Shown: positions 1 to 60,508, numbered from the whole stretch's first letter. The stretch is 60,508 bases of DNA, filler included, from Dugesia japonica (GCA_001938525.1; 5 parts of 5 records of this genome joined end to end with filler, not necessarily neighbours in it); one strand, 5' to 3'. The notes: generated by a model not told the origin, from the letters alone. Numbers and translations are program-made.

Positions 1-685
1 AGGCTCTTCATATTTTTATGGAAAAATTTTTAAAGTTATGGTTTTAAAGGTTAAAGTTATAGTAATACTCATTGCACAACGCTTTTAATTATTAATAAAA
101 CATTTATAAGGTAATGATAATTAAAACAATAAAATAAATTAATTTGAACTTTTAATGCTCAATCCACCATACTTTTAAGTTTTTAATAAAATAAATAATG
201 TATAAAATTTTTTGTTAATTAAAACAAAAAAAAATTTATTTGAGGTCAATTGAAGTGTGAAATTTCACACACGTTTGTTTATTTTAAAGATGTGAAATTT
301 CACACCTCGGTGTCAATATCTATTGTTTACATTGAGGTGTGAAAGGTCACACCTAAGGTGTCAATTTCACAGTTTACATTATTTTTTTTTTTTTATTTTT
401 TTTATTTAATTTTTTTTACAAAATATTTATATAGTTTCAAAATTTTTAAAATTAAAAATTTAATATTTTAGTAACGACTGATGTTTTGTTTTAAAATTTT
501 GTGAAAGATTTTAAATGAAATTTCGATAACAAATAATTGTTTTCTTAAGTTTTCGAAGTATTTTAAATAAAGTTTTAATTTTAAATTTTAAATTTATTAG
601 AAAATAATTTCCAATTGAAGCAGGGTTTTAATATGTTTGTTACTTGAAACGAATTTGTGATTGGTTGATTATTATTGTTATTACA

Positions 686-723
<38 letters not shown>
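686..723. repeat. (ATT)n microsatellite abutting a PLE/hammerhead repeat copy
   Basis: ATT run followed directly by ttttacaattgcgattattgcgagaataattgttgga, a repeat that recurs across the window. Confidence 0.9.
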
Positions 724-724
<1 letters not shown>

Positions 725-900
725 TTACAATTGCGATTATTGCGAGAATAATTGTTGGACNTAACCATTGATCGTTTTTTAGAATTTATTTAAAATAAAA
801 GATTCAATCAAAAAAAAATTTTATTTGTTTTTTTAAATTGATTCGTTATTTCGACTTTGTCTTTGTCAGTAATTGACTTTTTTAATTTATTCAAGATTTA
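724..900 (-). repeat. Dispersed PLE terminal (pLTR-like) repeat, degenerate hammerhead copy
   Basis: Matches copies near 17140, 19245, 19700, 29000, 38000, 43060-43360 and 45875. Minus strand 841-874 reads aattaCTGACAAagacaaagtcGAAAtaacgaa (degenerate core). Confidence 0.7.
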
Positions 901-1059
901 TGTTTATAATAGAAAAAATTTTTGAATTCATTTATTTTTATTAAATTTTAATTCGTTAATTTTAATTCTTATTTTAAATTTTCTTGTTTGATTTAAGAAT
1001 AATTTCATTTTTATGAAGTTCATGAAAATTATAGCTAGAATTGGAGATAAATTATTACA

Positions 1060-1325
1060 CATTGCAAACAACCTTTTTGTTTAAAAAGGTTTTCACCGAT
1101 AAAATTGCTATCAGAGAAGAGACACAAATTGATAAGACATTTGCAATCATTTTTGGTGATTTTGGAATATCTCTATGTTCTTTGTATTTTTCAAAGAAGT
1201 TACTTACAATATCAATGACATTTTCAAGTCCTTCAATTGGAATTGATCCATATAGATTTGTTACATCTAATGAACCAAATTCATCATCACTTTTCCATTC
1301 ATAATTTTTACAAAGAAAATGTTCA
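1060..1325 (-). mobile_element. Penelope-like element reverse transcriptase fragment
   Basis: Minus strand reads YEWKSDDEFGSLDVTNLYGSIPIEGLENVIDIVS. SLDVxNLYxxIP is the PLE RT motif. The + ORF 1041..1304 is its antisense shadow. Confidence 0.75.
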
Positions 1326-1429
1326 GTTTTTCATTCTCAGTTTAATAGTTTAAAAATACTTAAAAAATTATTATTATTTTATTAAAATTTTAATTCATAA
1401 TTAATTATATAATTATATATTATTTTGAG

Positions 1430-2497
1430 AAACATGCATATTTGTACAACACACCTTATGAGAAATATGTTTAGTCTTTAATTCCTAGTTTAACTATACC
1501 CAATTTGTTTGGTTATTATAAGTATTCTCAGAGAAAATAATTTCTTTTATTTAAGATGTAGCATGGTAACCATCAAATTTCTATCTTTTAAACAAAATAT
1601 ATTTTTACAGCAAACCCTATACAAAATATTTTCAAAATTATATTCTGAATCGAATACTGTCAGGTTTATAACCATACGATACGCTTTGGTCGAGAAATTC
1701 GTAGATCAAGGTCAACTGATCTCGTGCGCTTTTTATCCCAGAGAGAAATATGTTCAGATTTTAATTTTGCGTTCAACGAAACTGAACTTTTTTGATTATC
1801 ATAAGTATTTCGCAAAGAAATAATTTTTCATCCTCGGTAAGACATGGCACCTGGCAATTTTCTATCTTTTAAACTAAGAATATTTCTACAGTAAACCATA
1901 TACATCAAATGTTTAGACTTTTATTCTGAATCAAACGGTATCATGTTCAAGACCATTTGATAAGGTCTGGCTGAGAAATTCGCAGATCAAGGTCGCAGAT
2001 CAAGTATCTCGCGAAAAAATAATTTTTCATCTGGCAATTTTTTATTTTTTGAACTATGCATATTTCTACAGCGAATTCTATATAAAATAGGTTCAGAATT
2101 TTCATGGTCATATGATAAGTTTTGGTTGAGAAGTTCGCAGATCAAGGTCGACTGATCCCGTGTGCTAAATCATTTTCTCAGAGAACCAAGCATATTCCTA
2201 TGGGGAAAATGGCAACTTTCATGTCATATACAAATCATATACAAGAAATGTTCAGCTTTTAATTTCTAGATCAACAATAACAAGTTTGAAATTGTACGAT
2301 AAAAATTGATCGAAAAATTCTGAACCGAAAATTTGAATTTTCAACATCTCCGTGACAAAATTCGACCGTTCTAACCGAAATTTGGAAAACATCTTTACGT
2401 ATTTGTAACGATTAATCAAAATATTACATTACCAGATCACTCAAATTACTAGATCACTTCGTCGGCGGGAGGAGGGTAAGCAATACCGGGTGCTAGT
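1430..2497 (+). mobile_element. Putative non-autonomous Helitron with internal ~200-280 bp tandem units
   Basis: Three imperfect units share gagaaattcgcagatcaaggtc (about 1690, 1972, 2128). The segment ends in a GC-rich short hairpin (ggta-agcaa-tacc) followed by CTAG|T at 2493-2497. Confidence 0.45.
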
Positions 2498-2499
2498 AT

Positions 2500-2834
2500 C
2501 CATTTACTTCGACAATAAAAGCAACAAGCCAGAAGACTTTGGGGACTAGTCCAGCAGAAGTGAAATTCATAAGAAAATACATAGAGAAAGAATTTTCAAT
2601 AATGGAGAAAAGAATAAAAAACCCGGTGAGTTGACACCAACAAAGATACATCTTCAAGTTGCATACGATGTGCTAATCAAGGTAGAAAACAGATAAAAAA
2701 ACAAAAGAAGATATACGGGTCCATACGAGGTGATAAAACAGATTCATGAAAGTTGATACCTGTTGAAGAGTTCAAAAGGCAAGATGATTGAAAGAAATGT
2801 GGAAAAGATTAAAAAAGGTTTAAGAGGAGGGATC
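2500..2834 (+). mobile_element. Ty3/Gypsy integrase C-terminal fragment with polypurine tract
   Basis: Reads RYTGPYEVIKQIHES*YLLKSSKGKMIERNVEKIKK (GPY/F motif), followed by the purine run aagaggaggga. Confidence 0.65.
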
Positions 2835-2859
2835 TAAAAATCATTAATTGATTTAAATA

Positions 2860-3727
2860 CAATGCCGTCAATATGTTTTGAGTCACCCCTATAATATCCA
2901 TAAAATGATGAAAATATATAATTATAAGTACTTTAATTTAGTCTATTTAAATATATCAACGAATATGTTAAAACACATGTTTCCAATCAAATATTTCCAA
3001 AGTAAAATTGTTGTAAATGTAGAAAATCCGATTTTCCAAAAAACATAACTTTTTAGGTCATTTTGAATACAAGAGTAAAAATTCAATAAAACATCTTTTA
3101 TTTACATTTCAAATGAGGAAAAACATTATAATAAATAGTTAACCTCATAAAAAATCAAGACACTCGAAATTAGTACTTTGTATTCATACCTTTATTTTTA
3201 ATTACCTCTTGAATTCTTCTTGGCATGCTTTCATAAAGATTTTTAATTTTAGATGTTAAAATCATCGTCCATTGCTCCTCGGAATTTTTCCACAGTGCCT
3301 CAATATTTGCTGGCTTACACATAGCAACTTTGGCTTTTAGGTCAGCCTACAATGGCTCAATTATATTCAGGTCTGGTGATTATGCCGGCCAATCAATGAG
3401 TACGCAGATTTTTTTCATGTCCATAAAAGAAGACATTAATCATGATTTATGGCATGGAGCTCCGTCTTATATTCTGTGCCTTATATATTGGCAACAAGCC
3501 TTTCTTTAATACATTCATGTAGGCATCAGAATTCATCCGATCCAGACATCTTATCAAAACTTTGGTACCATCTTCTTTGATTGTACCCCAAACCATCAAA
3601 CTATGTCCTCCAAATTTCACCGTTTTCATGGTATATTTTGGATTATACCTTGATCCTTGAGGTCTGTGGACATATTTTCTTCTTCAAGAGAACAGTTCTA
3701 TGCGACTTTCATCAGTAAAAATGACCT
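2860..3727 (-). mobile_element. Tc1-family DDE transposon, truncated, pseudogenised transposase
   Basis: Minus-strand motifs VIFTDESRIELF, KTVKFGGHSLMVWG, DGAPCH and IDWPA*SPDLNIIE. TA|caatgccgtcaatatgttttgagtcaccc at 2858 looks like a TIR end. Confidence 0.85.
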
Positions 3728-3779
3728 CATTCTAAAAAGAAGGAAGCACTTTGCTATAATTTTCGACAAAAAACAACTT

Positions 3780-4207
3780 AAAACCAATCAAAATTCGACC
3801 TCATCGACCTCACCGAGCAAATTCCTAAATAAAAAGCCTATAAAAAAATTCCCAACTTAATACACAGGAAAAAATCCATAGTCTGTTTAAAAAATTTGAC
3901 GAACAATAAAAAAAAGTTTTTGAACCATAAAAATTTTGAAGAAAAAATAATTTGAACCATAATTTTAATCATGGTTCACCAATTTAATAATAATAAAAAA
4001 TTTGAAGAACAAAAAATTTTAACCACAAAAAATTCCGGACCAAAAAAAATTTTAACCATAAAAAATTTCAGTAACAAAAATTTCAGTAACAAAAATTCAG
4101 TCACAAAAATTCAGTCACAAAAATTCAGTCACAAAAATTCGGTCACAAATCCCCCCCACCTCCACCTTTTTCTCTCCAGACAAATGCAAGTGCGCCGCTA
4201 TCTAACT
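3780..4207 (-). repeat. Repeat-rich terminal region, possibly a Polinton/Maverick TIR
   Basis: Tandem aaaaattcagtcac units (about 4060-4147) and a C-rich tract. The end reads AGTTAGATAGCGGCGCAC on the minus strand, similar to 35522 and 40441. Confidence 0.4.
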
Positions 4208-5399
4208 TTGCTATTAAGTACAATATTTTTAAAAAATATAATCGATATTTTTTAAATATTTTTTTTGAAAAATGTCTGAGATTATTTGTTTGAATATAAT
4301 GAATTATACTTCATCATTATTTTACTTCAATCAAAACACTTGTAATAATAAATAAAATTTATGGAGAGTTTTAAGGTATTGAATTTAACTAATAACATTA
4401 TCTTTAGTTAAACTAAAATTGGTTGCGTATAAAATAATGAAAATTTATTAGTTTTTTTTGCTTATATACTCAGTGTTTTTTAGTAGTAGTTCTTTAGGTG
4501 ATGTAAAGATACTTTTTAATTGTTCGTATAATAATACAAGTTTTACATAAAAGTTAAAAATTTTCTATCCTCTTTCCTTCGACGGCTAGGTGAGATATGG
4601 CTCTTTACGCAACATTCCTTTATGTCCGAAACGAAGCATGTTTCGCTAGTTGTACTTTAGGTAATGTATAGACAGTTTGTAATTTCCAGAACAATGCAAT
4701 TGGTTTCAAGTCTAAAATACTTTTATTGCGCGAGGTACATCATTTTGTGGTTTATTTTCTTTGTTCTTTATTACCGTTATATCACAATTTTTAGAAAACC
4801 CCTTTCTTCTAAAAATAGGTCAAGAAACTGTCCATTCAATAGAGAATGTTTTGCTGATTCTAAATATGTTAACTTAAAATCTCCAAATCGATGAAATAAA
4901 TGAGGTTTTGTGGTGAAAAAATCTTAAAAATCAGATTATAGCGGTAAGATTTCTGTTTGCAGATAACTGTTATCGACTCAAAATTACTTCTACTTTACTA
5001 AGGAGGAACAAATGACTGGGCAAAGTTAAAATATCGTCTACGGAAAAATGCTACCTAACGAATATGTACAGCTGTCCTCTCGGATTTGGTAACATCTTTC
5101 GAAAAAATCAAAAATAACCCAAAATTTAATTATTTATGTAAAAAATGGAATACTTCGTTGGATTTTCATTTTATATTTTAATAATACCTACCCGTATTTG
5201 TTTATAACGATGTCCATTTTCCGTTTACGTTCTTCACTTTCTTACCATACTGTTTCGAAAATTTCTTAAAAATGTTCAACTGTTTACTTTGTTTCCTCTT
5301 TCTACTCTTTTTCTATATTACAATACGCTTCTTTGTTTGTTTAACTATTTTCATTTGAGGAATACATTTTATCTGATCAACTACAAATTTTTGAAATTT

Positions 5400-5689
5400 A
5401 TTTAAGTATTTTTTTTATTAGCCTCCTGATACAGATAATCTACTACGATAACATCGCCCGGTTTCAATTTCTTGCTCCAATTAGAATCAAATCCCTATAT
5501 GATTTTCATTTTAATGTTGCAAAATTCTGATTGAGTCAACCCATGTTCTTCATCTGCACCTCTGTGCCTATATATTTTGTTAAATTTTGATTTAAATAAA
5601 TTTAATTTTAGTAACTTGCATACGAATAAGGTTTTTCAACTACCGCTTGGACCAACAATTTGATGAACAGCATCATTTCTCAACTCCAT
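5400..5689 (-). pseudogene. Polinton/Maverick A32-like packaging ATPase, N-terminal half
   Basis: MELRNDAVHQIVGPSGS*KTLFVCKLL (Walker A with GGA>TGA) ... KLKPGDVIVVDYLYQEA (Walker B). Close paralog at 50745-50925. Confidence 0.75.
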
Positions 5690-5919
5690 TTTATGTAACT
5701 TTATAATTTAATAAATTGTTTATAATGCTACTGCTCTTTGTTTAAAAAAATATATTAATTTTGTGAGTAATATGTATGCAATACAGTTGCAAGTTTAACA
5801 AAGACATTGCAACTTGTGAGCAACTAGAACAAAGAGCATGAGTCATGCTTGTGCAACATGAATGCAGGCTATAAACAAAGACAATTCAACATGAATGCAA
5901 GTATACAAAGAGCATGAGT

Positions 5920-8900
5920 AATGACATTCTTCTTTTCTGTATTCCATAATCATATCCAAATTACTTAAATAATTCATTGCGTTGTTCATTTAACTGTGAA
6001 AATACTCCATCAATTGTATCAAAGTTACCATTTGTATCTAGAATGAATTTTGTATAAATCCGGATAAATAAGTATGGGAGCCTTCATTAACTCTCGTTTT
6101 AAAGCTTCAAAGATTGTTTACATGGATTCGACTAAATTAATTTATTTTTATTGTTTCCATATAAACTTTCTAATATCTTCGAGTTTTTTGAATAATCTTT
6201 AATAAATTTTCTGTAATAATCTGTAAGCCATTTAAAAGCTTCGACGTTTTTTCAAACACTTAGGTTTTTCAAATTCTTTAATTGTTTTTATCTTTTTTGG
6301 ATCTATTTTTAAATGGTTTAAAATGTTATGTTTTTAAATGTAATGATATGACCCAGAAAACCTAATCTTTTCCCAATCTTTTTGTATGCTCTTTCTCAGT
6401 TTTAGAAAAAATCAGTATTTCATCAAGATAAACAATTGCTTCCTTTCAATTTAATGTTTCTAACACTTTCCTCATTAATTTTTGAAATGTTGCTGGTGCC
6501 GCAGCTATTCCAAATTTCATTCGGTTGAAGCGATATTGACCAAACTTTGTAGAAAATGCCCTTTTGTATTTTGAGCTTTCCTCTAATTCTTCTTGGTAAT
6601 ATGCATTACTTAAATCAATCGTTTTAAAATATTTTGACGATTCAAAATGTCAAGAATTTCTCCTATATTTGGTATTGAAAGCAATGGTCTCTCCGTTATA
6701 TTATTCAATGATCAAAATCCAAGCAAATTCTAATGTCTTTTTTCTCTTTCTTCCAAACACAAACTAATGGAATATTCCATTCAGAATCACATTGTTTTAT
6801 TATACCATTTTCATCATTTTCTAAAATAACCTTATTAACTTTACCTTTTAAATGAATAGGTTGTTGCCTAGGATTTACTTTAACTAGACCACCGTGGGTA
6901 ACAATTTCATGTTTTAATAGTATTGTCTTACCTACATTCCATTTATCTTTCATAATAATTTCTGAAAATCGTTCAATTATTTCACTAATATTTTTATTCA
7001 GTTCATTTTTAAAGTTTATAGTTTTTATTTTTAATATTTCTTTATCACTATAATATAGGATTTTTAATTTGATATTAAATTTAGATAAAAATTCAATTCC
7101 TGCAATAACACCTGAAGAAATATTTTCTGCAACATAAAACTTAATATATTCTATTTGCTTATTAAGTGTAATTTTTAGTATAATACTTATTATTATTTTT
7201 AGTGGACTTTCGGTATCACAAGTAACATTAATATATTCACTTTTACTTTTAGTAATATTTAATTTTAAAAATATTGCATTATCAATCACATTAATCTTAG
7301 CGCCAGTATCAAGTAAACAATCAACATTTAATTCGTTATTTAATTTTAACTTTAAACATGGTCTTCTTGACATTTTATTATACACAACTAATTATAATTA
7401 TCATAATTATTTATTAAATTTACATTATTTAAATTTTTATTTCAAACTAAAACATCATTAGAAATAAAAATGTTATCTATAAAATATTCTAAAGTTTTTT
7501 TTAAATAAATCATCAATCAATAAATATTTACATTCATTCAAACAAAGTTTAAAATTTTCATTATATACATGAAACCAACATTCACAAGCATTCATATCGC
7601 ATGCATTAGTGCTCAAAACATTATTATCTAACCTAGATTTATTGCTCCATCTGCATCTTCTCTCATCAGAGCTTTGGTATTTCCCGAATTATCCTTTTGA
7701 TCTACTCAATCACTGGTATAAGCATAAGCATTGTTAGTTTTATTTGGTTGTTTCATTTAAATCAACTTAAATAAAACCTTTGATCGAATATTTTATTTAA
7801 AATACAAATAATTCTTCTTTGAAATTCTTGTTGCTTTTTGAACACTTCTTCCAACCATTGTCTTTCCCAATTTATATTTTTAAATAATAATATGCTTAAA
7901 CAAATTTATTATATTTATTAAAAATATATTTTGTAAATATAAAACATTCGAATTTAAAATAATTTAAAAATAAAACGATAAAATCTAATTATTAAACTTG
8001 TCACTAAATATTTACATTTAAAACTTTTGTAAAAAAATATCTTTTTAGTAAAGCTTTACATTTATATTTCAAATTTACATTTAAAAATTTAAACTAATAA
8101 ACATTGATTTTAATAAAAACCTTATTGCATTAAAATTTAAACATATTTAGGAATTTTTAAAATTACCTAACAATCATGATAGACATTTATTTGAAATCTT
8201 CATGGCTTGTTGAAAATTTGTCTTCTTTCTGCTCTCAAAGGATTAATTTCATGGTATTGAAATCGGAGATGCCCTGGATTCTTACAATGCGAACATTTAA
8301 CATTATGACGTTGTGAGCGTATGTGACCTTCTCTGCCTGTCCAACATTTTCTCACTCTGAAAAACTGAACATTGGGTTCATAATTTCTTCTCATAAAATT
8401 TCCGGTATTTCTTCGATATATTTTGGAATCATATTTTTGACCGTAATTTTTATTTTGTTTTAAATTTCCATTGAATCTTGGTTTATTAAATCTATTATTT
8501 GAATTTGGAATTTCTCACTTTTGTTGCGTATGTAACTTTTTTTTCAACGTCGATATCCATATTCTGGTTCCATTTCTTTTTTCAATCCATCGATTTTAAT
8601 AATAACTTCTTTCATTTTTCATATCTTTTATATCTCCCATTTTTATTTCCTTTTTGACTTCTTTATTGTTCATTGAATTTTGTAAAAGGAATATGACGAG
8701 TTTTTCCTTCGTAAACTGGTGACACAGAATATTATCTGCTAATTTTTCAACTTTTGAAAAAAAATGAAATTGAGAATTCATTTAGTCTACGATATTTCAA
8801 GGCATTATTTAGATCTCTACTAAGGTCTCCATGCTCTGAAAATGCTTCTCTACAAAGTGTTTCGAAATTTTCAATGTATGAATTGACTGCTTCATATAAT

Positions 8901-9072
8901 TTGACTGCGTCCGTTGTCATAAAAGCTTTTATAATTATTTTCTTTAACGAATTCGAAGTTATAGAAATTTCAAAAAATCTGTTTGCTTCTTCACTAAATT
9001 CATCAACATTTCCTCCTATCTCGAAAATCTTGGATATTGGAATCCACGAGTTCAGGATTGGCGTGGTTGCCA
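5920..9072 (-). mobile_element. Ty3/Gypsy LTR retrotransposon internal region (gag-pro-RT-RNaseH), decayed
   Basis: Gag with two degenerate CCHC knuckles (CWTGREGHIRSQ; CSHCKNPGHLRFQ). Protease LLDTGA (ORF 6705..7385). RT motifs IRICLDF, RFNRMKFGIAAAPATFQ and YLDEIL. RNaseH FILDT. Multiple stops and frameshifts. Confidence 0.9.
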
Positions 9073-9303
9073 TGTTGGTCTTGAAAAACGAATTAAGCAT
9101 AAAATATATATTCAAAAACAAAATGACATTGTAACAAATATTTATAGCTATTGAGGAATCAGTTATGCAATAATGTCTGAGCACTAAAATCATACACACA
9201 TTCAAACAGTCAATCACGCATTCACATATTATCACATTCATATGCCGATTTACTTATATTAAGGTTAATATAAAAATATTATATTATTCTTAGTCATATC
9301 TCA
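9073..9303 (-). repeat. Probable 5' LTR of the Gypsy element; PBS at 9060-9072
   Basis: Minus strand runs TGAGATAT...accaaCA, followed immediately by TGGCAACCACGCC (a TGG-initiated primer-binding site). Confidence 0.55.
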
Positions 9304-12300
9304 TATAGAGATTCAATATCTTTGGTTAAAAAAACGTCAAAATAATGTAAAAGTACATAATACTAATAAATAAAAATAATCATAATAAATAATAATGAAA
9401 ATGAAAAATTATAATAAAAAGTGGTTATTATTTTATAAAATTTTTTATTATAAATTTAATAATACAAATTATGTCTTTTCAAAAGAAGTTTAAAACATGT
9501 AAATAGTTTATTTAAAATGGTAATGAATATTAAAGAAAATATTAATTATTAATTAGTTGTAAGGTAATTATTGCAATATTGTCTTTATTGAAAATAGTTT
9601 CTTGATTTTTTGAATTGTAAAAGTGATTAATTTTACGAAAACCACTGCTTATATACTTGTTGCGATGCATACTCGTTATTTGGCATTTTCTATTTGAAAT
9701 TACCTGTTTTAAAGAATATGATTGATTGATGTTTTTATAATTGCATATAATTCGTTTTAAATGATATAATTTGTTATATAAATAAGACATGTTTTTTAAA
9801 ATAAAATTAACATTTTTGAAAAGTAAATTCCTAACTTTGAAAATTACTTTGAATTCGTAGCTCCAGAGGGAAATATTTTTCAAAATGAAGATATTGCAAA
9901 ATTAATTGAAGACATGGATAAAAGAAAAGGTCATAAAGACATAATAGACGAAGAAAATGTCATTCATGAAAAACAAATATTAGATGATCAAAATGGAGAA
10001 GTGACTTATGATTACAATCATCAGGAACCATTGAAGAAAACCATTGAGAAAAACGCTTTAATGGAGAACTAATAGATAATTTTTAAGGACAGGATTTAAT
10101 TTCATGTTTATTTTTTGAATAATTTTTTATTTTAGAATAAGCAAGGCAATAAGCAAGACAATAAGCAAGATAGTCAACAAAAAACTTCTAAAGTTCAATG
10201 AAGAATGCAACGATATGAATTCGGAAGATTATTGGGATCATGTTTTCGGAAGAACTTGTATAGGAATTGACCACATAACATATGCTTTTATTCTAGAACT
10301 TCAATTCAAGTTTCAATGCAATTTTTTAATTTACCCAAAACAATAGAATATACTTATAAATCATTTTAGAAATCGAAAGCTGCACAACTGCAGCACATTA
10401 TACATACCCCAGGAGCTTAAACTGCCCAAAAAAAAATCTATAGACTGTCCAAATAAGAAATCTCTAGACCTTTTGAACAAAAATCTTAAAAAATCACCAT
10501 ACACTTTTTTGAAACCTTGATTTTTAAAGATTCACACACACATACACTGGAAAAATTCAAACCATACTTTTCCCCTTAGAATTTGCTCATAGAATTAATA
10601 TTAGATGAGAAATTTCTAAACCAAAGTCAGAGTGGTTTAGTGCTGAACACCATTTTCCAGAAAACCAATCATATTTTGATATGAAACTTTATATTTCAAA
10701 TAAAGAACTTTTAATTCTGTTGGGGTGAAACACCCGTTTAAAAAAAAGAGGAGGAAGGAAATAAAGCAAAAAACCCCAAAATCAGCAAAGAAGAACGGCA
10801 GGACAATTATATTTACCCATAATGAAATCCAAAAAGGAAAAGTAATTATGATCTAGGAAGATTATAGTGAAATAACCATTAGAAAAGAATTGGAAATTAA
10901 TATGACAAACCGGATGACATAAAACTAACTTACATCGGTATTGGAATTAAAAAGAATTAGTAAATTCATAAGGAAAATCAAGAAAATCATTATGGGAAAA
11001 TAATCAATCAACAGAAAAAATATTAATTAATTTTAAAATAAAAAGAAGTAAAATTAGTTAAAAATCAGTTTTACCCGAATAACTCCGTTCAGGAAAATCA
11101 AGGAGAATCCGGGTAAGGAAATTCAGAATGAAAATAACAAGAAGCATTAAAATTTGTTAAGAAGAAAATCTTACCACCATCCAGAGGGTTGTTGCAGGGT
11201 TTTCAAGATCGAACCAATCAGATACCTAAAAAATAAAAGTAAAACAAGGAAAGAACCATCACATGACCCTCCAGAAATAATCACCAATCAGAGTTCTAAA
11301 ACTCTGAAAACGAAAGTTTTGGAAACATGACACCAACACCAATAAAAATCTAAGATTTCAAGTTAAAAATAGTACCCAATGACAATGATGCCGGGTTGCA
11401 TCGGAAACCAGTATAAAAGGAATCCTGATTTTAGTTAAAAAACAAACAACCAAAACTCTCACAAAAACAACTGAATAAATTTTACGCCCTAACTAATTAT
11501 CGTGCTCCACAAGTATATTAATTTTTCAACTCAAATCGAAATTAATCTATCAATCAAGAATAATTACCACTTCTCATCATAAACGAGTGAAGAACCTGTT
11601 AACTGAACCTTCCACCTGACAAAGCCAACAAAACAAGAATATCTTATTTACTAGCCAAGAAATCGTCTCGCACCGTTGCCGAAAATTGTCTCTCAATTAA
11701 TAAAATAAAACTAAAATGTTTATTTCATTGTATGATTATATTTATCAATAATTTAACGAAAAAATTTTATTTTATTTTTTTTATTAAATATAGACATCGA
11801 TAAGATAAAACCTGAGGAAATTTTTACTCAAATCATATTCGACCAATGAATGGTCCATAAGATTCTTGTTATAATCCGTTCTGTCCAAAATCCACTTAAT
11901 TTGGCAACTCTCACTGAGATTTTTTGTCAACAAGATAATTTTCCTTTATTGCGCAACGATTAACGTAAATCATGAGATCAACGCTAAAGATCCACTTCGG
12001 TATGAACTCACGAACTAGAAAACCCTTGGTTTCAAAAATGTCGCTGGTAAGCCGTTGTGTCATCAGGATCAATGTGGTTATCCCATATTACTTTTTGGTC
12101 GCAACAGTCACTAAATAAATTCCATTTTTTTTAGTATGATTAAAATCCATTCGACTTAGACTGTGTTGTGAGTAATTTTATCAATGTTCGGCAACCAATG
12201 AATTTTTCTATAATAACGAAAATGGAAATTCTGCTCAGGATAGCGTACACACACTCTCAATATATCATGCCGATGCATAGCTCTCAGTATGACACGCCTT

Positions 12301-14009
12301 TAAATGACGCCTCTCAGAACAATAATATGTGTCACCCGATATGAGTAAAACTTTTGTTGTGCGTACATCACACACGGTAGCCGGACAACGTTCAGAGTAG
12401 TTGAGGATAGAGTTGCTAGGCAATCATCTAATGCGATTATTTGATTTTTTCAGATTTCTTATCACCTAGGCATTATTTAAATAATGTAGATTTGAAAATA
12501 CGAACGGGGAGCGGTAGAAGGAAAAATCCATATCACCTATTTTCGTAATTTTCCCAAGATATAGGAGAGTTTGGGGTTGTCAGTTTAGATTTTAATATTA
12601 ATCCCGTCCCTTATTCTATAATTATTAGTTCAGTTATCGCTATTATTTCGAGTTAACAGTATCAATATTATTATTTTCGGCACGACCGTATAGAGTGTCT
12701 ACTAGGATTAGCCTGATTATCGTCGGGTTGTTATCGGCGTCTATTTAGTATCGGAAAATGTCATTATCAGTCATAGTGTCTTCAATACAATCTGTCTTGA
12801 GAGTTGAGTGTGTTATTATAATAATATTATGGTTAACGCTATTATGGTTATGACCACGAGTCACCATTAGTATTAACCGCACCTGTCGAGATTTCAGTAT
12901 TATTGGCATTACCACTTTATTAGTGTCGCTACCTTACTCATTAAAATCGAAGGGCAATGTCGAGAAATAATTCTCGGGGCCCTCACTAACTTCAGGGATG
13001 ATAACATAAGTATAAGTAACATCCGTTATTTCAGAGTTCGACAAGTAGAATTCCCACTCATTACCCTACCATGATTTACGTCTCTGATTACTAATTAAAA
13101 TTACGTCTAACACCCACCATCAATAAGGAATCAGGACCGGCATTTGTGGTAATCCACTTGGGCTAGGAACCTCATAAGAAAACTTATCAACCGTAAATAA
13201 TTACCCAATTTTTATCCAATGCCAACCGAATTACGTCGTTCATTAAAATGGACAAGTCGATAATGCCAAGCGCCCCAACTAAAACAATTAATTGCTCACC
13301 TCTTAACCCAAGGGTGGGTTGAGTACCCGGGTGAGACTGACATCTACTCCTTTACGGAGATGTTGCCGTTAGAAGAAGGAGTAGAAGTAGTTGACGATTT
13401 ATCACTGTATTAACATAGAATAAATGTTATATGAAACTCTTTTTGACGTTATATAAATTTAATGTTTATATATTTTTCTTTTCTTTGACCCTTTGCTTAG
13501 AAATGGAATCTATTTGNGAACAAGTGATCGATAGAAAGTTNCGCAGGGTAATTTTCCGTCGCCATTATATCCCACATAATAGAGATGCCGGTATCTTGGT
13601 GGATAGGACAAATTTATCACCAATACAGGCTACAGTGGCTCGAATTCTGAATTTCGAGGAGAGGGTACGATTTCTGTAGTGGAACGGCCCTCTACGCAAC
13701 CATGCTACGGCCTTCCGCTACCAACCTCCAGCCCCACCCCCAGTCGTGCAGGCTTTTATATCTAAATTACTCTGGGGTGTGAGGGAGTCAACTGAAGTGA
13801 ACGATGTTGAAAACACTGTTCCTGACATTGATAAAAACACTACTCCACCATACAATCTAACTTACTTTGAAATTAGAATAAATAAGTGTCTCGTTCGTTA
13901 AAGATCTATTTTAAGATTTGCATGCATTTGTTAATAAAAATTCTGATATCTATAGATTAAAATCAAGGAATGTATTGTCGGTCTAGGTAGTCATAATACT
14001 AATATTTTA

Positions 14010-14369
14010 GTGCATTCATCTCTGAACCGTCCTTCAGCTCCTACTAAGAAAATAAGAGACACCAGCGAGGACCAAGAAATCACTTGGGACCTCTATCGCC
14101 TGGCAAAACGACGCTGGGAGGCGGATATTGCCACCGCGAACAGTAGGGTGAACCGATACAAGAAGAAATGCCTGTTCTTTAAGTCTGAAGCCGAGGCATC
14201 TCATAGGCAAGAAAGGGTCTGGAAGACTCAGCTAGAATCTTTTACCGAGATGATTCGGTCCTACCAAGACCGCGAAAACAAATTGGTATGGGACATCCAT
14301 CGATTAAAAGCTGCTATGCCCCTAGAACCATTAATGGTCGACAAGGGTAGCCAGACCTCGCGTCCTTGA
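14010..14369 (+). CDS. Orphan coiled-coil protein exon with C-terminal DKGSQT motif
   Basis: 119-codon open frame after the acceptor attttag. Helical, charged sequence. AATAAA follows at about 14386. Confidence 0.45.
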   Translation: MHSSLNRPSAPTKKIRDTSEDQEITWDLYRLAKRRWEADIATANSRVNRYKKKCLFFKSEAEASHRQERVWKTQLESFTEMIRSYQDRENKLVWDIHRLKAAMPLEPLMVDKGSQTSRP

Positions 14370-14480
14370 TACTTGTAAATTTACAAATAAACGTTTGTTA
14401 TACCTACATTCTTCTGAATTATTCACTTGATTATTTTTTGTCTGTTTTACAGAAATAATTTAATGATTTATCTTCTTTTA

Positions 14481-14864
14481 GTGACACGCATTAATTTTCC
14501 AAACAATCAGCAGAGGTGCCATCGTATCATGCGCCGTCTGTTATTGGAACGGCACTTAAAACGTAAAACTGACCGGGCTATTCTTCAACATTTGGCCCAG
14601 AGAGATAAATTGATAAATAAGTTGGACTTAATAGTAAAGAAACAGGGTGATTTAGCGGCCCAAACCAAGGCCCTGGAAACAGAGACAAAACAATTTTTAC
14701 AGCGAAAAATAGAATTTCTAAAACAGTACATAGCCGATCTTTCCCGCCAAATAGGTAATCCAACTTGGGTCCAGTGGGACGACAATGATGATGTCACCAC
14801 TTTTAATTTTTCGTTAACGGATCCAGCTCAGTGGTTAGACCTAGGAGCCTTGGATCTGTTGTAA
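14481..14864 (+). CDS. Orphan coiled-coil protein exon with acidic/aromatic C-terminus
   Basis: Part of ORF 14427..14864 (MRRLLLERHLKRK...WDDNDD...WLDLGALDLL). AATAAA at about 14876. The 5' boundary is uncertain. Confidence 0.4.
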   Translation: MTRINFPNNQQRCHRIMRRLLLERHLKRKTDRAILQHLAQRDKLINKLDLIVKKQGDLAAQTKALETETKQFLQRKIEFLKQYIADLSRQIGNPTWVQWDDNDDVTTFNFSLTDPAQWLDLGALDLL

Positions 14865-15747
14865 ATGTTTTATAAAATAAATAGCTTTTCGTTAATTGTG
14901 TTTCTCTTCTAATGACTTTGTAAAAATAGGGAAAATGATGAACCCGAATACAAAGGTTTGTGGGCGTGCACCTCCCATTAAGCGAGGGGTCAACCACCAT
15001 AAGCTGAATACCTAACATAGGGGCGTTAGGTTAAATTCTTGAAAGGGTTCCCCTGAGGGCTGTTTTTCCACGATTATCTTCACTCAACTCAGATGGGACC
15101 CCAACAATTCTAAGAATATTGATACCAAATTCAACATCATACGATGATTTTATAATTACAAACTACAACCTCGATTTTTATAAGGAAGAAAGTATTACTA
15201 GACGTTTAACATGAATAAGTTCCCAACCTAATTTTTAATTCTCTATAAAATGAAACCGTTTTCGATCCGAATTAATTAAACTACTGAGGGATATGATTTA
15301 GTGTGACAGTGCATTTTCTAATAAAACCAACAATGTTTTCAGAAAAGTAAAATTAGATTCCTATAGAGTTTTCAATTTCGAGTTCAATGGTGTAAAAATA
15401 TAGTTTTAAAATTTTAATTATTTTATTTATAATTATAACTTATAATTAATTATATAATTATATTTTATTTCTTCAATCATTCATTTTAACTGTAAGTCCA
15501 AACTGAATTGCCAAATAAAACAGAAACTGAAAATTAAACAATAAATTAAATAAAATAAACAAATAATTACAAATTAATCAATAAACTTTTACACATAATT
15601 TATTAATTATAAAATGTTTGTTTTTATGGATAAATTAACATTTTTATTTTAAACACAATTTTAAAAATATATTTGTTATTTTATTATTGTTTTTATTAGA
15701 AAAATAAATTAATTTAATTAATTATTTAAACAGTATTTTCGTACGAA

Positions 15748-17020
15748 ATGGATGACATTTGGGATTTATTGAAAGAATATGATTTTGTATTAACAAATAG
15801 AATTAATATTGATTTTAAGTGTATTTTATGTAAGAAAATATTGATNNNNNNNNNNNNNNNNNNNNNNNNNNNNNNNNNNNNNNNNNNNNNNNNNNNNNNN
15901 NNNNNNNNNNNNNNNNNNNNNNNTTGTCCTGGTTCAACAGATGAATGCAAAGAAGAAAATCTGCATTTGATAAGAAATATAAATATTGATCATTGTTTTA
16001 ATAGGAAAATTGCAAAATTGAAATTGTATTGTCCAATTGAAAATTGTACATTTTCATATCAAATAATCAATATGAAACAACATTTGATTGGTTGTCAAGA
16101 AAATGCAATCAAATGTTCACTTTTTGAGAAAGGATGTCATTTTATCAGTTTATCTGGAGATAATGTTGATAAGCATTATAAAATGACTAAAGATAAACAT
16201 TTAGAATTAGTTCTATCAGAAAATGTAAATATTAACAATACTAATAAACTATTAAAAAAAAGAAGTTTGGAATTAGAATTAGAAATAGAAAAATTACAGA
16301 ATATTAATAAAAAATTAAAATCCGAAAGTGATATTGATAAAGTTCAATTAAAACAAAATCGAGTTAATTTTTCAGTTTATAAATAATAAAATCTTATTTG
16401 ATATTTATTCAGAACACAATTATGCAATGGAATAACAAATACAATGACATATTACTATTAAATAAAATGGTAATTTTTTTTTATTTGAAAATAATATTTT
16501 TTCATTATTTCAGAACAATGAATACCAAGTGAAATATGAAAAAGAAATAATTTCAACAAATAATTTAAAATGGTATTTATGTGAATATTTGAAAAACAGT
16601 TTTACAGAATTCATTTGGAAAATTCCTTACTCTGCTCCACTTCATAATAATTATCTGTTAGGTTTTAATCGAGAGATTTTAAAGCTCGAAAGTGATGAAT
16701 TTTATATTTATAAAAACGACATATCAATGAAATTAAATTTTTTTTCTGATCCATGTACAAATAGTATTAAACGGTATACTTTGTCTGGAAATGCATCCCA
16801 TTACGATCCATCGTTGAATAATTCTTGTCCATTTATTGCTAATATTACTATAGGATTTATCAATAAATCTAGTGGAAACTTTATTTTAAGATTTTACGAA
16901 AAGAAATCATTTGGCAGTTCCGGTATTTCATTTGAAAAGAAAATAAACAATTCCGAAATAGAAAAGGAAATTAAAAATAATCATCTCACTGTGAAATGTT
17001 TAATAAGATTTTCTTTATGA
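15748..17020 (+). CDS. TRAF-like protein (RING, TRAF zinc finger, coiled coil, MATH); exons 15748-16362, 16413-16469, 16514-17020
   Basis: RING CILCKKIL...CPG (partly in an N gap). TRAF-type finger CPIENC...HLIGC. Coiled coil. MATH hallmarks FIWKIP, LESDEFY, PFIANITIGFIN and LTVKC. Two GT-AG phase-0 introns (50 and 44 nt) keep the frame open. Confidence 0.85.
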
Positions 17021-17345
17021 GTTATATTCGATTATTAATGGATTATTACATTAAATTATTTCAATAATTTTTGATGATTCGATAATTATCATTAGATTAT
17101 ATTATAAATCAATAAAAATTCATTTTAATGATTATTATTTTTACAATTACAATTATTACGAGAATAATTGTTGGAATTAACTATTGATTGCATTTGAGAT
17201 TTCATTAAATTAAATTTCAGAAATTCCTGAAGAAAAGAATAGTCGAAAATTCGGATAACCACCAAAACAAAACAACATTTTGATCGAAGCTTTTAATTTA
17301 AAGAAATGAAAAATGAACCAATTTTTAAATATTTACAATCTAAGC

Positions 17346-17684
17346 CATGGGTGGCCTTGAACATTTTTTTGGCCCATGAAATTCATCACACATTTGCAAA
17401 ATATATATATTTTTTTAATTTCATTTATTTTTATATATTTTTTATATTTCCTTTTTAGTGTTATATTTTTTTACAATGTGTGTATAATATCATCATTATT
17501 ATATTATCTATTTTTACATTTAAAAATAATAGTAAACACAATAATGATAACCGATTATGTTACAATTTTTCACTCCAAAAAAAATGTCTAAATCTAATAT
17601 GTGGTTATAATTTTATATGCGGCCCACGGAGTTATGATTCATTTCCAAAGTGGCCTTTAAGATCATTTGGGTTGGCCATCCATG
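17346..17684. mobile_element. hAT-type MITE
   Basis: TIRs catgggtggcc / ggccatccatg. 8-bp TSD atctaagc / atctaaat. Confidence 0.65.
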
Positions 17685-17922
17685 ATCTAAATTATTATTT
17701 CATTTCCTTATTAAAAGGTTATTGTCAATATTTTTGAAAAGAAAATAAATAATTTTACCAATATAAAAAAATATAAAGCAGCTCTTTGCATATATTTATT
17801 CAAAAATGGAGGGGAAATGATTATTATAAGTTAAATCGTGGTTTTCAATATAAATAAACATTTTATTGTCTTTTAATAAAAATGGATCTAACATATTTTT
17901 TCCTCTTCTTAATGCCGTATAT

Positions 17923-18228
17923 CAGTGTTGTCCAAACTTTTTTGAGCCACCGCACATTTGTCTGAAATAAAAATTTTCACGGCACACTAATTTTTTCCTT
18001 TAATTGCAATTTCTTATTGCACTTTTATTAAAGGTTTAAAATATTATTGCAAACAAATTTCGCACTTAATTGACCAATTAATATTTAACATTTAATTAAC
18101 CGTCAAAAATCCCTTATTCAACTTCCTTTAATTAAGTTGTCAAAAAAACAGGGTATTTTTTTACTTTATTTGAAAAATTTCGTGGCACACCTCTGCACTT
18201 GCCACGGTACATGGTTTGGACAACACTT
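17923..18228. mobile_element. hAT-type MITE
   Basis: TIRs cagtgttgtccaaac / gtttggacaacactt. 8-bp TSD ccgtatat / ccctatat. Confidence 0.8.
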
Positions 18229-19128
18229 CCCTATATGATCAAACCTTAACAACAATATTATTAAATAAATTTTAACATTTGAAAATAACAAAACATTAAT
18301 AAGTAAAATAATTAATTATATATAAAATATTAGAAAAATAGTTTTTCCATGAATAAATTAATTTATACTTTAAAAAGATTAGATAAATCTGATAATATTT
18401 AATAATTATCATTTTAGCCATATTAGTGCTAAATTAAAAATGCAATTACACAACATATCTTATTTCTTATTGAAAAAAATTATTCTATTTGTTACCTAGG
18501 AAATTATGACCAACTAATTACTAGTCAATCAATACAAACATGACTAATTAATTTTCTCCACTCTTATGCTCGCCAATTTAACTGCAACCATAAATACTTT
18601 CACTCAGTATCGCAATACTAAATTCAGGCTACTTTAGTGGTCTTGAGCATAAATGGGGTCAAATAATATCTCTGATAATCAAATTCATTATTTTATTACT
18701 GGATTTACAAGGCCACTCAGTTTTTATTGAAAAAAATAATTATAATTCGTAATTTAAAAATATAAAAAATTAAATGTATTATAGAGAAATAACATTAGGA
18801 TTTTTAATGAGATTATTTATTTATTTTAATTCTCTTTAAATTAAATAGTATCGCTTATGTTTATAAATAGCGGAAAGAAAAGCAGACTTTTGATTTAGAA
18901 ATCTATTATTAAATAGTATTTCAAGGTTAAAAATTAATAATTAAAATTAAATATTATGTAAAGATTATTTGAAAAATACTTAATAGAATAAATTAATGTA
19001 TTTGATACAACTAAATGAATAAATAAATAAACTCTTAATATCTTAACTGGATTAATAATAATTATTTGAATAATTAAGTTTAAAGATTAATCAATATTTA
19101 GACTTTAGCATTTTCATATGAAGTAACT

Positions 19129-19960
19129 CCAAAATTGTTTTCACAAATTGATTGAGTATTCCAATGTTTGTAATCAACTGTGATAATAAATTATTTAAAA
19201 TTAAAATTTCTCCAATTATCACATAATATCATTAAATTGATTTTATTTTACAATTACAAATATTGCGAGAATAATTGTTGGATATAACCATTGATCGTTT
19301 TTCAGAATTCATTTAAAATAATAGCTTCGATCAAAATTTGGTTTTTATGGTTTTTGATAATAATTCTATATGTCGACTTTGTTTTCGTCATAAATTGACT
19401 TTTTGATTCATTCAATATTTACTTTTACAATACATAATTTTAATATGTATTTTAATACATAATCAGTAGTATTATTCTTTAATATACTTTATTTTTACTA
19501 AATTTTAATTAGTTAATTTTAAAATTTCTTTTAAAGTTTANNNNNNNNNNNNNNNNNNNNNNNNNNNNNNNNNNNNNNNNNNNNNNNNNNCCAAAATTGT
19601 TTTCACAAATTGATTGAGTATTCCAATGTTTGTAATCAACTGTGATAATAAATTATTTAAAATTTCTCCAATTATCACATAATATCATTAAATTGATTTT
19701 ATTTTACAATTACAATTATTGCGAGAATAATTGTTGGATATAACCATTGATCGTTTTTCATAATTCATTTAAAATAAAAGCTTCGATCAAAATTTGGTTT
19801 TTATGGTTTTTGATAATAATTCTATATGTCGATTTTGTTTTCGTCATAAATTGACTTTTTGATTTATTCAATATTTACTTTTACAATAGTATTATTCTTT
19901 AATATACTTTATTTTTACTAAATTTTAATTAGTTAATTTTAAAATTTCTTTTAAAGTTTA
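19129..19960. repeat. Near-identical duplication either side of an N gap
   Basis: 19129-19540 is repeated at 19591-19960 with small indels. Probably uncollapsed haplotypes. Confidence 0.75.
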
Positions 19961-20899
19961 ATTATTCAATTATTATAAATTACATTTATTTTAGGATTGT
20001 CTTTAATTAGTAATTCTACATAATATTTGTTACGTTAAAACAAATATAAAAAATGTACGAAATTATTATTAAATTTAACAAACATGATTCCGAAATCAAG
20101 AAATGATGCAGTCTATTAAATTGTTAAGCCTAGTAGTAGTAGGAAAACTTTGTTTGTATTCCATTGAGAATTACACTTCCGGAATATACCGTTATCATAC
20201 ATATTATCAAATAATAATAGTAAACTCATAATAAATTTAAATATTCTGTTTGGTAAGACCTGATGATAGTGAGAGTTGTATTTGCCACGAGCTTTTGATA
20301 ACGAGTATTGTGTATGTTTAGATATTCTCCCCGATAATATTGTAATAATTAGAGGTAGTCAAGTTAATTTTTTGAAGTCTGTTAAAGACTTTAAACATTT
20401 TAATAAATTCTAAATTGAAAGTCTGTAATAAACCTATATTAGCGATAGAAATTTTAAATCAGATTTCCCTAATATTTTAATTAATTTATTCTTACTTATT
20501 ATATTATTACTTATAATAAATAAACGAACTTTCATCTACACGCATAGTAATATTTTATCTTTGGAGTCAGATAAATTCTTGTTAGGTACCTACACCCACT
20601 AGGATCTAAGAATATTAACAGTTGAAACCAATTTTTACTATGTAATTATATGAATGAATTAGTGGGTCCTGAAACTTGTTAGTATTAGAATTAATAATTT
20701 TCATGTATTCCGTTCTTTGAGTAATATTAGAATGTGATGTAAGTGACATTCATATTACACTATTCTCACACTTGGACACTTACTTTGTATGTATGCAACA
20801 TATTATTTATTTATCTTGCATACTTCATGTAAATTTAATAACTTGTTTTAATACTTCTATACAATTTTCTAAAAGGTATTATTACTTATTTACAATTTT

Positions 20900-21170
20900 A
20901 TTAAATAATTTGTGACTACTGTGTAATTTCATCAAATAATTTGTGACTACTATGCAATTTCATATAATATTTAAAGACTTCTAGTCAGTTTTAGATTTAT
21001 TTTCCTATTCTTTTACAAAGGATTTTGAAAATATTATCGATAACTATGTAATTTCAGACAATATTTATCGATAACTGTGTAATTTCAGACAATTTCATAA
21101 AAACTTTATCGATTACTATGAATTGTCAGATAATTTCTATTGACTACTACAAAATTTCAAATTAATTCTC
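20900..21170. repeat. Imperfect short tandem repeat array
   Basis: Recurrent gataactgtgtaatttcagacaa / gactactatgcaatttc units. Confidence 0.6.
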
Positions 21171-22284
21171 ACGAGTTTTAGTAAATTTGATCCTTCTCAC
21201 TCTTGTTCTTAATTATCATTTTTCTAACTTAACACAAAGAAACTTAATGAGAATGAAGCGAAACCTAGTTTGAATAAGAAATAATTGAATAAATATTACT
21301 TGCTTGTCCCTGTGTTGCTTTAAGTGGTGAAAATATCAATATGTCCTATATTCAATGTAAAACCCACACTTTCATTATAAAACCCATTTTGTCATGATAG
21401 AACAAGTTTTTCATGAGAAAACGCTCTGTTCTTTATCAAACCTAAATTTTCATGATAAATCCATTATTTTTACGAAAACTCCTGTATTTGCCATCCCCAA
21501 ATCAGTATTTTCATGATAAATCCGGTTTTTCAATGATGAAACTATAACTTTATCTATTGAAACTAATATTTTTAATGATGAAATCAATATTTCTAATGAT
21601 AAGATCAGTATTTTCCATGTTGAAATATTATTCTTGAACAAAGTATCCGAATATAAGGTATTTAAGAGAAAAAGAAACCCCATAAAACCAAAGAGCAAGA
21701 AGGGTTGCCAATGATCAAGCAGAGAACCAAGGAGCAAGCAAAAATCAGGAAGATAATTTATATGATCAAAAAATACTGAAATAGTTATATTTTTTAAATA
21801 AAAAGCATATAATACTAGGTCTCAATCAGTCTTATTGTCTTTTTTATCAATAAATGACACTTTTTAAAGATTATTGAAGTGGGGTCTATGAAAATAAATA
21901 GTGAAAATATGCATTAAAATCTAAAAGAAATAAAAATGGCTAAATATTAGTAAATATAACCAAGTAGTATTGATGAAAACTGGTGGAAAATAAGAGGAAA
22001 TATAGCTAAATATAGCTAAATAAGAGTAATAATTGTTATAATTTTTATGATAATTATTATAAAAAATATTTTAAGTAACACATGAGTAATTGTATAAATA
22101 CGAATTAAAGCCACGGGGGTACTAACCCTTCACCTTAAGGAAAATGTTCGAATGAAACATGAAACATGAAAAATCTCGAGTGAAAAATGTTCGAGTGAAA
22201 AATCTCGAGTGAAATATCTTGAATGAAACATGTTGAATGAAATATTTAAGAGGAAATATTAAATTAATTCTATAGAAAATAGAG

Positions 22285-23305
22285 ATCGCGAAGCTGGCCT
22301 AAGGACAAATGATTGCGCAGAAAAAAGTTATTGAAAAGGAACAAGTAACAAGTGAATTTAGTTACATTAATAAAATCAATACAAGATTTTGATGAAACAG
22401 AAGAGTTGAGTATTAATGAATTACAGGAATATTTAAAAAATGATTTAACAAAAAAAACTGCAGAAGGTTATATGAATTATCTTAATGATTTATATGAAAA
22501 ATTAGAAAAATTAAATTTACCACAAGAAAATAAAAATTTGTTTAAAAAGTTAATAACTATTGTTGNNNNNNNNNNNNNNNNNNNNNNNNNNNNNNNNNNN
22601 NNNNNNNNNNNNNNNNNNNNNNNNNNNNNNNNNNNNNNNNNNNNNNNNNNNNNNNNNNNNNNNNNNNNNNNNNNNNNNNNNNNNNNNNNNNNNNNNNNNN
22701 NNNNNAAATTAAAAGAAAAATTAAAACCAATAAAAGTTGGTGATTATGAATTTAAAATTCATTATTCTGGTGAAAAGAAAAAATTAACTGGTAAAAATTT
22801 TTAATGCTTTAGTTGATAATTTAAATCAAAATAATCTTTCAATAGAAAACTTTAGTCGTATCCCAGCTTTAAAAGAAATTACTGGATTTGATAGAGTATA
22901 TGTCAAAAAAGATTCTAAATAAAATGGATATAGTTTTCTATAAAATGTTAAATGAATATAATTTTAAAAACAACTCAATACAAAATTTTTGTAAAGTTAA
23001 TAATGTTAATGAGAAAACAGTATAAAAATATTTAAAGAAATGGAACATTGAATATAACTCTAGATTATGGGATCCTTCTAGAAATTTACAAAGAAATTCA
23101 CATGGAAGTTTTATTTCTGTAATTGATAGATTTGAAATTAAAAAGGCCCAATTAAAAAAATAAAGGTAAAATTGCTTATGAAAAATTTTTAATAGAAATG
23201 AATAAAGCAAAAAAGTATACAGTAACGTTATGTAATGTAAGGCTTATAGTAAGGCTTATAGTAATGTAATGTAAGGTAAATCGCGAAGCTGGCCTACGGA
23301 CAAAT
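22285..23305 (+). mobile_element. Direct-repeat-flanked cassette with decayed orphan ORFs
   Basis: 26-bp direct repeats atcgcgaagctggccta(a/c)ggacaaat at 22285 and 23280. ORF 22352..22804 and a frameshifted HTH-like frame lie between them. Confidence 0.4.
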
Positions 23306-23342
23306 AAAAAAAACATACTACTAAAATATTTCTTTAAGAAAT

Positions 23343-23442
23343 NNNNNNNNNNNNNNNNNNNNNNNNNNNNNNNNNNNNNNNNNNNNTTAATTAATTAANN
23401 NNNNNNNNNNNNNNNNNNNNNNNNNNNNNNNNNNNNNNNNNN
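23343..23442. other. Artificial contig linker (44N-TTAATTAATTAA-44N)
   Basis: Exactly 100 bp with a six-frame stop 12-mer. Identical structure occurs four times. Confidence 0.95.
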
Positions 23443-24029
23443 AAATATTGTGTTTTGATGATTAAAAAAACAAAATTATATAAATAGTTCGAATAACATT
23501 AACACCCAATTCAGTTAACGGATATTTGAATTAGTTTGGGGGGGAGAGAAGTAGATCCGATTAACTGTTACTTTTTGTTTGAATTAAAAGGGCAGTTACT
23601 AAATGATGATGCAAGACATTTTACTTGCAATGTTGTGTATACCAAATTAATTCAGCAAATTGAATGAACATTAAATTTTACTCCTCTTTTTCTAATCCAG
23701 ACCAAAAATTTTGCAAAATATTTACTCAAATTATTTTTATTTTCATATTAAAACAGTAAAAAAATTCAAAAATTATGGGCTGGATAAAATTAACCTAAAT
23801 AAAAAAATCAGTTGAACACAAATTACATTAACAAAAATATTAAATAAAAAGCAACCGATAACCGTTTGTATTCGATATGTAATGAATAAAAATTAATAGC
23901 AATCTTTTGGCAAAATAAAATTGAAAATACCAATATATTGATGATTTATAACAAAGTTAACAATGAATTAATTGTTAAATTATTATTAATTATTTTTATT
24001 AATAAATAAATTTATTAAGGAAGTTTTTT

Positions 24030-25790
24030 TACGCTGTTNGGATCAAGTTGATGCAGTTAGAAGTTACGCGAGAGTTACAAGTCAAATTATTGGAAATCAG
24101 AAAGTGAGTAAATGTGTGGATCGAAGGAAAGAAAAACGAAAAATCGAATGCTGGATATGTTATAAAATCAGTCATACTAAAGCAAATTGCACAAGGAAAT
24201 TAGTGGCAGAGTGTTTTGAATTGTCATAAAAAAGAATAAGTTGAGTTTGTACAGATAATAATTAACAAAATGTATTGGTTGTGGAAAATGAGGTCACATA
24301 AGAAAGCTATGCCAAGAAGTGATGTGTAAACGATGTGAAAATGGTTGACATATGACAGAAGAGTGCTGCACCAATTTGACAATCCAAAGAACAACTGAGA
24401 CATTTGTGACTTATGGAACGCCANNNNNNNNNNNNNNNNNNNNNNNNGCGATTGCAGATTAAGAAGTCAATACAATCAATGGGTATGAGGTAGTATATGA
24501 AAGTGATTGCAGAATGCAATACTGAAAAGACAGAGCTCCACCAGTAGATGAGCTGGTTGGAGCCATCCATTGTTAAATGAAGTGAGTGATTATTGGCAAG
24601 GGGTTGAAAAGTGGGATAATATATATTTCGTACCATAAATTGCAAGGCAGACCAAGTGATTTATATCAATTCAATGAAATAAAGTTGGATATCTATTAGA
24701 TACAGGTGCTCAAATTAACGTTATGAATTTGAGTGGTCTTAATAAATTACGCTAACTAAATTTAGACATAAGTGATGAAAGATTGTGTTTTGCAAACAAT
24801 ATTACACTTAAAATTTTTGGGAAAGTTAGAACTGGAGTGACAATAGGAGATGTTTGCAAAGAGGTTACTTTTTGAGTTACAGAAACATTGACACCAGATC
24901 TGATTGGAGAAATACATATCCAAAAGATATTTGGATACCAGCTTGTACAAAGGTAGATAGTAAAACGGATGAAAAAGTTGAAAATTACATTTTGTAATAT
25001 TGAAACAAAATTTNNNNNNNNNNNNNNNNTAGGAGAGCGATTAACAAGAGCTTTAAATATTCTGAAGGTTAAAGACGATCAAAGGTTATTGAAAATAATT
25101 GGAAATAAAGAAGATACTTTCATGGCAGATAAATGGGATGTAGAATGCACACATCTGACAAAACACAAAATAGTTCATGGCTATGAAATTTGTCAGTAGA
25201 CCAAATTAGTGATGACAGCAACTAACGATAATACAAATAGATTAAAAATCATGAATATTTGTAGTAATAGTCACTAATATATGTAGGACAATTCGGGAAA
25301 AAAGTGACTGGAAAAATACATTCTTGGAATGATAGACTAGTTTAGTAAATATTAGGTTCTTATAGTGTTGCCTAGACAAGACGAAGAAACAATACAAACA
25401 GCAAATTTTATGAAGTGGATATTGAAATTTTGATGTCCAAGTGAGATAAAACTAGATAATGGAAAAGTCTTTGATTTTAGAGTTATGATGGAGTTTGTAC
25501 AGAAGCTTGATATTAAACTTTGCCTTGCGAGTAACTATCATTACAATGCCAATGAACAAATTGAAAGACAGTTTAGAACAATTGAAAAGTTAATTAATAC
25601 CACACTTTATGAGAGAAAAACATCAGATTAGACAGACTTATTACCGGAAATAGAATTTAAGATAAACGCCACAAAGCAGAAGTTGACTAGCAAAAGACCA
25701 GCTGAGATCGTGTTTGGAAAGAAAATTAGCAGAGAAAAGTGGTACGAGTCAGCCGTTTCAGAGAAAAGTAAAGAAACCATTTCAGAAGGG
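24030..25790 (+). mobile_element. Ty3/Gypsy remnant (gag, protease, RT start, integrase)
   Basis: CWICYKISHTKANC and CIGCGK*GHIRKLC knuckles; YLLDTGAQINVM; KWDVECTHLTKHKI; integrase CPSEIKLDNGKVF, NEQIERQFRTI and PAEIVFG. Confidence 0.85.
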
Positions 25791-26639
25791 CTGGTATTTA
25801 ATCTAAAGCTAAAATTAATGAAATGAAAGGTAAAATTTAGGAATTAAGGATAAAATTAACGAATGAGAAGTAAATTTAATAAATGAGATGTTAATTTAAT
25901 ATTTGAATTAGTAAACTGAATAAAATGAGTTCATAAAAAATAAATTGAAAATGTGTTTTAAATCTTTTGAGATGTAATTATTTCTTTGTATGAACAATAT
26001 TTAAATTTAACTTTAACTATTGAAACTTAATAAAAAAAATTAAATAAAAAAATGAAAAAATTTGTAGTGGAACTATATGTTTTTCATTGGAATCCGGGTG
26101 AACAACCCAAACTTTTAAATGTTTTAGAAAATGTTTTATCGAGATTTTTACATCAATCGACACAAATTTCCTTCGGCATCATTTCTAGCCAGTAAAAAAA
26201 TTTCGAATGTCTTTTATTCTCAAATTTGATCATCAACCAGTCTATTAGATAGAGAATTTTACGCTGATCATGACTGACCTAGTGAAAAAAATCGGCAAAC
26301 CCTGTTGGAAGCTGAATAAAGTAGGATAAATTATAATTTTTTGATAATTTTTGAAGATTTTTCCTCTTAAATCGTATTGAAACATTCATCATTTAATAGA
26401 GAATATCTTGCTGAAAATTTATTATTATCACTTGAAATTATCAAACTTTATTTTGACCAAGAAAAATCGAAAAAACATGTTCAAAAATCCCGAGGATACT
26501 TTACCGATACAAGTAAAAAACTAATTTTTATAATTTTATCCAAATTTAATGATTCAGGTATTATTCAATGCAGAATGTCTTACGGAACAAGAATATAAAT
26601 GTTAAAAGTTGACAAAAAATATTATTTTGAAAAACGTTA

Positions 26640-27032
26640 AAGTTTTTTAATTCTCAATAATTACTTAAAGACACAAGCGTATCAATGATATAAACAACCA
26701 AAACAAATAATTATTGTATAAATGAATTCATTTACGGGATATTACTTTTCTACTGGTGATAAAGAAAATATAATTGAAACTGGTAGATTCACAATATTTT
26801 GGTTTTATAAAAAATTATTGAAAATATGGTGTTTACATGCGAATCAAACTGATTGGTAAAAACCAATATGTAGTTCTCTTACATCTGACAACATGTTGTT
26901 GAAATGCAATACGTTTGAAACCATGTAAACCATCGGCAGTAGCAAGAAATATTCGATTAATGAGAGACGTAAATAAGAAAGACATGAAAAATCAAAATCA
27001 GCATTGAAGCATCAAGCAAAGTTTGTTAACTA
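26640..27032 (+). mobile_element. Possible MULE (SWIM-finger) transposase C-terminal remnant
   Basis: Degenerate FTCESTDW*KPIC (SWIM-like) and a basic tail RRK*ERHEKSKSALKHQ. Confidence 0.3.
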
Positions 27033-28366
27033 AAATTTATTTATAAATCTTTTATTTATGCTTTAACTTTATTTTAATTAATTTTTTTTGAAGAATAATT
27101 AAATTTACTTAACAATTTAAAATTAATTTACTGTCTTATCTTAATTTATATTAATTAATTAATTAATTAATATCTATTGTTTATTTTTTAAATTTACCTG
27201 CCATTATTATTTTTTTACCTATCATTTATATATTTCTATCCTTCGATAATATATATTCCGTTTTAGAAGTAACTACTCTTAGAAAATAAAAAGTAGCAGA
27301 TTGCGTCCTCATTAAATTAGAAACAAGAAAAAAGCCACAACAGATTTGAAGGTCCTTATTGAAAAATTGAGGATATTTAAAATAGTCAGTACGTTATACA
27401 AGTAGAAAGTGGAAAGCGACTGACGAGAATTGTGGGAAACTTTGAAAATTTCTTATGAAGGGAAATTTAAGGAAATGATTAATTTTAAAAACTTTTAATC
27501 AATAGTGTGAGTATGTTTTGAAAAGCGAGTTGAAATTTTTGTGTGATTGGTGATTATTTTTCTTAAAATCTTTTATTCAAAAAAAACTTTTTCATCATAG
27601 ACGAAAAATTTAAATTTTAATAATAAATTGAAATTTGGAATGAACAAATATTTGTTTTTAAATTTTAATAATAAAGTAAAATTTTTAAATAGCCTTAAAT
27701 AAATTTTAAATAATTTGAAAAGTGATCCTCAATTAAAACATGAGATTTTAATTTGTTTGAATAAATAAATAGTGTTAGTGATCATTTTTGTTTGTGAATA
27801 AATTTTCTATGGAATCGAGTTTTGAAATTAATGATTCGATGAGTACTTCAAACTCATCTAACAAATAGAAATTGATAAAAATAATAATTATTATTAGATA
27901 TTATTTTATTAGATATTTTTTTGATAATAGAAATGTCTCCAATTATTACTCCTGACATTCAAAATAAATTATCTAACATGTAAAATTAATTTAATCAAAT
28001 ATTTAAAAATGCCGCACAAATTAATTAATTATTAGTAATTATAATTAAGTGTAATTTTTGAAAAAATATATTGTTAATCATAACATTGCATGAGCCTCTA
28101 AATCCTTGATTTTTACTGTTGTGTTTATTTATTATATTTNNNNNNNNNNNNNNNNNNNNNNNNNNNNNNNNNNNNNNNNNNNNNNNNNNNNNNNNNTTTA
28201 GTGGTCAAAATAAAACATAAGACTGTAGAAATTATAATAATTACATTAAGAGTTCCTAAACTGAGAATTTTACAATATTGGTCACCTATATAAGTAACAA
28301 ATCAAAAGTTTGAAAAAAAATCCATTAACTTGTGTTAACAATCAGTTGTAACACTAAACTATAAAC

Positions 28367-28896
28367 CAGTGGATCTTAACCAGTGCACCACGGTTCACTT
28401 GATGAACTGTGAGAAGGTTGCAAGTGCACCGCGGAAATGTGATAAAATACTAAAAAATTCGCAAAAAATTTGAAAATCTAAAAATGCAGCACGAAATTAT
28501 GATAGCCGACAAATCAATTTAATATAATCGATCACCGATGTTGTCTCACGTCAAATGGAGTTCCCACCCCTTCCATAATAATTTTCCCAGATCTCGCTGT
28601 AGTTTTCCTTTAAATTCAGCGGGTAAAGTGTCAATTCATTATGGTATTTGCATCATGACATCATGAAACATCAAGGTGCGCATCAAATAGTGCTGGACTA
28701 AACCATTACAAATAATGAAAACACAGAATCCTAGATAAATAAGCCTACACATTAGATTAAGATTCGAATCCATCACAATCAAGGTCAAGATTGAACGTAT
28801 ATTTTTCTTTGTTTTTTACCCGTTTGATTTTAGTGAACCACTATTATCCTTATGATAAAAAGTGCACCATGACTTCGAATAAGTTAAAAACCATTG
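28367..28896. mobile_element. hAT-type MITE
   Basis: TIRs cagtggatcttaac / gttaaaaaccattg. Perfect 8-bp TSD ctataaac. Confidence 0.85.
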
Positions 28897-29056
28897 CTAT
28901 AAACTATAAAATCGATGTCTAATNTAACAGTTGTAATAAGATATAGTTCATAAATTAAAAGCTTTAATAAAATGTTGTTTCTTTAATATATCTTTATAGT
29001 TGTTACTAATTCGTATTTTCGATTTTTGTCTTATTCAGACAATGAAATTAAAAAAT

Positions 29057-29092
29057 AATTTCTGAAGAAGACAAAAGTTGAAAATTCGAATT
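29057..29092 (+). ncRNA. Minimal type-I hammerhead ribozyme motif (CUGAAGA family)
   Basis: aattt-CTGAAGA-a-gac-aaaa-gtt-GAAA-at-TC-gaatt: stem I aattt/gaatt, complete core, stem II and a UC cleavage dinucleotide. Confidence 0.7.
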
Positions 29093-29445
29093 ACTAACAA
29101 CAACTAAAATAAATATTGAAAAACAACATTTTCACATTAGCTTTTTTAATAAAATCTCAAATACAGTCAATGATTAAGTCCAACAATAATTTTCACATTA
29201 ATTGTATTGGTAAAAGATATAATTAATACATAAATAAAAAACTTGTATAATAATAGACCAATATTTTGATTTTGATATATAAGGAACAACTGAATTACAC
29301 AGTTTTCAAAAGTTTTCAATGTCTTATTATATATTTATTTTTCTAAATTTTTTAGTGATACCTTGGTGGCTGTAAGAATGTTCTTTGCAGCTTACAATAT
29401 TAATTGAATAAATGAATANTTATTAAATAAGGTTTAACCTTTATA

Positions 29446-29783
29446 TCATTTTTCATTAGAAATAGTATAATCTTGCACATAAATATTGTTTGAAATGGGA
29501 GGTTCATCAGTCAAATCCAATAAATAATTAAAAATTTTATTTCTTGACTTTAATTTTTTTGTAATATATATAGGTTCATAGAATTTTGCTTGAATTGATC
29601 TTGGCAGAAATGTTTCAGTTTCTGATAAGAATGTTATCTAAAATTAAAAAAGTAAAACTTTTTTTTAAATAATAATTTTTAGTACTTGTAAAATTTTCAT
29701 TGAAATTTTAGCGTCCGTCATCATTCGATCGATATCACCAACAGCAATACCAACCTTGGAGGATAAGAGAATTAATTTGTTAT
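29446..29783 (-). CDS. Last two exons of an unidentified gene (29783-29686, 29637-29446)
   Basis: A GT-AG 48-nt intron joins NKLILLSSKVGIAVGDIDRMMTDAKISMKILQ to ITFLSETETFLPRSIQAKFYEP...SNEK* in frame. Confidence 0.55.
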
Positions 29784-30122
29784 CTAAAATATTGAAAGTT
29801 ATAGAAAGAGATGAGTCGAGAACAAGGGGAATTGAGTCGCAATAACTGAATCACAATCGCGACCGTTGTCATGGCAACAAGCGCGGAAATGGTTTTATTA
29901 ATTTATTGATTTTACACGGTAACTAAGAGCGATATAATATTGATTTTTCCACAATAACATGTAACTATGGTTTCCGTATCTATGGCAACTGTTGTCATGA
30001 CAACGAAAATTTTAAAATATTTTTTCGAATTTTTTCTGAAAAAATTAAAAAATTATTTGAAATTTTTGAAAATTTTAAAATCTAAAAAATGTAGAAAACT
30101 ACGTATAATTTAATGATATTTT

Positions 30123-30811
30123 TTATAAATTTTTAATTTGAATAATAGTGACGATATCTCGATGTAAATCGCATCCTTTCACCGATTGTAATGCATCCAA
30201 TACTAGTTGAAGATTAAATATTTTTTGCTGTTGAACTGTTTCCATCGGATCGTANGGTTTTTCTGCATTACATTTCTTCACCATATTTTCTATTGTACTA
30301 ACTAGTGGAGTCGACATTCTAAGTTTTAGCGCAACGGCCAACCCTTCGACTATTTTTCATACGTTTGATATGGTACCCATGCGATAAGGAAATTGAGATT
30401 CTCTTCGTTTTTTTCTTTTTTGTGACAACGTTTCTAGCAATTGAACCTGTAAAAATAATATTTAAATTTATTATCATTATTTTATTTTACTTGATTCGAA
30501 GCATGAATTCCTCTTTCAATATCTTTTTCTAATAAATATCTATTTTCTAATATTTCCCAGTCACTTAATCTTTCGAATTTCTTTCGATAGTATTTATGTT
30601 CTGGAATCACTTTTATAATTTTTTCAGAAACTAAATATCTACAATCACGTATATATTTATCCATAGTGTTGGCGAGAATTGAGTTAAGTTGGAATGGATA
30701 CTCACTGGTCATTTGTGTTCCTCGTTGATGTTGTTGTTGGTTGCATAATTTTAAGATATTTTCTCTTTCCTTCTCCACTATTATATTTTCAAAATCATCC
30801 ATTTTCATCAT
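30123..30811 (-). pseudogene. Two-exon orphan gene with one in-frame stop, probably element cargo
   Basis: A 44-nt GT-AG intron (30490-30447) joins ORFs 30482..30970 and 30123..30341 in frame. A single TGA lies in exon 2. Confidence 0.5.
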
Positions 30812-30847
30812 TGTTGTAAAATTATGAAAAAATGAATTATAACTTTT

Positions 30848-30883
<36 letters not shown>

Positions 30884-31213
30884 GNNNNNNNNNNNNNNNN
30901 NNNNNNNNNNNNNNNNNNNNNNNNNNNNNNNNNNNNNNNNNNNNNNTTGCTTATGTCTTGTATATATCATGTATATGTATTACATGACTTAATTATTAAC
31001 ATATAAATTCTATAAATTTAGCCCAATGTTTTATTTAAAACTATCAAATTTTAATTAAATAATTTCAAACAGTCAGAGTAAAACAAAACAGTTTATTCAA
31101 TTTTTTTAGATAATTCTATTAAATTTAATTAAATATTGGCTAATATAAAATATTCTTAAAAACCATTATACGAATAATAACTGTTAATCTTAAAATTTGA
31201 AATAACAGCTTAC

Positions 31214-31909
31214 CGATAATAAATACTAACATTTTTTAATTCTAATAACGCTTCTTTAAAGAGGAATTTATTTTCATTTTTAGTCATTTCTAAATACTCA
31301 TCAATAATACTATCATCTTGATAATATTCTTTTGCTGAAACAAAGGAATCTTTGGAACTAGAATTTGAATCATCTGAACCAACATAACTGCTTGAAGTTA
31401 TTATTAATTTTTGCTTAAAATTTTCNNNNNNNNNNNNNNNNNNNNNNNNNNNNNNNNNNNNNNNNNNNNNNNNNNNNNNNNNNNNNNNNNNNNNNNNNNN
31501 NNNNNNNNNNNNNTTTATCTAACTTAAATATAGAATATTGTAAATTTCCAATTACATCATCTAGACCTTTTAGACAAAGTCTACCATAATTCAATTCGTC
31601 TGTCAAATCTTCAGTTAAATGTTGTTCTAATTCCTTAAGGGCTGAATTTTTGGAACTAATAGATACTGTTTTTTCCGATCTTCCAATACCGATGCTTGTA
31701 AAAGTTTTATCTTTATTCACCGCATAATGATTAAAATTAGAATTTAAGTCTGGAAGAAAATCTTTGTCCTGGGTATCATGATATGAAGATTGAGCTTTTA
31801 TACTTCTATTTCTTCGATAAATAAAAATCACAATTGGAGTAACACCAATATCTCCAATAATTACTAATTTAAATTGATTATTTGAAATTGGTATTAAAAA
31901 ATAATTCAA
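31214..31909 (-). CDS. Miga: Mitoguardin (MIGA/FAM73)-like N-terminal exon
   Basis: Hydrophobic N-terminal anchor followed by YRRNR. FFAT-like SSKDSFVSAKE. FKEALLELKNVSIYYR followed by the donor gtaagc. The frame changes across the N gap, and no ATG was found. Confidence 0.6.
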
Positions 31910-32034
31910 AAAATTATATTAGAAATTCGAAATTTTAAGTTCCAAAGAAAAATTAATGTCCTAAAATAACTTATAAACTAATTTAATGCATTCATTATTT
32001 AACAAAAAAGGTTAATACATTTAATTTATTACAT

Positions 32035-32421
32035 TTAATACATAACTTTTAATAATATTTACATCATCATAAAAATCTAAAGTTTTCAAACCCGTTATTA
32101 CTATATTTCCAGAATGAAAAACGTTGACACAAAGGATTGAATGGTATTAATCGAAGACCTGGAAATATTTTTAATTCACATATGCAATTTGATGTTTCAG
32201 TCAATTTCGGTAAATTTATTGACAACTGTAAGGAATCGGTCACCGTCACCGATTGTATTTGTTTGGCAATTATATTGAATAGAAATTCTTTGTTTTTTAA
32301 TGATTTTATACAACCCATAAGTCTACATTTTCCATTTGGAAATATAATTATTGTAAAATCGGAATACTTTAATACACATTGTTTTGCTTTATACCTAAAT
32401 TGAAGACTATTCAAAAACAAG
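32035..32421 (-). pseudogene. Divergent TATA-binding-protein-like fragment between inverted repeats
   Basis: Two TBP repeats: IIIFPNGKCRLMG and ELKIFPGLRL...C(V)NVFHSGNIVITGLK (one frameshift). 26-bp perfect IRs at 32009-32034 and 32422-32447. Confidence 0.65.
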
Positions 32422-32474
32422 ATGTAATAAATTAAATGTATTAACCTATTTAGTTATGTCTTGTTTTATAATTA

Positions 32475-32574
32475 NNNNNNNNNNNNNNNNNNNNNNNNNN
32501 NNNNNNNNNNNNNNNNNNTTAATTAATTAANNNNNNNNNNNNNNNNNNNNNNNNNNNNNNNNNNNNNNNNNNNN
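32475..32574. other. Artificial contig linker
   Basis: 44N-TTAATTAATTAA-44N. Confidence 0.95.
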
Positions 32575-32868
32575 AATAATGTGAAATTATTAGTAATAAA
32601 TTTGGTCTTAGTTTCATTGATCTTTTAGAAAAACTTTATTCAATTTTTTTATGTTGCGAGCATATTTATGTAACATTATAAAATTGTGATAGTAATTTTT
32701 AATAATAATTTACATAATGTATCTAATCTACTTAATTGAAAAAGGTTCATGTTAAAATATATTATTTATATATTAAAACAAATCTGTGTACTCAACATTA
32801 AACAAAACATAATTTAGATTGGTAATACTTTTTTAATTACAAAATATTTTAATTTTTTATAATTATAG

Positions 32869-35800
32869 TTTGCTGCAAAATTTTTAACAAAAATATGGAT
32901 GGAAAATTCACTCGAAACGATATTGAATATATTTTTCAAATTTGTGACGAAACGAAATTTAACGAAATGGTAAAATATTTCAAATTGTATTTTTGTATTG
33001 TTTTAACTATAATTTTGTCTTTTATACAAAATGNNNNNNNNNNNNNNNNNNNNNNNNNNNNNNNNNNNNNNNNNNNNNNNNNNNNNNNNNNNNNNNNNNN
33101 NNNNNNNNNNNNNNNNNNNNNNNNNNNNNNNNNNNNNNNNNNNNNNNNNNNNNNNNNNNNNNNNNNNNNNNNNNNNNNNNNNNNNNNNNNNNNNTTATTG
33201 TTATTGTTATTAGAAGGATCTAGAAGATATCTTAGAAGAAATCTTAGTGAATTTTTAAAATATTAATTAAAATGTATAAAAAAATTTAAAATTGTATTTA
33301 GTTTTTTTGAAAACGTTATCGTCTTAATAATCAGAAATTTTGTGTGTTTAACAATCTCAATATTGAATATTTACATTGTATATTTAACTATTAACATGTG
33401 TTCCGTGAATTGGTTATTTTGGATACATTAGAAGTCAAGTGTGTTAATTTCTTTATTGTATTCAAAATTATGTAACATAATTTTTTATTTGTAATTATTA
33501 TGTGAACAAAGTAGATGAAGATAAGGACCAGAATCTTGGTTATGCCATAAAACTGTCATACAAGGATAGATTGTCTAATAAAGGAAAAGTATAATGCTGT
33601 ATTTGTCAAAAAAGCTGATGTATTGTAAAGATCAAAGAGCGGCAAAATCTTTTGGTTGTAGTAAAGAAGGTTATATAAGACGATTTTAATACAACAGAAA
33701 TAGAACTGATGAATAATATACAAAGTTGAACCATAGAAATATGAAAGAAAATAAACGACCATTAGAAAATAGGTACAATTGGCTAACGTAATCGAGGAAG
33801 TAGAAAAAAGAGTGTCAGTTAGAGAAACAGATGAAGTCAATTTTAGTAAGTCTTACCCAAAAAATTGGGCTTCATCAGTAGAGTATTTGGTTGGAGACAA
33901 TTACTATAAAACGATTTAGTCCGATATCCTNGGGGAACAAAAAATTGGAAAATGTGGTTAGAATAAGCGAGAAAGTATGCAGGTTCTTAAAATAAGAATT
34001 TTGAAAAGGAGAAAGAAAGAATTGGAATAGCAATTGAATAACAAGCTACAACGAAGGCCGAGTGTGACAGTAGTGATAAATGGGATAATGTTTTATAGTC
34101 AGGTACATAAATCAGTGTAATAAGTGTAAAATGTTTTAACAAGTTTCAAGGACAGCGTTTGATAAGTAATGACGTTAAATTATTGTTATTATTATGAATA
34201 TTATTATGAATATTATTAATAATGATGATAGTAATGATGATAATAATAATATTAATAATAATAAATATATAAATATGGAAAAAATAAATATTCTGTTTTT
34301 TTTAGTTTATGAATGCTTTTTATTTTAAACTGCTAATAAAATAATATCTTTTCTAAGATTTATCGATGATTATTTAGCCATTAAACATTTATATTTACAA
34401 TAATTGCGTCTAATATCAAATCGATTTAGACAAATCNNNNNNNNNNNNNNNNNNNNNNNNNNNNNNNNNNNNNNNNNNNNNNNNNNNNNNNNNNNNNNNN
34501 NNNNNNNNNNNNNNNNNNNNNNNNNNNNNNNNNNNNNNNNNNNNNNNNNNNNNNNNNNNNNNNNNNNNNNNNNNNNNNNNNNNNNNNNNNNNNNNNNNNN
34601 NNNNNNNNNNNNNNNNNNNNNNNNNNNNNNNNNNNNNNNNTTGAAAATTTCTCGTTTTTAGAATTTTAAATTCATTTTTATTTTATTTTTCAAATTTGTA
34701 CTTTAATTTTCGAAATATTACTAATCAAGAACAAAATTAGTTAAGAAATTTTTTGTAAAAGTATTTTTTAGATCTTTTTTATCAAAAATATTTTCAATAA
34801 GTAATAAATATATAGGATGCACCACAAAAAATACCGCGAAATTTAATTTACTGCTTATTAAATCATTAAATTACATATTTTAATTATTTCATTTATTTAT
34901 TAATCAATTCTGAAAATATTAATTTTTCAAATTAAAGTCAATACATTATTTAAGAAAGAACTTCCAGCCTGGAGACTGGACAGATGCTGAGAAATTTTCA
35001 AAGGGGTTCTTTGTTGCACCAGTCAACATCCGTAGAATTAACAGGTGCAAAACAAGCGCAAAATTGAATTTGGTGCAACCAGAAAAATTTCCCCCCTCCC
35101 GGACATGCTGTGTAATAACTTTGTGTCACACCAAAAACATCACAAGTACGTTCATAAAGATGTTCCAGTCAACGAGAGATCTGTTGACAGCTAAATTTCT
35201 CAAAAGGAATAATATTTTGCATTCTTAAAAAATCCCGCTTTAAGTGTTTCAGAAGAATAAAGTGCAATATTTTTATTGGTTCACATAAAAAACCACGACA
35301 AGAAATATGTAAGTGTACAATAAACCGTTTCAAAGAACAAAAAAATGGAAGTAGATTTTTTTCGGATGTAGCAATTGTCTATCTTTATCTATCACGTGAT
35401 CATCAAAATTACCGAATTATTATGCTGTAAAAGCCAAGACAGACATTCCTGACGATGATTTATTAATGGAAATTGATAAACAGCAGTCTCCAATCATGTG
35501 TTATGGCGCTCTTTCGTGGTAAGTAGGTAGATAGTAGCGCACATTCAGTACCTCTCCAAGATTAGTGATGTAATGAAACTTAATCCCTGTGTATTTAATT
35601 GGGAATTTAAAAAATGACATCCAATTAGGTAATATTACGAAATAGGAATAAGTGGCTCTGTATTTTTCCTGTTTTTAAATCATATTATTTTAGTAATTAA
35701 ATAAAAATAAAAAGTGAAAAAAGAGAAATAGATAGTATATACAATGAATTTAAAAAAGATCAGCGGAACAGGATATTTTTATCTCTTTGTGGTCTTAATT

Positions 35801-38480
35801 TAAAAATTATCTAACAAANNNNNNNNNNNNNNNNNNNNNNNNTTTTTTTTGAGATTAACATAATTGTTTTATTCAAATTTATTCTCATAGAAAAATATGT
35901 CCAAGATAAAGTCATTCATTTATTTTACCTATATTCTTGAGTAGAATTTAAAATTTTGTTGGTGTTACACATTTATTATTTCATTGACTACAATCATTTT
36001 TTATTTATTTTTATTATTATAAAACTTTATTGTTATATATTTTGACGGATCAACCGTCATCATCAGACAAAAATGAAAAAAATGAATTTATTCAGTCTGT
36101 ATTATTCAAACAAAGATTAATGCGATTATACTGAATATAAGAATTATAGCCGTCTTATATTCAGTATAATCACATTAATCTTTGTTTGAATAATACAGAC
36201 TCAATAAACTCATTTATTTTATTTTAGTCTGATGATGACGGCTAATCCGTCGAAATACATAACAATCAAGTTTTATTTTAAATGGCATTACTTATTTTTT
36301 ATAAAACATTTGCCATCGTGTTTTGCATATTTATTATTATAATTAAATTTTAAATATCAAATTCTACGTTATAAATTTAGCTTTTATCGTATCAATGAAT
36401 TTCTGATTTAATTATAAAATAAAACATACTTAAGAACGCATTAATCCACATGATTTAAGTTTCTATAAATTTATCCATATGATTAATCACATCTAATTTA
36501 AATTTAAATAAATGTTTTGCTATCAAAATTTAATACCGCCAATCAGTGTCGGAATCATTACCGTATGATTAAGTTGTGATATTATCATTATTCATAATAA
36601 ACCTGTTTTATTATTAATATTATTATTATGATTGACTATTATTTTATTATTATGCATATTTCGAAAGTGTGACTTTTAATGTTTAATTTATTTTATAAAA
36701 ATTTGTTAGATCTTACTATTTCAAAGTTAACTTCTAAATAAAAATTTGAATGTTTGTTTCTTTGTTTAAACTGCTTGTTTTCACTTCCTTAATTGATGCA
36801 GATTGAAGATAATTTAGAAATTGTTTTTTAAAATTGTTATTCTGACAATAAATGAATTAAAATAAAATTTTTCCCATTTATTACATAAATATAAAGATAT
36901 TGGTATTATGTGGAAAACTAGGATTAATGATACATTCGATTTTTATATGATGAAATATTTCTGGTGTATTTTGTCTAATAAAAATTGCAACTTCATTTAT
37001 AAAAAATTATGCGAACAAACAAAGTTACGCTATGATTACATCATATATTATGGAAAAATACTCACATATTTATCCTATGAATTAAGTAATTCAAATATAT
37101 ATGACATAATCACTGTATGAGTTTATATTCATTATATCAGAAGTTTCTAACTCAAATTGTCTCGCGGGCCACTTTAGATGAAATGCGTTATATAGCGGGC
37201 CGCACTCATACTATATCTGACTATAACACCTTGTACTACTTGATACAGCATTATAAAACAGATTATATTATATTGTATTTGTTAAGTAAATCTTGCTAAG
37301 ATAATTTTTTTTCGAATAAATTAATCATTTTTATCAATTGTTTTTACAAATCTCAGCTGGTCGCGTGTTTGATTATATCATTGTTACATAATCAAATTTT
37401 CTAAACAGTATTCTGATGCGTTCATATCTACATACTGTCAGTCAATATCATGTCACTATTATTTATTTCCTTTTTCTACTTATGCAGTAAAAAACATGAA
37501 ATTAACCGGAAATATTAGTAAAATTTTCTATTTTCACTGAACGTTTCAAGTCGGTGTAAATAGTGAAATATAAATTTATGTATATATATTTTGACATTTA
37601 CTAGCATATTAATTTTAATCATTTTAATAAATGTATTACACTAGAAAATATAGTCGGAAATATTGTATTCAACGGATTAAATGTTGATGACCATAGTTAA
37701 TTGAATTCCTCATGTTAGCATGGCATCACCAGGTTTAGAAGAATTAATTGATTGGTTAAGGGAAAATAGATGTTTCTCAATAACATTACTATCGGGTAAA
37801 ATATTGCGTAGAAATTACATGTTATTAACAATTTTTAAAATGTCGGAATTTTAAAATTTAGCGTAGGTTAAACATTAAAATTCTATAGTGACCAACTTAA
37901 ATTAAAATTATCTAATAAAATGCAAACAATTTTGATAAAGTTTCTAATATTCATTAAATCAATCAAAAGGTTAACTCGTAAAGAAGACAAAAGTCGAACA
38001 TTTGAAATACTAACAACTAAAAAATTACAGAACATATAAAAAACATTTTGATTGAAGCTTTTAATTTAGTGAAATCTCAAATGCTATCAATGGTTAAATC
38101 CAACAAATATTTTCACAATAATTGTTATTGTAAAAATCATTATTTGATATTTTTATTTTATTTGCATTAGTCAATTGTCATTTTATTTTGTTTTTATTAA
38201 TTTAAGTTTTTCTACTTTTGAAAAATACGCATAATTTTGTGGATCAATATATTTATTATAAATTTTTCATTGATATACATAAAAATAATTTAATAAATTT
38301 ACTATGAACTAATTATGGGAGTAATAATTTTTGGAAAGAAATCAGTTGGCACGTGTTTCTAATATTTTCTTCTAATTAGACAGATTTAAGCATTAGAAAA
38401 AGATGTGTAAATTTTTTCCGTGATTTTTTACAAAGAAAATAGGATATTTTTGTGAATAAGGTTTTAATTAATTAATTAGT

Positions 38481-38535
<55 letters not shown>

Positions 38536-39284
38536 NNNNNNNNNNNNNNNNNNNNNNNNNNNNNNNNNNNNNNNNNNNNNNNNNNTATTATTATGTTATT
38601 ATTATCATTATCGTAAAAATATATTTATTACATTTTAATAAGAAGTTTGATTTGGATTTATTTTTGTCATGAAATAAATCTTTTAGTATTAGTATAATTA
38701 TACGATATATTTTTAATTCATTTAAAGGGAAATCATCAAGTAAAAGATATTAGATTTATTTTTGTTTTGTATTTTGTGAAAGAAAAAAGTTTACTTCTTA
38801 GCATTAAATACAATATCGAAAATTCAGCTTCAAATCATTTCGGAATATAATATTCGTTGTAAATGTCATAAGATTTGAATTGTAACTCATCATGAATTTG
38901 TTAAAATGTTTAAAATGTGTATCATATTATTTTTTACAAGATTTTTATTTTATTATATAAAACATTTTAAGTAAATGTATAGAAAAATATTATTCTTACC
39001 ATCAAAGAATTATTATTATTATTTTATTTTTATTTTTTTTATTCTTATCCTTTTTTTATTTATTGTTTTATTTCAGTTAGATAAGAATAAAATTCAGTCC
39101 ACTATATATTCGGATTTGATTTCGTCAATTTTATCTTCAAAAGAAATGGTAGAAAATTAATGTTGAAATTACAATGAAGTTGATTTTATTATAGGCGACA
39201 AAGAATTATATTTCAATTGATGATTTGTTGATATGGATCAATGATTATGATTTTCTAGATCCTTTTCTTAATTTGATGAATCAG
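32869..39284 (+). CDS. EF-hand protein exons, USP32 N-terminus-like (32869-32969, 37719-37795, 39081-39148, 39195-39284)
   Basis: AG/GT-bounded exons encode CCKIFNKNMDGKFTRNDIEYIF (EF-hand loop), LEELIDWLRENRCFSITLLS and SDLISSILSSKEM-ATKNYISIDDLLIWINDYDFLDPFLNLMNQ. The last three exons are phase-compatible; the first two are not, so an exon may be missing. Confidence 0.5.
34300..34436 (+). mobile_element. PLE reverse transcriptase catalytic-motif fragment
   Basis: NKIISFLRFIDDYLAI (RFIDD). Confidence 0.5.
34960..35520 (+). mobile_element. Mariner/Tc1-superfamily transposase remnant
   Basis: Degenerate FFSD(E>V)A...YL...HQNYR motif in a GC-richer segment with many stops. Confidence 0.4.
36019..36276. 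repeat. ~258-bp palindrome carrying two opposed hammerhead motifs (CUGAUGA family)
   Basis: Arms of about 123 bp with loop attatagccg (36143-36152). Each arm contains CTGATGA-t-gacgg-N5-ccgtc-(G/A)AAA-TA(T/C)A-TA-acaa. Confidence 0.85.
36225..36265 (+). ncRNA. Minimal type-I hammerhead ribozyme motif
   Basis: tagt-CTGATGA-t-gacgg-ctaat-ccgtc-GAAA-taca-TA-acaa. The core is intact; stem I has one mismatch. Confidence 0.7.
38483..38536. repeat. (ATT)n microsatellite
   Basis: Perfect ATT run into an N gap. Confidence 0.95.
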
Positions 39285-40440
39285 GTAATTGATTATTATT
39301 ACTTATTTTTTACATAACACAAAATATAAAAAACAATTTTTTAAAAATATTCAAATTTTTTTAAAATAATTTATTTTAATGTTGGCAAATAATTAACCGC
39401 TAATATTTTCAATGAATTTAAAATTTTAATTAATAACCAATGAAAATAAAATTTAATCAAATATATTTCATTTGAGTTGTTTTTTCAAAGTTTATAATCT
39501 GAATTTACTGAATAAGGCATAGAAAAAAAAGCGGAAACACAATTTTGATCTTTTGCTTTTAAAACATTTTATTTTAAATCAAATTTTTTATTGAGTTATT
39601 TTACAGATCAAAGGTTAAGTTTTATAAAAAAAAGATTTATACAAAATTTTGTTTTAATTTTAATTTTTAAAACAATTTTATATTATTTATATAAATCAAT
39701 TGGAAATTTTCTTATCCGTTTACAATTAAATATTTTATAATATTAGTTTTCATTCTATTAATAAATTTAATTTAATATAATTTATAATTAAAATGGAAAT
39801 TTAGCATTTAATAATAGAGATATTTATTTAACCTTATATTTAATTCTTCCCTTTGTAATTCATTACTGAGTTGAGCATATTAACAAAAGATATTTTTTTT
39901 TGAAAATTCTAAATCTTTGCTTTATTTAATTAACTTATCGAATATTTTTTTGAATATTTGTCATTGATTTTCNNNNNNNNNNNNNNNNNNNNNNNNNNNN
40001 NNNNNNNNNNNNNNNNNNNNNNNNNNNNNNNAAAAAAACAATCATCTATTGCAAATGTAATTGTATTTTCTTGCATCATAAAAGCAAAATTTATTACTTT
40101 CCTGTTAATTTTGTTCTGACTTAAATTACATTTGATTGAAAACAACATTAACTACAATTTCATTTTAGTTGCAAAATTTAATTATCAATTTTTTTATGAA
40201 ATAATTTCGTTTTCATATTGTTAGTCTTTATTTCATAAGTATCAGTTTCAAGAACTGGATTTATTAGAATATGGTTTGAATTAATATTTCACAATTATTG
40301 GGTTGAAACATAATTTTACGTTGATTTTAAGTTTTTTATTGTAAATCAAATTTTTAATACACTTTTTTTATTATTGAAAAGTAACATTTATATGAAGTCC
40401 CTTTTTTTCGCTACAAAATCTCAGTAAATTTTTCCAAGTT

Positions 40441-40760
40441 AGTAGGTAGATATTGGCGCATGTAGCCACCCCCAGGTAGAAAAATTTTCAAGGTCAAAAT
40501 GGCAACTTATACTTAATTTTGATTAGTGGAAATTTTTTTCAAAGTCAAAGTAGCCAATTATAGTCGATTTCGATTGACTGAAACATTTCAAGGTTGAATT
40601 TCCAAGGTCGAATGAATGTAGGTCAAGGTTAAAGAAATGTAGGTCAAAGTTAAATGAAATTGGTTCAAGGTAATTTCCATGGCAACTATCGTCCGGACAG
40701 ACTTCATATTTAAATTCCCCGCCCAGATTTAATATTTACATTTCACGCACAGACTTCATA
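40441..40760 (+). repeat. Terminal region of a large DNA element (Polinton-like TIR)
   Basis: Begins AGTAGGTAGATATTGGCGCA and contains repeated aaggtcaa units and ccatggcaac. Confidence 0.4.
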
Positions 40761-41422
40761 TTTTTTGTTTTAATGTTTAATATTTTTTGTTTAAATTAAT
40801 TGATTTTCATGATTTCTTTAAATTTACTGATTTTTGAGATTTTTATTTAAATAAAGTGATTTAATGATTTTTCTGGATTTTTTCATAGAAAATCGATGGA
40901 AAAAATTCATTTTGCTTAAATTTTCAAATTTTGAAGTGAATTTCCCCCGATCAATAATACGATTAGATGCTTTTCAGACAATGTTAAAAATAATATATTA
41001 AAAACAAATGAAAAAGCTAATCAAAACATAAAATTTATTATTGATCTTAAAAAGACTGAAAAAAAAATGTTTCTAAGGAATTTTATTACAATATGACAAC
41101 GAAATTTATAAATAGAGGTTAGATTAATTAATATTAAATTTTAGGTTAATGACTTTCTTTAATAATTATAAGTAAAAAGATTTTATTTTAATAATTTTAA
41201 GTTAACGATTTTATTTTAATTTGATTATAATTTTATTTCAATTTTTATTGTAATGATTTAAACTTTACATAATATTATCAAATTTTAACTAAATGATTTT
41301 TATTTAATTTAATAATTTTAATTGAACTTAATGATTTAACTTAATGATATAACTTAATTAATTTGAAAAGAAGCATATTTACCGGTAATTTATTTTGTTA
41401 TTTAAACTAATTAATTTGTATT

Positions 41423-41522
41423 NNNNNNNNNNNNNNNNNNNNNNNNNNNNNNNNNNNNNNNNNNNNTTAATTAATTAANNNNNNNNNNNNNNNNNNNNNN
41501 NNNNNNNNNNNNNNNNNNNNNN
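41423..41522. other. Artificial contig linker
   Basis: 44N-TTAATTAATTAA-44N. Confidence 0.95.
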
Positions 41523-41845
41523 TTTTAAAATCAAATATAATTTGAATATAAAAAATGAAATAATAATTTTCTTTTGTCACATTATTTTTTTATAAAAATA
41601 AAATATAATTTAAAACGAATAAACTATAAAATGAAATGAACAAAAGATTTTATTTAATATATTTTTTTAAAAATCAAAAATAATTTGAATATAAAAAATG
41701 AAATAATAAATTTCTATTGTAACGTTATTTTTTTATAAAAATTAAATATAATTTAAAACGAATAAAATATAAAATGAAATGAACAAAAGATTTTTATTTT
41801 AATATATTTTTTTAAAAATCTAAAATAATTTGAATATAAAAAATA
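41523..41845. repeat. ~145-bp AT-rich tandem repeat (about 2.2 copies)
   Basis: The unit aaaatcaaa..taatttgaatataaaaaatgaaataataa...gaacaaaagatttt is repeated. Confidence 0.8.
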
Positions 41846-42194
41846 TAAAATTAAATATTTGATTTTTCCGTTTTTAAATATGGATTTTTAAATTTGTTTG
41901 TTTAATTATCTAATGATGTTATACTTTTTATTTTGTCAATAAATTGTCGTATTGAATTTGAATTCTGATGTTAATGATTCCATGAGTTTTCAAAACTCAA
42001 CTAACATGTATAATCAAATATACAATTGTAATGGCTAAACCTTATAAGCTTATTTTAAATCAAATTGGAGCTGCTTCCCACAAAGGTCAGAGTCCAGATG
42101 ACAAAATCTGACTAAAAATTGAATCAGTATATATACTCAAATATCAGTATTTTGTAAAATATTAATAATGAAAATGATAATTTATTTATTTGAT

Positions 42195-42510
42195 AAATTA
42201 TTTTTATGATACAAATATAAATATTTTATAAATTAATTTTTTATGATACAAATATAAATATTTTATAAATTATTTTTATGATACAAATCTAAATATTTTA
42301 TAAAATATTTTTATGATACAAATTTAAATATTTTTTAAATTATTTTTATGATACAAATATAAATATTTTATAAATTAATTTTATATGATACAAATTTAAA
42401 TATTTTATAAATTATTTTTATGATACAAATCTAAATATTTTATAAANNNNNTTTATGATACAAATCTAAATATTTTATAAATTATATTTATGATACAAAT
42501 TTCAATATTT
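42195..42510. repeat. 35-bp minisatellite, about 9 copies
   Basis: Unit atttttatgatacaaatctaaatattttataaatt. Confidence 0.9.
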
Positions 42511-43114
42511 GACGAAACTGATTTCAATAAAACCCGCTTTAAAATACAAAAAAATTCAAATCTGCTTGTAAAAACTACCTTATAATACTGAATTAATTTG
42601 ACATTATATTTATAACATTAAACGTCCTTTTGATAAATTTTATTGTTTATTTTCTTCAAGACTTCATTAAAATAGTAAAGTTATCCATTTTGAAGTTACA
42701 TTGGTTGAAATGCTATCTTCATCATTTAAATCAAACCAAATCACATCACTCAGTTTGTTCATGGTCTTATTTTCCGGTAGACTAATTTTTTCTTGAAATC
42801 ATTCTTTGAGATGATATTCATTTTATCATTTTAAAATTGTTATTGTTTAATATTATTTGTATATTATTTATTTAAATATTTCAAATAACTGCTAAAAAAT
42901 ATTGACAATTATTTCCCATTTCACTCAATCAGTAACTTTAATCTCTTCCAAAACTTACTGTAAATAAAATATTCACACAAATTTTCTTTGATAATGAATG
43001 AAAGCCAAGACAACTTTAGAGTATGATGTATTATTGTTTACTGTGTTTTAATAATTACTTTTCATTAAAACAAAGAAAAAGCTTCGATCAAAATAAAATG
43101 CATTTTTATAGAAA

Positions 43115-43146
43115 TTCAAATTTTCGACACTTGTCTTCTTCAGGAA
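43115..43146 (-). ncRNA. Minimal type-I hammerhead ribozyme motif (CUGAAGA family) in a palindrome arm
   Basis: Minus strand ttc-CTGAAGA-a-gac-aagt-gtc-GAAA-at-TT-gaa. Perfect stem II; NUH site = UUU. Confidence 0.7.
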
Positions 43147-44596
43147 CGGAATGGAATAAGAAGACAATTGTCGACTATTTGAATTTCTATAAAAATGCAT
43201 TTTATTTTGATCGAAACTTTTTCTTTATTTAAATGAAATCTCAAATGCGATCAATGGTTAAGGCCAACAATTATTCTCACAATAATTGTAATTATAGAAT
43301 TAATAATTAGTGTTTTATTACAAGAATAATTGTTAGATTTAACCATTGATTAAATGCTTCGATCAAAATGTTAGTTGTTAGTGTAAGATAGTTTTTAAAA
43401 GCAAATTTGAATTCTTTGTATTTTGAAATGGGATTTATTAAAATCAGATTTTTTAAATTTTTAAATTTGATCATTAAAATAATTTGTAAAATAAATTTTA
43501 AAGTTTATTTGTGTACAGAAAGCGAATGTGAAATTTATAATTTGTGTTAAAAATAAAATTGTATTATAATGTATAAAATGATCAAATTTCTGATTTTCAA
43601 CAAAATAATTTTTATTTTATTTTTAAATTTGTTTGAAAAAAACAAATTTGTATTCTTAGTTTTATTTTGTGAATAAATCTTTCATGGAAACGAGTTTCGA
43701 AATTAATTATCCAATGAGTACTTCAAACTCATCTAACATTTACTAATAATAAACTTTTAATTCTAAGAATATTGATACTAAATTCAATCTCATACGATAA
43801 TTTTTCACCGAGAAATCAATTATTGACATTTTAATTTAAAATCTTTAACCACGTCCTTCATAAGGAAGGAAGCATTTTTAGACTTTTGCATGAATTTGTT
43901 CCCGATCTACTTTTTAATTCTCTATAAAATTATATTGGTTTCGATCCAAAATTTGGATGTCGGGGGGGGGACTATGTTCCTAGAGGCCTCACATCTACCT
44001 ACCATTAAGGAAGTATCTTTAGTATTAAAACGCTGTAACCAAGTTGACGCTGTGCACCTATCAACTACACCAAGACCTTTTTTTCATAAGAATCGCAAAA
44101 TCGCTCGCATAGCTAATTTTTCATCAGACATATTAATGGTAAAATTATATCTAAATATAAATTTGAACATTATCATATATTTAAATCTGAAATTTACAAT
44201 AAAAATGCTTTAGAATTATCTATTTAAATATATATGTTTATAATATCATCAAATGAAATATTTAAACAAACATCTAATGTTATTATGTTGTAAAGGCTTG
44301 TGCGATAATTGCCATCAGGAATTAACTTTAAACAATTTTCGAAATTTCGAATTACTAGCAACTAAAAAAATCATCAAAAAAACCATATTTTGATTGAAGT
44401 TTTTAACTTAATTAAATAATAATTAGTATTTTCAAAAATGCGTAGATAGACACCTCAACAAATTTAGTTCAAATATGGAAAACATATCTTAAAAAACATA
44501 ATTATTCGTATTCAAAAAATAATTTTTACATAGCTTAAGATCTCGCGTATACCGACAAGGAAAATTATAAAATTCGACATTGTTAGCCTTATACAT

Positions 44597-44998
44597 TTGT
44601 CTTTGTTTGAAAAATTACGAAATTATCTTCAGAAATCTAATTCTCAAGATGGTGATGGATTATTAAAAGGAAATATAAACAATAGTAAATTAAAAAATTT
44701 ATCAAACAAAAATTCTTCTGAAAAATCCCTATCCGATCCGGAATTGATTGTTGCAATTCGATTTCCGAGTGGACGAAAAATTATTAAAAATATTACAGAT
44801 CAAACTCAAAATCTGATCGAATTGATTACAGATCTTGGAATTGAAAATAAAGAAAGACTTGATATAGATTATTTACAATGTCTCAATGCAGCAGTTTCTG
44901 ATGGACCGAGAATGTATTCAGATGATCAAATGAAAACTCCAGTTAGGGATTTAAAAATCCAAAATAAATCATTGCTTATTTTCCAATACTCAGATTAG
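44597..44998 (+). CDS. UBX-domain protein, terminal exon (UBXN10-like)
   Basis: DPELIVAIRFPSGRKI...SDGPRMYSD...TPVRDLKIQNKSLL follows the C-terminal UBX fold pattern. The 5' boundary is uncertain. Confidence 0.65.
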   Translation: MSLFEKLRNYLQKSNSQDGDGLLKGNINNSKLKNLSNKNSSEKSLSDPELIVAIRFPSGRKIIKNITDQTQNLIELITDLGIENKERLDIDYLQCLNAAVSDGPRMYSDDQMKTPVRDLKIQNKSLLIFQYSD

Positions 44999-45434
44999 AA
45001 TAACAAATGTGTTTTTTTNNNNNNNNNNNNNNNNNNNNNNNNNNNNNNNNNNNNNNNNNNNNNNNNNNNNTGATAATTTTCTGTGACTTTTGTAAATAGA
45101 TTTCATTTCAAATTTTTTAGTTGTGGCCTTGAATGCAGTTTATTTCAATAAATATCTTTCGAATGTTACTCGTTTTTTCTATTCAATTTATTTATTTGAT
45201 GATTTTGTTTGATTAATTAATTCTTCAATTAATTCAATTAAATTAAAAAAACCTTAATTATTTTACCGTATTTTCGATCTGAAATCCCCCAATTATTGAT
45301 TAAGTCAATAATTCTAGTAAATTCTATAATTTATTAATAAAATTTATATTTNCCCTATCTGAAAATAAGGTATACATTTGTGAGTAAATCAGAGATTATC
45401 TAGAACTACGAAAGAAATTGACAATAATCATTAA

Positions 45435-45586
45435 ACTAACGGAAAACTCCATATAGTATGACTCATACTATTAAATATTATGACCAAAAAAAAGTTCTTT
45501 TTCGAATTTTCATCAAATTTGGTCATACTATTTATTAGTATGATTATTGAAAAAAATAGTCATACTATTAGGAGTTATCTGTTAGT
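45435..45586. mobile_element. Palindromic MITE
   Basis: TIRs actaacggaaaactccatatagtatgact / agtcatactattaggagttatctgttagt, with internal tagtatgac repeats. Confidence 0.65.
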
Positions 45587-46139
45587 ATAATCGACATTGA
45601 CAGCTAAATGACAGCATATATTTTACAGTCTTTATTTGTTGATTAAGTCAGATATTGGAAATCACTATTTTCTTTTTTTCAAAATGGAAGAAAATAATAT
45701 GGATTTACAAAAAAGAAGAGCTGTTAATTCGAAGCAATTTATTAATGAATAACGTCGTGGTTTCTTTAAATAGTTATTGCAAATAAAGGAACAACAAAAT
45801 TATAACATGGTGCTACTAATAAAGTTTCAGCTAAATTTTCTATTAAATCGTTTGTATAAAATTAATTTAATAAATTTACAATTACAAGAGTTATTGAGCG
45901 AATAATTGTTGGACTTGATCGTGTTGGAGATTTCATTAAATTAAAAACTTCGAATAAAAAGTTGTTTTGGTTTTTTTTTATTGTTTTCATTATGAATTTC
46001 ACTTTTGATTGATTTAATCCAAGTTATAAAAAATTACAAAATGTTTAAATTTTATTGGATAATTTATTTAAGTTTATTTTAATTATTATAAATTNNNNNN
46101 NNNNNNNNNNNNNNNNNNNNNNNNNNNNNNNNNNNNNNN

Positions 46140-46500
46140 AAAGTGTTTGAAGACTTTACTTTCTTTCTGTTTGAGATGTTCCTTAATTCTTGTTTGGATG
46201 TATGCAGAACTATCCAAGCAAAAATTAAGGAACATCTCAAACAGAAAGAAAGTGGTCTTCAAACACTTTCAGCACAAACATAAAATGTCACCAGAACAAC
46301 ATTATATAAAACTAAATAAATGCAATTTATAATTGAAATAAATTTAAACAAATGATCTAATACAATGAAAAACCTTTTGTAAATTTTTCTAATTTGGGTT
46401 GAATCAATCAAAAAGTTAAATTCCTGAAGAAGACAATCGAAAATTCGGATAACTACCAAAAAAGTAAAAAAAAAACATTTTGATCGAATCTTTTAATTTA
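46140..46500 (+). mobile_element. PLE 3' end: GIY-YIG endonuclease remnant plus hammerhead-containing terminal repeat
   Basis: Frameshifted CLRC...CRTIQAKIKEHLKQKES..FKHF, followed by aattc-CTGAAGA-agacaatc-GAAA-at-TC-ggat at 46419-46450. Confidence 0.6.
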
Positions 46501-47606
46501 ATAAAATCAATTTAATAGTTTAACATTATTTAATTGAACTAAAATTAATAATAATCGATTATATATAAATAATTTACAGCANNNNNNNNNNNNNNNNNNN
46601 NNNNNNNNNNNNNNNNNNNNNNNNNNNNNNNNNNNNNNNNNNNNNNNNNAAAAGTTCGTGGTCAGTACAATATAAATATGTATAAAACAAATGTATTTTA
46701 GATTTCGATTAAAAAAAATTCTGTTACAACCACGAATTTTTGGGACACCCTAATATGTTAACAGTAAATAATATTTGTTTAAATTAAATGTATTAATTAT
46801 TCGGGTTTTATGATTTGAAAAAACGGTAAATAATAAATAGTCCAACTAAGATCATTTCAGAAATTTAATTTGAAAATAATTAGCTACTGAATTTATTAAG
46901 TAGTTTTTTTATCATTTAAATAAATTTTAAATTTGAAAATTTAAGTGGCCGCTTCTGAAAAATTGGATATTTAATTTTAACATTGTTTTTAATATTGGTT
47001 TCAAAAATATAAAACACTTCTTGCAAAAAAACTTTTCTCTGAAAGAATACAAAAATGCAATTACAATGTGTAAATTTAAATGCTTTTTTTTATAACAATA
47101 TTGAACCATTAAATGAAACTCCTGCCTTCTAATTACTCTTTCGATCGATATTCTCATGTAGATAAACCAACCATCAAATGAAATTTCGGAATTTAAAATT
47201 CTCCTTATTCGTTTTTTCAAATCAAATATTCTTCTAATTAGAAAACAACTATATAATTGAAACTTTCATATTTCTTTTTATTAATTTCATTAAATTACAT
47301 TACAATGACAAATTATTTATGTTTTTGAAACAGCAGTGTATTTAAACTTTTTCCAAAAATTATAANNNNNNNNNNNNNNNNNNNNNNNNNNATTTAGTAT
47401 GTATTTGTGTGTGTTCATTTTAATTGGACAATTTATATATAGCAATTTTTTTACTGAAAAAAAATTTAAGTTGGACTATTTTTATAAATGACAAAAATGA
47501 AAATTCTAATGTATTTAATTAACATTTAATTAAAAATATTAATCATTGTATTTAATTTATTTGATAATTTAATCAATAATCATTAATTGTTTTATATAGA
47601 CTGACA

Positions 47607-48331
47607 ATGATTGATGAATATGTCATAGAGATTGCGAAGAAAATTTTATCTTCTAGTGATTCCAATGTCTCAAAAATTCTTTTGGATTTAAATAAATATC
47701 TCGAATCACTAATTGATGGTAAAGAAGCTATAATAGCATTTACAACAATTTGGAAGAAAAAAATTTTGCCTATTATGCTTTTAGAAATGAAAAGAGATTA
47801 TACAAATGTCGAACCTCGGTCTTGGAATGACGGATTTCTAATTGTTCATACGGTTTATGATGTTTTATCACGAATTATTCCGTCAAATAAATCAGAAGAA
47901 AACGATATTCATAATTGTTTAATACCAGAATTCATTGAAAATCTGTTATGTTTTCTTCGTCAAATTCAGGCCAATTATAATGAATCTCTTGTTCCGGAAT
48001 ACCGAGGAATAATGAATAAATTGGAATTATTGAAAGAAATTAAACGTGTTTTTGAACTTTCAGAAAGTTTTGCTGTTCGATTTTCGGATTACGTTTCGAA
48101 TTTCATTGAATCGCCATGGTTTTTACAAATTTTCATTTCCGACAACGAAGAGATTTCTATTTTAATGTCAGAATGGTTGGTGAAATTAATCAAAATGAAA
48201 CCAAACGTTTTGAAGAAAGTTGGTAAATCGACTGTTAAAGGAATTGGAAATGTCATCTCTACAATATTTGATGAAATTGTGTTTCATTTAGCTAGTAGTA
48301 GAAATGCTAAATTAATTGAAACTCAAGTGAA
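47607..48331 (+). CDS. IQCB1: IQ calmodulin-binding motif-containing protein 1 (NPHP5), first coding exon
   Basis: Colinear with the IQCB1 N-terminus as recalled: D..V..IA..I..S...NV..ILL.L, LL.M..DY......W, LIP...EN.L...RQIQ, S..FL.....DN and I.DE..F.L. Ends at the donor gtaagt. Confidence 0.8.
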
Positions 48332-48926
48332 GTAAGTTTAAATTACTGAATTATCGATTTCCTGAGCAAAAATGTTTTGGCGAAATTTATTTTAAATTTA
48401 TTTACTTATTTAAAATAGTGGAAACATTGTTGAATTGATTAATCCTTTTGGGATCAAATAAAACTTTAGTAAATAGATAGAAACTTTTGCGTCTTACCTT
48501 TAGAATTTTTTTTTTGCTTTCCATTGTTTTTTCTATTACTTTGAATCTTGTTGGATTTTTCTCGGGTCTGTCTATTTTGTCTCTATTATAACTATAAGAA
48601 GATAATTATTAATTAATAATTTCAGCCAATAGTAAGTCATTAAATAGAATATTAATGTTTATTTAATTTTATTACCTTATCGAATAGTTGAGAAAATCCA
48701 CGAAAGACGGTATGTTGAAAACTTAGAAAGTTTCTTAAGAAGGGAAATTAAGCAAATAATCATTAATTAATAATTTCAGCGAATAGGAAGCGATTAAAAA
48801 AATATTAATGATTAATTCTATTGCCGTATTATAATTTGATTTAGTTATCTATTTAATATTGAAATAAATAATGTCTGAAAATAGTAGTTGTGATTTTGAA
48901 AATGGATTATTAATTGAAGATGTACC

Positions 48927-49271
48927 CAGGGTCGGACTGAGCATTTGAAGTGGCCTAGGTAAAGGTTTTAAATCGCTCGACATCTACTTTAACGAGCAAA
49001 AAAAAACAAAAAATATGAATTATTAATAAATATTTGTATTTTATCATTAATTCATGCGTATGGATACTATATTGATTAAACATCGTACCATATTGAGTAA
49101 TGTCTTTTATGCACATACCATAATTTTAATTTACTATAAAAAAAATTTAAGTCTCATGGCGCTCTAATAACTTGTGAAAGATTGATTTAATTTTTTTATA
49201 TATATTTTGCTCCCAATTTACCGTGTGCTCCGGGCCATGGGCTTACTGGCTCGGCTCTAGGACCGGCCCTG
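48927..49271. mobile_element. hAT-type MITE
   Basis: TIRs cagggtcgg / ccggccctg. Perfect 8-bp TSD gatgtacc. Confidence 0.85.
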
Positions 49272-49341
49272 GATGTACCTAACAACAACAACCTAATGAA
49301 AATCTCAGATAAATTCTTGATAAGTCCAAATTTCTTATTGT

Positions 49342-49660
49342 TTAGGTAAAACTTCCTGAACCCATTGAACCCAATACAGTCGGTAGTAATGCAGCCATAA
49401 AACCACCATGTTATTTATACAATATTTTCTTCATGAATTTTCTATTCTTGGTATGCACAAGTTNNNNNNNNNNNNNNNNNNNNNNNNNNNNNNNNNNTTT
49501 TCCAATGCTTGTTTTCTAACTTTGCTTATAATTACATTTCCACGAACAACATTTACAATAATCTCTAGTAAATCATCAGCAACAATTGATGGAAATGACT
49601 GCAAAATTTTTGCTCTAGATCAAAATACGGAAGACTTTGTTGAAATTTCATCATTCTTCC
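49342..49660 (-). pseudogene. Polinton small basic protein with C-terminal QxGG-F hydrophobic tail
   Basis: DDLLEIIVNVVRGNVIISKVRKQALE...KKILYK*HGGFMAALLPTVLG, located downstream of the ATPase. Confidence 0.55.
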
Positions 49661-49949
49661 TTAATAATACACTAATTTATTTGTGTTATAACTGTATCCA
49701 TTTCCCATTTAAATTTGATAGGTTGTAAAACTTGTTCAACTGATTCTGTGATTGTTTTTTTTTATTGACTTCTTGTTAATATTATTTGTTGACTTTTTTG
49801 TCTTCTTTATTGTTTTGTGATCTTTTATAATACTATCTTGTTTACTCTTGAGTTGATCAACTATAACTTTAGTAAATTTGACCATTTGTAAATAAAATAA
49901 GAAACTACGTATATTGTTTATGTACTGTTTTTGGGTTGAAAATATCAGT

Positions 49950-50925
49950 TTTAACTCAATATTTATCTGGGCATTGTTGTGTAAAGTACAAAAAAATATA
50001 TCTGTGAGGATTTGTATTGTCGCATCTTTACATTAATCCAATAGAAATAGAAAAGTTATAATTTGGGTACGCTTGTCTTGCTAGAAAATCAACAACAGTT
50101 TGATCTCTAGAATTTTTAAATATAACCAAGTATTGAACATTTAAATTACGAGCACAACCTTGATGAAAGATATGTTGTGTAATGAATATCATAGAAACAT
50201 TACAATGTCTTGATATCTTAGTGAATACATTGTTAAAGTCCTTTGCCTGACTCTTTTTTGTAGAATTTCTCCCCCTAAATTGTCATAAAACAATTTAAAA
50301 TTTGTAGCTTTAAGAATAAACTAAATTCCTTTAAAATTTAAAATAGAATCTTAAGAATCAATTTAAAATTTTCGATTTTGTATTTAATTGGAATAATTAT
50401 GGAGATAAATTTACTAAAACCGCAGCCTTGATTTCTTACAAAGATGTGGTATATTGGCGCAAAATAAAGTATGTTCTATTGGCCATCAAATGCATCTATA
50501 TGTCAATGACAAGGAAGAAAGATGGTGGTGCCGAAAAAGATATTGTCGAACAGAACAATCTTTAAAGAAAGGTATAATTATTGAAGACATTACTATATAT
50601 TGGCCACCATCTTAGAAACCTTCGGTGATATACATTGTTTATTGATTGGCTGTGTAATGAACTTTAAATTTAGTATTTAATAAATGGCATTTCATGGTTA
50701 AGTTTGGCACTTTTGGGGTAATTCTACAAAAGAGATCTTTTCCTTATTACCTTCCTGGTACAGATCATCAACAACAATCACATCTGGTTTCAGCCTCTTG
50801 CTCCAATTTTCATTGAATTCATTTATAATTTTCATTTTTATATTATAAAACTCTGATTGAGTCAAACCATGCTCTGTATATGCACCTCTATGCAAATATA
50901 TTTTGTTGAATTTTGACTTTAACTA
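49950..50925 (-). pseudogene. Polinton/Maverick A32-like packaging ATPase, interrupted by a Merlin element
   Basis: KSKFNKIYLHRGA...VIVVDDLYQEGNKEK | DFNNVFTKISRHCNVSMIFITQHIFHQG...LNVQYLVIFKNSRDQ...LARQ (Walker B, SRH arginine finger, ITQ). Confidence 0.85.
50249..50736 (+). mobile_element. Internally deleted Merlin (IS1595-like) DNA transposon
   Basis: ~30-bp imperfect TIRs (ctctttt(tt)gtagaatt...). 8-bp TSD ctttgcct / cttttcct. Zn-ribbon peptide FLQRCGILAQNKVCSIGHQMHL...WWCRKRYCRTEQSLKKG. Confidence 0.7.
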
Positions 50926-51548
50926 GAGCTTTCAATTTTCGACAAATTTTTCAATATCCGGGTTTTGTTCCCCCAGTTGTCCCAGATTAAACTCTTTTAA
51001 ATAGAACATTAGCGGTATCGGTGAAATTTTACTTTAGACAAATTTATTATACAGTAAACTTCATTTAAAAGCAAAACTCTTAAAGATAAAAAACACGCTC
51101 AAAGAGAATTTTTTCGGTTCAGTTTTATATAACTGGAATATTTCACGTATGAAATACTCTGCATAAATAGAAACTCCGCCTATAGAGAACAAAATTCCCC
51201 TATCTCGCTGATGTTTTATCTTAGCAGAATCCATTGTAGCTTCTTTAAAATAGTTAAACCCGGAAAAACTCTAGGCTCAAATTTAAAACCTGGGNNNNNN
51301 NNNNNNNNCAAATTTTTTTAGTGAAATAATTTCCAAAAACATATTACTTACAATTTTTTCAATAATTTATCTATAAATATTTGTATATAGTTTATTCTAA
51401 ACTTGTATTAAAGAAAGAAAGTTTATATTCTATTTACTGGGAGAAAATTTTTTAAGTGACAAAATTTTAAATAAATTAAAATATTTTATTATAAAACTAT
51501 TTTTTTAAACAGTTAAGTTTAAATTTTTTAACATAGCCCTCCTGTCCA

Positions 51549-51648
51549 NNNNNNNNNNNNNNNNNNNNNNNNNNNNNNNNNNNNNNNNNNNNTTAATTAA
51601 TTAANNNNNNNNNNNNNNNNNNNNNNNNNNNNNNNNNNNNNNNNNNNN
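51549..51648. other. Artificial contig linker
   Basis: 44N-TTAATTAATTAA-44N. Confidence 0.95.
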
Positions 51649-51989
51649 AATAATAATAATAATTGTGAATATTTATATTCGCAAATCAAGCTATGTAAAA
51701 TAATAATTATAATTATCATCGACAATCATTCAGATTATTTAATCATCCAAATCAATTCCACTATATCTATCATCACAATAATTATTCATGTCAGCATTAA
51801 TATTAAAAAACGTGGTCGAACTATAACTTAATTGCAGTGAAATTAAATTGAATTTTAAATTAAAGTAAATAAATTGTGGTAGAAAAATTAAAATTTTCAA
51901 AATCAATAAAATTGACAGAAGAATAATAAAGTTATTACAAATGAAATTAAAATTCCAAAAATTATACATTTACTTAAAATAATATTTAA

Positions 51990-52310
51990 ATTTCTATAAT
52001 ACTCAATATTCCTGTTTTTAAAATATTTCTAGTGATAGCCATACATTTATTAAACGTGTTATGGGTTATGACTGGAAAATGGATGATAAATTTCGTTGAT
52101 GTAATAAATCTATGTGGAAAATTCCCATTGAAGGANNNNNNNNNNNNNNNNNNNNNNNNNNNNNNNNNNNNNNNNNTGCAAATAAACACAAATTTATAAA
52201 ATTATTGCAAAACTCTTATTAATTTGTCTCGAGAAGCATATTTTTCCAAAATAAAACTTTAAAAACGAGAATTGACGATATGTCAGAGTAATAATTCACC
52301 AACTTTTAGA
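51990..52310 (+). mobile_element. PLE reverse transcriptase fragment (related to the 1060-1325 copy)
   Basis: Frameshifted SDSHTFIKRVMGYDWKMDDKF..DVINLCGK-IPIEG matches YEWKSDDEFGSLDVTNLYGSIPIEG. Confidence 0.65.
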
Positions 52311-53044
52311 GTAGTAAGTTTTATAAACTGTATCAAAAAAGATAATATCAATACTAGAGAAAATGCAAAAAATAAAATAATGTCTATTCAATGGCTAACT
52401 TATTTAAATTAATATAAACATATGAAATACACACAAAAATTGNAGAAAACAGCCTCAATTCAAAAAGTATAGTAAACAATATAAAAACAAAAATTATAGA
52501 AAATAGTTTTAATTTAACGGCTTATAATAAATAAAAATGTAAATGTTCGTTTGTTCAAAATAGAAAAATATCAAATCTTTTCACAGATAGCCTTGAAAAT
52601 TTGACACAACGTTGCATTCGAATCCAGGCATGTTCATAAATACCTATTATATTTTAATATGCCTATTCAAATATATTTAAATGAAATTAATTAATTCATT
52701 GTGAAATTTAATTTGTTTGAATATTATTTAAACAGGATATTAACTAACAATCCTTTTGAATCTGATTTAAATAATTTTATAAAATTGTAAAATGATATCT
52801 ATTTGTTAAATTTAATATCAGTAATACAATGATGACTGGTGAAAGTGGAATCTCAGAATTGTTAAAGCTGCAAAAAGATAAAGTAGTTTAATATTAATAA
52901 TTCACCTGTAAAACATTTAATTTGAGATAATATTGACAATAAAAGAGGAATTATAAAAATAATTGATAACAATAATGTAAGTTAATATAATTTCATTGTT
53001 TGTCTCATATTTTTAATATTATAATATACATTTTATCATTTCTA

Positions 53045-53782
53045 ATCTCCAACAGAGTTATGGGAGAAATATAAATGTCTGAAGAGATTTTCCACAGAAT
53101 ACACAAAAAATTCAAAAATTACAGTGAATCTCACATCAAAAATCTATAAGGAAGTGTTGATAATGACTGAATATTCGTGGATAGATATTGCAAACACAGT
53201 TTTCAATCAACTGGTGCTACTTCATTCGATGCAGAACTACATCGTAAATAAAATTAGAATACTGGTGATCTTTTTTCATATGTGCAATTAAATATTCCTA
53301 AGCTAACGATCGAGCCAAAAATATTTACAATNNNNNNNNNNNNNNNNNNNNNNNNNNNNNNNNNNNNNNNNNNNNNNNNNNNNNNNNNNNNNNNNNNNGT
53401 AAAACGTTCCTAATTAAATTGATTCTAGCAACAATTCGATCACAAAATGGCATTACCTTGGCTCTTGCGTCGTCTGGAATAGCTACAACATTGCTACCAG
53501 GTGGAAGAACTACGCATTAAGCTTTGACGTTGCCATTGAATATGCAATTCATCTGGCCAGGGAAACGTAGTACAGAAATGCACACTTATTGTTTGGCGTA
53601 TAAAAAATCACTTGAGGCTCTTGATCGATCATTGCATGATTTACGTAAAAACATCAATGCTTGCCTGAAATATTCTACTTTATGGAGCTACGTAAAGACC
53701 TTAAAATTAACTACAAATATGCGTATTTAGCTACAAAATGATCGATCAGCTGAGATATTCTTACATAAGTTACGGAAAATTG
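53045..53782 (+). mobile_element. Helitron Rep/PIF1 helicase fragments, internally deleted
   Basis: SPTELWEKYK; KTFLIKLILATIRSQNGITLALASSGIATTLLPGGRTTH; KKSLEALDRSLHDLR; NACLKYSTLWSYVKTLKLTTNMR. Confidence 0.9.
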
Positions 53783-55139
53783 NNNNNNNNNNNNNNNNNN
53801 NNNNNNNNNNNNNNNNNNNNNNNNNNNNNNNNNNNNNNNNNNNNNNNNNNNNNNNNNNNNNNNNNNNNNNNNNNNNNNNNNNNNNNNNNNNNNNNNNNNN
53901 NNNNNNNNNNNNNNNNNNNNNNNNNNNNNNNNNNNNNNNNNNNNNNNNNNNNNNNNNNNNNNNNNNNNNNNNNNNNNNNNNNNNNNNNNNNNNNNNNATC
54001 AATGTTTATTAGTTTAAATTTTTAAATGTAAATTTAAAAATTAATTGTAGAGATTTAACAAAATCTTTGTTTACAAATTTTTTTTAATTTAAATATTTAG
54101 TGAAAAGTTTTAAAAGAAATTTTTATCGGTTTAAATATTTCTTTTATTTTAAAATTTCCTTTGATTATTTATTATTTTAAATATTATTTGAATTATTATT
54201 ATTTTATTATTATAGTCTTTATTTGTTATTTTAATTAAATTTATGAAAATAATTAACTAATAATTTATTATTTGCTATTTATTTAAAAATTTAGAACACT
54301 TATTCTTTATTTAGTTTTATTTTAATATCATTTGATTATTATTGTCTTTATTTTTAAATTATNNNNNNNNNNNNNNNNNNNNNNNNNNNNNNNNNNNNNN
54401 NNNNNNNNNNNNNNNNNNNAAATTTATTAAATAAAAAAAATTTGTTTAAATTTATTAAATAAAAATATAAATTGCATAAGCCAATTTTGGGAAGAAACGT
54501 CCAGAAAGCAAAAAGAATTTGATAGAAGAATTATGTGTTTTAATAACGTTTGGACTTGAAATTCTTATTTTAATTGAATTAAATGAAACAAACAAATAAA
54601 TCTAACACATAAAGCGATATTATAATTTCTTTCTTCTATTTTAACAATGAATACAAATAAAATGAACAGGAATCTTAGGAAATAATTAAATTATCTTTTA
54701 AAAAATGTGAAATGTTACCAAAATGTAAAAATTATACAAAACTTCAAACTGAAACATAATCCAAGAATGACATTCACAATCACTCAATTACAGAAATCAA
54801 GACATAACATTTGTGATCGAAAATTCGTTTGTGATGCAAACATTTATGCAACAAAAATTTCACTTAAAAAAAACAAAATATGAAATATCCTTAACCAATA
54901 GAACAAGAATTAAAGTATACCTCAAACGCAAAGAAATGTGTCTATAAACATTTGCAGCACGCTAACTAAGTGACATAGGAACCAGATTAGATAACATAGA
55001 AAACACAGAGCCTAACTACATATCCACATTAAAAATCAAAACCCAATTCTAAAGTCCTAGTTATTTAAAATAATTCATTTACATCAACAAATACTAAAAG
55101 TTTATAATATAAAATAAAAATATAAATAATATATAATAT

Positions 55140-55610
55140 AACTAGGTTAGTGAGAAAAACTTTTGGTGTAGTAAATCTACAAAACCCAAAGCTTTGCTCG
55201 CTAACCTAGTTTATCACTTCAATTGTAACGAGTGTGATACCATGTTCATTGGATAGTCAAAACGTCTTTTTTGCACACGTGTTCGTGAGCATATGCAATT
55301 GATTATAAAAAGTTCGGTTCTAGATCATGACTTTTTCTGCAAAAATAGAAAGGCAAAATTAGCATTGATAAGTTTACAGTTTTGAACAGCAGTTTTGGTA
55401 ATTATTTTGAAAAAATTGCGTGCGAGGCTTTAAGAATTGGGTCACATAACCCGATTCTAAATAATCAGATTGGCACACTTTCACTTTTAAATTTATTTTA
55501 ATCTTATTTTATTGGATTGATAACGTAACAGGATTTATCGACCAATATATGAACAATTTCTTTCTTATTTTACAACAGTAACTGATTTGTCTGAAACATG
55601 TCTTACAAGT
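55140..55610 (+). mobile_element. PLE 3' end: GIY-YIG endonuclease and degenerate hammerhead
   Basis: NLVYHFNCNECDTMFIG*SKRLFCTRVREH and EALRIGSHNPILNNQ, then gtaa-CTGA-tttgtct-GAAA-CATG-TC-ttac at 55578-55606. Confidence 0.8.
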
Positions 55611-56573
55611 AAAAATATTGAAAAATAGCGTTTTTTCATATTCATATACATAAATATGATAAAATATTAAATTATTTATTATAAAAGCTGTGCAGAATAT
55701 TATCAAACTTTGTTATAATAAACTGTATTGAATATATATAAATTTACAATATAATATTTACGTTATTAATGTGAAAATACGGGTCTAAACATTAAAATCA
55801 AATTTCCTAAATATCTAACACCCACAAGAAAGGTAATCATATTATTTTCTTATCATTTTTAGAAGATGAAGTCCCAAACAAACCAAAAAGTTCCTAGAGT
55901 TATTTCATAAAAATGTATTTCGCAGTACTAATTAATTATAAAAAAATTAATATTTTAATCAATATTGTAATCAAAATGATATCAATTAAATAATTAATCA
56001 ATTTTTTAGAANNNNNNNNNNNNNNNNNNNNNNNNNNNNNNNNNNNNNNNNNNNNNNNTATTTATAAAAATTCGTTAAATTGTTTTTCATTTTAATTTAT
56101 TAATAGAAAATATAGATTAAATAATTAGTTCAAACTTTGTAACAACATCATAAACAATGATCGACTAAATGCTTATCAAAACAATCAATGTTTTAAGATT
56201 CAAAGTCCTAATCATAAATTAAAAACTTCCAGATTATGTCAAATTTCAAATTAAACTGGCAATTATTACTTCACATTTTTTTCAAATAAAAAGTCCAACT
56301 TTAATAAAACAAAAAATAATTTACGAACGAAACTTTTCAATGAAAATCAATAGGAAATTATATTCCATCAGTATTTTCTGACTATCAACTATTTTCAAAC
56401 AAGGAAATATTAAGAAAACTTAATAAATCAAAATTTTCTAATTTCATTAATCACTTAATAAATCGCACAATTTCATAAATTATTTCCACAGTATACTTTT
56501 TAAATATTTATTAATAAATTATTTTGCAATGATAAAAGTTAATAAAGAATTATGATAATAAATAATTCTATTC

Positions 56574-56642
<69 letters not shown>
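56574..56642. repeat. (AAT)n microsatellite
   Basis: Perfect AAT run into an N gap. Confidence 0.95.
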
Positions 56643-59117
56643 NNNNNNNNNNNNNNNNNNNNNNNNNNNNNNNNNNNNNNNNNNNNNNNNNNNNNNNNNN
56701 NNNNNNNNNNNNNNNNNNNNNNNNNNNNNNNNNNNNNNNNNNNNNNNNNNNNNNNNNNNNNNNNNNNNNNNNNNNNNNNNNNNNNNNNNNNNNNNNNNNN
56801 NNNNNNNNNNNNNNNNNNNNNNTCTTACTGAAAATTCTTAATACAATAAAAAATATTTTTATTTTCATAATCGTATGTAGATCTTTTGCATTGTTAAAGT
56901 CATTGTTATTGTTAGATGAGTTTGAAGTAATCATCGTAAAATTAATGTCAAAACTGGTTTCCATAAAAGATTTTTTCACAAAACAAAACTATATCCATCA
57001 AAATTTGTATATTCAAAGAAATTAAAACTATGTTTTAATTGGAAATCATTTTTCAATTTATTCACATTTTAGACAAAATTTTTACTTTATTATTAAATTT
57101 TCACTTAAAACATTTTCGAAATTTTAAATAAAATATTCATTTATTATTAAAATTTCAATTAAAATATTTCAGAACTTTAAATAAAATAGTCATTTCTAAA
57201 AGTCTAAAATAAATTGTGTATAAAAATATTTAAACTAATCCCTAAACTATTCATAATTTTTATACAAAAATTTTAATTTAATTTACTTTAATTTCTTATN
57301 TAATTTCTAACTTTCAATTTTTAAAAAAAAATTTAAGAAAATGATTTCGAACCACACAAAAATTTCAACTCACTTTTCAAAACATATTCACAGTGATATT
57401 TAATTTTTAAAGTTTTAATGAATTCACCATTTCACGTATGCATCAATATGTTAAAATACCTAATTTTGTTATTCGAACTTATTCAAAATAGTATAATAAA
57501 TAATTTCTTTATCTGATAAAAATATTAATCATACAAAAATTCCTAAATAACAGCTAAAACCTTGCAAAATTTCATTCAATAAATTTTATAAGTTTAGAAA
57601 TTGTGTTTTGTTGTAAATATTAAAAAAATCATTTTAGATGAAAAATATTTTAAAAAATTTCTTGTATCCAAGATTTTAGTGAAATTTCTCAATTTACAGA
57701 AAAAACAATAAAAATATAAGAAAGCAAGTTTATTCTGAGGACCCCTTAATTGTTGAATTTTATTTAATTTTCAATCTGAAAATGAGAATAATTAGAGTAA
57801 ATTTATTTGCAAAATTTTGTATGGCTTCAATTTTAATGGTTTTTTTCATATTTGTTTAACGCAATGACTACATATCTTATGGTTCTCTAAACCCTACGTT
57901 TTTCAAATAAATTTATAAATATAATTTGAGTGATGAATCATTGTTAAATATTTTAAACGTTTAGCAATATTAATATATTTCATTTCGAATATTTGAAATC
58001 AAATATTTAAACTGCAAAAATAAAACAAATTATTTATACTACTTAATAATGTAAGTAGTATATTATAATTATTTGTGTGCAAGCGTTCTAGAGTCAGTAA
58101 GTGAATTGGGTATTTAAAATTTTTAGGATAATAAAGTCAAGTCACATAATTTCCCTGGACATATTTGTCGAAGATATTGAAAATAAAATACGACAACATT
58201 AATCCAAGACTGATATAAATATTTTCATACTTTTGCCTTTTATTCCTTTTTAATTTATTTTTACAAATTAAAAATAAATATTTTCTATGGTAAAATTAAT
58301 AAAACGTTCTTAATATTAATAAAAATATAATTAATCAAAATTACAATAAACAATCTAAGATATAATACGATTAGTTTACTTTATTGAATTTAAAAGTAGT
58401 ATTTTCAAACTATGCAACTAAAAAATAAACTATTTAAAAATTAAATCTTCTTTTTAAGATGTTTCTTAGAATTTTAGTATATCAACTGTTATTTGTCTCA
58501 TCAAAGATTACATCTAAAAGAGAAATATACACACGAATTGCCAAAAACTGACATTATAGATGTAAAAAAGAAAAATTAAAAGAATTGAAATATATTTGTA
58601 TTTAACAATAAAATAATATTAATCAATTTACATATGACAAAATATCGATGGAAAAATATTATGCACATATTTTAAAAATGTTACGGATGAATTACGAAAT
58701 GAAAGCTGTTGACAAATAAATAATTATATATTTCTCCTTACTATTAATATATGTATATTCCAAAATATCCTGTATTAATAGTAATTATATATTATCACCC
58801 TTATCAATTACTCTGAAACAATGATGAGCAAATATTTTTAAATCTAAATGTGAATAAATGTGAATAAATGTGAATAAATTTAAATAAATTTAATAGATGC
58901 GGTTGTATTTTCATTACACTCGTATAATCTGTCAATGAAGTTATTCTTTAAAATTCAGAATTAATCCTTTATAGGACAATCTTTTTAATTTTTAATCTCC
59001 ACATGATTGAATCCGAATCATATTTGTCTCTTGATTAGGTAAAAACTATTTTAAAAATATACAAATATTTATAAGTTAAATAGGTAAGTTAATTATAATG
59101 CCATCAACCGCCTAGGA

Positions 59118-59416
59118 CAGGGATCCACAATATTTTTTCTAAACAGGCCACATCATCAGTTTAAATCACTGTCGCGGGCCATGCATGCAAATATTTCGGT
59201 CGGAAGGTTATGCATCAGTGATATAATAAGTACTATAGTATACTATAACATAGAAAATTTAATATAGTACTGGTAAAGTATCATTTTCCAGCTAATATTT
59301 TTGAGAAGATTGTTGTGAATCTGTGAAATATTGGTTGTAAAGAATTATATTTCTATAAAAAAAATACATTTTAGATTTTTTATTGACTTGTGTTGCGGGC
59401 CTTGTGTACATCCCTG
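59118..59416. mobile_element. hAT-type MITE (older)
   Basis: TIRs cagggatccacaa / ttgtgtacatccctg, internal gcgggcc motifs, degenerate TSD gcctagga / gcccagag. Confidence 0.55.
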
Positions 59417-60508
59417 GCCCAGAGGTTATTTAATATGGATATTTCTAGAAATAAATAATAAATGGCATGCTTATTTGCTACTGTCTTGTAAAGAGTTAAA
59501 TAAATGAAATAAATCTCAAGTATAATCAAATTATCTTGTGGGTCTTGTTTCTTGCTTCCAGGCACCGATGTAAATATAAAAAAGGAGCAAAAATATTAAT
59601 TTTTTATTGGTTACATAATTATTTGCCTATTCAAGTAAGTTTAATATAATAGTTATTTCAAAAACAAACAGATTTCTTAGTTTTGTAAAATTTTTCAATC
59701 TGCAGATATATGATAAATTTTTGTACAAAATAATTGCTAATAGTATGAGTAAAAAATGCCGTCAAAGTCAAGTAATTTAATTTTACATTAAAATTTTCTA
59801 TCAATTCATTCAGCATGATGTACATTATAGAATAGTTATTTTTTAAATAAGAAATTAGGAATACAAAATAAAATCAGCAAAAATAAAAATGAAAACATTT
59901 GCATTGAATAGTTTCATTAAAATGAGTAGTTTTAAAATGTTTTATTTTCCATAAATATTTTAATTTGCAAAGTAATATATTTAAAAAAAAATGATATAAA
60001 ATAATGACGAGTTTCATTTAAAAATATTGTTGACTAATTATTAAATTACAACTTTAAATTTTTATATTTCATTTGAAAACTTAATATTATAAACTACATA
60101 ATGCATTGAAATATTTGAGTTTCTAATTTAATTAATTAGAACTTTTAACATTCATCTTATATTGATTATTATTATTATTATNNNNNNNNNNNNNNNNNNN
60201 NNNNNNNNNNNNNNNNNNNNNNNNNNNNNNNNNNNNNNNNNNNNNNNNNNNNNNNNNNNNNNNNNNNNNNNNNNNNNNNNNNNNNNNATTTAAAATCAAA
60301 CAAGTATTTTTATATTTAAAATATTATAATTTCATATTTGAAATTTTTATTAATTAAAATGGTGGACAGAAAATCAATTCGTTCCTGCTTATTATGAGTT
60401 TATACTTGGATCTAATGACACAGAAGATTGTCAAAAGATTTGATTTACATTTGGAAGAGATAAAGTAAAGGAAAAAACTACTCGTAATTGTTTCCATAAC
60501 TTCATTTT

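What the first reader, a model, noticed from the sequence alone, without database searches (positions are those of the whole stretch)
724..46500. Abundant dispersed repeat is a minimal hammerhead-ribozyme-bearing element
Seen: a ~170-bp repeat recurs at least ten times (about 724-900, 17140-17300, 19245-19400, 19700-19860, 28950-29215, 37975-38135, 43060-43360, 44310-44410, 45875-45970, 46419-46500). Its consensus end is AATTC-CTGAAGA-A-GAC-NNNN-GTC-GAAA-AT-TC-GAATT. That is stem I, the CUGANGA core, one extra nucleotide, stem II with a variable loop, GAAA, a palindromic AAUU in place of stem III, and a UH site. Known: Penelope-like elements carry minimal type-I hammerheads in their pLTRs, which are thought to cleave as dimers. 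Inference: this is a high-copy, mostly non-autonomous PLE or retrozyme-like family. Copies at 29057 (+) and 43115 (-) retain complete cores.
Basis: partly seen in the sequence, partly recalled or inferred. Interest (0 to 1): 0.8.

Follow-up and report, generated by a model that had tools for sequence, protein, structure and literature searches.

The report
Penelope retrotransposon ends with hammerhead ribozyme
The repeat is the decayed end-piece of an ordinary Penelope-like retrotransposon in a flatworm-like animal genome, and the tiny self-cleaving RNA motif it carries is a known feature of such elements.

Summary
The repeat and the motif are real, but they are not a separate retrozyme family. 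The window holds 14 arms at 9 places. Their consensus fits the published minimal type-I hammerhead of Penelope-like elements (PLEs): 2 descriptor hits against 0.03 in shuffles. The repeat is the pseudo-LTR of a protein-coding PLE. An 843-aa RT plus GIY-YIG protein (P0001) matches the repeat's 3' end (residues 1-18), endonuclease sequence inside two arms, and an RT remnant beside a third. Arms end at two fixed points about 60 nt apart. All 4 head-to-head pairs have one long and one short arm, and 3 of 4 have 8-10-bp target duplications. This is known PLE anatomy. The copies are decayed: the core is no better conserved than the flank (13% vs 10% mismatch), and covariation is not significant. Cleavage was not tested. 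The host looks like a planarian relative, and a planarian PLE hammerhead is already published. One modest novelty remains: the RT falls in a well-supported group that mixes Hydra-like and Nematis-like motifs and that I could not name.

The parts
722..990 (-). pLTR arm with long 3' end; degraded hammerhead at 836-877; followed by an (AAT)n tract at 668-724
   Evidence: the 5' limit near 990 is a profile envelope in AT-rich DNA and is soft
970..1309 (-). Broken PLE reverse-transcriptase remnant (residues 430-543 of P0001, in three frames), directly upstream of the 722-990 arm on the same strand; the rest of the ORF is missing between them
   Evidence: tblastn 77%, 76% and 51% identity, E 7e-34; 85% to P0066
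17137..17214 (-). Left arm of an inverted pair: long 3' end, 5'-truncated downstream of the hammerhead
17219..17307 (+). Right arm of the same pair: short 3' end; core intact (C3 at 17227), stem II broken; no target duplication found
19245..19519 (-). Single arm, long 3' end, two core lesions; ORF start at 19297-19247
19701..19887 (-). Near-identical second copy of the previous arm inside a 456-bp local duplication (possibly an assembly artefact); ORF start at 19753-19703
28947..29046 (-). Left arm of an inverted pair: short 3' end, two core lesions
29050..29215 (+). Right arm: long 3' end; best-kept hammerhead (C3 at 29062, predicted cut after 29087); start codon position at 29170
28938..28945 (.). 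8-bp target-site duplication, left copy (right copy 29214-29221)
   Evidence: null P 0.005
37859..38135 (+). Single arm with 3' UTR, degraded hammerhead (37970-38012), ORF start (38081-38134), long 3' end
43060..43151 (-). Left arm of an inverted pair: short 3' end; hammerhead core intact (C3 at 43143, U at position 17)
43153..43300 (+). Right arm: starts inside the hammerhead core; ORF start at 43245-43292; long 3' end
43048..43057 (.). 10-bp target-site duplication, left copy (right copy 43300-43309)
   Evidence: null P 0.012
43315..43373 (-). Further internally deleted fragment lying tail-to-tail with the 43153-43300 arm
44216..44417 (+). Single arm, short 3' end, CUGANGA deleted
   Evidence: 5' limit soft
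45873..46199 (-). Left arm of the longest inverted pair: begins in the GIY-YIG coding region (46199-46140, residues 775-794), N gap, 3' UTR, damaged hammerhead, long 3' end
46197..46508 (+). Right arm: GIY-YIG coding remnant (46197-46308, residues 770-807), 3' UTR, hammerhead with 3 nt missing from stem II (C3 at 46424), short 3' end
45864..45872 (.). 9-bp target-site duplication, left copy (right copy 46509-46517)
   Evidence: null P 0.011
52034..52135 (+). Weak RT remnant of the same PLE group, no pLTR seen beside it
   Evidence: best E 4e-4
54619..54960 (+). Degraded thumb/linker/endonuclease remnant of the same PLE group
   Evidence: E 1e-4 to P0001; 75% DNA identity to 46219-46275

Best explanation
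The repeat is the pseudo-LTR (end of the ORF, 3' UTR, minimal hammerhead, 5' UTR, start codon and first codons) of an endonuclease-bearing Penelope-like retrotransposon whose protein resembles P0001. The copies are dead, 5'-truncated insertions of that family. Shown here: the anatomy. Inferred from work on other PLEs: the RT-endonuclease binds its RNA near the ORF start and nicks AT-rich DNA on both strands 8-10 nt apart. It starts reverse transcription inside the RNA at one of two sites about 60 nt apart, which gives the short and long 3' ends. Priming from both nicks, followed by early termination, gives a head-to-head pair with one end of each kind, flanked by a target duplication. Many copies stop near the hammerhead, either because the RNA's 5' end lies there or because the RT stalls at the structure. 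In the source element the hammerhead would cut after the UC/UH only as a dimer (AAUU pairing with AAUU) or with help from the PLE protein. Cutting is probably not needed for insertion, because the arms run unbroken through the cut site. After insertion the copies decayed neutrally.
For: [quoted passage not shown] It matches the repeat's 3' end (residues 1-18; 4 arms, best 14 of 17 identical, E 0.006; each match is weak alone), endonuclease sequence in both arms at 46.2k (E 7e-6, 8e-5) and an RT remnant abutting the 722 arm (E 7e-34). Of 13 arms tested, 7 reach reference position 90-93, 5 stop at 28-31, and 1 is an internally deleted fragment; 17137-17214 ends at the long position. All 4 inverted pairs combine long with short. 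Three of 4 have 8-10-bp duplications (P 0.005-0.012 each). Published PLE anatomy is the same: an inverted 5'-truncated copy, a tail at one end only, a pLTR that includes the first codons, and 8-10-bp duplications (PMC8557442; PMC3846280). The tail corresponds to two internal RT start sites, and both strands are extended (PMC11167929). The motif fits the published min-HHR consensus, with precedents for the AAUU palindrome, U17 and a 3-bp helix II (PMC4209133 Fig. S3). Stems I and II are the minimum-energy fold of copy 43143 and lie 0.3 kcal/mol above it for the consensus.
Against: No full-length element lies in the window, and no DNA of P0001's element could be fetched (searches found nothing), so its pLTR was not seen. 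The core is not better conserved than the flank (14 of 108 vs 51 of 489 mismatches; G/C sites 8 of 39 vs 21 of 123). Covariation is not significant (61 of 500 shuffles reach the score). The only two-sided change in the core helices is AU to UA in stem III, in one subfamily. The double-hammerhead dimer is computed at -3.2 kcal/mol against -13.7 for a rival dimer paired through the 10-nt palindrome that spans the cut site. The 60-nt tail is longer than the 30-40 nt reported. The 17.2k pair has no target duplication. The duplications were first seen by eye and then tested, with boundaries allowed to move 4 nt. The reference for end mapping was built from the long arms.
Confidence: 0.88

Rival explanations
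1. The short units are an independent non-autonomous family (retrozyme- or SINE-like) derived from the pLTR and amplified in trans by the PLE enzyme, perhaps through circular RNA.
For: Most arms are short and carry no coding sequence beyond the first codons. Three of 4 pairs have their junction close to the hammerhead. Animal retrozymes are reported to derive from PLE pLTRs (bioRxiv 10.64898/2026.07.22.740005).
Against: There are no head-to-tail arrays of the unit, whereas non-LTR retrozymes are defined as tandem repeats with canonical type-I hammerheads (PMC7229834). 5' ends differ from copy to copy and reach into the endonuclease and RT regions. No arm is seen to begin at the predicted cut site.
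Confidence: 0.07
2. The element is a PLE, but the hammerhead motif is a vestige that no longer cleaved even in the source copies. It is kept as a protein-binding or promoter structure, or not kept at all.
For: No excess core conservation and no significant covariation. Stem II is only 3 bp, and a strong competing palindromic dimer exists. In the anole PLE, hammerhead mutants insert normally and no reads end at the cut site (PMC11167929). Eight of 9 Xenopus retrozyme dimers did not cleave.
Against: The consensus across arms that differ strongly in the loop and 3' UTR still has every invariant base, G10.1-C11.1, a 5-bp stem I and a palindromic stem III. The AU/UA swap keeps the palindrome.
Confidence: 0.2
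3. The inverted pairs are MITEs or foldback DNA transposons, and the hammerhead likeness is incidental.
For: Long inverted arms with 8-10-bp target duplications in AT-rich DNA.
Against: The arms differ in length at both ends, occur singly, and encode PLE protein pieces. The outer ends of a pair are not mirror images (long vs short).
Confidence: 0.02

Closest known systems
[quoted passage not shown]
   Same: CUGANGA plus one extra base, G10.1-C11.1, GAAA, a 4-nt palindrome in place of helix III, UH, short helix I; mostly single truncated copies, some in close pairs on opposite strands
   Different: Helix II is 3 bp (5 bp in the Schmidtea example; 3 bp in the C. briggsae one). The palindrome is AAUU or AUAU. 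The sequence across the cut site is itself a 10-nt palindrome.
Adineta vaga Penelope insertions (Arkhipova et al. 2013, PMC3846280)
   Same: Inverted pLTRs, a tail on one end only, a pLTR plus tail that includes the first codons, 8-10-bp target duplications, internal deletions, palindromes at the inverted junction
   Different: The tail is about 60 nt here against 31. The short end stops before the start codon. The A. vaga elements belong to Penelope/Poseidon, which lacks the cysteine-rich linker.
Poseidon of Anolis carolinensis, PAc (Frangieh et al. 2024, PMC11167929)
   Same: The 3' end lies inside the start of the ORF; two end positions; AT-rich targets; hammerhead near the ORF start
   Different: Here the predicted cut lies about 75-90 nt upstream of the start codon (26 nt downstream in PAc), and the long end is about 45 nt into the ORF (111-118 in PAc).
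Hydra and Nematis clades of C-terminal EN+ PLEs (Craig et al. 2021, PMC8557442)
   Same: Hydra: DKT, KDHK, CxCX5C linker. Nematis: canonical RT motif B' (LAMG..L.P.LA...M), CCHH endonuclease
   Different: P0001 keeps CCHH and lacks Hydra's divergent RT motifs and C-terminal CxxC. It lacks Nematis's DKG/KTHK. Its hammerhead is minimal, while Hydra hammerheads have a 3-4-bp stem III.
Non-LTR retrozymes (PMC7229834; bioRxiv 10.64898/2026.07.22.740005)
   Same: Short, AT-rich, type-I hammerhead, related to PLE pLTRs
   Different: Those are head-to-tail tandem arrays with canonical hammerheads; these are dispersed, truncated, inverted and carry ORF pieces.

Membership tests
EN+ Penelope-like element | Single ORF with RT and C-terminal GIY-YIG endonuclease | tested here: met
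   P0001; pieces of both domains lie in or beside the arms; no intact ORF in the window
EN+ Penelope-like element | pLTR made of the ORF end, UTR and the first codons | tested here: met
   46197-46508 runs EN, UTR, hammerhead; long arms end in residues 1-18
EN+ Penelope-like element | 5' truncation with an inverted copy at the 5' end | tested here: met
   4 head-to-head pairs
EN+ Penelope-like element | Optional 3' tail at one end only (30-40 nt) | tested here: met
   two end classes, one of each in 4 of 4 pairs; the length is about 60 nt, longer than reported
EN+ Penelope-like element | Direct pLTR-ORF-pLTR partial tandem | not testable with these tools
   no full-length copy in the window; genome-contig scans empty; metagenome and viral contig collections closed
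PLE minimal type-I hammerhead | CUGANGA + extra base, G10.1-C11.1, GAAA, palindrome at 15.1-16.1, UH, helix I | tested here: met
   met by the consensus; 2 copies pass the descriptor with wobbles or U17
PLE minimal type-I hammerhead | Covariation and selective conservation of the core | tested here: not met
   61 of 500 shuffles reach the covariation score; core 13% vs flank 10% mismatch; only 12 decayed rows, so power is low
PLE minimal type-I hammerhead | Self-cleavage as dimer or with protein | not testable with these tools
   needs an in vitro assay
Non-LTR retrozyme | Head-to-tail tandem repeats, each with a hammerhead | tested here: not met
Non-LTR retrozyme | No protein-coding sequence | tested here: not met
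Non-LTR retrozyme | Expressed as circular RNA | not testable with these tools
   no RNA data
Hydra clade | DKT motif and CxCX5C linker | tested here: met
   P0001 sequence against the definition; motif table
Hydra clade | CCHH absent from the endonuclease; divergent RT4(B); hammerhead with real stem III | tested here: not met
   CxxC and HxxxxH present, canonical B'; compared by eye with Hydra rows
Nematis clade | CX2-5CxxC linker with CCHH; DKG/KTHK motifs | tested here: inconclusive
   CCHH and a cysteine linker are present (C-x3-C-x-C in P0001, C-x3-C-x2-C in sister rows), but P0001 has DKT/KDHK; rows with Nematis-like motifs group elsewhere in the tree; no named reference was in the tree
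MITE / foldback DNA transposon | Mirror-image terminal inverted repeats of fixed length | tested here: not met
   outer ends differ by about 60 nt within each pair

The most novel reading that the evidence does not exclude
The source element belongs to an unnamed deep clade of C-terminal EN+ PLEs (signature SLDVxNLYGSIP, DK[TS], PKDHK; 33 of 100 rows, SH-aLRT 100) that bridges Nematis and Hydra: it has Hydra's DKT, KDHK and, in P0001's subgroup, CxCX5C, but keeps CCHH and a minimal hammerhead. Its insertions record two RT start sites 60 nt apart, used once each per head-to-head insertion. That would be genomic evidence that both target strands are primed in one event, and that abundant solo pLTRs arise by initiation at the 5' pLTR-ORF junction without any separate non-autonomous family.
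Probability: 0.35. Interest if true: 0.42.

Novelty: new member of a known kind. Interest (0 to 1): 0.22.

Why it matters
Mostly it does not: minimal hammerheads in PLE pLTRs, dispersed truncated copies and opposite-strand pairs are published, with a planarian example. For PLE specialists there are two small points. A lineage with mixed Hydra and Nematis motifs bears on how those clades arose. The strict long/short pairing of ends, with 8-10-bp duplications, gives a countable genomic test of the internal-initiation model that so far rests on one lizard element in vitro.

Tried and rejected
Rfam scan: no hammerhead family among 6 matches; the miRNA matches at 46158-46253 and 36108-36185 are the fold-back centres of inverted PLE pairs. 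Pfam on 18 window ORFs did not detect the RT remnant; it was found by reading frames. PDB sequence search with P0001: 0 matches. The ESM Atlas gave only RT/HTH_animal/GIY-YIG clusters with no clade name. Two genome-contig scans for DNA around relatives found none (11 and 108 pattern matches, none confirmed). The cluster look-up for six proteins could not be made. A covariance model built from 9 arms returned those 9, the 19.8k duplicate and the 44.3k arm (E 0.012), and nothing else below E 0.1; it did not find the second family's hammerheads. An extended closing helix I (upstream ATCAAAA with downstream TTTTGAT) was proposed: 80% of cells pair, without significant covariation, so it stays a suggestion. 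The monomer energies used a structure string that was off by one and were discarded; one search has the corrected values. Hydra membership was considered because of DKT and CxCX5C and rejected on CCHH, RT motifs and hammerhead form. The tree is the quick method (SH-aLRT only); the careful search did not finish, and 59 of 159 proteins were left out for lacking the full RT core. Literature searches found no paper on this family or naming this RT group. A motif search of the Craig supplement gave 0 hits, but long rows there are cut at 400 characters and the ORF rows I saw were of other clades, so this is weak. Repbase was not available. Supplements of the 2026 bioRxiv preprint are closed and might list related families.


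Full report
OBSERVATION. The window is 24% G+C with many short N gaps. An ORF at 47607-48332 is 71% identical to NPHP5 of Schmidtea mediterranea, so the host is most likely a triclad flatworm (inference; not resolved further). The repeat is present at all ten intervals. A profile finds 14 arms with E<1e-4 at 9 places and none in the reversed window (10 arms were seeds). Together they cover at most about 2.6 kb, 4.5% of the called bases. The arms at 19.3k and 19.7k are a 456-bp duplication with flanks across an N gap and count as one event. The consensus carries the stated motif. A minimal-hammerhead descriptor gives 2 hits (29062 +, 43143 -) against a mean of 0.03 in 200 shuffles, and a third (46424 +) if a 2-bp stem II is allowed. 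I wrote the descriptor after seeing the motif; it follows the published consensus NNN CUGANGAH G..C GAAAN palindrome NU H NNN (PMC4209133 Fig. S3). Rfam reports no hammerhead.

WHAT THE REPEAT IS. A broken frame at 1055-1330 (-) showed RT motifs. [quoted passage not shown] Residues 430-543 match 1309-970 (-), directly upstream of the 722 arm. Residues 770-807 match the centre of the 45873-46508 inverted structure on both strands. Residues 1-18 match the 3' end of four arms (E 0.006-0.09 each, weak alone but at the very N-terminus). Read in sense, the 46197-46508 arm runs endonuclease, 3' UTR, hammerhead, and the long arms continue to the start codon and about 15 codons. [quoted passage not shown]

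INSERTION ANATOMY. Of 13 arms extended against a reference built from long arms, 7 end at position 90-93, 5 at 28-31, and one is an internally deleted fragment. The arm at 17137-17214 starts beyond the anchor and ends at the long position. The four head-to-head pairs (17.2k, 29.0k, 43.1k, 46.2k) each have one long and one short arm. By hand calculation from 8 long and 5 short ends, that has about a 5% chance under independent choice. Three of the four pairs are flanked by exact duplications of 8, 10 and 9 bp (null P 0.005, 0.012, 0.011); the 17.2k pair has none. I saw these by eye first, and boundaries could move 4 nt. Craig et al. describe 5' truncation, an inverted 5' copy and a 30-40-nt tail at one end as typical of PLEs (PMC8557442, passages). 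Frangieh et al. show that the tail is the stretch between two internal RT start sites, that both target strands are nicked and extended, and that AT-rich DNA is preferred (PMC11167929, parts 1-2 of 4).

THE RIBOZYME. Every feature has a precedent among published PLE motifs: AUAU in Schmidtea, AAUU with U17 in Crassostrea, a 3-bp helix II in C. briggsae (supplement parts 1-2 of 3). Stems I and II are the minimum-energy fold of copy 43143 (p 0.45), nearly so for the consensus (p 0.22) and not for copy 29062 (p 0.01). Four of 12 aligned arms keep all 11 invariant bases; none is fully canonical. Results against: after dropping the 19.7k duplicate and junction columns, core mismatches are 14 of 108, against 51 of 489 in the 3' block of 7 long arms, and the G/C and A/T classes are alike. 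Covariation is reached by 61 of 500 shuffles. The one two-sided change in the core helices, AU to UA in stem III, is a single subfamily event that keeps the palindrome. The sequence across the cut site is a 10-nt palindrome, and a dimer through it (-13.7 kcal/mol) beats the double hammerhead (-3.2) in a nearest-neighbour model that ignores tertiary structure. Published minimal motifs cleave poorly, only as multimers (PMC4209133, parts 1-2 of 4) or with protein, and mutating them does not block insertion in vitro. The arms pass unbroken through the predicted cut, so the templates were uncut or religated (inference). I conclude that the motif is a true PLE hammerhead by descent, that its activity is untested, and that these copies are under no visible selection.

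MECHANISM. Shown: pLTR identity, two end classes, inverted pairs, target duplications, decay. Inferred: staggered nicks 8-10 nt apart; internal priming at two sites about 60 nt apart around the start codon; priming from both strands to give a head-to-head pair; early termination, often near the hammerhead. The ORF start occurs at both ends of a pLTR-ORF-pLTR transcript, so initiation at the 5' junction would yield only a short pLTR copy. This would explain the many short arms without a separate family (my inference, untested). Confidence in the PLE-pLTR reading is 0.88. Confidence that the source ribozyme could cleave under some condition is about 0.75.

COMPARISON. It works like a canonical EN+ PLE and meets the tested defining features, except that no full-length tandem could be seen. 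It fails the retrozyme tests: not tandem, and it carries coding sequence (PMC7229834, passages; bioRxiv 10.64898/2026.07.22.740005, parts 1 and 3 of 5). Clade: P0001 has Hydra's DKT, KDHK and CxCX5C, but keeps CCHH and a canonical motif B' like Nematis, and the hammerhead lacks the stem III that Hydra elements have (Craig supplement parts 1, 2, 7, 57 of 59 and two searches). In a quick tree of the 100 of 159 retrieved proteins that cover the RT core, P0001 sits in a 33-row group (SH-aLRT 100), apart from rows with Nematis-like and Poseidon-like motifs. The labels are by motif only; no named reference was in the tree. Six literature searches showed no paper naming this group. Repbase could not be checked, and the metagenome and viral contig collections stayed unchecked. 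The hammerhead position numbering is taken and from recalled convention.

VERDICT. Observation confirmed; interpretation partly supported. A new member of a known kind, interest 0.22. The residual novelty is a possibly unnamed PLE lineage with a long tail and strictly paired ends (probability 0.35, interest 0.42 if true).

Noticed in passing
window 36014-36281: A second, unrelated head-to-head inverted pair (90% complementary), each arm with a PLE-type hammerhead (C3 at 36229 + and 36066 -; 5-bp stem II, AUAUAU palindrome). Each copy has one lesion and fails the strict descriptor. No significant target duplication, no other copy in the window. Probably a second PLE family.
   Followed up: partly
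window 55173-55460 (+): C-terminal GIY-YIG remnant of another PLE family, 31-38% identical to retrieved PLE proteins; no clear hammerhead downstream.
   Followed up: partly
window 6705-9253 (-): Broken Ty3/Gypsy-like LTR retrotransposon remnant: retroviral-type aspartyl protease (Pfam E 4e-5) with gag-like frames upstream; the class label is from recalled motifs.
   Followed up: no
window 47580-48335 (+): Host gene exon, NPHP5/IQCB1-like, 71% identical to the Schmidtea mediterranea protein.
   Followed up: partly
window 19129-19960: Near-identical 456-bp tandem duplication across a 50-N gap; may be an uncollapsed haplotype or an assembly artefact.
   Followed up: partly
window 29083-29092 and consensus: The sequence spanning the predicted cut site is a perfect 10-nt palindrome, so stem I's 5' strand repeats the stem III/cut-site sequence. 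This allows a stable inactive dimer that could act as an off-switch.
   Followed up: partly
window 32067-32453 (-): Frame with a weak TBP-like match (Pfam E 3e-4), possibly from a large DNA element.
   Followed up: no
window 15730-17020 (+): Two frames that look like a TRAF-type zinc-finger and MATH-like gene by recalled motifs; Pfam gave no match. The 17.2k insertion lies about 120 nt downstream.
   Followed up: no
window 42179-42510 and 41523-41844: 35-bp minisatellite (9 copies) and a 143-bp tandem duplication.
   Followed up: no
window 668-724: (AAT)n tract directly after the long 3' end of the 722 arm, in line with the preference of PLE endonucleases for ATT/AT-rich targets.
   Followed up: no
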